NCBI GenBank assembly: GCA_039621445.1
Contig: CP154954.1
Location: forward strand, 27,454,123 to 27,518,122
Direction: 5' to 3'
DNA length: 64,000 bases
Source: Euglena gracilis
Lineage: Eukaryota
Shown here: positions 1-64,000 of the stretch, one piece after another
How positions within the stretch are numbered: position 1 is the first letter of the stretch
Layout: each line of letters opens with the position of its first letter
Program-made: the position numbers and the translations under genes
Notes under the pieces: generated by a model
Databases searched by the model: none
Told to the model about the DNA's origin: nothing
What the model saw: only the letters and a program-made list of their open reading frames with translations

Positions 1-1923
1 ATCCTACCCAGGACCTTTGTCGGCTGAATAACTCGGGCCTGGATGGGAGTTCGGTGTCAAACAATTTGGAAAGCTGGGATCCAGTTGCTTGCGATTGAAA
101 ATTTTTTTCTGGGAATGGGTTCGGGATCATGGTGATAATTCGCCGTTCTCATGACCAACCTGTGGGGGGGTCCCCCTTTTCCCGGTGTTAAGCTTCACCG
201 TTAAGCAACACTGAAGAGATAAGAGGTCAGCGATAAACACCCCCCAGGGATGTATGGGAAGCCTGTCGGTTTGAGGTTGGAGTAGGGGTCTTGACCCCTA
301 CTAGATGTTGGGTGGGGGTGTCCGGACCCACCCCATCCTTGGCAGGTTCTAAAAATGGCTAAATTTTAGCTTCCGGCGCTGTTGTGCTGGGAAGTCCTCT
401 TCCTCATTTTAATCATGTTGCACACTCAGTCATATTGCACATTTCTGGATATTGTAGTGTTTTCCACATTAAAAAAAAAAGCCAAAAATTCAAAATGAGC
501 ATTTTCGGATTTTTTTTTCAAAGAAGGATCAGGATTTCCCAACAATTTTGGTCTGGTATCCGGTACCCTTTGACCATCCACAGACCAAAAATTTTCCTGC
601 CCCTTACCGTTTCGAGGTCGGGGGCTCGAAAATCCCTCTGTGAGTCATTGTCTGGTGCATGTGCGTCACAGTCCATAGATGTGCGTCACTGTCCGGTGGA
701 GGTGTGTCACCGTTCGGTGGTTGTGCATCATTGTCGGGTGGGTGTGCATCACAATCCGGTTTGATGTGTTGGGAGGGGGAGTCCGGACCGTTCCTTAAAA
801 TGTGACCTCCCCCCCCCCCCGCTGGGTGTTGCTGATTGTTGTTTTTTTTCCAGACCCCCCCTTCTGGCAGTGTGGGCAGCTTGGAATTCCTGAAAATGGT
901 CACCCGGCGCTGGAAAATTTTTGGGATTTTGGCCAAAATCCCTTGATTTTAGGCCATTTTGGCTATGTGGCCAAAGTGGCCGACGCCCCCCCCCCCCCGG
1001 GTGGAAGTGGGTGACTGGTTTTTGAAAACGGCAAGCTACCCTCTCCCCCGGGGGGGGGGGGGGGGGTGGGTAAGCAATGGTATGGTCTTGACCTCAGGAC
1101 TTCCCAAACATCCCTGCCCCCCCCCCAAGTACTAATTTCGGCTGCCCAATAATAAACTATCCCTTCCACACTGTGGAAAAAGGCACAGAAAAAGGAATAA
1201 AAATCATCAAAAGCATTGCAAAAATGACAAAAAAGGATGAATTAGTCAGAATAGTAGTCGGAATAGTAGTCGCAAAAGGGTGCCTGTTTGTGGGGGAAAA
1301 AAAAGACCCTAAGTTGCAAAAAGGGGCACAGGTGCCCTGTTGATTCTTTTGTCAATTTTTGATTTTTGAACATTTTGCAAATACATGACAGGGCAAAGCG
1401 TTTTTTGGGTTTTTTTGATTTTAGGAAAATTTATATTTCTGCATTTTTGTTGTGTTTTGTGTTTTTTTTATCGTTTTTTTCTTTTGTCCCCTGGCAATTT
1501 TTTGTCTCTTTTGTCATTTTTGCATTTTTTTGTAAAAAAAAGAATTGCAGACTGACCGAATAGTAGCCCTGGGGGGCTTCTAACTGGGGAGGGGGGTTAA
1601 AGCCCTGGGGACCATCCATCACCCCACATCTCCAGGGCCAGCTGCGCGCCTGTGCCGTGCCACCGGCGCAACACAAAACCTGGTAGTCTGGGGGTTTTAT
1701 CACTTGGGGGGTATTTGGGGGAGGGAGGGGTTATTCATCTCATTAAAACGGACCATTTCATAAAATGGGCCACTGCAAAATTTTGTGCTGTTTCCTTCGT
1801 CTGGGAACATTTGGGCCATTTTTTGACTGCACTTTCGTCCGAACCAACATTATTCAAACCCGCACTGTGGAGTTGGAACAGACGTAGTCCCTTGCATTTC
1901 TGCTCCAGGGAAGGACGGCACAC

Positions 1924-4287
1924 CCCAACTGGCTTGCCGGACGGCGGGATGGCCCCGTCCCGCGCCTGGATGTCGGCCGCCGGCACCGCCTCGGCCAGCA
2001 TGTCCACCTTGGGGGCCGCCGCCTTGCCCGCACTGCCGGACCGCACGGCGTCGACCGCCGACCCGATGCGAACAACGCAGGCCGCTTGTGCGCACCTCCC
2101 TGGGGCTCGAAACCTGCGAAGCGCAACTGCAACTTGCAATTCATTCACCCCCCCTGCCCCCCAGCTTCTCGTGTGAATTTGATTTAATTTAGAGTTCTCC
2201 AGATGGAGGTTGGAAAATGGAAGGCGATGTGTTGAAGAACATGAACCAGAGAGGGGAGACATGGATGAATGGAAAAAAAAACGTTTTGTGTAGCAGAGGA
2301 AAGGGAAAGATAGAAAAAGGTTGGGTGAGAATGTGGTCCAGAGCAAAAAAGGAGTGTTGTTTGAAGCCGGCGGCAGTTGTCACAGCCACAAGAGGCCTGG
2401 CCAGCGGTCTGCTCGTTGAAGATCACGGAGGTGGGCAGCTGGATACCGAACGTTTTGTTCAGCTCCATCGTGGTCCGGATGGCCGCCAGGGAGTGGCCGC
2501 CGACATTGAAGAAGTTGTCCTCCGGGCCTGTGGAGGCGATGAGGGCCGTTTTGGGCCGCCAGGTTGCCATACCATGCCAGTGTGCAGCCAATGAGCATCA
2601 GAGCCGACACGGAGGGCCATCCACCTGCCTGGCAACGCATCCACAGGAGGGGGGGGAGCGATGATGGATGAACAGGGATGAATCATGAATGAATGGAGGA
2701 CGGAGGAGAGAAGGGGGGGGAGCGATGAACTGCGGGTGATGATGCACTCATTTCACAGGATATGTCAAAGTGACTTGTGTTGTGCCAGGTTTTGCATGCA
2801 TTGCTTGAGGTCGTTTGGACACATTTGCCGGCCCATGCCCATGCGCTCACACCAACTGCATTGGTGTGCAGGGCAGCCCGGATCACTTCCAGCACCTTCA
2901 GCTGGGTGGGAGTGAGGTGGTCCAGGCTGGCCGTGTTCTCTGGAAGGTCCGCATCCACACTGTCCAGCGGAGGCAATGCCTGAGAGAGGGGAACAGCATG
3001 CATGAGGTAACACAGCGTTGAAATTGTCTCCTTCATTCCCGGGTCAGCAACTATAAAGAATAAACGGTTCAGGCAATTAACTTCTTTTGCTGTATAAGGA
3101 TGCAATTTCACCCAAAACGTCAAAAAAGGCGTTTTTTCAACCTTTTATTTTCGACCCTGTTCGTGCCCCAATGCGCCCCTTGGACGGCCCTTTGGCCTGA
3201 GGGCTGTCCTTGAGGGGTGGCCCTTTATGGGGAAAAAAACCAAAATCCGTTGTGAACCGCCCAAATCTGAGTTTGGACTAGGATTTGGGAAGTGCGTGTT
3301 CTGTTTGCGCCCTCCAGCTGTGAACAAGGAAAGCCAAGCACGACCTTGTGGTTAATCTTTCCATTCGGGGTCAGCGGCATCTTCTGCAGCAGAATCACCG
3401 CCTTGGGCACCATGTAAGAGGGCACCTTGGTCTTCAGGAACTCCCACACAGGATTCGATGTGAGAGCGGGAGAGGGGTATCAGTCCGGGTCCCACCCTCG
3501 ACCACAGGAGGGGGGGCATCCTCCCCACCTCAAGCCGGGACACCCCCCGGCATCGAACCCTGCTCCCGCAGCTCACCCGGCAGCGTGGCCACTTGGGCGG
3601 CCGCTGCTGCCGTGGGCACGACGTAGCACACAATTTGTTTCTCGCCGGCGCGGTCCAACGCCTCCGGCAGCCAACTCTCATGTTCAAGCACTGCCGGTGC
3701 CTCTGCAAGCATTGTGGCCGATTTCCCCAACTTAGAAAGCAACCCAATCAGAGTTAAACCAAGACACCCCGGTTGTTAGAAGAGCCCAGTGAATGCCAAA
3801 GTTAATCTGAGGGTCAGCACACAGAGAACTGGCTGGCCACACGGGTGACGCTCTCCTTCACGGCCGGGTGGGAGCTCAGCTTGGCGTTGATCTCCCCCAG
3901 TTCGATGCGGAAGCCCCGGATCTTGATCTGGTCGTCGGCCCGGCCGACGCACTCCACGTCGCCGCTGGGGAGGTAGTGGCCCAGGTCTCCCGTGCGGTAC
4001 CAGCGGTCCCAGGCCACAGAGGGTTAATGGGCAAGGGTTGCCTGGGTGATTAACAAATAAAAAGTCTTTATGGTGTGTCTGCATGCGTGTGGGCGTGCGA
4101 GTGAGTGAGAAAGTGCACGTGAATGCGGGTGGGTGAATGTGCATGTGTGTTTGTGTGTTTGCGTGTGTGCGTGCGTGCACGTGTGTGTATTGTGTAGATA
4201 GGTGTGCGCGCGCATGCATTTTGTGTGGGTGTGGTGTGGTGTGGTGTGGTGTGGTGTGGTGTGGTGTGGTGTGGTGTGGTGTGGTGT

Positions 4288-4325
<38 letters not shown>

Positions 4326-7300
4326 TTTGCATCCGTCACATTGCGGTCACGATTGTGGTCTGTGGTCACGAGTGTGTGCAGGCGGACAGTTGCGTTCCAG
4401 GCCTCCTTGGGTGGAAGGGGTTGGGAATGAACTTGGCCGCCGTGTCCTCTGGCAAACCAAGGTAGCCCTTGGAGAGATGCGGGCTGCGCACATAGATCTC
4501 TGCCGCCTCCCCCAAGCCCGCCTGGAGGCCAGCTTTGTTCAGCAGAATCAGCCCCACGTCCTTCTGGCGCATGGCACGGCCCCCAGACGAGAAATGTCGC
4601 CGATCGAAATCCGCATGAAACGTTTGGATGTTGTTCCGGGGGGATTCTGAAAATAAAGCAACTACTGCCGGTGAAGATCAAGCTTCAGAACAGCAGGTCA
4701 ACCAGCTCGAAACAGGACAAGACTTTTTTTGGAGGAAATGGTCCAGTTGGTTGGGTGTTTTGAGGAACTCAATGGAAACATGCCAAATTGAGAAACCCTA
4801 TTCCAAAATAATTAAAAACGAAATCGAAACGAACAAACAAAAAGTTCATTCAGAAGATATTTTATTTCAAAAAAAGGGGGAAATATTTGTATAAAAAAAA
4901 CAAGCACATAGCGCAGCATTTGGGCTTTCAGTGCAAGAAATTGATGATTCTACAGCTGCTAGAAAGACCCAAAAGAGAGCACTAACGCAGAGATGAATTG
5001 ACAAAATTTTCTCCAAAATGTTTCCAACTGCAATTTCTCTGGGCGAGCCTCTGCTTCAAATCCATTGCATCACCCACAAATGGGCCCTGCCCACCCACCT
5101 TGGCCTGAGGCCAGCCGTCATTTGCCGCCCCATGTGCATGCCCCGGCCGCAGGGAATGATCTCCTTCAGCTTGGCCAGCTGGGCAGCATCCCGGGGCACC
5201 TCGTAGTACCCTACCGACCGCTGGGTCTCCGTGGTGCCGAACATGTTCACCACCTGAGAGGCCGGTGGCCCGCACATGTCTGTTGACGGCAATCCAGATA
5301 ACAACCGGGCAGGACAGCTGGGGCGCCCCGCACACCTTGACGTTGGGCGCCAGCTTGTGCAACAGCAGCACGTCCCGCTTGATGAGGACGTCGCCCACGA
5401 AGAGGCACACTTTGAGGGACGGGATCGTGAAGGTGGGATCCTGGAAGGAAAGACACGGACGCTGAGAACGTCGCCAGGACGTGGCATTCACAACTGACTT
5501 TCAGGGAGCAACCGCCGCACCATCGACATTCAAAAATCACCTTCCAAATAAATGCTTACCTCGCAGTCAGGATTCGATGTACAGCAGGGAAATTGAATGG
5601 TGGGACGGTCCAGGGAAACTAAATAGTGGAACACCCCCAAAAAATGCTAATCCCCCGGAGACCATCCAGGGATTTGTGCTTATCCTTTTTGGGAGGTCAA
5701 ATTCTTATCCGTAGTTATCCGTAGTTATCCGTAGTTATCCGTAGTTATCCGTAGTTATCCTTATTTGCTAAAATACCCTTCCTGACAGGGGATATCCATC
5801 TAGAAATGGCTGCAATTGAAAAGATGAAGAGAGTTGATCATCATAAACCTCAGGAATGCCTAAAATTTGTGAAATATGACAATCTAAACAGAAAACGACA
5901 AGCATCCAAGGGCAGATGGAAACAACACTGTCCGGTGTGGGTTTTTTTAAAATCTTTCATCCACCGTTCTTCACAATCACCGTTGCAGAACATGCCACCG
6001 GCTGCCTGCCGGAGGTGAGACGACATCCTCTGTCGGCTTTTAACATCAATGACGCCGGCCAAACTGAAAGCAGCCCATCTCTTTATAGGATGTACGCTGC
6101 CAAATGAAAAATTGTAGCGAAAAAAAAGCTGAAGAAAAGGGCTGCTTGAAAGACCGTTCAATCACTGCACTAGAGACAGGAAAATAGACATGAAAAACAG
6201 TCTCAGAAAGGGCGGGCTCACGTTGAGCCCAGAAAGGCCGAATGTCTCGTCAAAAATTTTGCTTATCCATAGTTATCCGTAGTTATCCGTAGTTATCCTT
6301 ATTCAGACTTTTGGGCTCATCCGTAGTTATCCGTAGTTATCCGTTTTTATCCGTATTTGGGGGTTTCAGGCTTATCCGTAGTTATCCGTAGTTATCCGTA
6401 GTTATCCATTTCAGGATAAGCACAAATCCCTGGACCATCTGCGAGTTGCAAAGGCTTTTCAAATTGTTGCAATATCAGGAGGCTTCAATGTGCGGCATGT
6501 ATAAAGTGCACCCAGTACCATCCAACGGATGGCCTAGGGCCGTGGGGGGTCTGTCAGTAACGGGTGGGACCACCATGAGCGTCGAGCACAGCAGCAAGGC
6601 GGCTGGGCATCGACGTGTATAAAACTCGAGTTTGTTCGGGAGAAATGTCAGCAAAAGCACGCTGCAGAGCTGCCCAAATTTCGTTTCGGTTAGGGAAAAC
6701 ACATCCTTCGAGCTTTGCAAGCAGAAACACCCACAGGTGTTCGATCGGGTTGAGGTCCGGGCTCATTCTGTGTTGCAAACAGGCCTCGTTTCTTCACCTT
6801 GCATGGGGGGAGGGGGCAGGGTGTTCAATCCACCTCTTATCTGGGAGAGATGCATCTGCCCCAGCCCATCATCAGATCATTTCCCCCCATTTGCTAAGCC
6901 TGTGCCTCACACTTCACAAGGGGAACGTTTGCGCAGAACCTCATGCTGGAGATTCCAACAAGATGGTGCACCGGCCCACCGAGCAAGAAGCACGGCGTCC
7001 TGGCTGCGGGACAATGGAGTGAAGATGCTGGATAACGGGTCCTGTGCAGGCATCTGCTTGGAGTTAGTGGATCTCATCAGTTTGCCAGGCGTAGGCGTGG
7101 GGAGGTCTCCGGGGTCCACTGTGAATGATGCATTTTCCAAGCTCTCATCGAAACCGTTCCCCTTGTGAAGTGTGAGGCACAGGCTTAGCAAATGGGGGGA
7201 AATGATGGGCTGGGGCAGATGCATCTCTCCCAGATGAGAGGTGGATTGAACACCCCATGCAAGGTGAAGAAACGAGGCCTGTTTGCAACACAGAATGAGC

Positions 7301-10300
7301 CCGGACCTCAACCCGATCGAACACCTGTGGGTGTTTCTGCTTGCAAAGCTCGAAGGATGTGTTTTCCCTAACCGAAACGAAATTTGGGCAGCTCTGCAGC
7401 GTGCTTTTGCTGACATTTCTCCCGAACAAACTCGAGTTTTATACACGTCGATGCCCAGCCGCCTTGCTGCTGTGCTCGACGCTCATGGTGGTCCCACCCG
7501 TTACTGACAGACCCCCCACGGCCCTAGGCCATCCGTTGGATGGTACTGGGTACACCTTATACATGCCGCACATTGAAGCCTCCTGATATTGCAACAATTT
7601 GAAAAGCCTTTGCAACTCGCAGATGGTCTCCGGGGGATTAGCATTTTTGGGGGGTGTTCCACTATTTAGTTTCCCTGGACCGTCCCACCACTTAATTTCC
7701 CTGCTGTAAGGGATGGTGGGGTCGGACCCCAATGGTGGGAGGGGGGGATTGGACCGTGCTACTGTTTAGGTGGGGAGTGACATCCCCCTCCCACACCTGA
7801 ACTGCAGCGTGGTCCAGGTGACTAATTTTCGGCCCGGCGCTTTGTGCCAGGCCGAAAAATTTTCGACGCCAAAGCGGCCAAAACTGCATTTTTGGAACTT
7901 TTTGGGGCAAAAATTGTCAAAAATGCAAAAAAAAAAATGGCTCGCAGCAACGGAAAGAAAATTTTGATCTTTTGGGGGGTCCCCCAGGGGTCGGTCAGGA
8001 CTCCCCTGGCAGGTGGGAGGGATGGTCCGGATCCCCCCCCCAGTCCAGGAGGCGGGGGGGACACCCCCCAACTAAACCCCGTGCACCCTCCTTGTATTGA
8101 ACCCTGGTACGAAGTGTCATCTCAAATTTTTATTATCCGGGTTTTTGAAACCTCCGATATCGAGGCTGTACTGGGGTACAATCTGAAAACCACGAAAAAG
8201 CCACTGCCCTGTGGACTGAGGGTGGGACCTTCCCCAGGAACCCACAAAAATATTTTCCGGGCTTCGTGCCCGTTTCAAGCCCCCCCAGAATCCCAGCGCT
8301 TCACGCCGCAATTTTTTTTTTGGCACGGGGGTGGATGCACGTCTGTGTGCTGGCGTGCGTGCATGTGTGCAGGTGGGTTGGTGGTTGTGGGTCCAGGGTT
8401 TTCAGGTGAAATTCAAATAAGACACCTGGTGGGATTTGGGGTGGTTAGGACTCTCCCCTTGGGGGGGTCTGACCCACCAGGAGGTGAACAAGCATATGAA
8501 CCTGCATGTTCTAGCATGTGTAGGCGCGTCGCACACATGCATCCCCTCCAGGTGGCAGGTGCTATGGGTGGATGGCATTGCTCAAATAAGGGAAGGATGG
8601 ACCGCAATATGAAGGGGGGGGGGGGTGGGACCCACCCCATCTGACCACTTTGCAAACCAGGTGGCACAGCCACAAATGAAGGATTCACCCTAAAATCGAT
8701 GCTCTGGAAGAAAAAAAATGGCAGGGAGGTGCAACACGCTGACAGTGCGCTGCAGAGAACTGCAAAAGAACTGCAGAAAGAAACTGCAAAAAAGAAACGC
8801 ATAGAAAAAGAACTTTAAATTTCTGCTGTGCCTAGAGAAATTCGATTTTTTTCAAAAAAACTTTCATGAAAGAAAAAGGATGCAAAAACCTTGGCCTGAC
8901 ATTTTCAAATTTTTGCTTTTGAAAAAAGAAAAAAAATTGTTTTAAAAAAACTCCAATTCAAAAAATCCATTCCAAATCCAAAAATCCACACCAAAAAAAA
9001 CTGCAAGAAACTGCTCAGAACACATTTCCCCCCTCTGCGTGCGCATGTGCAGCTGCCCATTTTTTGGATCGTCCAATTTTTGTTTTGATGTTTCATGTCC
9101 TGCTTGGCCCAAAGGGGTGGGGGAGGCAGCGGGTTTCTTCCCCACCGGCCTAAAGAGTTTATTGCCTCTGATACGAACATGGCTGAGTGGGAATTCCAGC
9201 AACTCTATTGCCTCTGATACGAACATGGCTGAGTGGGAATTCCAGCAACTCTTGGCTTGCAGGTGACCTGTCCATCCACCCCCAGCTCCCTTTTTGCTTT
9301 CAGCAAGCACACACGTTCACACACTCACGCACACCCACCCACACAAACATCCACCCACACCATACAATTGCTTACCGACCCCCCGGGGGGGGGGGGAGGG
9401 GGGTCACTCCACTTTTTTAAAAACCAGTCAGTCACTCATTTTCAAAAAACCAGCCAGTCACTACCCCCCCAGGGGGGGGAGGTCGGCCACTCAGAAAAAT
9501 GGCCACTTTCCAGTCACTTTAGGTCATTTTAGGCCCAAAAAAATTTTCCGGCGCCTTCGGCGCCGGGGTCACTCAAGCCACTTTTGCCCACTCCTGGCCG
9601 CCCCCCCCCGCCCCCCCCCCGGGGGGGGGGGGGGGGGGGGCCCGGGCCAAAAAACAGCAAGTCACCCCGGGGGGGGGGGTCGGTCAGTGCTTAAGCAATT
9701 GCCTGACCCACACGCACCCACCCACCTACCCACACACCTCAACCGTGATCAAGATCTGGCCCATTGCAGGAGTGCAGCAGGATTGTGTGATTTGGTTGTC
9801 GTACATCCATCTGGCCAACTGCCCCGGGGTGGTGATGGTATCCTGTGTTTCCAGCAGTGGATGACCTTCACCCACCATTGAAAGAAGGACAAACAAACAA
9901 CAAAGAATACACGGGATATGGGTGGTGAAATGTTGCGTAAAAAGAATCCATGGGGAATTGTTCTGAAATCACAGATCGAAAAAAAGCGGGGGGAAAAAAA
10001 AGATGTAGAAAACGAGTTACGAAATTATGCCGAGAAAATCAAAGATTAAACCCAACACTTTACAACAGGGCATGCTCTGCTTGGAATGCAGATGGTAGCT
10101 CCAAGGAAAAGTGGGGTGAAGATATCTCGCTGCAGAGGGTCATGGGCAATTCCACTGCACATAGCAAAGCGGTCAGATTCTCCCGCTGGCAAGCAGCTGT
10201 GGACAGTTGCAACACCAGCAGAGGCAAGGGTGAAGGGCAGAAAGGTCACATTTGCTAATACAGGAAAACAATCCTATCAGTGAAAAAATCCTGTCCCAAT

Positions 10301-11994
10301 GACGGTTGCATCCTGACTCCTGGCAACCAGAGGTGCTTGGGCATGCCAAACCGCTGAGACATCCAGGGATAGAAAGCGGTGAGAGGGCTGTGCTTGCAAG
10401 ACACCTAAAGAGCAGGGGAATGATTGCACCCCCAGACGAGGTTCATCACTACAAGCCTTTGGCAAATAACAATAATTCAACTGTTCCCCTGCTGTCTCCA
10501 TTATTCCCCACCATGGTTCCCTACTATGCTCCCCCATTATGCTCCCCCATTATCACATCGCCACAAACCCAGGCTCATTTTAAAAAACCTGGGGGAGGGG
10601 GGTCCCCCACACCCACTCGGCCCGGCGCGGGACCCCCACGGGGACCCTCCCAAAATCAACCCTTCTAAGGGGACTTCCCAAAAAAAAATTGGCGAAAACC
10701 CATACATGAGCCTCCGACCCAGGGGTTTTCTTAAGCTGGAGGGTACCCCATCCCCCGGGGGGGGGGGGGGTCCAGCCAGCCAGCAGCTCAAATCCAGCCA
10801 GCAGCCCAAATTCGGGCTGCGAGCCCCCCTCCCCCCCCCCAGGGGGTCAACTGAAATAAAGTTGGGTCCAGCCCGGCCGGAGGCCAGGCCAGCTGGCCGA
10901 AGGCCGAGCTAGCCGGCCACAGGCTGGCCAGCCAACTGGGCTGCCCAGCTCACCTATCCCTGCCTTTTTTCCCCTCATCACACCTTCTTCCATCACAGCC
11001 CCCCAGCATTGATCCAGCTTTATCCATATGTGTTATCCATCACAATGTCGAACAGGCAAAAAAAATGTAGAAAATTTTGTTTTTCATCGACCCAGCCCAG
11101 AGGGGGGTCCCGGGTTGGAGCAGGGGTTTTCTTAAGGACCCCCGGGGGGTCCAGACTCCGGCTGGAAAAAAGGCTGCTGGCTGGAAATGAGCTGCTGGCT
11201 GGACCCCCCCCCCCGGGGGGTAGGGGGGGGGGGGGGGGGGCCCGGGGCTGGAGGGTCTGGCACCGCCAGGACGTAGGCTGGGGGGGGGGGGTCCCGTTGG
11301 GTCGACCGACTGACTCGGTCAGCCCAACAGAGGGTAGGTAAGGGTCGACCGACCCAAAACCAACAACTGCAGTATTACTCGCCAAATATGCGTGAATGAG
11401 CAACACAATCCATACATACATAAAGGGGATATTTCTTATAAAAACACGAGTCCGAAAGTAGAGTAAATCTGCATTCACACAAACTTGTGCTCCGCAACAT
11501 TGCAGTGTTGGGTAGACCGACATAGGTTGGTAGACCCAACATAACCCCCCCCCCACTTAGTTGCACTAAGGCTTCTTGTCTGTTTATGGCCGGCGCCAAC
11601 TTCGCTTCTGGCCCAGTTTGCTGCGTGGTGAGTGGCCAGGGACCCCTTACACCAGTCCTCTTTTGTTGCTCCCCCTGGCCGGGTGAGTAACTCTGGTGTA
11701 ATTCAGCGCTGTGCGCCCAACATAACCCCCCCCCCGGCCTACATCGTTGAGCCCACCGCCAGGGGGGGGGGGGGGTCATCTGAGTTAAAAAGAAGCCTGC
11801 GCACATCAATGCTGAATTTCAATTGCGAAAAAAAGGCATCCACAGAGAAGCAGCAGACCACGGAGGTGGCAGGCCCTTTTATTTACCAACCAGCGGTGAT
11901 GCCCTTGAATAGATAAATGCCCAGGTGGGCAGGGGTTGGTGGCTCCCGCAATGAGCTGGGGTTGGCCCTGCCTGAACCGTTAGGCACACGGAAA

Positions 11995-12043
<49 letters not shown>

Positions 12044-15000
12044 CGCCTTGGGGATGCCAGTGGACCCAGAGGTGAATGCCACCATGGCGGTGTCCAGCGG
12101 GGCGATGGTCACTGCAGGCAAGGTGGTGGGGACCCCCTGCAGCAACTGCGCCAGCCCGGCGGCGTTCGGCTCGTCGATGCTGTGCCACGCCTTCAGCTGC
12201 AGCCCTGGGGGGAAAGCAGGAGTTCCCCTCCAAAGCAAACTCTGGCGGAAAAAACACCCAATGTATTGCAGCGTCTGCTCCCTTATTTTCCTTTGAGCGT
12301 ATCGTGTTCAATTCTCTGAAAAGAAAATGAAACCCGGATTTCGAACCATGGCCACCCACAAAGAGCTTTGGGCTGCAAAGGGGATACCTTGGAGGAAGTT
12401 GCGCAGGTCCTCCGGTGGTGCCCCTGCAGCTGCAATCTGCAGCCATCCCTTGGGCTGAGCGATCTGCATGCACAGCATGATGCGGTCGGAGGGGTATGCC
12501 GGGTCCATCATTGAATACGCCGCCCCGGCATCAGGAATGGCTGGCAGTGGCTGCCCCCCCACAAAGCCAGACTTGCAGCGTCTCTGCCCAAGGCTTCTTT
12601 TGTTGTTGAAAATCTAAGAGGAGGGCTGCCTCTTGTGTCACACCCCCCATTCAAAATGCCTTGCATTTTTGGGCACTTTTGGGCAAGGCAAACGTTCTCA
12701 CGGCAATTACTTGGGTTGGGGGCGGAGGCAATCGGAGGTCGGCCGGACCCCTTCCCCCTGCCCTCCAGCGATCCCCGGACGGCCTTCAGCACCGCCAGGA
12801 TGCAGAGCACCACCGCCGGGGACCGGTGGCCGTAGAGGCCGATCACGTCGTGCTGGGCGATGCCGTCCTGGCGGAGCCGGTTGGCCAGCTGGGAGGACTG
12901 GTGGTCTCCCTCATCCGCAACTGCTTCGCGTTGGAGCGGGGGCACTTGGGAAACCAATCTGTAACCTGCACCCAATCCTGGACGGGGCGAGGATCAGGTT
13001 CAAAACAACAATAATTGAGACCAGATTTCCCTTGATCGCAAGGGTGACATCAAAATGGACCAAAATGCTTCAAAACCACACAATTTTTGGTGAAATTAAC
13101 AAAGAAAAATGCACAGAATCACCAATTTTGATCATTTTTTATCACCCTGTTGGGCAAGTATGTCCCCACTTATTTGCTGGGGAATTTCGAAGGTTTTTTA
13201 AATTAAAAAAAAACGTCTTCTTTTTTTAAAAAAACACCAGCTACGCCGGGTCGAATGCTGCACACGCACCAAGAGGGTGTTGTCGCTATCTGACCAAGGA
13301 CAAACTGGAGGATGGGTTTTAAACACAGGACGGAGTCCCGGGGGGGGGGGGGGGGGGGGGGTGCTCGCAGGGCTAGCTAGTGAAAAATATGCAGTACCCA
13401 CTTGCCTAAAATGCCCTTTCTTGGCAAAAAAAAATCAGCCAAAAAACACCCGGCACAAGATGGCCAATTTCAGCAAGGCTGCAAAAAGGGTTCAGAAATG
13501 TGTCCCTGTCCAAAGTGTCCCTGTAAAGTGTCCGTGTCACCAAAGTGTCCGTGTAAAGGGTCCCTGTAACCAAAGTGTCCCTGTAAAGTGTCCCTGTAAC
13601 CAAAGTGTCCCTATAAAGTGTTTGTGTCACCAAAGTGTCCCTGTAAAGTGTCCCTGTAACCAACGTGTCACTGTAAAGTGTCCCTGTAACCAAAGTGTCC
13701 CTGTAAAGTGTCCCTGTAACCGACGTGTCCCTGTAAAGTGTCCGTCAAACCTCAAAAAAAAAAAAACGTCCATTTGAAAATTTTTAAAATTTGCCAAAGA
13801 AGAAAAGTCATGATGCATCCCACCATGGACTTTGGTGTCGAAGGCAAATGGCTCCTTTGAGGGGGTAAACCAAGACTTTTGCCACTTTGAGGGATACTTT
13901 CATGGTGCATTTCCACCGGGTATCATCTCATTTGCAACAGCTGTGCTCTGAAGAGCTGTGGTGTTGAACCCCCCCCCCATTTAAACTGACCCCCCTTCTA
14001 AACCGACCTACCCTTCCAAACCGACCCATTGCAGAATTTCAACCAAAAAAAAATAAACCGACCCATGGCAAGTTGGATGACAAACATGCACAACATAATG
14101 GAAGCCACCAACGGAAAGAGCGTCCATGCTCATTGAATAATTAGTATTGATGACCCAAAATTAGGATTTTACCCCCAAAATTAGGCATTTGCTTCCAAAT
14201 TTTGGAGTTACACCCAAAAATTACAAAATTAGGCATTTGCTATTTAAATTTGAAATTTGCACCTAAAATTCGGCAGTTTGCCACCAAAAATTGGATATTA
14301 CACCCAAACTTCAGCATTTGCCCCCGAAAATTAAGAATATGCATCCCAAATTAGGCATTTGTCATTCAAAATTAGGAATTGGCCAAATTGGGCTTTTGCC
14401 CATTGAAATTGCCTTGCTAACATCAACCTGCTTCCGTCACGCCGTCGGCCAGCCGTGTGCTCCCCCTGAAACCGACCCCCTGTCTAAACCGACCCCCTCC
14501 GGGATTTCCGCCAACCCAAAAGTCCTAAACCGACGGGTCGGTTTAAATGGGGGGGGTTGCACCAGTTTTTTCAGAGATTGCACATCTCTTGATTTGTTAG
14601 ATTCAGAGAGCTTTTGCAAAACGTCCCAATAATTCTGAAAGTAAGTGCGAAAGTCTCCGCAACGGAATCTCAAAAAAATTCCCACCAGCCTCAAAGATTT
14701 TGGCAAAAGGCCAGAATTATTGGGAACGTGGTCAACAATTTTGGCAGGAAATCCCAAAAAAATTGTGAGTGTCAGGTGTGATGAAAATTCCTTTCATGTC
14801 GTCCAGTCAGGGGTTGCTTGTATTCTGGTGGTTGCTCATATTTGGGTGTTGGCGAAAATCGGCGAAAGGGTTGCTTATAGTTGGGGGATGTTTGCAGAGG
14901 GCGGTTGCTTTTATTTATGGGGGGGTGGCCAGTCAAGGAGGAGGACGTGGCCAATGTGGTTAATTTTCGTCCGGTGTACAGCGCCGGGCTGGAAAAAAAG

Positions 15001-18000
15001 CCCTCAGAAATTCGCCAAAATGCCATTTGGGGTATTTTTGGGGGTCTAACTATTTGTATTTGTTTGTCTTATTTGAACCACAATAAATGATGATGATGAG
15101 CACGTGCTCAATGCGCCTCAATCACACGCTTTTACTTACCTCTCAGTCCAGAGAAGATGCATTGCACTCTGAAAATGACATTCTTGAGAATTATCACCAT
15201 GCTGGCGATCCGCGCATTCCTGTTATTTTTCTGATTCACACATCCGAGATCATTCATATGTTCTGAGAAATGACATATAGCTAACACTCACTATATTTTG
15301 CCCGGTCTCTCCTTTTTTCTGCCTCCCGTCCCAAAATATTTTGCACACTCGTTTCAAAATTTTTGCCCCCCGTCCAAAAAACGCTGCCCCCTGTCCATTC
15401 TATTTTGCCCAAAAAACCTCGAATTTTTGCCTCTGCCCTCCAAATTTTTGCCACCTCCAAAAACAGTCTCCCGCCATTTTCAGTTGAAATGTCTGCACAG
15501 AATGTTCCACAATGTTCCACAGAATGTTCCACCCCTACACACTCACATTGCACATTGTGACATTTTAAACACCATTTTTGCATGTCGAAAAAGAAAAAAA
15601 GAATTTCAATTTTGATGCATTTCTGAATGGTGTGGTGTTGTTCAATTGTGCCCAAATCTGTTTTCACCCAATGAGCTCACAGACCACAGCCTTTTTCTGT
15701 TTGTGTTTGGATTGCTTGACTTGGTCAGACGGTCCATGGATCCATGATGCATTAGAACGGAGACAAGGCACAGGGGGGGGAGGGGGGGTCCGAGGGGTGG
15801 GTTGGAAGTTGTACAGGGGGGGGGGGGGGGGGGCAGAAAATCACAACTGTACTGCCTACTCCCGAGACAGTTGCGACATTTTTCGTCCAATTGAGGTTGC
15901 CTTTGTTGTACAAGCATTTTGTGCAGTTCAGAGTTCAGATTGCATCTTGCGGGAAGATGACCAATGCTGTTGCATTTGTGATTGATCCGTGACCCGAGAA
16001 TCGCGCCTTCAAGTTTCATACAAAGCAGCAACCTTCATCACTTTAGCATTTCGTTTCTTTTCATCATTTCAGTCTGCTTTTTGATGTTGCGGTTTTGGTT
16101 GCTTTTCATAAATTTTCCGGTTGAAACCATTGAAAATTTTCCTTGACATGTCAAAAACTCCCCTCCTTCCATTTGGACAACCAAACCCCTTTTTGGCACC
16201 TTCATACCCAAAAATGGCCAAAAAACTTGTCCCCTAAAAATAGTGCCGAAAATTGGTGCATTTCCACATCCAAAACAGAATTTTTTGGGCCATTTTTTCA
16301 AAAATGGCCCAAAATGCATCCCAAAAAATGTGATGGTCAAGAAAATCCTAACAAAATTCCCTTTCAAAAATGAAAAAAATGACCAATTTCGGACATAAAA
16401 AACACCCAAAAATGCCCACTTTCGGACCAAAAAGCTTTTTTTGTTTAAAAATGGCCTAAAAATGGACAAAAATAGCCACGTTTTTGACCGGAAAGTCACC
16501 GATTTTAGGATGCGTGCCGCCCTTCTCGTGATGGGATGCACATCATGGATGCAGCCTCCCGATCCAACGTGGCATACTTCCAGCGTGACCCCCCCGTGAC
16601 CCCCCCCCCGTGACCCGCACCACCCCCAAAATTTCACAGAATGCTGAATGATAGTCAATGTTTTCATTTTAAGCACTCAATTTTTTTCATCTGTCTTGGG
16701 GGGGTTGGAAGTGGGGGGAGGGGGGTCCCAGGAGGGGGGGTTGGAACTGTACAGGAGGGGGGGGGAGGGGGGGTCCCAAGGTTTGACCAACCGTACTGCC
16801 TTGTCTCCAACAATATCTATCTGTGAATACAAATAGGTCAAAAAGGCAGTTTTTAAAAATAATTACAGCTGGAAGGCAGTGGGATTGGTTCTTTTGTTAC
16901 CCGTCCCTCTCATTACAAAGACTCGGAATATTTTTACTGTGCCTCTTTGTGTGGAATGACCCTCGCACATGGACCAAAAGTGCCTTCACCCCTCATTGCC
17001 AAACACGCTGTGCGTTGTGTTCACCGTTTCCCTCAACCTGCACCCCAAACTCTCTCGTGTGAATCACAACCATTACGTTGCTGTTGATTTTTACTGTTTA
17101 GGCATTCATCCGCACCTCTCATTCTTTCCCCAAACACAGTTGAAGGATTTTTTTATAGGGTATCAAACAAATTTCCTTTTGGAGAGCTGTCTGCAACATC
17201 CTGTGAAATTTCAATTGTTATTATTTGGATTGATGGTCACATTTATTTGGCGTATTTCTGTTAATCTATGCTGATTCTGTTGGACGTTTCCTTTTCACAT
17301 TAACGGGAAAAATTTTTTTACAGTTGGCAAAAGTTTCGGGTCTCAAGGGCAAAAGTGATGGGATTTGTGGCAAAAAATTTTACCCGGGTGGCAAATATTT
17401 CTTGGAACCCTGGCAAAAGTGAGGGGTCCAGGAGGCACCATATTTTGGGGCGGGGGGCAGAATTTGGAGGGGTTAGCTACAATTGCAGCAAAATAGGTAC
17501 AAATTTTCTGGTTTCTGTCAAACCGGAATTTTGTCTCTGAAAAGAAAGCATGCAAAATCACGCATTGAGTATTGGGTCACCAGCACTTTTTCTGTGAAAA
17601 ACCCTGGTGCTGGTCCATACGACCGGGGGGGGGGGGGTGATCCGGAATTGTCAAAAAAAGCAGGGTCGGGGCGGGTGGGGACACCCCATCCCTTGAAACA
17701 CAGGCACCCTGCTTATGTCGAACCTGGCTGGGCAGGCTTCTTTTCAAGCCAGCCCCCCACCAGGAACTGCCAATGCTGTACTTGAAGGACTGGTGGGGGT
17801 TGACCCCCCCACCTGGGAGGTGGGGAGGGGTCGGTCAAATTCACTGAAAAATCGGTGTCCCCGGAAATGGACCTGGTATTGGGGGGGGGGGTCAGAGTGA
17901 AGACACCCCACTGTTCCCAAACCCTTCAGCCGAAACTCCATTGCCACGGGCGGGTGTTTAGATGGGGGTTTGGAGGTGGGGATGTGGTTGGGGGTGGTCG

Positions 18001-21000
18001 ATCCCACCCGCCCACCACCCACAGGCAGGGGGAGGGAGATTCCAGTTTCCAAAAAAAAATTTCATTCGGATAGGGGTTTTATTCCACAAAATTTGGGATC
18101 TTTCCAGTTCTTCTGGTAGATTTCTGCTTGACAGGACTTAGAGAATTTTCAACTCCTTGGGGATTCTTTTTCATTTTGCAACATTGGTGGATATTTAAAT
18201 TCTGAATCGCATTTTGTGATTTTGGGAACATACCAATTCCAAAAACATGGAATTTGTTGACCAAAAACTGAAAAAAAAAGTCAAATTTTGACGAAAACTT
18301 TGGTGTCAGGAAGAAACGAGGTCCTAATGCAGATTTTATAAGTTCGAATTTTTCCCCCAACAGAAGAAAAAGAAATTCAAAAAAGGCAAAAACTGGCCGA
18401 AATTGCCAAAATTATGCCTAAATCAAGAGAAAATATGAAAAGAAATTCTAGTGGTCCAAAAAAGCCGCAGATTCACCTAGGCTTCCATTTCTTTTTTAAA
18501 ATTTCCATGCGTTGCGCTGAAAATTTTATTCTGGCCAATCCCACATATTCCTATTCCAATTTATTCTAGTTCATTCCGGTTAATTCCAGTTTATTCCATA
18601 CCGGAATATCTCCCCTGCATAGGGGGAGCACTAAAAGTACCCATTAAAAAATCCCTCAACCCCAATTTTCCACCATTTAAGACCTTTTCTTAAAAATTCA
18701 ACACAGCTGGCCCAGATTTAAGCAGTTGTATGGTCCAACTCCTCATATGTCACCGACAAGCCTTGGTAGGAGATGGCGATGCGCTGTGGAGAGCACCGTA
18801 AGGGCATGAGGCTGCCATTGTTAACCCCCCCATTTATGCCCCCCCCCCCCCCCCCCGGAAAAATCAGAAGAAATCCATTTGTACCGACCCCCCCCCATTT
18901 ATATCAATACCTACCCCCTCGCTTGCATCCGGGCCCACCAAGGGAAACCACAACAAAGCACAAAAACTCGCAATAAACAAAAAAGAGCATTCAGGCATCC
19001 CCAGCATCCACTTTTTGCCAAAATATGAACAGATTGACTGTTGTTTATTGGGGGTGATGTGAAACATGGGAGAGCATGAATGCACATCGCTTCGTCCCTG
19101 GCCCCCCATGTCAAGCACCTTAACCCATTTATTCTGACCCCCCCCAGGATCTCAATAATGTGAAAATGATACACCAACTCGTCGGTGTTAATGGGGGGGT
19201 CACATGCAATTTTGAGAAACGGTTTGGACTTGAGAGCATTTGCCCGAGGTGACGTAGCCACGAAGACAGGTCAGGGGCCACTGATTGTGTTTCCGGAGTG
19301 GTGCACTTTTTTTTTCCAGACTGGCAGGCTGGAAGTGGTCGAGGGAACCCACTGTAGCTGCCTCGAGGCCACCACCTCCTTGCCAAACATCATGCACCCC
19401 ACAACGTCGGGAACAGAACTGAAATTGTGTCTAGTTCTGAATGTTATCAATTACCGACATATCAACAAGAAATTGCATCAATTTTCTGAGGCCCTACACA
19501 CCACCAGTGCTGACGGACCTGTGGATGCTTCTCTGCATTCGCATGAAAGCAGTGTGGGATTGGCCCGGGGAACTCGGTGTCCTGAGGGGCGGTGGCATCA
19601 GGCAGCACTTGCTTCGCCTGCGCGGTGATGACGGAGTAACTGTAAATCCCCTGCTCGGGGTTTGCACTGGTCAATGCCAGGCCAGAGCTGAGAATCGTGC
19701 ACCCTGTCTCACCAGCATGATGCACATTTGGTTCACGTCCTGTCTGCTGCTGTCATTCCCACCGTTTCTGGAACACACACACACACACACACACCAGGGT
19801 TCGATATAAGGACAGGTGGGGGGGGTGGTCCGGACCCCCCCCTGCGGGCCAGGAGGGGGGGGGGGGGTGGGGGGACACCCCCCCCACCTAAACAGGTGCG
19901 CGGTCAGGGTGGCTGAATTTCGAAAATTTTTGACCCCTCAAAACGACCAAAAGTGCCATTTGGGCACTTTTTGGGCAAAAATGTGCCAAAAATGCAAAAA
20001 ATTTTCGGCGCGAAGCGCCGGAGGAAAAAATTTACCCTTTTGGGGGGGGTCCCGGGAACCCCCCCGAGGGTCGGTCCGGACCCCCCTTGCAGGTGGGGGG
20101 GGTGGTCCGGACCCCCCCCCCCTGCGGGCCAGGAGGGGGGGGGGTGGGGGGGATACCCCCCCCACCTAAACCATGTACGCCCTCCTTATATCGAACCCTG
20201 ACACACACACACAAAATACAAAACCACAAAATTTTTTTTCATTGTCCTGGATTTTTTAAGGCTTTCTGTCATAACCAAGCTCATCTGCGCATCAATTCCA
20301 AATGCGGCATGAACAAGGGTGGGTGGGTGGGGGGGTTAGACAGAAAGAGGGTGCGGGAATTGCAAATTTTCCTCGTTAGAGGCCAGAATTCAGATTTGGC
20401 ATTGGGAATGAGATCTGCGGGGGCGATACGGGGAGAGGAGAAATGCAAACACCTTTTTCCATGATTTTGGGAGTTTGGTTTTATTTTAAGCATAAAATAG
20501 TATTTTTGGCCAAAAATCCAATAATGGCCAGACAAAGAGATACAATTTTTTTTAAAATTCGGAATTGTGAGCAGAACTCAAAAAACCGCTGAAATAACAA
20601 CATGGTGGTGGAAAAAAGCTCCCCCACCACAAATTCAACAAAATGGAGAACGGCAAAAAAATGCATTAAAAAAACCAATGCAAAAGCCTGAACTGCTCCA
20701 GGAGGAGGAGGTATTGCTGCAGCAGGTCTGCAACAAACTCGGCCGTGAACAAAGCGGTCTGGTAGTGCAGGCGCAGGGTCTCTCCCACTACTTGCAGCAG
20801 CAACTCATATGGCGACTGCCCCTCCTGCAATGAACGAGAGAATGGACAGAGGAAGCACGCTGATTGTATCAAATCACTCGCGAAGCGCAGAGCAAGGCTC
20901 GACTTTAAACCATGTGGGGCTTTGGGGTAAGAGACCAACGCATACTGGGCAAACAAAGTGAGGGATGGAGCGGTCAACTCAACCCCCACAGTCTTTGTGG

Positions 21001-24000
21001 TCTTAATGTGCATGCTATGTACGGAAAACAGAATTTTTGAGCTTGGGGGAGTAAGAGACCAAGTAAGACACCAGAGAGTCACTGTTCACCTCCATCCCCC
21101 TTTGGCAAATCCAATGGCCTGGAATGAATGAAAAGCTTCTCATAAACTGCAAGAATGCACACGGAGGGGCAGGTCATCAGGGCTTCTCCATGAACGTATG
21201 GCAAAAAAAAACACACCGCGTCTAAACCACTGCCCGTTGAGGAAAACACTGCAGTAAAGAGTGGCGCTTCCTCAGCACACAATTGCTTGATTGCTCCAAA
21301 GGAAAGAGCTAGATTTCATCGGTGGAATTGCAAGTCTTGCATTGCAAGTTGAACAGGGAACCATTTTGAGATCCCAAAAATTATTCAGGACTTTGCGGTT
21401 GTTTTGTGCCAAATATAAGGGGTAACCTCAGGGTGTCCGCTCGTACCTGTCCCCCCCAGGTGGCCAGGACCTCAGGGTTCTTTTTAAGGCGCCTGAAAAC
21501 CATTTTTTAAAACACAAACTAATTTTTGTCAATGGCTTAAAACTCCTTAAAATTTTTTAAAAATCTGGGAAAATTTTTCGAAATTCGAGCCGAAAAATGA
21601 AGTCGCAAAATCTCGGCAAGAATAAGCCAGTTCCGGGGGAAGAACTGGCATCGCTGGAACATCATCCACAGACCCAAACTCGAAAAAGTGGGGGTTTCAA
21701 CATTTTTTTCTTGATTTTGGGCTTGAATCAGGTTTTGCCTTACCGTCCGGGGGGGGGGGGGGGGGTGGGTGCTATAGGGCCTGCCCTAGCAGGCACACCC
21801 CCCCCCCGGGTAGGGGTATGGGGGGGACCCAGAAAATTTTCATTGAAAAGGGCCTTTTCCGGGCCCTCGGTCGGAGGGGGTGCCTGCTATGGGCAGGTAC
21901 CCCCCAAAACCCAACCCCCCCCCCGGGGGGGGTGGATGGGGGGTATAGGGGGCCTGCCCCTAGCACCCCGCCCCGCGTGAGGTAGGACCCCGACTAAGCA
22001 CAGGCGTGGCTTGAATTCCCTCGGAAAAATAGACGCCTGAAAATTTAAAAATGCAAGAAAAATTTTGAAAATTACGCCTTACAAAAATGCTCCTGAACGC
22101 CCTCTCCCTGTTTTTCTAACAGGGAAAATGGTCAACTTTGTTCTGGGTGCTGCTCACCCCCAGGCAAGGATGTTGGGACCAACCAACCATCATTTGGTTG
22201 TTTGGAGTTGGCTGGCACTTGCGTGTCCCTGGCTCACTCCTGCCGCCGCCTCGATGTCATTCGGCGGCAGCGCTGGGTGGAGGAATGTGAGAATGAGGCG
22301 CACCGCCGGTCCCACCCAGCCCTGCCCAGGGGCAGCACCGCGTCCTTCGCCACCTCCAGGTGCGCCTTGGCCGCCGCCGCCACCGTCGCGAACGTCCGCG
22401 CCGCCGCCGTGGAACTGCTGCTGAAGTCCATGGGGAGGGGCAGCACCGCCGCGCCCACGCTGTGCAGGGCATCCCCGACGATGACCTTGTTTTCCGCCGA
22501 CAGCCGGTGGACGTGGAGGGCGAAGAGGGAGGCCAGGTGGGCTTCATCGGGGAGGCAGCCGGAGGGCAGCTTGGCCTCCACAAACCTTGATGACTGCTGG
22601 GGCAAGCCTTTGGCTTCCAGCAAACCCATTGAAACCGTGTATTGGGGCTCTGGCTTCACGCCCGAACCGGCGTTCTGGACGCCGGGTCGGTGGAGAAAGT
22701 TCTGCGCCGAACCGGTGTCCAGAACGCCGGTTCGGGCGGGAAAAACGGCGTCCTGGGGACCGAAAATGAAAAGTGCCCAAAAAACAAAAACTCGACCCCT
22801 TTTTGAGCTTGTTATTTTGTGCTTCGACTGACCCGGGAAGTTTCCTCCACTCACAGAGCCCACACCCCATGCCCCTCCATCATTCCACATATTTGGCCAC
22901 GAATTATTGCATTATCTGGCAATTTACCCCACCACCCCGGCCACCCCCCCCAACACTTACCGTCATCCTTGCCCCATCTCCAAACATGCTAAACCCCCAC
23001 ATCTTTTCCATTGCATGCAATTCCTGGCGAACTAATTCCCACGCAGCCCTCAACATGCTCCTTCATCACCATTTGGTTTTGCGCTGTCACAATTTACCTT
23101 CCCGAAAGCCCAGCCGAATCATTTCCAATTCTTACCCCCCCCCCCCCAGGCGCACCCTTTTCCACCCTATAACCCCCTTCCCCCCAAACCCCTTGCACAC
23201 CCTTTTCTCCGCTCTCCAACACCCACCCCTCCGCTCGCGTTATCCCCCAACCATCCGCCCCGCACCCCACCCCCTCCCGACCCAAACCTTATCTTATTAT
23301 ACCCCTTGGCTACTGTCTCACCCCCCAAACCCCCCCGCGCCCCCCTCCTCTAACCCCCAAAAGACCCTCCCTTACCCTCCTCCCTCCAAAATGGTTTGTA
23401 GACATGAGGCAATCATATCTGAGCACTTCTTGGTATTTGGCCAGAAATTGGGGTATTTTGTGGAACAATTTCCATTTGGCCAAATCTGGGGATTTTCTGA
23501 AATAGAATACCATGCAGCAGGGCTGAAATCTAAGGCCATCTAAAACCCTTGAGAAGGGTTATTGATCAAGGGGCAACATGGCAGGTGAACAGTGGATTTT
23601 GGAATTTGCGCAAAGGGTCCAAAAATCGTAATTCTGAAAAAACCCAAGGGGTCCAGCTAAAATTTCTTAACCATAATTCTGAAAAACCCAGGGGAGGGTC
23701 CAACCAATTTTGAAAACACCCAGGGGGGGCCAAAATTTCCCAACCGTAATTACCCCCCCCCATAATTGACACCCCCGAAACCCTCCAAACCCCCCAGGTA
23801 GTGTCAATTATGGGGGGGGTGTCACAATTATGGGGGGGGTCCGAACGGACAAGGCAAAATACAAGGGACTCCTGACAAACCCCTTGGTCCGTGGAAATAA
23901 CTCATTTTAGCGGCATGCCAGACACATGCCGGAGCTTGAAACACTCAAGGTAGACATTTGACAAAGCAAAAGCAAGGCGGAAAAGACGCGAGCGGCTGAA

Positions 24001-26198
24001 AAAATTTTCGGTCGGGGGGGGGGGGGGAGTCAATCATGGGGGGGTGTCAATTATGGGGGGGGGGGGGTAACATTTCCCAACAATTTTGAAAAATTCCCGG
24101 GGGTCCAGCCAAAATTTCCCAATTGTACTTCTGAAAAACCCTAGGGGGGGCTCCAGCCAATTTTTTTTTTCAACAGTGTTTGTGAAGAAACTTAGCCAAA
24201 ATATCTGAACCGGAATTATGAAAAAAGGGGGATCAAACCCAAACCATAATTCTGGAAAAAAAACCAGCGGGGTCCAACCGAAAATTCGGCATTGCAAATC
24301 TGAAAAAATCTGGGGGGGGGTCCAGCCAAAATTTCCCAACCGTGATTCTGAAAAAACCTAGGGGTGGTCCAACCAAAAAAATTTTCCAAATCGTAATTCT
24401 GAAAAAAAAACCTTTCGATTGATGGGTAACCTGGCATCAGACGGATGAAAACTTCAATCGGCCGATCGACATGGCCATGAGCCCAAAGGATCCCAAAAAT
24501 GCCCAAAAATGTTCAGAAACTGGGTATTTAGGGCGAAATTGGCCTTTATTCCTTGAACGCCGATTCGGGTGTGAAGCCAGAGCCCCTAATCCACGGTTTC
24601 AACAACTGTGTCCAGAACGCCGGTTCGGGCGTGAAGCCGTGTTCCAGAACGCCGGTTCGGAACCCGAACCGAACCGAACCGAACCGGCGTTCTGGAACAC
24701 GGCTTCACGCCCGAACCGGCGTTCTGGACACAGTTTTCGTATCAGAAACACTGTTTCAGTGGACCCACATTTGGAACTTCCCTAAACTGCACGCATGTCC
24801 CGAATCAGGGGTTTTTTTAAGACCGGGGGGGGGGGAGGGGGGGGGGCCGCCCCACCCCCCCCCCCCCGACCCGGGGGGGCCCCCCCGGGGGGGGGGGGGG
24901 AGGGGGGTCCGGGGGACCCACAAAAAATGGCCGAAAAATCGCGAAAAGTGCTAAAAATAGAATTTTTTCGGCGCCTGCGGCGCCGAAAAGTATATCCCAC
25001 CCCCCTCCGGGGGGACCCCCCCCCAGGGGGGGGGGGAGGGGGTCCGGCGGACCCACCCACCCTACCCCCCCCCCCCCCCCCCCCCGGGGGTCCAAACTTA
25101 AAAAAATCCCTGGTCCCGATGGGAACACAAAAGCTTGAACGCAATTTGTCTGGCCTTGGAAGGTCTGTAGGCAGCTTGGCCACAGCCCGTGGCTCAGCAA
25201 GGTACTGCCTCCAATACTCCAGCCCAGACACCTGCAAAACGGATGGAAAATCAATCATCCAAATAACCCGGAAATGGTCCGGATGGGTCCAAATGTGGGT
25301 AGTCTCCCCCATCAAAGTGGCCGCCCTCCGGGCGCCGTGGGACCCCAAAGCGGCGAGAGGGATTCTTTGGGGGGGGGGGTCAATTTGGCGACCTTTGCCG
25401 CCAAAAGAAAGCGGCCACTTCGAAGGGGGTATACCAAAATTTGCCCAAAAAAAATTGGCAAATTTTGGCAAATTGCCAAAATTGACAATTGGACACTGAT
25501 CGACGGTGAGACTCTCCTGGGCCTTCTTTCTCGAGGGGTGGTTTGGGACGCGGGACGCAGGGGGACGCGGGGGACACGGGGCAAACACCCCCTCAATGAG
25601 AAGTGGGGGGGTTTAATGAGGGACTTTCAATTGGGGGGTCCAAAAATCAATCGCCAGCAAAAATGTGCACCTGTCATATTGTTGGTGGTCGGTCGACTAG
25701 TCGGCCCGACCACCAGTGGGGTCGCCAGAGGTGCCACCAATGGTCGCTGGCGACTGGTCTCCAGCACTCACCAAAAAAAATCAATCACCAATTTTCCACA
25801 ATCAGCCAGTGTATTTGTGTTTGTTTGTGTGTGTGCGCGCGCGCGCGTGTGTGTGTGTGTGCGTGCGTGCGTGCGTGTGTGTGGGTGTGTGTGCGTGCGT
25901 GTGTGTGCGCGCGTGTGTCATCCCACTCCACGATTTCACCACCAAAAGAAAATTGAAACTTATCAAAATTTTCCCTTTGAAAAAAACTGTGTTCAACCCG
26001 CCAAACGCCTGCCCTGATATTTGTGGCCAAAAACAAAATTCTGGGTCGGGATCCGTGGTCTGCAAAAACACTTGTTTTTTGTGAATTTGTTTTGCAAGCT
26101 GTTGAAAAGGGTTGCCTGTCATGTCCTTGGCACACCTCTCTCCTTCTTTTGGAGGGGCTGGGGTTTGGGCTGTCCCTTGGGTGCTTGCTGCCAGTCAT
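1924..26198 (-). CDS. LYS2: Alpha-aminoadipate reductase (L-aminoadipate-semialdehyde dehydrogenase; NRPS-like), 3' part (reductase domain) outside window
   Basis: Predicted exons (minus): 26198-26136, 25231-25141, 22598-22328, 22262-22223, 21273-21217, 20824-20694, 19672-19519, 18783-18736, 12906-12781, 12526-12388, 12204-12044, 10404-10343, 10184-10083, 9849-9738, 5440-5336, 5253-5138, 4564-4413, 4025-3839, 3662-3566, 3443-3345, 2979-2853, 2527-2403, 2073-1924. They join into one open frame of 905 codons. Motifs: [101 protein letters not shown], carrier FFNVGGHSL. These are collinear with fungal Lys2 as I recall it. Exon 1 and the exon 4/5 junction are least certain. Confidence 0.93.
2074..2402 (-). 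other. LYS2 intron 22, nonconventional (329 nt)
   Basis: GGC-CAGGCCTCTTGTG ... CACAAGCGGCCTG-CGTT; 12/13 pairs; removal gives [14 protein letters not shown]. Confidence 0.82.
3444..3565 (-). other. LYS2 intron 19, nonconventional, MITE-derived (122 nt)
   Basis: GAG-CAGGGTTCGATG ... CATCGAATCCTG-TGTGG; 12/12 pairs; removal gives [16 protein letters not shown]; TIRs and interior match the MITE family at 5568/19795/63059. Confidence 0.9.
3663..3838 (-). other. LYS2 intron 18, nonconventional (176 nt)
   Basis: GGC-CAGCCAGTTCTC ... GAGAGTTGGCTG-CCGGA; 12/12 pairs (2 G-U); removal gives [15 protein letters not shown]. Confidence 0.88.
4026..4412 (-). other. LYS2 intron 17, nonconventional (387 nt)
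   Basis: ACC-CAAGGAGGCCTGG ... CCAGGCAACCCTTG-CCCATT|A (6-nt tail); removal gives [18 protein letters not shown]. Confidence 0.78.
4220..4322. repeat. (TGTGG)n + (TG)n microsatellite in intron 17
   Basis: Directly visible tandem repeats. Confidence 0.95.
4565..5137 (-). other. LYS2 intron 16, nonconventional (573 nt)
   Basis: GCA-CATGGGGCGGC ... GCCGTGCCATG-CGCCA; 10/11 pairs; removal gives GRGMKDVGL. Confidence 0.87.
5582..7706. mobile_element. Foldback Tc1/mariner (IS630-like) derivative with transposase fragments
   Basis: TA|CAGCAGGGAAATT ... AATTTCCCTGCTG|TA; ~550-bp inverted arms each encoding [11 protein letters not shown]...; unique centre encodes [11 protein letters not shown]. Confidence 0.88.
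5667..6432. mobile_element. Non-autonomous TIR element with 7-bp TSD and (TTATCCGTAG)n subterminal repeats
   Basis: TIR CAGGGATTTGTGCTTATCCT; TSD GACCATC; the empty site is visible in the opposite arm (7615-7640). Confidence 0.9.
9160..9251. repeat. Perfect 46-bp tandem duplication
   Basis: TATTGCCTCTGATACGAACATGGCTGAGTGGGAATTCCAGCAACTC x2. Confidence 0.92.
9361..9705. mobile_element. hAT-like MITE
   Basis: Ends CATACAATTGCTTA / TAAGCAATTGCCTG; perfect 8-bp TSD ACCCACAC; related ends at ~1071-1084 and ~45231-45244. Confidence 0.85.
9850..10082 (-). other. LYS2 intron 13, nonconventional (233 nt)
   Basis: AAG-CAGAGCATGCCCT ... AGGTCATCCACTG-CTGGA; removal gives [13 protein letters not shown]. 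Confidence 0.75.
10185..10342 (-). other. LYS2 intron 12, nonconventional (158 nt)
   Basis: GCC-CAAGCACCTCTGG ... CCACAGCTGCTTG-CCAGC; 11/13 pairs; removal gives QRFGMGESDRF. Confidence 0.85.
12527..12780 (-). other. LYS2 intron 9, nonconventional (254 nt)
   Basis: GTC-CGGGGATCGCTGG ... CCAGCCATTCCTG-ATGCC; 12/13 pairs; removal restores LKAGAAY. Confidence 0.88.
13498..13745. repeat. Minisatellite, ~30-bp unit (AAAGTGTCCCTGTAAAGTGTCCCTGTAACC)
   Basis: About 8 copies built from GTGTCCCTGT subunits. Confidence 0.92.
13959..14565. mobile_element. MITE-like element
   Basis: Inverted ends AACCCCCCCCCCATTTAAACTGACCC / GGGTCGGTTTAAATGGGGGGGGTT; internal AAACCGACCC and AAATTAGG repeats. Confidence 0.65.
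15759..16808. mobile_element. Non-autonomous TIR element with 3-bp TSD (PIF/Harbinger-like)
   Basis: AAC|GGAGACAAGGCA ... TGCCTTGTCTCC|AAC; second member at 41288-42340. Confidence 0.75.
19673..20693 (-). other. LYS2 intron 6, nonconventional (1021 nt)
   Basis: GTT-CAGGCT ... GGCCTG-GCATT|G; removal gives LEQTSANPEQ. Confidence 0.8.
19795..20200 (+). mobile_element. hAT-like MITE (CAGGGTTCGAT family) in intron 6
   Basis: Perfect 18-bp TIR CAGGGTTCGATATAAGGA; inserted in (AC)n with ACACACAC on both sides; ~80-bp internal direct repeat. Confidence 0.92.
21274..22222 (-). other. LYS2 intron 4, nonconventional (boundaries +/-3 nt)
   Basis: CAAGTGC..CTCCAAA at the 5' end pairs with TTTGGAG..GCAATTG at the 3' end; no AG acceptor. 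Confidence 0.6.
22263..22327 (-). other. LYS2 intron 3, nonconventional (65 nt)
   Basis: GGG-CAGGGCTGGGTGG ... CCACCCAGCGCTG-CCGCC; 12/13 pairs; removal gives [12 protein letters not shown]. Confidence 0.85.
22630..24760. mobile_element. Dispersed repeat with GAACCGGCGTTCTGGAC subterminal motifs
   Basis: Collinear second copy at ~47890-49070; nested poly-C/G MITEs. Confidence 0.65.
24806..25112. mobile_element. hAT-like MITE near the 5' end of intron 2
   Basis: CAGGGGTTTTTTTAAG ... CTTAAAAAAATCCCTG; flanks GTCCCGAAT / GTCCCGAT. Confidence 0.8.
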
Positions 26199-26219
26199 GT
26201 TGTTCTAGATAGAAAAATG
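26199..26219 (-). promoter_or_regulatory. Putative spliced-leader trans-splice acceptor upstream of LYS2 start
   Basis: Minus strand CATTTTTCTATCTAG|AACAAC-ATG: pyrimidine tract and AG (26206-26205) 6 nt before the predicted ATG. Euglenozoan mRNAs are SL trans-spliced. The assignment is an inference. Confidence 0.5.
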
Positions 26220-27831
26220 TTTCAATAATCTAAGAAGCCATTGAAAAAATGAATAAATAAACGTAACATGGATGAACAATGAGACCAGGCGCGCTGTTAG
26301 CCGAAGACCTCCCCCTCGCGGCGCCCCCCCCCCCACTCCTCGGACCCCCCTCAAGGGTCAGAAAAAGATTTTTGACCCCCCTTGAAAATGGCCCAAAAAC
26401 AATTGTGCCGATTTTTTCCAAACAAAAATTCCATTCCTGCATTTTGGACCATTGAGTACCCTTGCGACAGAGGGAAATTTTGTCTCACTTTCCCCCCTTT
26501 TTTGATGTTTTTTTTGCCCCCCATTTTTCCCCACAAAACGCCAGCCATGCAAGGTGTCATATGAGTGTCATCAGCTGTCTTCCATCATTGCACATTTTAT
26601 GTTTACCCGTGGACATCCGTGCCTTGCACACACAAGGGGATTTTGTAACCTTTAGAGGCCCGGCGCCTGCCCTGTATTTCGTGGCAATGAACACGGAAAA
26701 CAGGGCATATTTTCTTAACCCGGCAATATGCCCTGTTTTTCGTGGTAAGGTGAACACAAAAAACAGGGCATATTGCCGTGTTCAGGGTTTTCTCCCAAAA
26801 CTTAAGACCTTTCAAACAAAGGACAGAATTATTTTGAATCACTTTGAATTGCTTCGAAACCGAGGAGAGCACACAGATGATGGAATGGCACACGAGGAGG
26901 GTCCTCGCATTGTTTGATGACCGCTTGCCCATCAAACAACAGGGCAGGATCAAGCTCCCAAGCTGCCCAAGCACAAAGGAAAGCATCTAGTTCGTCATAG
27001 ACAGCGCAAAGCGCATTGCAGACGTCCTCAAATTCAAGGAGGTGTGCCAATGCGGATTGCTCTGTCCCTTCTGAACCGGATGCTTTCTTTTTGGTAGCAT
27101 CCGCCAGAAGGTTACCATGCAAGGTGTCAACAGCAAGGTTCTTTCTCTTTTCCCAACCCTGCTCAATTGTGGCCAAAAATTCAGGAACTTTTTGGGGTTG
27201 TGGCAACATTCGGTCCATGGAGTTGGCAGCTTTCTTTGCCATTTTTCAAAAACAGACTGAGGAAGAACGCAATGAGTATAAATAAATAAAGCAAATGGCA
27301 CAAGAACATTTTCCAGGACGCCGTGGCCATGGTTTGGGGCATTGGGACATCATTTTCATTCACTGGTTCCTTACCACGAAAAACAGGGCATATTTTGTTA
27401 ACCCGGAAATATGCCCTGTTTTTAGTGGTAAGGTGAACACGAAAAACAGGGCATATTGCCGTGTTCAGGAATTTTCCAGGAGTAATTTGTTGTCAGAGAT
27501 TGTGATTTTTTCCAATTACATTTTCAGGTTAGAATCTGGGCCTGCGCCCCGAAACCGGGTCGGTATTCTTTCGGGCGCCGAAGTCAGATCCCGAGGGGTA
27601 TCTAGCTATCCCTATCCCTGACCCTAGCCGTATCAGGGTCAGGTCATATGCTTCACGCCATGGTTTCGGGAAACAAAATCAATTTTTCTGGTTACCAAAC
27701 TCTTTTCGGTGCTTGTCTGTTTATCATATGACCGACCCCCCCCCTTTCGGTTATGGTACGACGCCCTATTTTTGGGTTATTATGAGGTTATTTGAAGGAG
27801 TAGGGTTAGGCGCTAATGGCCATGTTGCGCT

Positions 27832-28638
27832 CAGGGAATTTCTTGAGCCGGAGGGTACCCTACCCCCCGGGGGGGGGGTCCAGCCAGCCAGCAGCTCAAT
27901 TCCAGCCAGCAGCCAAAATTCGGGCGGGGACCCCCCCCCCCCCCCCCGGGGGGTCAAGTGAAATAAAGTCGGGTCCAGCCCGGCCGGAGGCTGGGCCAGC
28001 CGGCCGCAGGCCGGCCCAGCCGGCCGAAGGCCGGCCTTCCAATTGTGCTGCCCAGCTCACCTGTCCCTTCATTTTTTCGGTACTTGTCTGTTATCGCACG
28101 ACAGACCCCCTTTTGGTTATCGCACGACGCCCTTTTTTTTTTTTTTTGTTTTTTTTTTTTTTTTTTTTTTTTTCCTTTTTTTTTTTTTTTTTTTTTGGTT
28201 AAATATGGGGGATTGAAGGAGCAGGGTTAGGTGCGCACAGCCATGTTGCGCTAAATAGCCTGTGCGCACCTAACCCACTCCTTAAATAACCCCATAGGAC
28301 TAAAAATAAGGTGTCGTGCGATAACCAAAAAATAAGGTGTCGTGCGATAACAGACAAGTACCATTTTTTCCCCTCATCGCAGCTTCCTCCATCACGGCCC
28401 CCCAGCCTTGACCTAGCTCCACCCATAAAAATGTCGAAAATGGCAAAAATGTGTCAGAAAGTTTTGTTTTTTTTTTCGTCGACCCAGCCCAGCCCAGCCC
28501 CCTCCGGCCCCGGACCCCCTCCTCCCCCCCTCCCTCCGGGCGGGGGGGGGGTTTCAGCCAGCAGCTCAAATCCAGCCAGCAGCCTTATTGCCAGCCGGAG
28601 GCTGGACCCCCCCCCGGGGGTCCTTAAGAAATTCCCTG
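27832..28638. mobile_element. hAT-like MITE nested in the 27708 element
   Basis: CAGGGAATTTCTT ... AAGAAATTCCCTG; perfect 8-bp TSD GTTGCGCT; related sequence at ~10720-11200. Confidence 0.9.
28079..28362. mobile_element. Short copy of the 27708 family nested in the 27832 MITE
   Basis: GGTACTTGTCTGTTATCGCACGAC ... GTCGTGCGATAACAGACAAGTACC; 8-bp TSD ATTTTTTC. Confidence 0.88.
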
Positions 28639-29728
28639 GTTGCGCTACACGGCCATGCTACGCGGGTCAACGTAGCGCTACATGGGAGGTTCGTCAGCCA
28701 TCCCCCCCCCTGGTGGTTGGACCCGCTCGGCACAGCAAAATGGGGACCCCCCCCCCCTGGTCAGCCAAACCCCCTCGGCACGGCATGCCGAACCATACCA
28801 ATGAATTTTCCTTTGGTAAATTCCAGCTGTCCACCACGGGGCAAAATGGGCCCCCCCTGGTGGCCGAGGGTCCACGTCAGACGTGCCGAACCTCCATGGC
28901 CGTGTTGCGCAACATGGCCATGTAGCGCTACGTGGCCGCGTAGCACAACACGACCATGTTGCGCAACATGGCCGTGTACCGCAACATGGCCATTAGCACC
29001 TAACCCAACTCCTTCAAATAACGTGACCCCCCCCCAATATGGCACCCCCCCCCGGAGCGTTTTGACCCCCCTGGCGACAATTAGGGGGGGGGGGGGACAA
29101 TTAGGGGGGGTTACTCAATTTACCCCACATGCCTATGGGTCCATGGGTACCCCCCCCCTAATTGTCGCCCCCAAGGGGGGGCGACTATTAGGGAGGGGTG
29201 ACGAATAGGGGGGGGTCACGTTAACCCCATGATAACCCAAAAATAGGGCGTTGTACCATACCGAAAGGGGGGGGGCGTCGGTTGTACGATAACAGACAAG
29301 TACCCTCTTTTCAACAGACGGCCCATTTTTGGCCTCAAACCTCGCAATTTTTTCGCGAATTTTTTTTCTTGGGGAAGCTAGGCACAGAGGGTTCCAAGTC
29401 CACGACACAGTTCTCAAAAATTATATAAAAATCGTGGGCATAACCCGTTATACGCCCTGAATACGGGTTATGGCCCACAATTTTTTTGTAACCGTGTTTA
29501 GAGAGGCCCGGCGCCTGCCCTGTATTTCGTGGGTAGGACCCTGACCCGGACCCTAACCCCAACCGTTGCTTGTTCACTGCACGACCGCCACCAAATATTT
29601 TACAAGTCAGTTGCTCTGAGGCCTGAATGGTGGTTGTATGAGGTATTTTGAAGGGTCGGGGTCTGAGGTTTTGCTTTTTGGGTGGCGTGCAGCCTTGTGA
29701 CCTGACTTTGACCCCAAGGAGGCTGTGG

Positions 29729-30150
29729 CAGGGTTGACGTTTTTTTTGTTTTTTTTAAAAAAAACAAAAAAACATGTTTTTTTTTAAAAAAACGCAAAAA
29801 AACATGTTTTTTTTGAAAAAGCAAAAATTGACCTTTTTCCTTGCGAAATGGCCGTTTTTTGAGGAAAAAGTTCTAAAGTCATGTTTTTGGTCATCAAAGT
29901 GGCGTTTTTTTTTGTTTTTCCAGACCCTTCATCCAAAAATACTAAAATGATGGTTCATGTGAAAGCCATCACCCTTTACGGACTGCGAAGCTGCAGAGAA
30001 AAAAATGACCTTTTCCTTTAAAAAAACGTTCAAAAATTTTTTTCACCCAAACCCTCCATGACGTTTTTTTTGTTTTTTTTAAAAAAAACATATTTTTTTT
30101 TAAAAAAAAACATTTTTTTTTGTTTCAAAAAAAACAAGCCGTCAACCTTG
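29729..30150 (+). mobile_element. hAT-like MITE (CAGGGTTGACG family)
   Basis: CAGGGTTGACG ... CGTCAACCTTG; perfect 8-bp TSD GGCTGTGG. Confidence 0.92.
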
Positions 30151-31559
30151 GGCTGTGGGGGAGGGAAAGTGGGAAAAAGAAAAAAGGGGCCGCTGGCACC
30201 TTTTCCTCCAGCCAACGGCGGGCCATTCCCTTTGTGGCGGCGAAATGTCGGTGGACTTTATCTTCCTTTCTCCTGCCTGCTGTCTGCCTTTGGGAACACT
30301 GCCCTGCCCGAGGTACGGCAGGGCCAATCCTGGACCCTGCCCAGCTGAAATCCACTAAAAATTTTCTTGGTGCAGCTGGGTGATCCGACTTGTAAAACTT
30401 TTGGTGTGGTCGAGCAGCGAACAAGAACCCCCTAACCCTCACCCTAACCGTATCCATATCCCTATTCACTTATCCAATGATTTGCATGATGGATGTGTCC
30501 TTGGCCTCCACCCAGCACATTTTCAATTTTTTTTAAAAATGGGACGTTTTTTGACAGTTTTTGAGGTCCAATGTGTTTGCATGCATTTTCAGCCCAACCA
30601 AGAGAACTGAATTTGGAGGGGGGGGCTCAAATTTCAATAAAGGGGGTTGATTAACATTCACCGCACAGTGTTCTCACCCCGGGACTTTGGGTCGGTGGGA
30701 TCCTCCTATCATTCGTGCACCTGGCCAACAGAAAAAATTCTGACAAATTCAGTAATATGCCAAAAAACCATTGTGATGCCAAAATTTCTGGTTTTTGTCG
30801 AGCGTGGTCAGCCATGCACAAGCGTGCAGCGCGCCTTTACAGCCTGGGTTGAAAGAAGTGTTGAAAACACTCCTGATGGGGAAACGGGGTGGACCCAATT
30901 TCACCGGGTTTGTGTTTGGTTGTTTTTTTTGCGGCCTAGGAGGATCATTCCGAGCCAAAGTCCTGTCAGGGTGAGAGTAATGTACATAGCAGGTTCTCAG
31001 GGTGGGAGGGGGAGGGCCAGGAGTAAGGTGCAAAGGAAGGGGCGGTGAAGCGCGCGGTACGGAGGGGTGGTGTGTCAGCTGTACGACGGGCGGGAGGAAG
31101 CCCTGGGGAGTGGGTGTTCCTTCCGGGGGTGTCCTCTTTGTGTTTGTGTACTCTTTGTGTTTGTGTGCTCTTCGCGGGCGAGCTGGGATCGTGAAAATTT
31201 TCGCGTCTCCAGTTATGGATCCCTCACCAACCCATCTTTGTTCCTCACCCCTTTTACTCTGACACGAAACGGTGGTGGGGCGAACCGAATCCACCGACCA
31301 GTGGCGCTGCCTACTGGATTTGAAGTGTTTCGAGGGGGAGGCTAGTGTACAGATGGGGAAGCCCCATGGAAAGTCAGGGTGTACACAGGTATATAAAAGG
31401 GAAGGGCGGTGATCCAAGCAGAGAGTCGCAGGGGAAAGGTGACAAACGAGCGGCGCTGTGTGAACAGTTGGTCCCCTATTCGGGGCGGGGGGGGGGGGGG
31501 GGAGGGGGGAAGGATTTGCAGGGAGAAGAGCGGTGTAGTGAAGAATGGGGGTAGGGAAC

Positions 31560-32133
31560 TCAACGCCTGGCCGAAGCCATGTCCATTACCACTGGTCGGA
31601 GCGTGAGGGGAGCCAAGGCGTATGGGAAACCAGTAGCGGAGGGTCCCAGCTCCTTGGTACTGAGGAGAGCACCCAGTTGGGCGGCCACCCCGGAGAACAG
31701 GGCCAATGACAGGCCTTGTTGTAGTTCAGCCAGGAAGTCATTCCTGGCACCACCGGAGGCAGTGGCGCCAAGGTGTTGCCGTAATTCTTCCCATACGCGT
31801 TGGCTGTCCCCCCCCATACACTAAGGATCATGGGGGAGAATTGCGCAACTCGGGTTTGGCATTCTTAAGGGCTCTGCTGCGAAGTAATTCCCACGAGGCG
31901 GGGAGGCTCCAACTGGCACTGGGCCGGGAGGGGTGGTTGATGCCCACATCGATGGCCCAGGACGCAGCGCCGGACCAGTGGGGAAGGAAGATGTCCGCAT
32001 CCCGCTTTTGATCGGCGGCCACCGAGATCTCCAATGCATGCGGAATACCCCGTCCTTGTAGCTGGGATCCCAGGAAGTGCTGCACCTGTGCGCAGCCTGA
32101 AGCCTGAATTAGGACTGAGAGCGCGCGCTGCAC
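31560..32133 (-). pseudogene. 3' fragment of a CRE/SLACS-like non-LTR retrotransposon (restriction-like endonuclease domain)
   Basis: RDADIFLPHWSGAASWAIDVGINHP resembles the RPAD...AIDV motif of RLE-type LINEs; followed by QGLSLAL...AAQL; stop/frameshift near 31820. Confidence 0.7.
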
Positions 32134-34341
32134 ATTAAAATTTCTGTTTTCCGTTCAGTCAAACCTCATGAGTTGATTGCTGGGCCCATGGTTTGTGGCC
32201 TTCTGGGATATCTGCGGACCATGGGATTGATTGAAGACTGAGAGATTTGAGTTTTGTGCTGTGGTTGAAGTTTGGAAATTTGAAGTGGAATTTGCCTGCC
32301 AATGGGTAGGAAGGCGAAGCCCAAGGTAAAGGCAAAACCCAAGGCAAAGCCGAAGCCAGCCAAACAGGGGGCCCGGGGTCGTGCGGCAGAAAAGGTGTGG
32401 ATTGCGAAGAGAGCCCCCACCCCGGCGCCGCCCCTGTTTCACAATCAACTCACCTGTGACCACCCGACGGATGACGCAGTGGAGCATGCTGGATTGGTGC
32501 ATGCACCAGTGGTAAACCCCACCCAAAAATAAGACCCGGGTCTTATTTTTGGGTCCGTTGCTGGAAGCCTCCAGGGGGGGTCTTATTTTGGGGGGGGGTC
32601 TTATTTTTGGATTTTTTCTTGACCGACCCGGGCCCGAAAAAACACCATTTTTCAGGTTCCCGAGAGTGCTAGAATTTTTCCTTCGGCGCTTCGCGCCATG
32701 TGTAAATTGGTGTAATTTTACATTTAGCATGCTTCCACTTCAAAAATCTGAAATTTTTTGAAATTTCATCATTTTTGTGCATGAAATTGGGGTTTTTTGG
32801 TATTTTTCAGGGAAAATTTTCACTGTCCCCGGCGCTTCGCGCCGTCAAGGGGGGTCTTCTTTTACGGGGGGTCTTATTTTGGGGGGGGGGGGTCTTATTT
32901 TTGGGGGGGTCTTATTTTTGGGGGGGTTTACATCCCGGAGCTGGACATGGTCAACCTGTTCAAGGGGGGTGCTACCACCCCCCCCCCCATATTGTCCCCC
33001 CCCCCCTATTGTCCCTCGGCCCGGCCGACGGGGGGTTTTTTGGCTCGGCCAATGAAATTTCCTTTGGTACCCCCATATTGTCCCCCCCATATTGTCCATT
33101 TGGGGTCCCAGTGGGAAGGTGGTTGGGACAATATGGGGGGGGGTACCCGCCTGTGACCCGAGAATCGAGCCTTCGATTTTCATACAATGCATCAACCTTC
33201 ATCACTTCAGCCTTTCTTTTCATTCATCATTTCAGCCTGCTTTTTGATGTAGGTGGCGTTTTTGGTCGCTTTTCATCATTTTTCTTGTTCAAACCATTGA
33301 CATGGTCTAAAAATGGAAAGAAATGCCAAGATTTGAGGTGAAAAAATTTTCGACCCAAACAATGGCGCTTCTTTGCCGATGGACGTTTGGTGGTCGCTAG
33401 CGACCAGTCGCTAGCGACCAAGTCTTGTGACCATTGGTGGTCGGGCCGACCACCAATTTTAAGTTTACCCTCCCTCTAATTTTTTTTAAGCCCCCCTCCA
33501 AAATTTTTTACCCAAATGCCTTCCAAACGGTGTTTAATTTTCGGGGTTAATTTGCAATGTTGTGGAAGGCAAGGATGGCCGAATTGCACTCCCTATGGCC
33601 TCCTCCGGATGGGCTGCTGCCCCCCCCCCCCGCCCGGACCCCCCGCCCAAAATAACACAATCCCCTTGTGTGTGCAAGGCAAGGATGACTGAGTCGCGCT
33701 CCGTAGGAGGCTAGGCACAGCGGGGGGGGGGCTGGGGGGGGGGGCGGGCGGCCGGGGGGGGGGGCGGGGGGGGGGGAGGGGGGGGGGAGGGGGTCCGAGG
33801 GCGGCCGCGCGGGCGGAACGCATCCTAAAATCGGTGATTTTCGGGTCCAAAAAGTGGTCATTTTTTGCCATTTTTGGGCCATTTTTGACCAAAAAAGTGC
33901 TTTTTTGGCCGCGCGCAGAGCGCGCGGCCCCCAAATTTGCCATTTTGGGTCCAAAAATGGTCATTTTTGGTCATTTTTGGGCCTCAAAAAATCGCGATTT
34001 TTTTACCAAAATTTTTTTTCTTGGCTATGCTAGGCACAGGGGGGGAGGGGGGGGTCCAGGGGGGGGCGAGCGGCCGCGCGGGCGGCCGCGCAGGGGCCGC
34101 GCGGGGGGGGGGGGGGGGGGGTCCGGACCCCCCCCAGCGGCGCGCCTAGCCTCCGTAGTCTTATGTGTGCAAGGTAAGGATAAAGTCGCGCTATGGCTTC
34201 ACAGAACAGGCGCAAAGAGAATTACTCAATTTTTTTGTAAATTGACCCCCGAATGGAGGATTTGGAAGGCATTTGGGTGGGTTTTGAGTCATTTTCCTCC
34301 AAATTTGAATGAATTTTTTTCGAGGGGGGGGGGGGGGCTTA

Positions 34342-34638
34342 TAAGGTTGCCCGATTAATCGATCTTGAGGCTGTCGATCGATAATTGCCGATTAATTGGG
34401 GGGGCCCGATCGATTAATCGATTAGTGCTCTCCTCAATCAAATTGCCAAACATGTGTGATAAACTCTATCTTTGGACCCAAAAGTTCTAAAAATGGTTAC
34501 ACGTGACGTTGTATGTTAGGTCACGCTGGTCACATGTCACATGTGACCTGTCAAAACTGCCACATTCCCACCGCGACCCCCCCCCACCCCGCCCGCGACC
34601 CGTACACCCCTGTCAAGGCACTTTTTATGAAGGATTCT

Positions 34639-34683
<45 letters not shown>

Positions 34684-35220
34684 GATTTTTTTGGGGGGGT
34701 TGGTTTCAGGTGCTCTCATTCCTGTCAAAATCCAACGCCAAAGTGGATGCTTGGGAGGTGCAATTTTCAAGCATGTGAATCAAAAAGGTTCGGTTTTTGG
34801 CATTTTGGGTGGCTTTTGGGGTCTAACTTGCTTGGTTAGTTGATGTGGGAACAATAAGGGGGGGAGCTCGCCCCCCCCCCCCCTTACTGTTCCCATGGAC
34901 CCAAAAGGGGGCCACAGGACGAGAATATTAAGGGGGGGACATGGTATCCCATGTTTGTTGACCCTTTCTGCCCCTGTGAAGGAGGAGGTGGACAAGTGAC
35001 TGTTGAAAGAAATAGTGTTTCGCAAATGATCCATCTTCTGTGTTTGTGGCATGCCATTGTCAACGTCTTGAAGTCAAGCATGCGGACTTTTTCCATTGTG
35101 CAATGGGTGATTTATAATGGAGGCGATTATTTTCGATTAATTGACCTCCCTGCCGATTGAATGATTAATCAGGGGGTGTCGATCGATTAATCGATTAATC
35201 TATTAATCGAAGCAACCTTA
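34342..35220. mobile_element. TIR element with 7-bp TSD and CGATTAAT subterminal repeats
   Basis: TAAGGTTGC ... GCAACCTTA; TSD GGGCTTA. Confidence 0.8.
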
Positions 35221-38200
35221 GGGCTTAAAAACTTTTTTGAAGGGGGGTGGACTTAAAATTGGTGGTCGGAGCGACTAGTCGCTCCGACCACCAATAACAG
35301 CGGACTAAGTCTCCAGTCGCCACCCTAGCGAATATTTTCGCTAGCGCCACAAGTTCGTCTTATAAACGTCCATTGTTCACCAATTCTCTTTCCCGGGCAA
35401 TTTGGACCAGCGCTGCCGGAAAACATTGGCAAAAGGGAAGCTGTCATGGGAGGTCCCCAAGTCGCGAACTATATTTCATCGCAAAAAGGTGAGAATCTGA
35501 AATCTTTGTGGAGTCCTTGCCTTAAGCGCAGAGCCCCCCAAAACAGAAAATAAGCTGTGGTGGCTCTAGCTCGGGGACATTTGACCCACAACATGCAAAA
35601 GGCATTACCGCAGAGAACCAGAATTTCATCGCAAAAAGGGAGAAACATGAAATTTTTGTGGAAGAAAACCCCCCCAAAACAGAAAATAATTGTCCTCACC
35701 CCACCTTCCATTTGGACAACCAAACCCCTTTTTGGCACCCAACGCCCAACGTGCCTCCACACCCAAAAATGGCCAAAAATCTTGTCCCCTAAAAAAGTGC
35801 CAGAAATTCCTGCATTTCTACAACAAAAACAGAATTTTTTGACTATTTTTTCCCCCTTCAAAAATAGCCATTTTGGGCCATTTTTTTTCCCTCAAAAATA
35901 GCCCAAAATGCATCCCAAAAAAAATGTAACGGTCAAGAAAATCCTGAAAAATTCCTTTTCAAAAAAATGAAAAAATGACCAATTTTGGACATAAAAATCA
36001 CCCCCAAAAATGACCACTTTTAAACCAAAAGGCATTTTTGACCAAAAATGGCCAGAAATGATTACTTTTTGGGCCCAAAAATCACCGATTTTAGGGTGCG
36101 TGCCGCCCTTCTCGTGATGGGATGCAACAACATGGATGCCGCCTCCCGACCTCCTCCAAAGTGGCATACTTCCCCCGTGACCCCCCCCCCGTGACCCCCC
36201 CGTGACCCCCCCGTGACCCGCACCACCCCCAAGATGTACATTCCAGTCATTTGGGCCATGCCACAGATGCACATGGGGTGCATGCTGCAGATGCCGCAGA
36301 TGCACATGGGGTGCATGCTGCAGGTGCACATGGGGCATTACGGTTTTTGACCCCTGGTGAGTTACGACCCCAGGGGATGCCTGGCTCGGTGACATTGTTG
36401 GTTTGATGGTCGAGGGTGTCCAGTCCTCCCCCTCGGCTGCAATGCCCTGGTGGGAATGTTGGAGGCCTGCCCTGGAAGTGGTGGGTTTGTTTTGACTGGG
36501 GGGTTGGTACACCCCTCCCCCCCCCCCTCTCCGAGGGCCTCGCCACGCCATTTACCCCCCCCCCTAGCCGGACCCCCTCGCCACGCCACCGGCGATTTTC
36601 GCGATTTTTTGAACGAAAATTTTGTTGGCGACCATGGTACACCCCTCCCCCCCCCTGGTCGCCGACCCCCTCGCCACGCCATTTACCCCCCCTCCCCCCC
36701 CCCCCCTATTCGGACCCCCTCGCCACGGCGTACCAACCCCCCACTGTTCACGTTTCGACATTGGACATTTCCATATTTTGACATTGGACCACGATCGTTG
36801 CCTTATCGCCTTTGTTTTTCAGCCTGGAACCCAGTGGGGCTTTGGCAGGGGGGGGGAGGGGGGGTCCCGAGGTCTGATTTTTTTGCATTTTTTGGCACTT
36901 TTTGCTGTACTGTCTCAACACAGGGGGGGGAGGGTCCTGGGGTCCCAACTGTACTGCCAACCCCCCCCCTCAAAAATTGGCCAAAAACCGGCGCCGAAGG
37001 CGCCGGAAAAAATTTTTATGGCCTTTTTTTGGTCCAAAAAGGCCATTTTTGGTCCAAAAAGGCCATCTGTCTCTGACCGTTCGGCACTAGGGGGGGGGGG
37101 GTCCCAAAAATCCCAACTGTACAGGGGGGGGGAGGGGGGGGTCCCCAAAAAACCCCAACTGTACTGCCATCGCCCCAGTGAGTCTCGACCCTGGGGGTGG
37201 AAGGCTTTGAGTTTCAGAGAGAGTGCGAGAGTTTTGTGGGTTCATGGCCCCAGGCCCCTCACCCGCTGAGTTTCGACCGCGGGGAGGGTATTTCCAGTTT
37301 TGCGTTTTTCAGAGAATTCCAGCCCACCCGCTGAGTTTCGACCGCGAGGGGGGCAGCCTTTTCGTGATGTTGGGTTGGGAGCCCCCCCCCCCACCAAAGC
37401 CGAGAGAGAAAAGATATTCGCTGTTTCTTGGTGGTGGCAGACCCTGGGCCCACGGCCGCCGAGTTGCGACGGCTCATTTTTTGGCCATTTTTGGCCAAAA
37501 AAGTGCTCTCTTGGTGAACTTCACCGGTGAAGTTCACCGATGGGTAAGGCAGAGGGGGAGGAGGGGGTCCGGGACCCCCCCCCGGTGAACTTTCAAACGG
37601 TGAACTTCACCATAGGGGGGGGGAGGGGGGTCAAAATGACCAAAGTCTACTGCCTGATCTCCCAGGCATAGTTGGCATTTTTTTTTTTTTTTTTAATAAA
37701 AAACAACGTGTTTTTTTATAAAAAAAACATTAAAAAAAACATCAAAAAAACAAAAGGAAAATTTTCATTGAAAAAGCTCGTTGTGATACTCCCAAACCAT
37801 ACTTTGAATCCTACTAAGTTCAAAACTGCCAACTACAACACAAAATGGTCAAAAACGTCCAAAAATGCAACAAAAATGGAATTTGAAGATTTTTTTCAGT
37901 TTTGTGGAAGGAAGTTTTTCAGCAGAAACTACCCAGAAGTTGCCAAAAATGATTCAAAATGTGCATTCAAAAAAATTTCCATGCAAAACCTAGTGGGCGT
38001 TTTTTTTAAAAAAAAACATTATTAGAATTAAAAAAAGCAAAAAAAACAAGGTCAAAAAAAACAGCCCGGCCCACTATGGCCCCAGGCGACACCAGCAGCA
38101 AGGGCAGAGCCAGCGGCCGCCCCAGCAGCAGGAGTATAGCCACAGGCCGAAGATGTACTGGCACCATGCCGACCATTGACCATTGTGGTGGCAAGGAATT

Positions 38201-39095
38201 TTATAAGATGGAACTGTCTTGGCCTCTCAAGGCCCATCTTTGTCTTGTTGTTGTTGCATGCCCCTAGGGAAATGAAGGCACCTGGGACACTGGGTCTGCC
38301 AAAATGGGGGCTCAACCCCCTCCCCAATGACATCCTCCCTAGGGCATCTTCTCAAGGGCATCTTTCCCATGGCATCTTTCCCAGTGACATCCTCAAACTG
38401 GAAGGCCTGCCCCAAAGAGTTCCGTGCTATGACAATGTAACACTATATAACACTGTCATTTTCCCAAGACATCTTTCACCTAGATGGCCACCCCAGATAA
38501 CTCACAGGGACACTGGGAATGGGAAATGAGCCCCCACCCCAGCTCACCCCAAAATTTCAGTCCCAATGACAGCATTCCCCAGGGAGGCCAGCCCGACAGT
38601 GACATCCTCTGTCTGGCGGGCATGTGCCGAAAGCCTCTTTCCTGCAACACTAACTCTGCCAGAATGGGCGACAAAACCTCCCCCCATTGGCCTGGATCAG
38701 TATTCCGGTCGTCAAAAGGGAGGACATTTGTCAATCGTAAAAAGCAGACATTTATCCTTGTTTGTCAAAAACTCAGGGAGTTATTTACATCGGTTTTGTC
38801 AAAAATGTTACGGCGATACCACTAGACCATTAATGCTGCCCGTCATTTATCGACGGCTGTGAACAAGCAAACGACTGTTGATTCAGCAGAAACAACACTG
38901 TCCCTAAATGGTTGCCCTCCCTTTATGTACATAAACGGGGTCGGGTGTTGTTTCCCGACCATGGTGGAGGTTTGCTTTGCTCCTTCCCCCTGTCGGGGAT
39001 TTATATCATGAAAGACCCTCCCTCCCCCGACTTTGTCCTAAGTCGGAGGGGGGACCCCACGACTTTGTCCGAAGGACAAAGTCGGGCCCCCCCCC

Positions 39096-40768
39096 CAGCA
39101 GTGCGGTTGTCAAAAAAGGAGGACATTTGTCAGGGGTTTTTTACAAACATTTATCCTTGTCAGTCAGAAATCCAGGGAGTTTTTGACGGGTTTTTTGTCA
39201 TCGGGATTGCGTCGAGGCCATTAGAGCATTTTTGCTACCCGTGGCCAGGGGTGCCGCTCGTTTTAAAACAACTTCGGCGTAGAGATCAAGTCATCCGGAC
39301 GCCGATGGTTCTTCTCCGGAAAGGAGTGTAGTGGTTTTTGATTTTAAGGTCAAACTCTAACTCGTACAAACAAACTGGCCTGGGGGCTATTCGGGACCCA
39401 AAAAAAAACTGGGCGGGCGGGGCGACCCAGGACAAAAAATCTGGGTCAGGGGGGGTTATTTAGGACAAAAAAAACTGGGCCAAGGGGGGGCCGGGCAATT
39501 CGGGACAAAAAATCTGGGCCTGGGGGGCTGTTCAGGACAAAATATCTGTGGGACCCACATCTGTGGCCAAAAAATGGCCCATAACTGTGGCACCTAGGTG
39601 GCCAGGTGGGCCCGACCTGTGTCCAAAAAATTGGACCAAAACTGTGGCACCCGGATGGTCAAAAAACTGTGGCCCCACCCGTGGCCAAAAATTGGCCCAT
39701 AACTATGCCACCCATCTGGCTGATAACTGTGGCACCCAAAAGTGGCCTTTATTGTGGCACGCCTCAGGCCCAAAGTCGCCCATGACTGTGGCCCAAAACT
39801 GCCCCCCCCCCCACCCAGTTGAACAAAACTGGTCCCCCACTGTGGAAAAAAACTGCAGATGGAAGATCCAACATTCAGATCATCACATCCCCTTCCCAAA
39901 AATGTTCACAGTGCATTGAGGCAGCAGAAAATAAACAAGTGACAGTTCGCAGCTTTAATCCAGTCCACAGCCCAAATCCAATCCATGGATATGATCAGGT
40001 TGACATAAAAAAGCCAATGGGGCCACCAAGCCCAGGCAGCCAGCAGACCAAGAAGCCGGGTAGCAAACCAGAAATGTCGCAGCATGGTGAAGTTCTGCAG
40101 CATCTGCAAAAAGGGGATGATAAGCCCTGTCCACCACTTCATTCCACACCTTGGACAGGACTTCCCTTGTACCTTGAAACCGTGTTTGGGCCGATTTCGA
40201 GACTTTGAAAGTCTTAAATCTTCGCCCAAAACACGGTTTCAAACAAGAACAGTGTTTTGGGCCAAGGTTTTAGGGAGACCCAGGGGCGACCACGGCGCCT
40301 TCGGCGCCGCGGTCCCCGCCCCTGGGCTCCCCCTAACTCTTGGCCCAAACACAGTTCTTGACACAGTAACTTGTTTCCCGACATTGTGCTTGATACTTGA
40401 TGATTTGACTTGCACTCAGCTTCAACTTGAAACTGTAAACTTCATGTAGAGGTAGATCAAATCTTGAAACCCACCAGGGGCTTTCACCATGGGCCTTCTG
40501 GGTTGTTCTCCATGTCGCTCTCCTCGTCCAGCCCCACCAGGGGCTTTGTTTTGCCGGCCATGTGATATGTCAAAAAAATAAACACTCAGAAAGTGCTACC
40601 GTTTGGGGAGCGGACATTAATTTAAGCCGGGCGATTCCTTATGAGAAACGCGAATATTTGGCAGCTGACAAATGTTTAAATGTCATATTAAATGTTTAAA
40701 TGTCACAAATGTTTAAATGTCAGATGTCTGTCAGAAACCCTTGTCATTTGCCAAAATTTGCACTGCTG
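39096..40768 (+). mobile_element. Non-autonomous hAT-like element, copy 1
   Basis: CAGCAGTGC ... GCACTGCTG; near-identical to 50332-51815; extra hairpin insert at ~40176-40366. Confidence 0.85.
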
Positions 40769-40924
40769 GTCCCCCCTCCGACTTAGGACAAAGTCGGGGG
40801 AGGGGGGGCCTTGCTATAAGTTGGTGTACCAACCCCCCTCCGACTCAGGACAAAGTCGGTGTACGCCTAATGTGGAAAAGTGTCACAACTACGTTTTCAA
40901 CGAATACATTTGTTTTTTTACAGC

Positions 40925-42720
40925 TCCATGTTGCCCGCACAGGTCGTGAACGTCCTTGAAGCCGCCCTGGGACCCCTGCCATCACCCGCAGAGTTTTTGG
41001 CACGGTTGAAGGACGCCGTGGAACCCCAAAACAAACCTTCTGCGGACACAGTGCTTTTGGATACTTTCAGTCAAAAATTGTGCCCCAGCCTTATAGCAGC
41101 GCCAAAAATCAGAAGGGGGGATTTGTCGCCCTCGCCAATTTTCAAATAATTTGCGAAATGCGAGGCTATGTCACCACGGATTTGGATGACGATATGGTGG
41201 CATTTGCAAAGTGGGTGCTTTCAGTGCACGCTTTGCATGACACAGAAGCTGAAAAGAATGCCACAAGTTGCCACAAAGGCAGCTTTTGGGGACAAGGCAC
41301 AGGGGGGGGGGTGGGGGGGGTCCGAGGGGGGTGGTTGGAAGCTGTACAGGGGGGGGGGGGGAGGGGGGGGGCCCAGAAAATCGCAACTGTACTGCCTACC
41401 CCCGAGACAGTTGCGACATTTTTCGTCCAATTGAGGTTGTCTTCGTTGTACATACCATTCCCCCCCCCATAGAGTCACCCCCTTGGGAGGGGAATTTGGC
41501 CAAGGTGACTAATAGGGGGGGGGGGTGTAAGAACTGGCTAACTCAGGGGGGGGGGGGCAATTTATGCCCAATTTTTGCCCCCTACCCCAATTCTTGGGTG
41601 TTTCAAGGTTATCTTTTTGGGCATTCCGGGGCAATTTTCATGAATGACAACCATCAAAAAATTCCGATGGCCAAATTTGGTGGTTTTTTTCAAAGAAAAA
41701 TATTTCCCTCCAAAAAATTGTTTTTGCCTGGGGTCCAAGGGTTACTAATAGGGGGGGTCACTAACTAGGGGCAGGGTTGACGTTTTTTTGTTTTGTTGTT
41801 TTTATAAAAAAAAGGCATGTTCTTTTAAAAAAAAACCCAAAAATGTTTATTTGTTTTAAAAAAAAAGCAAAAGTTGACTTTTTTCCTTGCGGAATGACCA
41901 TTTTTTTCAGGAAAAAGTTTTGAAGTAATCTTTTTGGTCATCAAAGTGACGTTTTTTAGTTTTTCCAAGGACATGATGGTTCATGTCCTTTCTGGACTAC
42001 GAAGCTGCAGAGATAAAAAAAACTGACCTTTTTCCTTTTTAAAAAAAATGTGCAAAAAAATGGTGCATTTCCACATCCAAAACAGAATTTTTTGGGCATT
42101 CCTTCAAAAATGGCCCAAAATGCATCCCAAAAAATGTGATGGTCAAGAAAATCCTGACAAAATTTCCTTTCAAAAAATGAAAAAATGACCAATTTCGGAC
42201 AAAAAATTTTTCATCTGTCTCGGGGGGGTTGGAAGTGGGGGGGGAGGGGGGGGGGTCCCAGGAGGGGGGGGGGTTGGAACTGTACAGGGGGGGGGGGGGG
42301 GGGGCGCCCCAGGTTTGACCAACTGTACTGCCTTGTCCCCTTTGTGTCAACTCGAGCTGAAGAAGAGCGAGTACCGCGCCGCGCGCCGCGGTGTACGCGG
42401 CACCACCGGCTCCGGAGGGGGCAGCTACCTCGGTTGTTATGGATAACCTGCCTAACTCTTTCCCCCGCGGCCTCAAAAAAAAAACTGAAACCACCGAGGA
42501 CCGCATGCAAGGCAAGCCTTGTGCGCGTTGCCTTATGCCCCTTGGCAAGCGCGGCTTGTTGCGCCCCATGGACTGCGACTCATGCCACAAATTTTGGCAC
42601 CTCGATTGCGCAGGCCGTTCCATGCCCCCTCCCCGCAAAAATTGGTGTTGTCTTCGTTGCGATGGCCGGGACATGCCTCCCTTGCCAGCTCGTGTCCAGA
42701 ACGCGAAGCGAAAGCAATGA
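40925..42720 (+). pseudogene. Disrupted ORF with C-terminal PHD finger (probably transposon-borne)
   Basis: CARC...CDSCHKFWHLDC...WCCLRC is a C4HC3 PHD pattern (within ORF 42391-42720). Removing 41288-42340 plus one TSD joins the upstream ORF in frame, with a single TGA. Confidence 0.7.
41288..42340. mobile_element. PIF/Harbinger-like non-autonomous element (with nested pieces)
   Basis: TTT|GGGGACAAGGCA ... TGCCTTGTCCCC|TTT; same family as 15759-16808. Confidence 0.78.
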
Positions 42721-44359
42721 GGAGGACACCAACTGTCTGCCACCGTTTTTTCTCCTGGAAACATTCAGTGGCATTGTGGATGCCTTGACCAGGTTTTTGC
42801 GTTAGCTACTCCCTCTTCCCTCCTGTGCCTTGCTCCTTTACACCATGAGTATGGCAGCCGCAACCAGTATCCAATGGTTGGGAAAATGGATTGCACCAGA
42901 AGAAAGGGGGTCCTCCGGACTCAGGACAAAGTCGGTGGACCCAACCCCCGACTTTGTCATCATAGGTGTCACAAGGGGGGGGGTCGGGGGGGGGGGCGGC
43001 CGCCCCCCCCGGGATTTTGGAAAGAAAAAAAATTCAGCATGAATGTGATATTTTTCTTTGCAATGCCATGTTCAATGGTCCAAAAGGCGTTACCGTCTCG
43101 GCTGCCTTCGGCAGCCACCTTACCAGTTAAGTTTATTTCACTCGACCCCGGGGGGGGGGGGCTCCCATCCCGAATTTGGGGCTGGATTTTGAGCTGCTGG
43201 CTGGTCACGGAGGGTCACGGGGGGTGTTCCCCCCGTGACCCCCCCGTGACCCGAACATGGACCCTTTTTGACGAAATTTTGTCGGTAATTTTGAGGTGTA
43301 AATTTTTCAAATTTGGGCTTGGTGATTCCTAATTTGGTGTCAAAATCCTATTTTAGGTGTGGGGATTCCTAATTTGTGTAATTTTTCTCCAAAAAATTCG
43401 ACTCGGTGATTCCTAATTTTGCCACCATGTTCCCCCCTGTGACCCCCCCATCACCCCCCCGTGACCCCCCCCCCGTGACCCGAACCACCCCCTTGGAGAA
43501 TGAAATTGCAAAATCCATTGCCGTCTCGGCCGTCTTTGGCGGCCAAAATAAAGTCCTTGAAAAAAACCCCATGGCACTTCTTGATGTTTGATTTTGACCA
43601 CAAACCGACTTTTTCCCCTCCGTTGATGCTAATTGCTTTTTGGGACCCCACAAACCACTTTCACCTTGGCTGTTTGAATCAGACCGTTGCTTACCCCCTG
43701 CCCCCCCCCCCCCGGGCATAGGTGTAGGAACAATTTTTTCCCGGGGGGCGAGCCAAAAAAATTTTCTTGGCACAACCAAAATGTATTTTTTTTCTGTCCT
43801 GGCCCCGAAGGGGCCGAGACCATGGGCTTTTTTTAGTCTTGGACCCCTCCCCCCCCCCCCCCGGGGGGGGGGGGGTAGGGTGGGTCCCTTTGACCCCCCC
43901 CCCCCCGGGGGGGGGGGTTGGGGCTGGTGGGTATATCTTTTTTGGCGCCGAAAATCTTGAAAAGGTGCTATTTTTGGCACTTTTTGGCCATTTTCGGGTA
44001 AAAGTGGATGGGTCCTACGCTAACGTCTCTTTGAAGTCCAAGGAGCCCAGGTACAGGGGGGAGGGGGGGTCCCAGACCTCCCCTGTTCACTTCCGAACTG
44101 AACTGGACATGTTGACTTCCCGGAGGAGGGTGGGTCCGGCGCCGAAGGCGCCAATTTTTTTTGAAAAATACCCTTTTCGGTGTTCGCACGTTGTTCCGTT
44201 GTTTTTTTTTTGTTTTTTTTCTAAGTGAACAAGTACATCCAGGTTCACGGGGGGGGTTCTCACTTCCGAAGTGAACTGAACAGGGGGGAGGGAGGGAGGG
44301 GGAGTCCGGGGTCCCGAAGTGTACTACCTAGCCTCCAATGCGAAAAAATCAAACTAGAA

Positions 44360-44672
44360 CAGGGTTGACGTTTTTTGTTTTTTTTAAAAGAAACAAAAAA
44401 ACATGTTTTTTTTTAAAAAGCAAAAAAACATGTTTTTTTGAAAAAGCAAAAATTGACCTTTTTCCTTGCAAAATCGCCATTTTTTGAGGAAAATTTTTCG
44501 GGGGTGGTTCGGGTGACGGGGGGGGGGGGTCAGAGGGGAACACCACATTTTCGGTGGCCAAATTCACCCAAACCCTCCATGACGTTTTTTTTTTTTTTTT
44601 TTTTTTAAAAAACATTTTTTTTTTTAAAAAAAATGCTTTTTTGTTTCAAAAAAACACAAGCCGTCAACCTTG
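44360..44672 (+). mobile_element. hAT-like MITE (CAGGGTTGACG family)
   Basis: Same TIRs as 29729; perfect 8-bp TSD AACTAGAA. Confidence 0.92.
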
Positions 44673-45524
44673 AACTAGAATCCCAAAGAAACAATGAGTA
44701 TCAAAGGAGGTGCCTCAAGGGCTTTATTTCAGCCGCCAAAGGCGGCCGAGACGGTAATGGATTTTGCAATTTCATTTTCTAGAAATGTGATTTTAACTGG
44801 TAAGGTGGCTGCCGAAGGCAGCCGAGATGGTAACGCCCTTTGAACCATTGATCATGTCATTGCACAGGAAAATATCATACTTGCAATGCCAAAAAAAATT
44901 TCTTTCCAAAATCCCGGGGGGGGGGGGGGGGCGGCTGCCCCCCGACCCCCCCTTTCTACACCCCTGCCCCCGGGGGTGAGTGACTGACTGGTTTTTTGGC
45001 CCCCTCCCCCCGGGGGTGGGGTAGGCCAAAAGTGGTTGAGTGGCCAACCGGCGCCAAAGGCACCGGAGAAAATTTTGGCCAAAAATGGCCTTGAAAGGCC
45101 AAAAGGTGACTGGTGTTCCTGAGTGGCTGACCCCCTGGGGGGGGGGTGTAAAGTGACTGACTGGCTTGGCCGAAAAAGTGACTGACTGGTTTTTTCGGAG
45201 CGGAGTGGAAAGTGACCCCCGGGGGGTCGCTAAGCAATGGTATGGTTTGAATACAAACTGATTCCCCATGTCCCCTCCCATGTCCCATTTTCTTGACCAG
45301 CCGAGTTTGGGGGAAACTCTGCGGGTCAACAAAAAATGATTCTGCGCAAAGTGAAAAATGGCTTCTTCACCCTCCCCCCCAGGTTATGAAGTCGACAGTT
45401 GGGTTGACCAAAGGAATTTTATTGGCCGAGCCAAAAAAAAGCCCCGTCGGCCGGGGCCGAGGGACAATATGGGGGGGGGGACAATATGGGGGGGGGTATG
45501 CCCTTTTCTGGCCACGACCCGTAG

Positions 45525-45835
45525 CCGAAAGCTGGCCCAAAGCTGGCCACGACCTGTGGCCCAAAACTAGCCATGACCTGTGGCCCAAAACTGGCCACGA
45601 CCTGTGACCCAAAACCACCCACGACCTATGACCCAAAACTAGCCACCACCTGTGGCCCAAAACTGGCCACCACCTGTGGCCCAAAACTCGCCAGCACATC
45701 TTGCCCAAAACTCGCCAGCACATCTGGCCCAAAACTGGCCACCACATCCTGCCCAAAACTGGCCAGATGAGCTGGCCCAAAACTGGCCAGCACATCTGTC
45801 CACCACATCTGGCCCAAACCCGCCCCAAAGATGTG
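45525..45835. repeat. ~24-bp minisatellite (TGGCCCAAAACTGGCCACCACCTG)
   Basis: About 12 degenerate tandem copies. Confidence 0.85.
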
Positions 45836-46254
45836 GCACCAAAAAAGTTATTCAAATCTTTGTAAAGCAAATCAGAAGTCTCAGCAATTTATGCTTCAGC
45901 TTTTGTGAGACGACAAGTGTGTGACAATCATCGGCAACAGCGCCTCAGCTACTGACAGCCGCTCCTGCTTGATAGATTTCAACAAATTCTTGTCAGTGAT
46001 CTGAAGCAGAGAGAAAAGATCATTCCCTGACAGCATTGTTTGGCAAACCTTTGTATCAGAGGAGCGCTGGATGCCGAGAGAAGTCAGTGTCTTCTGATAT
46101 CTTTAAGTCTTCTCAATCATCACAGCATCGGGGGGTTGGTGCATCCCCCCCCCCCCCCCCTCTCCGAGGGGCTCGCCACGCCATTTCCCCCCCCCCCCAG
46201 CCGGACCCCCTCGCCACGCCACCTATTACATTTTTGATTTTGCAACCATGGTAC

Positions 46255-46708
46255 CAAGGCTGGATTGAGGTTGAGGTATTGAGGTTGAGGTTGAGGCTGA
46301 GGTTGAGGTTGAGGTTTTCCAACCTCCATCTTTCCTCAATGTCACCTCAATGCGAAAATCCAAAGGAATACGACTCAACAACAAAGAGAATTGAAAAAGA
46401 GTTACAAAGAGAGGCAAATTACCTGGATTTTTTCAAAAATTGGCAATTGGTCACTTATTTCAAGTTTTTAATCGGCACCCCACTATTTTTTCTTGTTTCC
46501 ACCCACATATGTTGTAAATTGTCATAAAAGCTGTCAAAATTGCCTTTGGAAAAGGTTTTAGAAGAGGAGGTGGTCCAATCCATGCTTTTTGTGAGTTCAT
46601 TTTTTTGAATTTTGGACATTGAGGTAACATTGAGGTTGAGGTTGAGGTTGAGGTCGTTGACATTGAGGTTGAACTTTTTTTGAAATCCTCAACCTCAATC
46701 CCGCCCTG
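46255..46708. mobile_element. TIR element with 7-bp TSD and (GAGGTT)n subterminal repeats
   Basis: CAAGGCTGGATTGAGGTTGAGG ... CCTCAACCTCAATCCCGCCCTG; TSD ATGGTAC; empty site in related host at ~36630. Confidence 0.85.
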
Positions 46709-49162
46709 ATGGTACACCCCTCTCCCCCCATCCGAGACCCCCTCGCCACGCCATTTCCCTCCCCCCCCCCCCCTATTTGGACCCCCTCGCCACGGCGTAC
46801 CAACCCCCCATCAAACATCATTGGGGGTGTACGGGTCGTGGGGGGGTCGCGGGGGGGTCGCGGGGAGAACGTGACAGTTTTGATGGGTCACGTGTGACTA
46901 GTGTGACCTCACATACAACGTCACATGTCACCTATTTTTAGAACTATTAGGAATTTATCACACATTTTTGGCAATTTTGATTCCTAATTTTGGGTGCCAA
47001 TTCCTAATCAGGTTCCATTTTTGCTCCTATTGGGATGTGGAAACCCTCCATGTGTGGGTCGCGGGGGTCGTGCGGGGGGGGGGGGTGGGGGGTACACCCC
47101 CATTCTGTGAAGTGGTCCCACTCATGGGTCGTTTGGACTTGTGTCCACATTGGTGCCCTGTAGGAGGGCGGACATTAATGTGGGATGGGCCATTCCTAGC
47201 GCGGAGGGTTTCTGTTTTTTGAATGTCATACTAATGTCAATTGTCTGTCAGAAACCCTTGTCATTTGTCAAAATTGGGAATGCAAGCCTGGATCACCCAA
47301 TTGAAAGCTCAGTCGATGTGACCTGCGTTTGCCCTCGGGATACAGTCCCTCCTGGACAACTGGACAAGCTGCAAGGTAAACCCTCCCCCCAAATGATACC
47401 CCCCCCAAATAATACCCCCCCTTGGGGTCCGACTTTGGCCGCCGAAATAATACCCCCCCCCAATTTTGGGCCGAATGCCCGGATTTTTACCTGATAATGT
47501 AGGTAAAAATCACAATCTCTGACAACAAATTGTGTGTGTTACCCCCGTGACCCCCCCCCGTGACCCCCCGTGACCTGAACAAGGACCGTTTTGGCGAAAT
47601 TTTGTGGGGAAAATTCTTTGCTGGTGATGCCTAATTTAAGAAAATTCTCAGGCAGATTCCTAATTTTCAGGTGTAAATTTTTCAAATTTGAGCTTGGATT
47701 CCTAATTTGGTGTCAAAATCCTAATTTCAGGTGTGGCGATTCCTAATTTGTTTAATTTTTCCCCGCTCGATGATTCCTAATTTTGCCACCAAAAATATGG
47801 TGTTCCCCCCGTGACCCCCCCTCGTGACCCCCCGGTGACCCCCCCGTGACCCGAACCACCCCCAGTGACCCCAAAGGGGTTCACGGGACTCTGAAACCGT
47901 GTATTGGGGCTCTGGCTTCACGCCCGAACCGGCGTTCTGGACGCCGGTTCGGCGCAGAAATTTTTGCACCGAACCGGCGTCCAGAACGGGAAGATGGCGT
48001 CCAGGGGAACCAAAATAAAAGTGTCAAAAGTGTTCAAAATGGTTAGTAGACATGTGGCAATCACATCTGAGCAGTTTTTGGGGTATTTGGCCAGATACCA
48101 CCCCCCCCCCCCTCTATTTGGCCGCCCTCCGGGCGGCCCGGACCCCCCTTCTGGCCAATTAGGGAGGGGGGACAATTAGGGGGGGGTTACCCCTACCCCC
48201 CCCCTAATTGGCCACCTGGACCCCGTCCTTTACAGTCGCGAACCCCCTAAAACACCCAAATAAAGACATTTTCCCTTGAAATGAGTAACCCCCCCCCCCT
48301 AATTGGCCACCTGGGCTCTGGCCAATTAGGGGGGGGGACAAATAGAGGGGGGGGGGGTTGGTATTGTATTTTGTGCAACAATTTCCATTTGGCCAAGTTT
48401 GGGGAATTTTTGAAATAGAACACCATGCAGCATGGCTGAAATCTAAGGCCATCTGCTGAAAGCCCCTGAGAAGAGCTTTCAACCGATGGGCAACATGGCT
48501 GGTGAAACATAGGAATTTCGACTTTGCAAACAGGGTCGGAAAATGCGATCGCCGATTTTCAGAGTGCTCTGCGGTATAGCTGAGTTCTGAGGGTACCAAA
48601 TGAAAGGTCTTGGCGAGAGCTTTCAATTGATATGCTGTATGGCACCTGAGGTGTGGGATTTCACAAATTAAGATGTCAAATTTTGGAATGCACGATCGCT
48701 GAAAATAAGCGTTGTATGGATAACTGAATCCTATGGCCATTTGCCAAAAGCCCTTGAGAACAGCTTTCGATCGATGGGTAACATGGCAGCAGACCTGTGA
48801 AAATTCGAATGGCCGATCGACATGGCCATGCGCCCAAAGGAGCCCATAAATGCTCCAAATTGTTCGAAAAATGGGTATTTAAGCCGAAATTGGCCTGGAT
48901 TCCTTGAACGCCGGTTCGGGCGTGAAGCCAGAGCCCCTAATCCACGGTTTCAACAGCGGTGTCCTTCACGCCGGTTCGGGCGTGAAGCTGTGTTCCAGAA
49001 CGCCGGTTCGGGCGGCAGCCCGAACCGGCGTTCTGGACACAGTTTTCGTATCAGAAAAATTTCGAAATTTTGGAAAAATAATACCCCTTCCAAATAATAC
49101 CCCCCCTCGGGCCGGGACGTCGGCAAAAAAAAATAATACCCGGGGGGTATTATTTGGGGGGA

Positions 49163-49950
49163 CACCTGGATGATGCCCACATCATGGGCATGCCAGAACA
49201 GCTTGAAAGGGCAGTGAGGCTGATCCTGGACGAGGCCATAGATTGGTGTGGGACTCAACCTGACAAAGTGTGCCACTCCCCCCCTTTATTTGAGCACACC
49301 CACGGGCCAAAGGACCCCCCAAATGCTCAAATAAGGGGGGGTCAAATAGGGGGGGGGGGCAAAAATTCCTTTAGAAAGAGGGCAAAAAAATTTTTCGGTG
49401 CCTAAAATTTTTTCTTCCCCAAACCCAAATTAAGGGGGGGTCAAATAGGGGGGGGGAGTGGTAAGCTCTGGGGTCCCGCATTTGTTGGGCGTGTATAGGC
49501 ATCAAGACATTGTCTGAGCACCGTGAACTGTAGGTGCGGCAACAGCAGCAGTTGCAGCAGGTCGCACGCTTTCCGGACTGCCAAGAGGCGCTCCTCCCAA
49601 AGGACAGTGGTGAAGTCCAGCTTTCCTTCCGGGTGGCAGACGGGCACTCCGAACGCGCGGATGCCAGAGCCAGGTGTGAAAGGTTCGACTGGGATGCGTT
49701 AAGTGAACGATTTGCTGTGAACCACACACCTCTCGGGAGCCAAGGTGCCGTGCCATTCCTTCGCCAGCCTTCTTCGGGACACTATGCCCGTCATCACCGC
49801 CCGCCCACTAGATTATAAACAGTGGGCATAAGCCTCGTTGCCAGTCCGCCTGGGGGGCTTGGAATCCGGGACCCAGAGGTATCCAGAGAACCAGCAAGAT
49901 GGGCGGCCATCCTGGATTTCCTCTCACGAGCGGACAGACATGGCCTGGTA
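49163..49950 (+). pseudogene. Decayed reverse transcriptase of a CRE-like non-LTR retrotransposon
   Basis: HLDDAHIMG; IGVGLNLTKC/KLWGP across a MITE at 49273-49460; FPDCQEALL; QWA*ASLPVRLGG(fs)LGIRDP. Confidence 0.75.
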
Positions 49951-50331
49951 TTTTTAATTGTTTGCCGTTTAAAACTCGTTTTTTATTGTAGAGATTAAAA
50001 TATTTTGTATTTAGGTCGTTTTTTATGCAATCAAGGGGGTCTGCGGCTACCCCGACGGGAAATTTTTCGCTTCAGTAGAGAGGGCCACCCTGGGTCCGCA
50101 TTTCGTACTCCCTCAAGGCAAGCCGACCAGGGAGGAAGGCGAGGGTGAAGCACAAAGACATTGTGAGCCCGAACCCCCACCCATATAACGTGACCCCCCT
50201 ATATGTCACATTAATCGACTAATCGTTTGTGGCTGCCGATTAATCGAATCGTTCGGTGTTCGGTGGAGGGAGATTAATCGGTCCACAAAAACAGGTCAAC
50301 AGAAACAAGACAACATCTCACCATGTCAGAC

Positions 50332-51815
50332 CAGCCGTGCGGTCGTCAAAAAGGAGGACATTTGTCAGGGGTTTTTTACAGACATTTATCCTTGTCAGTC
50401 AGAAATCCAGGGAGTTTTTGACGGGGTTTTTGTCATCGGGATTGCGTCGAGGCCATTAGAGCATTTTTGCTACCCGTGGCCAGGGGTGCCGCTCGTTTTA
50501 AAACAACTTCGGCGTAGAGATCAAGTCATCCGGACGCCGATGGTTCTTCTCCGGAAAGGAGTGTAGTGGTTTTTGATTTTAAGGTCAAACTCTAACTCGT
50601 ACAAACAAACTGGCCTGGGGGCTATTCGGGACCCAAAAAAACCGGGCCCAGGGGGGGGGGGGGCGGGACGACCCGGGACAAAAAATCGGGGGCGGGGGAG
50701 GGGGTTTATTCAGGACAAAAAAAATTGGGCCAAGGAGGGGCCGGGCAATTCGGGACAAAAAATCTGGGCCTGGGGGGCTGTTCAGGACAAAATATCTGTG
50801 GGACCCACATCTGTGGCCAAAAAATGGCCCATAACTGTGGCACCTAGGTGGCCAGGTGGGCCCGACCTGTGTCCAAAAAAATTGGGCCAAAACTGTGGCA
50901 CCCAGATGGTCAAAACTGTGGCCCCACCCGTGGCCAAAAATTGGCCCATAACTGTGCCACCCATCTGGCTGATAACTGTGGCACCCAAAAGTGGCCTTTA
51001 TTGTGGCACGCCTCAGGCCCAAAGTGGCCCATGACTGTGGCCCAAAACTGCCCCCCCCACCCAGTTGAACAAAACTGGTCCCCCACTGTGGAAAAAAACT
51101 GCAGATGGAAGATCCAACATTCAGATCATCACATCCCCTTCCCAAAAATGTTCACAATGCATTGAGGCAGCAGAAAATAAACAAGTGACAGTTCGCAGCT
51201 TTAATCCAGTCCACAGCCCAAATCCAATCCATGGACATGATCAGGTTGACATAAAAAAGCCAATGGGGCCACCAAGCCCAGGCAGCCAGCAGATCAAGAA
51301 GCCGGGTAGCAAACCAGAAATGTCGCAGCATGGTGAAGTTCTGCAGCATCTGCAAAAAGGGGATGATAAGCCCTGTCCACCACTTCAATTCACACCTTGG
51401 ACAGGACTTCCCTTGTACCTTGTAACTTGTTTCCCGACATTGTGCTTGATACTTGATGATTTGACTTGCACTCAGCTTCAACTTGAAACTGGAAACTTCA
51501 TGTAGAGGTAGATCAAATCTTGAAACCCACCAGGGGCTTTCACCATGGGCCTTCTGGGTTGTTCTCCATGTCGCTCTCCTCGTCCAGCTTGATTGAATGA
51601 TTGAACCCCACCAGGGGCTTTGTTTTGCCGGCCATGTGATATGTCAAAAAAATAAACACTCAGAAAGTGCTACCGTTTGGGGAGCGGACATTAATTCAAG
51701 CCGGGCGATTCCTTATGAGAAACGCGAATATTTGACAGCTGACAAATGTCTAAATGTCATATTAATGTCAAATGTCTGTCAGAAACCCTTGTCATTTGCC
51801 AAAATTGCACTGCTG
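50332..51815 (+). mobile_element. Non-autonomous hAT-like element, copy 2
   Basis: CAGCCGTGC ... GCACTGCTG; degenerate 8-bp flanks TGTCAGAC/CATCATAC. Confidence 0.85.
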
Positions 51816-51876
51816 CATCATACATCCCAATGTTCAAGACAAAGGTTACAATGGAAAATGTTCCTATTAAGTAACA

Positions 51877-51948
51877 ATGCATGTAGTTCAGTGGTAGAGC
51901 ATGCACCTCAGAAGCGTGAGGTCGTGGGTTCGATCCCCACCATGTGTG
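51877..51948 (+). tRNA. tRNA-like gene/pseudogene (Met-like class I body, anticodon reads CAG)
   Basis: Cloverleaf: ATGCATG/CATGTGT; D arm GTTC-AGTGGTA-GAGC; anticodon loop CTCAGAA with a weak stem; T arm GTGGG-TTCGATC-CCCAC. Confidence 0.6.
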
Positions 51949-52635
51949 TGAAGTTGTAACCAATTTTAACCAGCTTTTGTTAGTTATTTTACCAACAAAA
52001 GTTGGACTTAAAAAGACGAGGCAGGAATTGAACCCACGACCACGACATTGTCACCCACCCCTGATTGTCGCCCCCCCCCCTTGGGGGCGACAATCAGGGG
52101 TGGGGGTACCCATGGACCCATGGACATGTAGGATAAATTGAGTACCCCCACCCCTAATTGTCACCCCCCCCTAATTGTTGCCAAGGGGGTCAAAACGCTC
52201 CCTGGGGTGTGCCATATAGGGGGGGGGGTCACGTCAAGAAAATTTGTCTTCAAACACCCTCGGTCAGAAGAAGATGGGGGCCGGGGGGGGGGGCAGGGGG
52301 GGGGACCCCCCAGAGAAAGAGACAGCCGCCATGGTCGCAACCACCGTAACACATGGTTACGGCGCTCACCCGTCGGGCACGGTGGGATGATCCACCGATC
52401 TGTTTGCCCACTATCGGAACTATCGGGGATCGAACCCGCATGTCTGACGGATGGTACCGATCGAAGCCGGCCCTCTGTCCGCTTGATTAACGCAGGGGAG
52501 GGAAACTATAAAATATCAGTGTTTTAATCAAAAGTGCAAATGTTTCTGTTTTAAACGCTTTATATTCAATGTCTGCGAGCAGACAACACCCTGTGCCTTC
52601 CCGAGCGGAGAGACGGGCTTGGTGATCTCGGGCCT

Positions 52636-52879
52636 CAGGAGGTTCGGCAGCCCTTCCCACCCCCCCCCCCTGGTTGTCGGACCCTCTCGTCACAGCAAAA
52701 TGGGGAACCCCCCACCCCTGGTCAGCCAACCATGCCGAACCATACCAATGAATTTTCCTTTGGGAAATTCCGGCTGCCCGCCAAGGTGGACACCCGGGGA
52801 TTTACCCCCTCGGCCCACCAAAATCCCCCCCCCCCCCCCTGGTGGCCGAGGGTCCTCGTCAGACGTGCCGAACCTCCTG
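52636..52879. mobile_element. MITE with 14-bp TIR CAGGAGGTTCGGCA
   Basis: Perfect TIR; related copy with CATG...CATG ends at ~28681-28898. Confidence 0.75.
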
Positions 52880-54530
52880 GGGAACTTTGAACAAAAGAAA
52901 CCCCCCATTTTTCTTCGGCGCCGAAAGGAAGTTTTTGACTGTTTTTGGCCACTTTTGGCCTTTTGTTGGCTCAAAATTTTTCGGACATTGAAACCCACCA
53001 ATAAGAAACCCCCACCTATAAGAAACCCCTCGGGCCATTTTTGGGAAACCCACCTATAAGAAACGGGTTTCTTGTAGGTGGGGCTTAGGTGGTGGGGAGG
53101 GCCGCCGGGCCACCAAGGTAATGGCACCAATCCGCTTTTGACAGGACTCCATGAAGAGAAAAGGTGGTGTGTTCTGGCAAGTATGGGGTGAAACTGAGAA
53201 AAACGAGGGGGAAATGCATTCTTTGTTTATGGGGCCATTCTTGTTTTCCTCCTGCCATCCCTTGTGTTTATGACGATCTGGGCTGAGGTGGGCAGCCGGG
53301 AGCCGGGGTGCGTGAGAGGTGGGGGCTCGTGGGTCAAGGGGGGGAGCAACAACCAAAAGCACTGGACGATTTTCAGTCCCAGTTATTCTTTCAAATGATT
53401 TTTTCTTACATTTCTTGAGAAAGAATTTTTCCCCAACAACTCCATCATGTTGTTGTTTCACCAACATCAACCATGGAGAAGTTGGCTGTTACACCGGCAT
53501 TCATTGCAAGGCCAACGTCAAAAGCGTTGTAAGTATGCAAAGAGCCCCCTGGCGTCCAATCCACCTCAACCAACTCAAAAAAATCAACCCAAGCTCAAAA
53601 TAATTGAGGTCTTTAAATTATGGCCAAGGATTGGTTTTTGGCATATTTCGGGGAGGTTGAAATAAGCAATCCTACTTCAACACCAAGCGACCACCGCCTC
53701 GTGAGAACTTGTGCATTGCCAAAGGAGTGGTATTTGTCTTTGTCTAAGTTCACCAGTGAGCTTAGGTTGAGAGGCCACAAAATTTTTATGTTTTTCAAAA
53801 AAAATTGTGAAATTTTGTCGTTTGTGAAATTGATCGACTTCATGCAAAATTCGCTTGGCTCTTTATAAATTTCTGAGAAATCTCAAATTTTATTGTTATT
53901 GTTATTATCCCTGGTGGATTTCATTGTTTGGTTGGCCATGAAATGGGGTGGGGGACGGAGTCTGTGCCCTGGTGAATTTCCAAACGGTGAACAAACAGTC
54001 GAGCGTCATTCTTTGTTCCTTTCAGTTCTGGATGGATGCGAACCTTGTGGCTCTTGTGGATTTTTGCGGTCCTTTTGTTATTATTGTTCATTTCGTTTCC
54101 AAAGTGGACATCTGATTCCCCACCCAGCCTTTCCCAAGCACCTGCAAATTCGATTTGTTGAAACCCACATACGCCATGTTGGTTTCACCAAACGGGGTTG
54201 AGGTGTATGGTGCGGGTAGGGGTGTGGATGTTTGCCTGCAACATTGAAATCTACAAACAACGCACCAAAGTACCCGATTGAGCCCGAAATGTTTAGAAAG
54301 TGTTTGCTGGTGTTTTACAATGCAAAAACACATTGTAACACAACGTTGCAGAATGTTACAGACCCATTTTTTTTAAAATGGACGAAGTCTGGCCATTTTC
54401 AAAGAATAGAACGTCTGCTTGCATTGGCAGGATGATTCGACGATGTTTTGGGAAGGCACAGGTCCCCCAGTTTTCTCACCCAAAAAATTGATGTTCCATT
54501 TCTCTCGCCTCAAAACTGGCTGGTTTGGAC

Positions 54531-55180
54531 CAAGGTTGACGGCTTGTTTTTTTTTAAAAAAATATGTTTTTTTAAAAAAAAACAAAAAAAACGTCATGGA
54601 GGGTTTGGGGGAAAAATTTTTTGCAATGTTTTTTTGGGAAAAAGTGCATTTTTTATCTCTACAACATTCATTTTTCTGGGTTGAAAGCATGATTTTTCGC
54701 ACCAGAAGACACAGATTTGGAAATACTTTCACACATTTGAAAAAAAATTCACAGGGGGTGTTCCCCTCATGACCCCCCTCCCCCAACCCGACCTAAGACC
54801 CGTTTCGGCCATTTTTTCCTGAAAAACTTGGCCGGTGATGCCTAATTTGACAAAATATTCCGGTAGATTTCCTAATTTTCGTTTGGGGGATTCCTATTTT
54901 GGAGCCTAAAAAGGATTTTTTCCAAAAATTCGTTTTCGGTGATTTTTAATCTGGCCACCGAAAATGTGACCCCCCCTCTTGTCCCCTCCCCCCCTTTAAC
55001 CCCCCGTGACCCCCCCTCGTGACCCGAACCACCCGCGAAAAATTTTCTTCAAAAAATGGTCATTTCGCAAGGAAAAAGGTCAATTTTTGCTTTTTCAAAA
55101 AAAACATGTTTTTTTTTGCGTTTTTTTAAAAACATGTTTTTTTGTTTCTTTTAAAAAAAACAAAAAAAACGTCAACCCTG
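54531..55180 (-). mobile_element. hAT-like MITE (CAGGGTTGACG family), inverted
   Basis: CAAGGTTGACG ... CGTCAACCCTG; TSD GTTTGGAC/GTTTGAAC. Confidence 0.9.
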
Positions 55181-55299
55181 GTTTGAACCCCCATTCTGCT
55201 TGTCTATACAAATTCAAAGCATAATGCAAAGTCCCTAAGGAAGACCATCTATGTTGCCTTGTCCTTCTGGGTTGTTTTTGAAAAACCAGTTGAGGTTCA

Positions 55300-57950
55300 C
55301 AAAAAACTCAAAAAATGGAGTCCTGCTGCCCTTCAAGCAAGTGCTTGACATTGCGTTGCAACATGAAGTGTCCCTTGCTTTACCAATACTTGCAATTATA
55401 ATAGGAACTCGCCCCGGATGGGCTTTGCTGTGACAATTCCATCCTTGATTTGCCTTGGAAAGGACAGTTGCACCAAGAGAGTGAAGAGTTACTAATTTGA
55501 CATCCCACTAGAAGTTCAAAAACCTTTTTTTGTTCTATTTTTACTTCTGGAAAAGAAGAGGTGTTCAAACAAAATTCATAGGAATATTTTCATGACTCCC
55601 TTCTAGGGTTTTTGGTGAGTCTCTCATGGTTTGGCGGTCTGGTTGGGTTGCCAGAACCACCTTTTCCCAAATTTCGGGGGGGGGGGGGGCCGGACCTCCC
55701 CCCCCAAGCCTCCAATGGAGCAAGACGTCTAAGTCACAAAACCCCATCTCTACCTCAAATTTGAAAATAATAAATTGAGATGTTTTTCTTTGGGTCAAAT
55801 TGAACCTCTCTTGGGGGACCACCATTGGGTCAAATTGCATCTCTGGTGGGGGAGCACCGTCAATGGAAAATGGGTGGCTCAAAACAAGACGCAATTGTGA
55901 TACTATACCTCAAGTGCAGTTCACATGGATGGTTGTGTTTACAACCCATCCATGAAATGTCATCAAGATCATTTCTCCATGAATGTCATCAGCAATTGAA
56001 AATAGCATGCCCCCCCCCTGATGGCTGGTGTTTCCCAATTAGAATGTCTCCCAATCACCAAGCAGCAAGGCCAAGCTGCAACTTGTTGTTGCGATTATTA
56101 TCATCAATATCCATCCAAGATGTTCAATTGGGGACCATTCAGAGTTGGATGAATTTTGAGACTCACAACGGCAATTCAGCCGATTTCGTGTGGATGATGT
56201 TGGCAAGGATCAGAACAACAACATGGCCACCAGATGTGAAAATCCTTTTTGGCATTAGACCTGGAGGGTCTTAAATTTCCGCCTGAAAGGCCAGAGTGCT
56301 TTCAGTGAAACAGTGTTTTCAGTGCCGGTCGTGACATTTTTATTATGGAAACAGTTTTTTTGGATGATTTTGGTGCGGTCAAAGTCGGAAAAAGTTCGGG
56401 TGTCCAAATGGAATTTTCATTGAGGTCACAGTGATTAAATTCATGATTAATTTTGCGGATTATATCAAATATTCGCATATAGATTGTCGAAGGTTGGTGA
56501 ACACTGGCCACCCATGGATTAAAACGATTCCCTCATTCTTCATTAATGCAATTCTGTTATTTTTGATTGTTCGCTGCAAGGTGCCACAGCAAATGGTTTC
56601 CATTCTCGTCTTGTCATTGTGCAGCAAGGCAACTCCTCCAAAGCATCAGATGCAATAAAACGTCTCAAAGTTGATGGACACAATCAGGCGTGAACAAAAT
56701 GGCTGGTTGTATTTGTTCGTCTTTGTCAAAGTTTTAACAGTTGTTGACAAGGATTACAATTTTTTTGTCACACAGCAGACACGGAGGTGGCAAATTTTTT
56801 TTCTGTTGTGGCCATGGCGAAGCACAAAAGAAAAAGTCAACGTGGAGCAGAACTCCTTTGCAGCAGTGAATATTTTTTTTTGGTTGCAGAGCACAGAGAA
56901 ACCGCACAGAGAAACACACACAAGAGGGGGTGTCTCCCCCGCGTCCCCCCCGCGTCCCCCCCCCCCGCGTCCCACTTTGAAACCATAATTTTGTTCTCGA
57001 GACAGCCAATTTTAGGAGGCTGATTCCTAATTTCAGGCAAATTTGAGGTTGGTGATTCCTAATTTGGTGTGGGTGATTCCTAACTTGCGGTGGGTGATTC
57101 CTACTTTGGGGTGGGTTTGTCCTAATTTGTTTGGTAGAATCCTAATTTGGCTAAAATTTTCTCGCGGCAAATTCCTAATTTCACTGTCCCAAAAATGGCG
57201 TCTCGCCCGCATCCCCCCCCCACGTCCCCCCCGCATCCCCCCCCCCCCGGCGTCCCAGACATCCCCAGAAATCTGCTGTAGTACAACAGGCTACAAAAAA
57301 TATTGTTCCAGGGTGCTCGCATCGCAAGAAATTTCTAGTTTTGCTAGCGACGAGTCTGCTCACCAATGAACAAAGTGAATGCTTGTTTTCTGTAAGGTAA
57401 AGAAAATATGGCCCTGGTAGATCACCTTCCTAGGCAGTGGGCCACTATGACCACACCATGTGCTGAACCAATAATTCACCAAGTTTTGTGCAGTGCTGAG
57501 CTCTTTCCCTGATTGATGGTGCCATCAGCTCAGAGCTCCTTGAAATGGTCATCACCCAGGCAAGCTGTGGAGTCACGGGGAAGTCAAATACCGTTCCATT
57601 TGGATGCCTTAAGGGCCTCAATTTCAGTCTGCAATTTGAGCTTGCCATCGAGTTACCAGAAAAACCAGGTATCGTTAGATGGGGCATTGCAGGGGCTTGA
57701 ATTCTATTATACTGAGCCCATTTGATGACTCGGCACAGCTTGAAATTTCTTTTTGTTGCTGGCAGATAGACCCTGTTTTACATTGGAATGGCCCAGTGGA
57801 ATCGGCGTAAATCAGGCTAGACACACAATTAGTATTCATATAGGGTGATTTATGTTGGGGGAGTAGGTCATTCCATTTGCTAAAAAAAATCCAAACATTT
57901 GGTTGGATTTCCAATGAATTATATACAAATCATGGTTGGCTGCTCTTCCA
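55300..57950 (-). pseudogene. Decayed Mutator-like (MULE) transposase remnant
   Basis: KTNKYNQPF...IVSIN...CFGGVALLHND at ~56600-56725 resembles the MULE DDE N-terminal motif; CNCPF (SWIM-like) at ~55460; many stops; extent approximate. Confidence 0.5.
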
Positions 57951-60090
57951 TTGTTTTGTCAGTTGTGAGTTGCTCAAAATGACATTTGACGACACCTTTG
58001 CCAAAACCAAAGCACCGAGAAATTGTTTGAATGCACAGCACGTTTGAAATTAAAGGCATGTAAAAAATGCAATAATATAATACAATAATCACATAAAAAA
58101 TAGATAAAGAGTAAATGAGAAAATAAAAATAAAAAAATGAAAGAGGGGAATACAACATCCTCAAGAGAATGCAAAAGTTGCATTCACTTGAAAATGTGGA
58201 ATATTCAGACGATATTTTATTCCCCTCTTTCATTTTTCCTTTTTCCATTTTCCCACCTTTTCCATTTCTTTTATTTCCCCTTCCTTTTTTTGTGAACAAT
58301 GAAAATTGTGAACAATAGATTTCATCAAAAAAGTCACAAATTTCAAATGCAGTTATCATGTTCTCCATATTCTAGTTAAACCCAAGGTATGGCCAATTTA
58401 CACCCCAAAACAGCGTCTTTTTTGCAGGTTTCCGACTTTGCCAACTATTTTTGGGCCAAAAAAATGATTGATCCACATCTTTAAGAAATGATGGGGAATC
58501 AAAAGAACCCATCACACGCCTGTACATTGCTGTTCTTGCCTCCCCGCCTGCCCCAAGAAATAGCGTTTTTCGAACATTTTGGGCCGCTTTTGGTCCCAAA
58601 ATATTGCGAGATGGCATTTCTCAAAAATGAAGCAAATCAAAAAAAAATTGAAACATCAAAAGAAAAACTTAAAAACCTCATCAAATTGTATTTTGGTTTT
58701 CTTATAACTCTCCGCCTAGCCCGAGACATGGCCATTTTTAAGCCAATTTTGGGCCCTTTTTGAGCCCCAAAAAATTGTGAAATGCCAAATATCCCGGTGG
58801 GCCATTTGGGGCCCTCTTCCACCCCTCCAAAACTGTCGATACCTGGATAGTTTTCTGACAACCGCATGTTTTTCTGACCCATAGGCACTAATCCGACCGG
58901 CACATCAAAATAGCTTTCCCGGGGAACACCATGGGAACCCCCGATCGGTTTCCAGTTTTGGGGCCAAATCATGGTTTCCCATGTGGCCATGTAAGGGGAA
59001 CAGGTTGTACTGCCATTTGGGGCCAGATAGTGCTGCACCCCCCGCCGGATGAAGCGAGCGTCCAATAGTGCACCCCCCAATCCGACAGGCTGGGGGCACC
59101 CGAGTGCACCTTGCTAGCCTCAGAGTCGGACATTGAGTGGGCAAAAAGAGGGTGCCTGTAGTGTTTAGCCGGGACTAAGAGGCATCTAGTCCAATAGTAC
59201 GGAAGGGTCCAAATGGTGCTGCACCCCCTGCCGCCGGAGGCAGCCGTCCAATAGTGCTGCAGTGCCATATTATTTGGGGGAGGGCGTTTAGGGCTAAAAG
59301 AATTCCCGACCCAATTGGTGACAGGGGTGACAGGGGTGTCCGACCCACAACCCTCCATGGTCTTTTTCGAATTGAATGGCAGGGAAAAAGTGGTTGTTTG
59401 AAGTGGTGACCTCGGGGCCATTGCAAGTTCAAGCGAACAAGGCCAAAAATAGCAAACATTTTGTTTCCAAAATTTTTGAAAAAATGATGCATTTTTCAAA
59501 AAGACAAAAAATTGACCTTTTTGCCGACCCAGGGCGTTGGGGTTGCGAGTGGGATTATTTTGTGTCCAACCTTGAAATGCCCCAAACATAATGCACATCT
59601 TTTTTCTTTGCAAAATTCCTCTTTCTGTTCAACAAGGGGAACAACACAAAAATGAAATTCATGAAACCTGCAGTCAACGACCAGGGGTGGCGGTCTGACA
59701 AAGGAGGGGGCAGTTGATCCTCTTTCCTCTAACACACCAGGGGGTTCCATTTTTGTATTCTGGTATAAATTTCTTAATATTCTCAGATTTAATCCCAAAA
59801 ATGGGACCAAAATCTCAAAAAATGTCAGTTTCAACGTCACTGAGGCTCCACAGCCTACCGCCCATGACTCGCCTTATTGGAACAGCCACTGCCTCCCCAG
59901 TGCCTGAATTGTTCAAAAGCACCAACCCAGCTTCTGGCTCAGCATCACTCAAACTCCCCTTCGTCATTCTCCATTATAATGCACGCATTCAAACACATGT
60001 GCTATTTGAGCACCCCAAAAAGATGAAACTGAGAATTCACTTACTTTGGGATATGTACATATATATATGTATGCGTATATATACATACAT

Positions 60091-60092
<2 letters not shown>

Positions 60093-60184
<92 letters not shown>

Positions 60185-60217
60185 CACACACACACACACA
60201 CACACACGCACGCACCT

Positions 60218-60297
<80 letters not shown>

Positions 60298-60307
60298 CAC
60301 ACACACA

Positions 60308-60384
<77 letters not shown>
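60093..60384. repeat. ~290-bp (CA)n microsatellite
   Basis: Directly visible. Confidence 0.97.
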
Positions 60385-60387
<3 letters not shown>

Positions 60388-60503
60388 TTTTAAGTGTGCC
60401 CCCCGGGGGACCAGAAATCGAAGGCTACCAAATGTGTTTATATATAATAAACACATTTGGTAGCCTTCGATTTCTGGTCCCCTGGGGGGCACACGTAAAA
60501 CCG
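60385..60503. repeat. Near-perfect 119-bp palindrome
   Basis: 57-bp arms with 2 mismatches and an ATATA loop. Confidence 0.92.
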
Positions 60504-63058
60504 GGGGGGACGGAGGTCAGGGATCCCATTCAATGACCCTGGAACGTGCCGAGTTTCTCCATTTTCACCTCCACAGTATGTGCGGATTTGGGTTTTTATT
60601 AGGATGGATGGGGATGATAATGCGTGAAAAAAAAAGTTAACCACAATTTGAGAGCCCACAATTTCAAAGCTGCCATTTATAAATCAGAATTTTAAGGGGG
60701 TTCACATCACTGTGGTTGAAAACCGGAAAATCGTTTTTTTTTTCTATGAGCGAACACCTTTGACAGTTTTTGTCAGCCACGCAGTTACCCTCAGCGAGCA
60801 AGCAACCCACCTGTGCACAGCCTGGATTTAAATTCCACCATTTGCAGTTTGTGGTGCCACATGCGATCGTTCATTTTTTTGGCAATTGACGCAAAGGACG
60901 CCAGACAAAGCAAGAAAAATATGTAAATAAACAAAAAAAATTTCGAAAGGGAGTTAGTCTTTTTTTCTAGTTTCTTGGATAATGGCATCCTCCTGAATTT
61001 TTCATTCTCAAAGTTCAACATTTCATGGGATTCCCTCCCTTGCGCTTCTTTTGTCACAATCCACCGTCGATGGTGCAGGTCGCTTTGCCTCCAGGAACGA
61101 TCGCAGCCTCGGCAGGACCTGCCGAGCTGTGGAATTCTGCCATCTCATATGACCCGTCCGCCTCGGCGTGGCTGCTGTTCGACGAAAGTGTAGTGTTTCC
61201 TCCAGGTGCTCCGACCTACTGCATGCTGAGTTACCAGCGGACCCTTTTTTTTCATCGTGCCCCAGTTCGACCAATGAACACTGTACAACACGAATATTTT
61301 GCCCTCGTGTCTTTGGTGTTCTTGGCCTCATTCTGACAAGCATTTGGAAGATAAAATTTGGTTGACAGGTGTTGATCGGGAACACAGTTGCTGTTTGCTT
61401 CTTCTGTCAGATGACCTTTCTTGTGTCCCTGTTTCCCCCAGATAGAACTGAAAGTTTTTTTTAAAAAAAATGGTTTGCGAAAAAAGAACTAATTACCATT
61501 TTTTTGTTTTTTCTATTATTTTATTATTTGGCTATCAAATTGCATTTTTTTTGTATTTTTCTCAAAATTTTCAAAAATCTTTGGTTGGTTTAAAGAATTT
61601 GTGGCTTTAACACAGCCAGAATGCACAAAATCGGGGTATGCTTTTATTTGTGCTTTTGCGTCTTCTTTTTTGACGGTCCGTAACTGTATCTTTCTCAAGG
61701 TTTTAGTGACTGGGTTCTTGCTTCAAAAGCAAAAACGTTTGTAAATTGTTGGAACAGCCGGGCTGCATGGGACTACCCGAAACCCTGGGGTGCTGGGTGT
61801 GGAGGGGATGTGGGGGTGTGATGGGCCATCCTGGCGGGGGAGGTCCAACCCCCCCCCCCCACTCCCATCCCTTCCCGTACTCCCATGGCGCCAATTTTTA
61901 GATCAAATTTTTCCTTGTTGCGAACTGCCATGGGGGGGATCGACCCCCCCCTTTAAATGAGGCCTTCCCATACAACCTGGACCCCCCCCAAAACGAGAAA
62001 CGTCATCTGTTTGACAACCGGATTGTATGGCCCCACAACGACGCCAACCCCAGGGCGTCGTTGTGGGGCCATACAATGGGGAAGAGGGGTCCACTCAGCC
62101 AGCAGCTTTTTCCCAGCCCCGGACCCCTCTCCCCAACGTCCACGAGTTTCAATTGTTGTCCAGCTGCAGGAAGGGCGGCCGGACCGTAACAGATTTTTGG
62201 TTTTCTGGGGGTGCAAAGATGGGCCAAAGATGGGCGAAATTGGGTCGGATTTTGGGCTGCCCAGGGCAAATTTCAAAAAACTGAGTTTTTTTTGCATAAC
62301 TGGCAGATTTTTTTGAAGTTTTTGAAGTTTCGCTTTTTTTTTGCCACCCGGTTCGACCCTAACTGTGACTCAGTTCCAGCTGGGGGGCCCCTGTGGGGGG
62401 GGGGGGTCAGCCAGCAGCCTTTTTCCAGCCAGCCCAAATTGTCCAGCCTTTGAGCTGGACCCCCGCGTTGCCAAGCGACGCCCTGTCCAACGATGCCTCG
62501 CCACAGGGGGGTTCGCCCAGTTCCTCGCCGCGGTGTGGGAGCAACAGCAGCTGGTGGCCCAGGGCCGCAGCCCGGCAGTCCTCCTGGCCCCCGGCCACGC
62601 CATTGCCTGGTCGGCGGGCCAAAGTGGCAGCACACCGGGAGAACGCACCAAATTCTGGCCGACACACCTTCAGGCCGCCCACGCATTGGGCTCCATTTGT
62701 GTGTGGCAGTTGGTTGGTGGAATGCATTCAAACAAAAACGACAGGTGTCTCCCAGCATGCCCTCCCCAACGTCACATCCACCCGAAGCAGGCTGAATGAA
62801 TTCACGCTTTCTCCTCGCCACAGTAATTGGCTTTCCCCCTGACGCACGGGTGCCATCGGAAAACCGCTTTGACATTTTGGTTCATGCAGCAGTTGCCTGT
62901 GGTCTGAACTCAATCAGGAATTCTGTCAGGCAATTGTATGTCTGCGGAACGCTGCACACAATCGGGTTATGGACCGAGCAGTCTTTTCCCCATTCCTCTT
63001 CATTTCAACACATTTCTTCTTTTCAATTTTTGTGCAGTTGGTGTAATCCACCTACACA

Positions 63059-63484
63059 CAGGGTTCGATATAAGGAGGGCGTACATGGTTTAGGTGGGGG
63101 GTGTCCCCCCCCACCCCCCCCTCCTGGCCTGGAGGGGGGGGCCTGGATCCCCGCCCCCCCCCCACTTGCCAGGGGGGTCCGGACCGGCCCCGGGGGGGGG
63201 GGGGGGTACCCGGGACCCCCCCAAAAAGGGTCAATTTTTTCCTCCGGCGCTTCGCGCCGGAGTTTTTGGTACTTTCTGCCATTGACCTGCTGAAAAACAT
63301 ATGTGCTGCTTGCGCTTTGATTTCGCTGGATGTCAAATTTTTGGCCCGGCGCTTTGCGCCGGGCCGAAAATCGGTCACCCGGACCGCGCCACTGTTTAGG
63401 TGGGGGGGGGGTGTCCCCCCCCTCCTGGCCCGCAGGGGGGGGGGGGTGTCCGGACCCCCCCACCTGTCCTTATATCGAACCCTG
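63059..63484 (-). mobile_element. hAT-like MITE (CAGGGTTCGAT family)
   Basis: Perfect 18-bp TIR CAGGGTTCGATATAAGGA; 8-bp TSD CCTACACA/CCTCCACA. Confidence 0.92.
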
Positions 63485-64000
63485 CCTCCACATCATTTGG
63501 TCCTCCGGGGCTAACTTACAGCAAGCCTCCACGCCCAGATTTTTTCCACAAGGGAAATTTTTTGGGGGGTGCATTTTTTCCTTTCCTCCAAAGTGAATGA
63601 GCGAATTCTGGGATGAGCACCCGCCATTGCCGTTAGTCGAAATTTGCGAGTGGAAATTAGTGGTCCAAGTTTGCCAGGGGAGGGGGCTGCTAGTTGGGCA
63701 AGATAATGGAGTTTTTTCCCCAGTTGGGGGGACCCCGAGACCCCGCAGGGAGGAGGGGGGGGGTCTAGCTAGCGGCTTTTTTCTTGTGGCCGGTGAAATG
63801 GCTACGTAGTGGACCCCCTGGGGTCTTTGAGCAAAGCCTGATGAGCACAAAAGCTGCCTGCACGGCCAGGTTCGCCCCCCAAATGCGTTACAGTGCAGTC
63901 TTTGTTGCTTTTTTGTTTGTCTTTGTGCCCTCCGACTCTTTGTTCCCTGACACGCACGCCTCGGCCCAGTGAGACACGGGAACGCCGCCCGTTCCCAAAG

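Follow-up and report, generated by a model that had tools for sequence, protein, structure and literature searches.

A nonconventional intron of a Euglena gracilis LYS2-like gene with the structure of a MITE and its target-site duplication: a probable transposon-derived intron

Euglenid genes contain nonconventional introns, and how these introns originate has been unsettled since 2013 or earlier. In Euglena agilis they constitute 71.8% of introns, and the same paper gives an experimentally derived splicing code, 5'-N3CDG-/-CH'GN5-6|R with ~12-bp pairing (PMC12501133). In the literature available on them (PMC12501133, PMC11282704, PMC3935182), their origin is called 'unclear' or a 'plausible hypothesis', descent from MITEs is handled as hypothetical, and no element family is named. 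Our literature search found no paper tying a named transposon family to the nonconventional introns of euglenids. Here, we analyse a window of 64,000 nucleotides of Euglena gracilis DNA in which a single intron raises this question in concrete form. The intron interrupts a LYS2-like gene, its ends resemble those of repeated elements in the same window, and it is flanked by a short direct repeat. We present evidence that this segment is spliced from the transcript, that it probably derives from a MITE, and that the length of its duplicated target may account for the spacing of the splicing code.

The LYS2-like gene lies on the minus strand (1924-26198); residues 1-902 of its product are encoded within the window, where 22 introns interrupt the coding sequence. 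The predicted protein, a putative alpha-aminoadipate reductase-type A-T-R enzyme, contains the Pfam domains AMP-binding, AMP-binding_C, PP-binding and NAD_binding_4. Its best NCBIfam match is TIGR03443, which is matched end to end with 877.6 bits, a score below the cut-off of 1030, and the orthologue carries the JGI name L-aminoadipate-semialdehyde dehydrogenase. As judged from these protein matches, the LYS2 name appears reasonable.

A segment of 122 nt within this gene is absent from its RNA. The joint connects position 3440 to position 3563, with 5 nt of positional ambiguity, and is found in 62 junction reads from two RNA runs: 45 (22+23) among the 318 reads of run X21 that mapped to a 2.9-kb stretch, and 17 among the 121 mapped reads of run X24. 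One RNA contig (X15) carries the same skip, and the DNA contigs of run X1 contain no joint that skips these 122 nt. Intron retention was not seen, RNA depth in the intron bins being absent beyond the exon edge. The upstream exon (3563-3659, minus strand) and the downstream exon (3344-3440, minus strand) were delimited both by pieces of an RNA contig and by tblastn with P0013, a transcript-derived E. gracilis protein that is continuous across the junction. The RNA permits any register from 3441-3562 to 3446-3567, and the junction CTGCGG|GAGTTC that had been predicted from the genomic sequence is among them. GT/GC-AG borders are absent in all 6 compatible registers, and the joint has the ends CT..TG on the plus strand. 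In the register 3444-3565 (minus strand), the ends GAG-CAG...CTG-TGTGG|G fit the euglenid code, and the bases after CAG pair with the bases before CTG over the ~12 nt that the code describes. By its borders, code and pairing, the segment is a euglenid nonconventional intron. Like the euglenid introns described previously (PMC3935182, PMC11282704, PMC12501133), it has non-GT-AG ends, with CAG at +4-6 and CTG at -8 to -6; its terminal stem spans 12 bp, the exon that follows starts with a purine, and it is removed efficiently from mRNA. It differs from them in that it can be assigned to a repeated TIR family of which other copies exist, and in possessing a near-intact 8-bp TSD.

The intron consists of this TSD plus an element, with nothing besides. 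The CAG...CTG core (3449-3562, minus strand) is 114 bp long and ends in 12-nt TIR arms, CAGGATTCGATG at 3449-3460 and CATCGAACCCTG at 3551-3562 (the latter CAGGGTTCGATG when read on the minus strand), which match at 11/12 positions and are 92% complementary. In the allele represented by DNA run X1, an A>G difference at position 3453 makes the TIR perfect (12/12). The stem formed by the two TIRs is present in the MFE and in the centroid predicted RNA structures, in which the single mismatch is a G-U pair. Two copies of an 8-bp direct repeat, CTCCCACA at 3441-3448 and CTCCCGCA at 3563-3570, directly abut CAG/CTG and are identical at 7/8 positions. On the minus strand the former reads TGTGG, the last 5 nt of the intron, and then GAG, the first exon codon; the latter reads TGCGG, which is exon, and then GAG, the first 3 nt of the intron. 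The site as a whole reads GAG CTG CGG|GAG[CAGGG...CCTG]TGTGG|GAG TTC on this strand. The initial annotation had recognised the element, its TIR ends and the imperfect 8-bp repeat, and had proposed that excision of 3 nt, the element and 5 nt restores the frame in the pattern N3-CAG...CTG-N5|R; sequence, RNA joint and protein P0013 all agree with that description.

The TIR of this element is repeated in the window. With one mismatch or fewer, the TIR 12-mer occurs at 7 sites against 0.2 expected; with two or fewer, the 11 sites against 5.9 expected are unremarkable. The CAGGGTTCGAT-TIR family has 4 small non-coding copies in the 64 kb (114, 406, 426 and ~412 bp), and its TIRs, fixed-length TSD and several small non-coding copies are those of a MITE family. 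The 406-bp copy (19795-20200, plus strand; TIRs at 19795 and 20189-20200, matching 12/12) is full-length and is flanked by ACACACAC and ACACACAC (8/8) inside a CA repeat. The 426-bp copy (63059-63484, minus strand; TIRs at 63059 and 63473-63484, again 12/12) is also full-length, and its 8-bp flanks, CCTACACA and CCTCCACA, match at 7/8. A Tc1/mariner-like foldback element, bordered by TA/TA, is nested at 5582-7706 in the last copy (5568-8106, plus strand; TIRs at 5568 and 8095-8106) and divides it in two; once this insert is excluded, the copy measures ~412 bp. A scan of metagenomes with a 17-nt TIR pattern gave 51 loci, of which 0/51 had both arms and whose blastn matches extended over only 20 nt; these were discarded as chance.

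The three longer copies had been described as free MITEs bounded by the same TIR. The TIR is indeed present at all three, and the 13 leading nucleotides of the intron element are the same as in the 5568 copy, but two of the three lie in introns of the LYS2-like gene itself, the 19795 copy in nonconventional intron 6 and the 5568 copy in conventional intron 14. The 5568-8106 copy, moreover, combines its interruption with a degenerate 3' TIR and has no recognisable TSD. None of the three is an intron of its own, and only the 114-bp copy restores a coding frame when it is excised. The further proposal that the donor family is still present holds for the family and not for a near-identical donor, none of which occurs in the window: the copies share 67-73% identity over their full length (blastn) and 59-86% at their ends, and by this measure they are old.

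To which superfamily the family belongs is suggested by its ends. Elements of the hAT superfamily have 8-bp TSDs, as does the CAGGGTTCGAT-TIR family, and carry a terminal motif of the YARNG type, CAGGG being typical; we take the CAGGG termini found here to conform to this motif. The family shares with hAT MITEs the 8-bp TSD, short CAGGG-initial TIRs and a non-coding, internally deleted derivative; no hAT transposase was seen in the window. A de novo scan of the window for CA...TG ends, TIRs matching at 10/12 or better and 8-bp flanks matching at 7/8 or better returned 12 hits, the 114-bp element among them, whereas 30 block shuffles gave 0.1 on average. A low-complexity artefact accounts for one hit, and two others are alternative, overlapping calls of a single element (28648), which leaves ~10 CA(G)...(C)TG elements that have 8-bp TSDs and represent at least 5 TIR families. 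The real elements all start with CA, mostly CAG or CAGGG, adjoining the TSD. When the excision of the other 9 was simulated, no convincing coding frame was restored, and their spans were within background.

The same insertion could instead have been made by a member of another 8-bp-duplicating superfamily, for instance Merlin or P. The draft genome of this same organism is reported to contain two Merlin families that have 8-bp TSDs and intact DDE motifs (PMC8101967). Inspection of the window's ORF lists showed no obvious transposase except a Tc1/mariner-like remnant, whose similarity to Pfam DDE_3 (E 0.017) is below the cut-off, with no match at E<=0.01. According to the Merlin paper, however, the TIRs of Merlin elements conserve a terminal 5'-GG, whereas the elements described here begin with CAG next to the TSD. 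We regard a Merlin or P identity as unlikely, while according it some weight, and the ends of the CAGGGTTCGAT-TIR family argue for a hAT-like element.

The reading that we favour, with a probability of roughly 0.85, is that a hAT-like, 8-bp-duplicating MITE inserted in an exon, and that splicing of the transcript takes out the element plus one duplicate. A non-autonomous CAGGGTTCGAT-TIR transposon would have entered the LYS2-like coding sequence at the target TGCGGGAG (codons L-R-E), making an 8-bp TSD. The 114-bp copy, a putative internally shortened member of the family, would have retained the TIR at either end and a single copy of the subterminal G/C-rich block that characterises the family. 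Pairing of the TIRs in the RNA would form a stem based on CAG/CTG, and nonconventional splicing would cut 3 nt before CAG and 5 nt after CTG. Because the segment removed is the element and 3+5 nt, that is, the element and exactly one copy of the TSD (122 nt), the pre-insertion frame would be restored for any target sequence. The intron would then owe its existence to a transposition event, and hence to intron gain, and the element may have been spliceable from the moment of its insertion.

Spread at the level of RNA offers another route to the same arrangement. An excised circular intron might have been reinserted, or reverse spliced, so that the apparent MITEs would be copies of an intron and not DNA mobilised by a transposase. 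Excised nonconventional introns are reported as circular RNAs (PMC11282704, PMC12501133), and the free copies in the window bear splicing-code termini too. Direct duplications of 8 bp are, however, the signature of staggered transposase cleavage, and they occur here at ~10 elements of several TIR families; in addition, the full-length copies of the family (406-426 bp) are located in non-coding DNA. We consider an RNA-level origin very improbable beside the insertion of a MITE.

Convergence or chance would account for the resemblance without any common descent, since CAG...CTG and arms that pair are required of all nonconventional introns, while the direct repeat might be an ordinary 'slidable' repeat. 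Short direct repeats are present at the junctions of 84.4% of E. agilis introns (PMC12501133), and the pattern N3-CAN...NTG-N5 fits 10/13 nonconventional introns of the LYS2-like gene. The splicing code nevertheless demands only CAG/CTG and pairing, and not the 8-9 further bases, GGTTCGAT(G/A), that are common to three other elements and underlie the excess of TIR sites. By our own arithmetic, the chance of a direct repeat of at least 7/8 at one fixed position, in this case exactly abutting the TIRs, is ~4e-4.

The interior of the intron bears on the same point. Comparison of the intron with the family copies by blastn gave no match at E<=1e-3, and plain local alignment of the interiors reached z ~2 with two of the copies, scores that were equalled in 23/500 and 36/500 shuffles. 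We then used an end-anchored alignment permitting one deletion, in which the forward orientation scored z 4.8, 3.6 and 5.2 for the three copies relative to 500 dinucleotide shuffles, of which 0/500, 1/500 and 0/500 reached the observed score. The reverse orientation gave z 1.1-1.6, and the control tests with six other transposon-like elements in 2 orientations all fell between z -2.0 and +1.1 (12 tests). Identity of the intron to the MITE ends is 68-74%. The collinearity of the interior that had been noted initially is, on these alignments, real but modest, and specific to one family and one orientation. Convergence or chance is largely refuted, and we give it scarcely any credence.

A relative whose orthologue is 77% identical in amino-acid sequence has an unbroken genomic ORF (P0114) that reads across the intron site; the relative's sequence consists of ORF-called genomic pieces, the gene caller being inferred. 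Seven nonconventional introns of the LYS2-like gene are absent from this relative and two conventional intron positions are common to both, a distribution that fits gains in the E. gracilis lineage. Among the ORF-called proteins of other organisms, a search for the intron found one 56-aa match, P0124, an E. gracilis-like ORF that starts within the intron, and no further lineage with the intron. It is hardly tenable that the relative lost an ancient intron from this position and that the MITE features are secondary, a MITE having entered an intron already present in E. gracilis and taken the place of most of it: the polarity does depend on a single relative at 77% identity, in which a loss could have occurred, but the exon-intron junctions fall at the TSD, no intron sequence lies outside the TSD and element, and the seven absences alongside two shared conventional positions fit gains.

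Insertion of a MITE that is spliced as an intron can be set beside other cases. A maize Ds element is reportedly spliced out as an intron (Giroux 1994, as cited in PMC3935182). The splicing of Ds is said to use cryptic spliceosomal sites and to be imprecise, whereas removal of the LYS2-like intron is exact. The introners of Micromonas, Aureococcus, dinoflagellates and Amoebophrya (PMC11282704) are likewise TIR/TSD DNA transposons in exons that are removed with one TSD's worth of sequence. They differ in being spliceosomal, with TSDs mostly of 3-5 nt in Amoebophrya, whereas the intron described here follows the euglenid code and has an 8-bp TSD; and our reading is based on one intron case, a single intron copy of a single family having been seen in the window.

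The remaining nonconventional introns of the LYS2-like gene bear on how far this case extends. Only 1/13, the intron containing the 114-bp element, matches a TIR repeated in the window several times over; in introns 4 and 8 there is a single match each, with 1 mismatch, to the TIR of the 9361 element. The 7/8 flank match of the 122-nt intron is the best among the 10 rule-fitting introns, and TSD remnants at the other 9 are weak (mean 3.2/8, compared with 1.6-3.2 at displaced offsets). We hold a broader idea tentatively, at slightly less than even odds: that the euglenid code owes its 3-nt and 5-nt spacers to an 8-bp TSD, whose footprint they would be. Nonconventional splicing would accordingly remove a CAG...CTG element together with one TSD, any insertion of this transposon class would be spliced exactly from the first generation, and most euglenid nonconventional introns would be decayed hAT-like MITE insertions.

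A transposon origin has long been suspected for nonconventional introns, and this locus supplies a concrete example. Its splicing is verified, its transposon family is recognisable and has copies nearby, the insertion footprint is kept, and a relative lacks the intron. The locus also yields a quantitative prediction, namely that the spacers sum to the length of the TSD (3+5=8), and a family consensus that can be used for seeking an autonomous member. Were the pattern to hold generally, the tolerance of Euglena for massive intron gain would be explained, since every insertion would be neutral to the transcript from the time of its landing.

An intron of 122 nt in a minus-strand gene of the window is spliced out of RNA with borders of the nonconventional type, and its 114-bp core has the ends, flanks and interior of a MITE. 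Two raw RNA-seq runs (X21 and X24), one RNA contig set (X15) and one DNA contig set (X1) were mapped onto positions 1300-4200. A joint 3440->3563 that skips the 122 nt was found in 45 X21 reads (22+23) and 17 X24 reads, drawn from 318 and 121 reads, respectively, on that whole stretch, and in a single 3853-nt X15 contig; it was absent from the X1 DNA. Retention of the intron was not detectable, the depth of the intron bin being that expected from the few exon bases it includes. On the minus strand the site reads 5'-...GAG CTG CGG|GAG CAGGGTTCGATG...CATCGAATCCTG TGTGG|GAG TTC CTG AAG..., and five letters fit either side of the joint, making registers 3441-3562 through 3446-3567 equivalent. None of these six registers has GT/GC-AG borders, and one of them is GAG-CAG...CTG-TGTGG followed by G. 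This register, the N3-CAG...CTG-N5|R pattern of the initial annotation, matches the experimentally defined code 5'-N3CDG-/-CH'GN5-6|R, which needs about 12 bp of pairing adjoining CAG/CTG (PMC12501133). The two TIR arms are paired in the predicted RNA fold, with an unremarkable z-score of -1.7 for the whole sequence. The segment is a real intron of the nonconventional type, and the junction anticipated from sequence was recovered in RNA.

The host gene was identified through a 69-aa exon translation that is 100% identical to P0013, a transcript-derived protein of 1295 aa (EukProt label Euglena gracilis EG_transcript_671) that reads uninterrupted across the intron site. Residues 1-902 of P0013 map by tblastn from 26198 down to 1924, a span in which a codon-exact splice search placed 22 introns. 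The name LYS2-like is reasonable but not proven, because it is drawn from the Pfam domains (AMP-binding, AMP-binding_C, PP-binding and NAD_binding_4, with a sub-threshold Condensation match), from an end-to-end match to the top NCBIfam model, TIGR03443 (L-aminoadipate-semialdehyde dehydrogenase), that at 877.6 bits falls under the 1030 cut-off, and from the same JGI name for the orthologue P0121. Exon 22324-22599 is only 90% identical to P0013, with 9 amino-acid differences clustered in 92, and five other exons are 100% identical; in the RNA reads, alternative bases make up about 50% at positions 3611, 3900, 3934, 3949 and 3958. Expression from two alleles or copies is likely. Word depth in X1 reaches about 11,300 at 1494-1590 and about 870 at 3046-3142, the latter inside conventional intron 20, over a baseline near 45; both stretches are very high-copy genome repeats.

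The core of the intron (3449-3562) is bounded by inverted arms of 12 nt with 92% complementarity and is flanked by the direct repeats CTCCCACA (3441-3448) and CTCCCGCA (3563-3570), identical at 7/8 positions, as first described; simple arithmetic puts the chance of a match of at least 7/8 for a fixed pair of 8-mers at about 4e-4. The element is present in the X1 DNA contig too, where its 114 bp differ from the window by 3 substitutions and the loss of 1 nt; the flanking exons are unchanged. One substitution, 3453 A>G, produces a perfect 12/12 DNA TIR; with the A of the window, the minus-strand transcript still forms a G-U pair there, and the RNA stem is kept with either base. P0124, an ORF of 56 aa on other public contigs, begins MW|EFLK and therefore includes the last bases of the intron too.

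The arm CAGGGTTCGATG occurs at 7 sites in the window with at most one mismatch, against 0.2 expected from shuffles; at up to two mismatches the excess is not significant (11 sites against 5.9). These sites bound three further elements, among which blastn identity is 67-73% along the full length and identity at the ends is 59-86%. The copy at 19795-20200 (406 bp, TIR 12/12) is flanked on both sides by ACACACAC, although these 8-bp flanks are uninformative because the copy sits within a CA repeat, and that at 63059-63484 (426 bp, TIR 12/12) has the flanks CCTACACA and CCTCCACA, identical at 7/8 positions. The copy at 5568-8106 is a composite interrupted by a nested foldback element (5582-7706). 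The proposal that three other MITEs share the TIR of the intron holds for their boundaries, but the 5568-8106 copy has a degenerate 3' arm and no TSD, and two of the three copies sit inside other introns of the gene. The nested element, inserted at TA with TA/TA flanks, is Tc1/mariner-like by those flanks. It is young; complementarity is 97% between its 87-nt terminal arms and 99% within an inverted duplication of 376 nt that they enclose. It contains a 70-aa ORF (7295-7504) with a weak, below cut-off Pfam DDE_3 match (E 0.017).

Whether the interior of the intron belongs to this family was addressed by several alignments. Ordinary comparisons are weak: there is no blastn match between intron and family copies at E<=1e-3, and local alignment of the interior gave z-scores of 2.1 and 1.7 for two copies (equalled by 23/500 and 36/500 shuffles) and 4.4 (2/500) when only the 3' portion of the 5568 copy was used. 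Because the hypothesis is that of a collinear, internally deleted copy, we chose an end-anchored alignment that allows one free deletion in the MITE, shuffling only the intron interior with dinucleotides preserved. In the forward orientation the three copies gave z-scores of 4.8, 3.6 and 5.2, with 0/500, 1/500 and 0/500 shuffles reaching the score, and in the reverse orientation 1.1, 1.4 and 1.6 (73/500, 53/500 and 36/500). Specificity was gauged by putting six unrelated-family TIR/TSD elements from the window through the same procedure in both orientations; all 12 comparisons gave z-scores between -2.0 and +1.1. In the alignments the intron consists of the 5' TIR, a single subterminal family block (GTCCGG..CCC..CAGGAGGGGGGG..CCCCACCT.AA.CC) and the 3' TIR, at 68-74% identity. 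Full-length copies hold this block twice in direct orientation (blastn self matches 19813-19893 and 20090-20171), so that the short form could be obtained by deletion, in line with the collapsed internal repeat originally suggested.

A scan for CA...TG pairs at a spacing of 40-3000 bp, requiring TIRs of at least 10/12 and 8-bp flanks of at least 7/8, returned 12 matches in the window, whereas 30 block shuffles averaged 0.1; therefore, CA(G)...(C)TG transposons that duplicate 8 bp are common here. One match (63112-63413) is a low-complexity artefact, and two (28648-28904 and 28648-28922) are alternative calls of a single element. Seven further elements (27832-28638, 28648-28904, 29729-30150, 43680-45244 with 44360-44672 nested, 54531-55180 and 9361-9705) have TIRs of at least 10/12 and represent at least four other TIR families: CAGGGTTGACG, with three copies (TSDs 8/8, 8/8 and 7/8), CAGGGAATTTCT (8/8), CACGGCCATGCT (7/8) and CATACAATTGCT / CAGACCGTTGCT (8/8 each). 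Simulated excision of these seven restored a convincing coding frame in none. An 8-bp TSD with CAGGG ends is presumably indicative of hAT. Merlin elements that duplicate 8 bp have been reported from E. gracilis, but a terminal 5'-GG is described for them (PMC8101967).

The polarity of the event was approached through P0121, a 1285-aa orthologue 77% identical to P0013. Three shorter proteins, P0123, P0114 and P0122, all on one 830-kb contig, each consist of an exact piece of P0121 followed by unrelated residues, as ORF calling applied to genomic DNA, the inferred origin of these proteins, would produce. P0114 is unbroken from MFGTTETQ to NGKINHK, a stretch that includes the target site and holds introns 16-19 in the window, and P0123 is unbroken over the stretch holding introns 2-4; the two pass into V-starting (GTN) extensions exactly at conventional introns 20 and 5, respectively. 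Seven nonconventional introns (2-4 and 16-19), the target included, are therefore absent from this one distant relative, given the inferred gene caller, and conventional positions 5 and 20 appear from the sequences to be common to both genes. Such a distribution agrees with the frequent gains of nonconventional introns described earlier (PMC3935182).

These observations suggest how such an insertion could be tolerated. A MITE duplicating 8 bp would insert into TGCGGGAG and, by adding 122 bases, would throw the coding sequence out of frame. The stem formed by the TIRs, which has CAG/CTG at its base, would be recognized by the machinery of nonconventional splicing, one cut falling 3 nt upstream of the stem and the other 5 nt downstream, positions and spacing taken from PMC12501133. 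Since 3+5=8, the element and one TSD equivalent would be removed and the original message restored. The sole demand on the target would be a purine at TSD position 6, here G. This link between splice spacer and TSD length, an inference of the initial annotation, is consistent with all findings.

A GT/GC-AG register is the sole option for 9 of the 22 introns; counting intron 18, which has a GC-AG register and N3-CAG...CTG-N5 as well, 13 are nonconventional, and 10 of these 13 fit N3-CAN...NTG-N5 with complementary triplets. The 8-mers of these ten match at a mean of 3.6/8 at offset 0 (3.2/8 minus the target), with means of 1.6 to 3.2 at 24 displaced offsets, a small excess to which the slide of the registers itself contributes. 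Among the nonconventional introns, several matches to the TIR across the window are confined to the target. One end each of intron 8 (12912-18732) and intron 4 (21276-22225) matches the 9361-9705 TIR CATACAATTGCT at 11/12, against a chance expectation of 0.3-0.4 per 12-mer; these may be a second intron-MITE link, a weak lead only. The target is a single, fairly old instance, and at most a candidate member of an introner family.

A MITE-like origin was proposed in 2013, in a paper according to which euglenids had as yet no known transposable elements (PMC3935182). A 2024 review points to TIRs and to repeats resembling TSDs and rates an origin from MITEs as 'likely' (PMC11282704), other papers call the origin 'hypothesized' (PMC11170887) or 'plausible' (PMC12621601), a 2025 paper states that 'origins remain unclear' (PMC12501133), and the genome paper gives bulk repeat classes only (PMC11252322). 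Neither these papers nor PMC8101967 assign an element family, superfamily or TSD length to these introns, and earlier publication in subscription papers or supplements is possible. The observation itself is confirmed and the MITE origin of this intron is supported, and through it a decade-old hypothesis becomes directly testable.

Follow-up and report, generated by a model that had tools for sequence, protein, structure and literature searches.

Head-and-tail geometry of nonconventional introns and target-site duplication length at an NRPS-like locus of Euglena gracilis

The nonconventional (NC) introns of Euglena follow a splicing code that was defined by knock-ins, namely N3-CDG...CH'G-N5-6 followed by a purine (R) at the start of the exon (PMC12501133). 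NC introns that were inserted by knock-in into an exon not native to them were spliced, with the 3-nt 5′ spacer strict, the 5-nt 3′ spacer optimal and the purine preferred. Lengthening the 3′ spacer by one nucleotide works, shortening it by one leaves about 20% of wild-type transcript, adding two is weaker and adding three fails (PMC12501133). The exon-start purine, a requirement in the published code, corresponds to position 6 of the flanking 8-mers that we compare below (PMC12501133).

A MITE-like origin of euglenid NC introns was proposed in 2013 by authors who stated that no transposable elements had been identified in euglenids up to then (PMC3935182). An origin from MITEs, with repeats resembling target-site duplications (TSDs), has been proposed in PMC4770533 and PMC11282704 as well, and the latter, a 2024 review, depicts NC introns with terminal inverted repeats (TIRs) and TSD-like repeats. 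For instance, a newly gained NC intron of the E. agilis gapC gene carries eight-nucleotide direct repeats, which were read as possible double-strand-break repair (PMC4770533). In the knock-in paper MITE-like elements are named as a possible source only, with neither a TSD length nor a family given in the portion of the text available; direct repeats are described there as plentiful at the conventional introns of E. agilis too, genome-wide (PMC12501133). NC introns are also reportedly excised as circles (PMC11282704, PMC12501133). Their removal reportedly follows that of the conventional introns.

Both the 3+5/purine geometry and the proposal of a MITE- or TSD-like origin are already known. Within the literature that we searched, supplements aside, we found no TSD length for euglenids, no NC intron assigned to a transposon family and no statement that the two spacers together equal a TSD. 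What is new here is that equality of head plus tail with TSD length, together with a concrete link of an RNA-verified NC intron to a free family with 8-bp TSDs. The locus bears on the origin of euglenid NC introns and on the reason for the 3+5 spacing, gives a testable length rule, and supports the published idea on where these introns come from.

The gene and the geometry of its introns

The window analysed is a stretch of 64,000 nucleotides of the Euglena gracilis genome (assembly GCA_039621445.1, contig CP154954.1, positions 27,454,123 to 27,518,122 of the forward strand), and all positions below are counted within it. An NRPS-like gene lies on the minus strand at 1923-26198, as delineated by transcript contigs, raw RNA reads and an exon-by-exon protein alignment. 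Inside the window it encodes partial condensation, adenylation and carrier domains, with the reductase domain beyond the window start. The best database match is a transcript-derived protein of 1295 aa, eukprot:EG_transcript_671 (here P0001), which has Pfam domains for partial condensation, AMP-binding, carrier and reductase and which can be aligned with the successive exons of the window as far as residue 902. The gene has 22 introns within the window; numbered 5′ to 3′, the 13 NC introns are 2, 3, 4, 6, 8, 9, 12, 13, 16, 17, 18, 19 and 22.

RNA was mapped over positions 1850-21849, and 15 of 179 joints were listed. These 15 comprise 8 NC joints and 7 GT-AG joints read on the minus strand, and they are introns 5-10, 12-17 and 19-21 of an earlier reading of the same DNA from its letters. 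Each of the 15 listed joints is present in contigs of three sets presumed to be RNA (X1, X2 and X4) and in 19-52 raw read starts of X20, a set of raw RNA reads chosen by its species label. The 8 NC joints among those listed have non-canonical ends, and no placement allowed by the transcripts gives them GT/GC-AG borders. Two further introns, the NC intron 18 (joint 3659>3836) and the GT-AG intron 11 (joint 10404>12044), were derived from the coordinates of contig pieces, with which the residue joins of P0001 agree. For intron 4 a loose RNA end at 21272 continues at 22231-22260 with one mismatch, consistent with the P0001 join, and for introns 2, 3 and 22 the support consists of P0001 residue joins only. 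The RNA reads and P0001 together reproduce the gene model with 13 NC introns that the sequence-only reading had drawn, the intron set being exactly as it was given there. An ORF scan of the window from 25.3 to 64 kb yielded no clear second multi-exon gene for replication.

With closing-stem registers picked in part by the expected CA..TG pattern or the known code and not by an unbiased fold, every one of the 13 NC introns has exactly one transcript-compatible placement that combines a 3-nt head with paired C-N-N/N-N-G triplets, a tail of 4-6 nt and a next exon that opens with a purine. The same combination is absent from all 8 of the conventional introns examined (all but intron 1). The tail measures 5 nt in ten of the NC introns, 6 nt in one and 4 nt in two. 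Head and tail accordingly sum to 8 in introns 3, 4, 6, 8, 9, 12, 13, 16, 18 and 19, to 7 in introns 2 and 22, and to 9 in intron 17, and the sum is independent of how an ambiguous junction is drawn. The downstream exon begins with a purine in 13/13 cases (G in 10, A in 3). The sum of 8 had been claimed for nine of these introns (3, 6, 8, 9, 12, 13, 16, 18 and 19) and the sum of 9 for intron 17, and all ten values were recovered. The sum of 7 claimed for introns 2, 4 and 22 holds for 2 and 22 but not for 4, where RNA gives 8.

Strict C-D-G/C-H'-G triplets close 7 of the 13 introns, with CAA/TTG, CAT/ATG or CAC/GTG in the other 6. Among the introns with 3+5 spacing, all on the minus strand, the pair CAG..CTG closes intron 3 (22263-22327; 65 nt, a 12/13 TIR, P0001 join only), intron 6 (19673-20693; RNA joint 19671>20693), intron 13 (9850-10082; RNA joint 9847>10081), intron 18 (3663-3838; a 12-bp terminal helix, from contig pieces and P0001) and intron 19 (3444-3565; RNA joint 3440>3563, with 5 ambiguous letters). 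Intron 9 (12527-12780; RNA joint 12525>12780) is closed by CGG..CTG with a G-U wobble, intron 12 (10185-10342; RNA joint 10183>10342) by CAA..TTG, and intron 4 (21271-22228; RNA loose end and P0001) by CAC..GTG. CAT..ATG closes both intron 16 (4565-5137; RNA joint 4563>5137) and intron 8 (12907-18735; RNA joint 12901>18731), the latter 5.8 kb long and packed with nested repeats. The remaining three, again on the minus strand, are intron 2 (22599-25140; 3+4, CAAGC..GCTTG, P0001 join only), intron 22 (2074-2402; 3+4, CAGGCC..GGCCTG, with an RNA exon piece that starts at 2402 and the 3′ boundary taken from P0001) and intron 17 (4026-4412; 3+6, CAA..TTG, RNA joint 4024>4412).

When the two ends of each intron are compared as TIRs, their first 14 nt agree at 4-12 positions, and at 10 or more in 8/13. 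Intron 8 is closed by 3 bp only, next to an internal loop that is asymmetric; the stem of intron 13 could be closed at either of two CTGs; and in introns 6, 13 and 19 another 1-2 pairs can form outside the helix as drawn.

Free TIR elements and their match to intron ends

The window also holds 11 free TIR elements, 8 of them with an 8-bp TSD (5 perfect, 2 matching at 7/8 and 1 set in a microsatellite) and 3 with a perfect 7-bp TSD. Three families, A, B and C, have at least 3 copies each in the window. Family A, with CAGGGTTCGAT termini, includes a free element at 19795-20200, whose surroundings, an (AC)n run, make the TSD length uninformative, and another at 63059-63484 with an 8-bp TSD matching at 7/8. 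A family A copy at 5568-8106 has flanks of its own that match at 2/8, and contains at about 5584-7709 a nested element flanked by TA, which may, judging by these flanks and a motif, be Tc1/mariner-like. Family B, with a CAGGGTTGACG terminus, is represented by elements at 29729-30150 and 44360-44672, both with perfect 8-bp TSDs, and at 54531-55180, where the 8-bp TSD matches at 7/8. Family C, with a CATACAATTGCTTA-type terminus, has a member with a perfect 8-bp TSD at 9361-9705. A C-like element at 43680-45244, which the sequence-only reading did not list, also has a perfect 8-bp TSD and contains the family B element at 44360-44672. A CAG..CTG element at 27832-28638 has a perfect 8-bp TSD as well. 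The perfect 7-bp duplications belong to a CAG..CTG element (5667-6432), a TAA..TTA element (34342-35220) and a CAA..CTG element (46255-46708).

All ten elements for which TSDs of 8 or 7 bp had been claimed were found with TIRs and with the lengths given, that of 19795-20200 being uninformative. There is overlap between their terminal triplets (CAG, CAA, CAT and TAA with CTG, TTG and TTA) and the triplets closing the intron stems. None of the 8 repeat-borne ORFs of the window that were tested gave a Pfam match, and no transposase, with a hAT dimerisation domain or otherwise, turned up among them.

The closest tie between an intron and a free family is that of intron 19. Subtracting the 3+5 nt leaves an element at 3449-3562 that begins with CAG, ends with CTG and has the termini of family A. 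Over the first 11 nt, the intron ends match the family A terminus of 19795-20200 and 63059-63484 at 11/11 and 10/11. Two different subterminal arms of the intron also match the corresponding arms of free family A copies; in 4 of the 10 comparisons made, the score was reached by 3, 3, 16 and 35 of 1000 shuffles, and the other 6 comparisons with free copies were not significant. Local alignment of the interior with the free copies was likewise not significant, 34 and 38 of 500 shuffles reaching the score. Intron 19 is a short family A copy with a TSD conserved at 7/8, and 8-bp TSDs are carried by free members of that family.

We then compared positions 4-14 of the 26 intron termini, in register, with those of 22 free termini, using 354 shifted windows as controls. 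Beyond the triplet, agreement with a free terminus is 8/11 or better for 7/26 intron termini, as opposed to 9/354 controls, and 2/26 reach 10/11, a level attained by 0/354 controls. One of the two belongs to intron 8 (5′ end) and the other to intron 4 (3′ end), and both match family C, whose TSD is 8 bp. Intron 6, for its part, contains the free family A copy at 19795-20200. For 7 of the 10 sum-8 introns, matches to families within this window do not rise above those of the controls, and only introns 19, 8 and 4 have multiple related copies at unrelated sites. Hits of terminal 14-mers at any place in the window, with 2 mismatches at most, were dropped as evidence because 211/300 random 14-mers beginning with CA match likewise in this repeat-rich window, and therefore only in-register terminal matches are counted.

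Direct repeats at the intron flanks

If an NC intron were an element plus one TSD, the 8 nt upstream of the 5′ triplet should resemble the 8 nt downstream of the 3′ triplet. In the nine introns first noted as 3+5, these 8-mers match at 7 (intron 19), 5 (8, 9 and 18), 4 (3 and 16), 3 (13), 2 (6) and 1 (12) of 8 positions, or 36/72, and position 6 is the identical purine on both sides in 9/9 (G in 8, A in 1). Both counts are exactly those of the sequence-only reading. With intron 4 included (4/8), identity over the ten sum-8 introns is 40/80, introns 12 and 6 having the weakest flanks.

As a control we used derangements, in which the left 8-mer of every intron is set against a right 8-mer taken from another. 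Across 100,000 permutations the mean was 24.6 matches, and none (0/100,000) reached the observed 40. The excess persists without position 6 (30/70 compared to 16.6, p = 5e-5), without positions 5-7 (23/50 compared to 11.8, p = 2.6e-4) and without both intron 19 and position 6 (24/63 compared to 14.7, p = 0.0027). In 20 shifted registers the matches number 15-33 of 80, one register reaching 33, compared to 40 in register. The 8 conventional introns show no excess specific to the pair (32/64 compared to 29.3, p = 0.21), their flank identity being due to the splice-site consensus and not to the pairing. Comparing flank identity with GT-AG introns and with shifted windows, as had been suggested, and as carried out on this gene, therefore gives an excess in NC introns only. 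The flanks of NC introns are genuine direct repeats, in a register set by the base of the hairpin, since their identity is specific to the pair and exceeds both the purine positions and the shared consensus.

The claim that an NC intron equals a TIR element plus one TSD is thus supported for the class with a sum of 8, by the pair-specific flanks and the family matches of introns 19, 8 and 4, but not for the class with a sum of 7. There the flanks match at 1/7 (intron 2) and 4/7 (intron 22), the assignment of intron 4 was mistaken, and the matches that would tie 7-nt introns to families with 7-bp TSDs are weak and contradictory. The 5′ terminus of intron 2 does find its best match, at 8/11, in a family with 7-bp TSDs; contrary to its class, intron 3 (sum 8) is also nearest to a 7-bp-TSD family. 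The flanks of intron 17 (sum 9) match at 4/9.

Origin of the introns and comparison with known systems

We consider it probable that the NC introns of this gene, the one gene and 13 introns to which this reading applies, originated when small MITE-like TIR DNA transposons with CA-N...N-TG termini entered its exons. NC splicing would measure from the base of the terminal hairpin, with one cut 3 nt upstream of the paired region and the other about 5 nt downstream of it, ahead of a purine, and excision would thus take out 8 nt along with the element. The length added by an insertion whose TSD is 8 bp would be exactly the same, and therefore the reading frame that preceded the insertion would be restored. 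Just after insertion the two TSD copies are still identical, so that nothing beyond the head-plus-tail sum would matter; removal would therefore be scarless and leave in-register repeats to decay, the intronic halves of the two copies drifting over time towards the partial 8-mer identity seen today. Most of the other NC introns presumably arose as introns 19, 8 and 4 did. The 3+5 rule and the 8-bp stagger may be mutually adapted, by filtering or by co-evolution, and the splicing code would in that case mirror the cut geometry of the transposase.

The two lengths might instead agree by coincidence, with 3+5 a property of the machinery, the repeats arising from, for example, the repair of staggered breaks, and a transposon being involved only occasionally, as in intron 19. 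Double-strand-break repair has indeed been proposed for the 8-nt repeat of gapC intron 4 (PMC4770533), and direct repeats are common at conventional introns of E. agilis genome-wide (PMC12501133); within our gene, most introns are without a family match and the flank identity of introns 6 and 12 is weak. However, a coincidence would not lead one to expect identity that peaks in the register of the TIR base (40 compared to 15-33) and is absent from conventional introns once consensus is controlled for (p = 0.21), nor three introns that match free 8-bp-TSD TIR families in register, nor free elements at the same locus with the same triplets and 8-bp TSDs, and we regard this explanation as unlikely. 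Far less probable still is the reverse direction, in which the free elements would be escaped NC introns that re-entered the genome via excised circular RNA. Excision as circles has been reported (PMC11282704, PMC12501133), but the free copies have locus-specific, mostly perfect duplications of fixed length, as from a staggered DNA cut, and are without the internally joined 3+5 nt expected of a copy derived from a circle.

The tail classes pose a separate question, namely whether tails of 4, 5 and 6 nt reflect families with 7-, 8- and 9-bp TSDs or the tolerance of the machinery combined with later indels, and we judge the chances of the latter to be about even. The knock-ins, in which 3′ spacers changed by +1 work, by -1 give about 20%, by +2 are weaker and by +3 fail (PMC12501133), show a tolerance of 4-6 nt, and the tail classes are therefore explicable without families. 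The flank matches of the sum-7 (1/7 and 4/7) and sum-9 (4/9) introns agree with tolerance, as do the wrong placing of intron 4 in the 7 class and the nearness of intron 3 to a 7-bp family. Against it stand the free elements of CA..TG type whose 7-bp duplications are perfect, the 8/11 match of the 5′ terminus of intron 2 to a 7-bp family, and the fact that a single-base indel in the tail is a frameshift unless the cut moves too.

Returning to transposon descent, a broader version of it is that NC splicing serves to erase, in RNA, a single class of TIR transposons to which it is tuned, the hairpin with its 3+5 nt being the element with its 8-bp TSD. We advance this only tentatively and think it, on balance, doubtful. 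If true, an element landing in an exon with a purine at position 6 of the duplication would be harmless at once, the 3- and 5-nt spacers would be explained along with the fact that most Euglena introns are NC, and co-evolution, or even common ancestry, may link the machinery with the transposase stagger.

The spacing and the exon-start purine of the published code are shared by all 13 NC introns here, but strict triplets are found in only 7/13, and two introns have the 4-nt tails described as inefficient in that paper (PMC12501133). With the MITE hypothesis as presented in PMC3935182, PMC4770533 and PMC11282704 they share inverted repeats at their ends and TSD-like repeats at their junctions, to which the 8-nt repeat in gapC can be added; the difference is that at this locus the introns lie next to free TIR families whose TSDs were measured at 8 bp, and that one intron is a member of such a family.

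Among the free elements, CAGGG or CAAGG termini occur together with 8-bp TSDs. An 8-bp TSD with YARNG termini is a feature of the hAT superfamily, whose TIR transposons, such as maize Ac/Ds, have termini beginning CAGGG or TAGGG; families A and B and the element at 27832 resemble these in their 8-bp TSDs and CAGGG-type termini. P-like or other superfamilies with 7-8-bp TSDs may also be a source of the free elements. An intron derived from Ds is among the literature cited in PMC3935182. A similar picture emerges for the introner elements of Micromonas and Aureococcus, which Huff et al. in 2016 reportedly found to be DNA transposons that generate introns. There too a TIR element and its TSD give rise to an intron that is removed scarlessly; however, that removal is spliceosomal, with one splice site drawn from the TSD, whereas the introns described here leave by the nonconventional pathway, measured from a hairpin.

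Extent of the gene and variation in its exons

The minus-strand NRPS-like gene runs on beyond the point where its coding sequence can be followed here. Transcript contigs extend past 1923, a further intron begins at 1922, and residues 903–1295 of the transcript-derived protein P0001 (EukProt EG_transcript_671; 1295 aa), which hold the reductase domain, have no match anywhere in the window. From the contigs and the unmatched residues we therefore place the 3′ part of the gene outside the window. Within the exons, single-base differences occur at 3949, 3958, 5212, 9834, 12464, 12817, 19576 and 20773; roughly one raw RNA read in two carries them, as do some contig sets. Several P0001 residues likewise differ from the window sequence, and together these differences look like the product of allelic or paralogous copies.

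Repeats within the introns

Tandem repeats lie in introns of both types. Nonconventional intron 17 contains a microsatellite (4230–4320) consisting of (GGTGT)n followed by (GT)n, and nonconventional intron 8 holds a tandem array (13500–13740) with a unit of about 24–25 nt. Conventional (GT-AG) intron 11 has a (CA)n microsatellite at its 5′ end (12001–12040, minus strand). Conventional intron 21 carries, close to its 5′ end, a 14-mer (2837, minus strand) that is one base away from the 5′ terminus of nonconventional intron 16, a resemblance that could be due to chance or could be the remnant of a related element.

Duplications and other repeats outside the gene

Perfect 8-bp duplications flank two elements, at 27708–29304 and 28079–28362, that are nested one within the other and have termini of the type GGT(G/A)CTTGTCTG rather than CA..TG. 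Duplications of 8 bp are therefore not exclusive to the CA..TG elements, the free TIR elements whose termini resemble the closing triplets of the nonconventional introns. In the region 26690–27470, a repeat about 90 nt long occurs in opposite orientations on the two sides of a 138-aa ORF (26832–27245, minus strand) to which a Pfam search assigned no family. The segments at 38.9–40.6 kb and 50.2–51.6 kb are long, near-identical and have ORF translations in common; they probably either belong to a large repeat or stem from a segmental duplication.

A nested element at 5584–7709

A copy of the TIR repeat family A is the insertion site of an element at 5584–7709, which has TA on both sides and TIRs of roughly 60 nt starting CAGCAGGG, and within which sits a further element with a 7-bp TSD (5667–6432). 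The element at 5584–7709 contains one ORF in two inverted copies. A Pfam search with a 79-aa piece of this ORF gave zero matches; its motif is one that we take to be Tc1/mariner-like.
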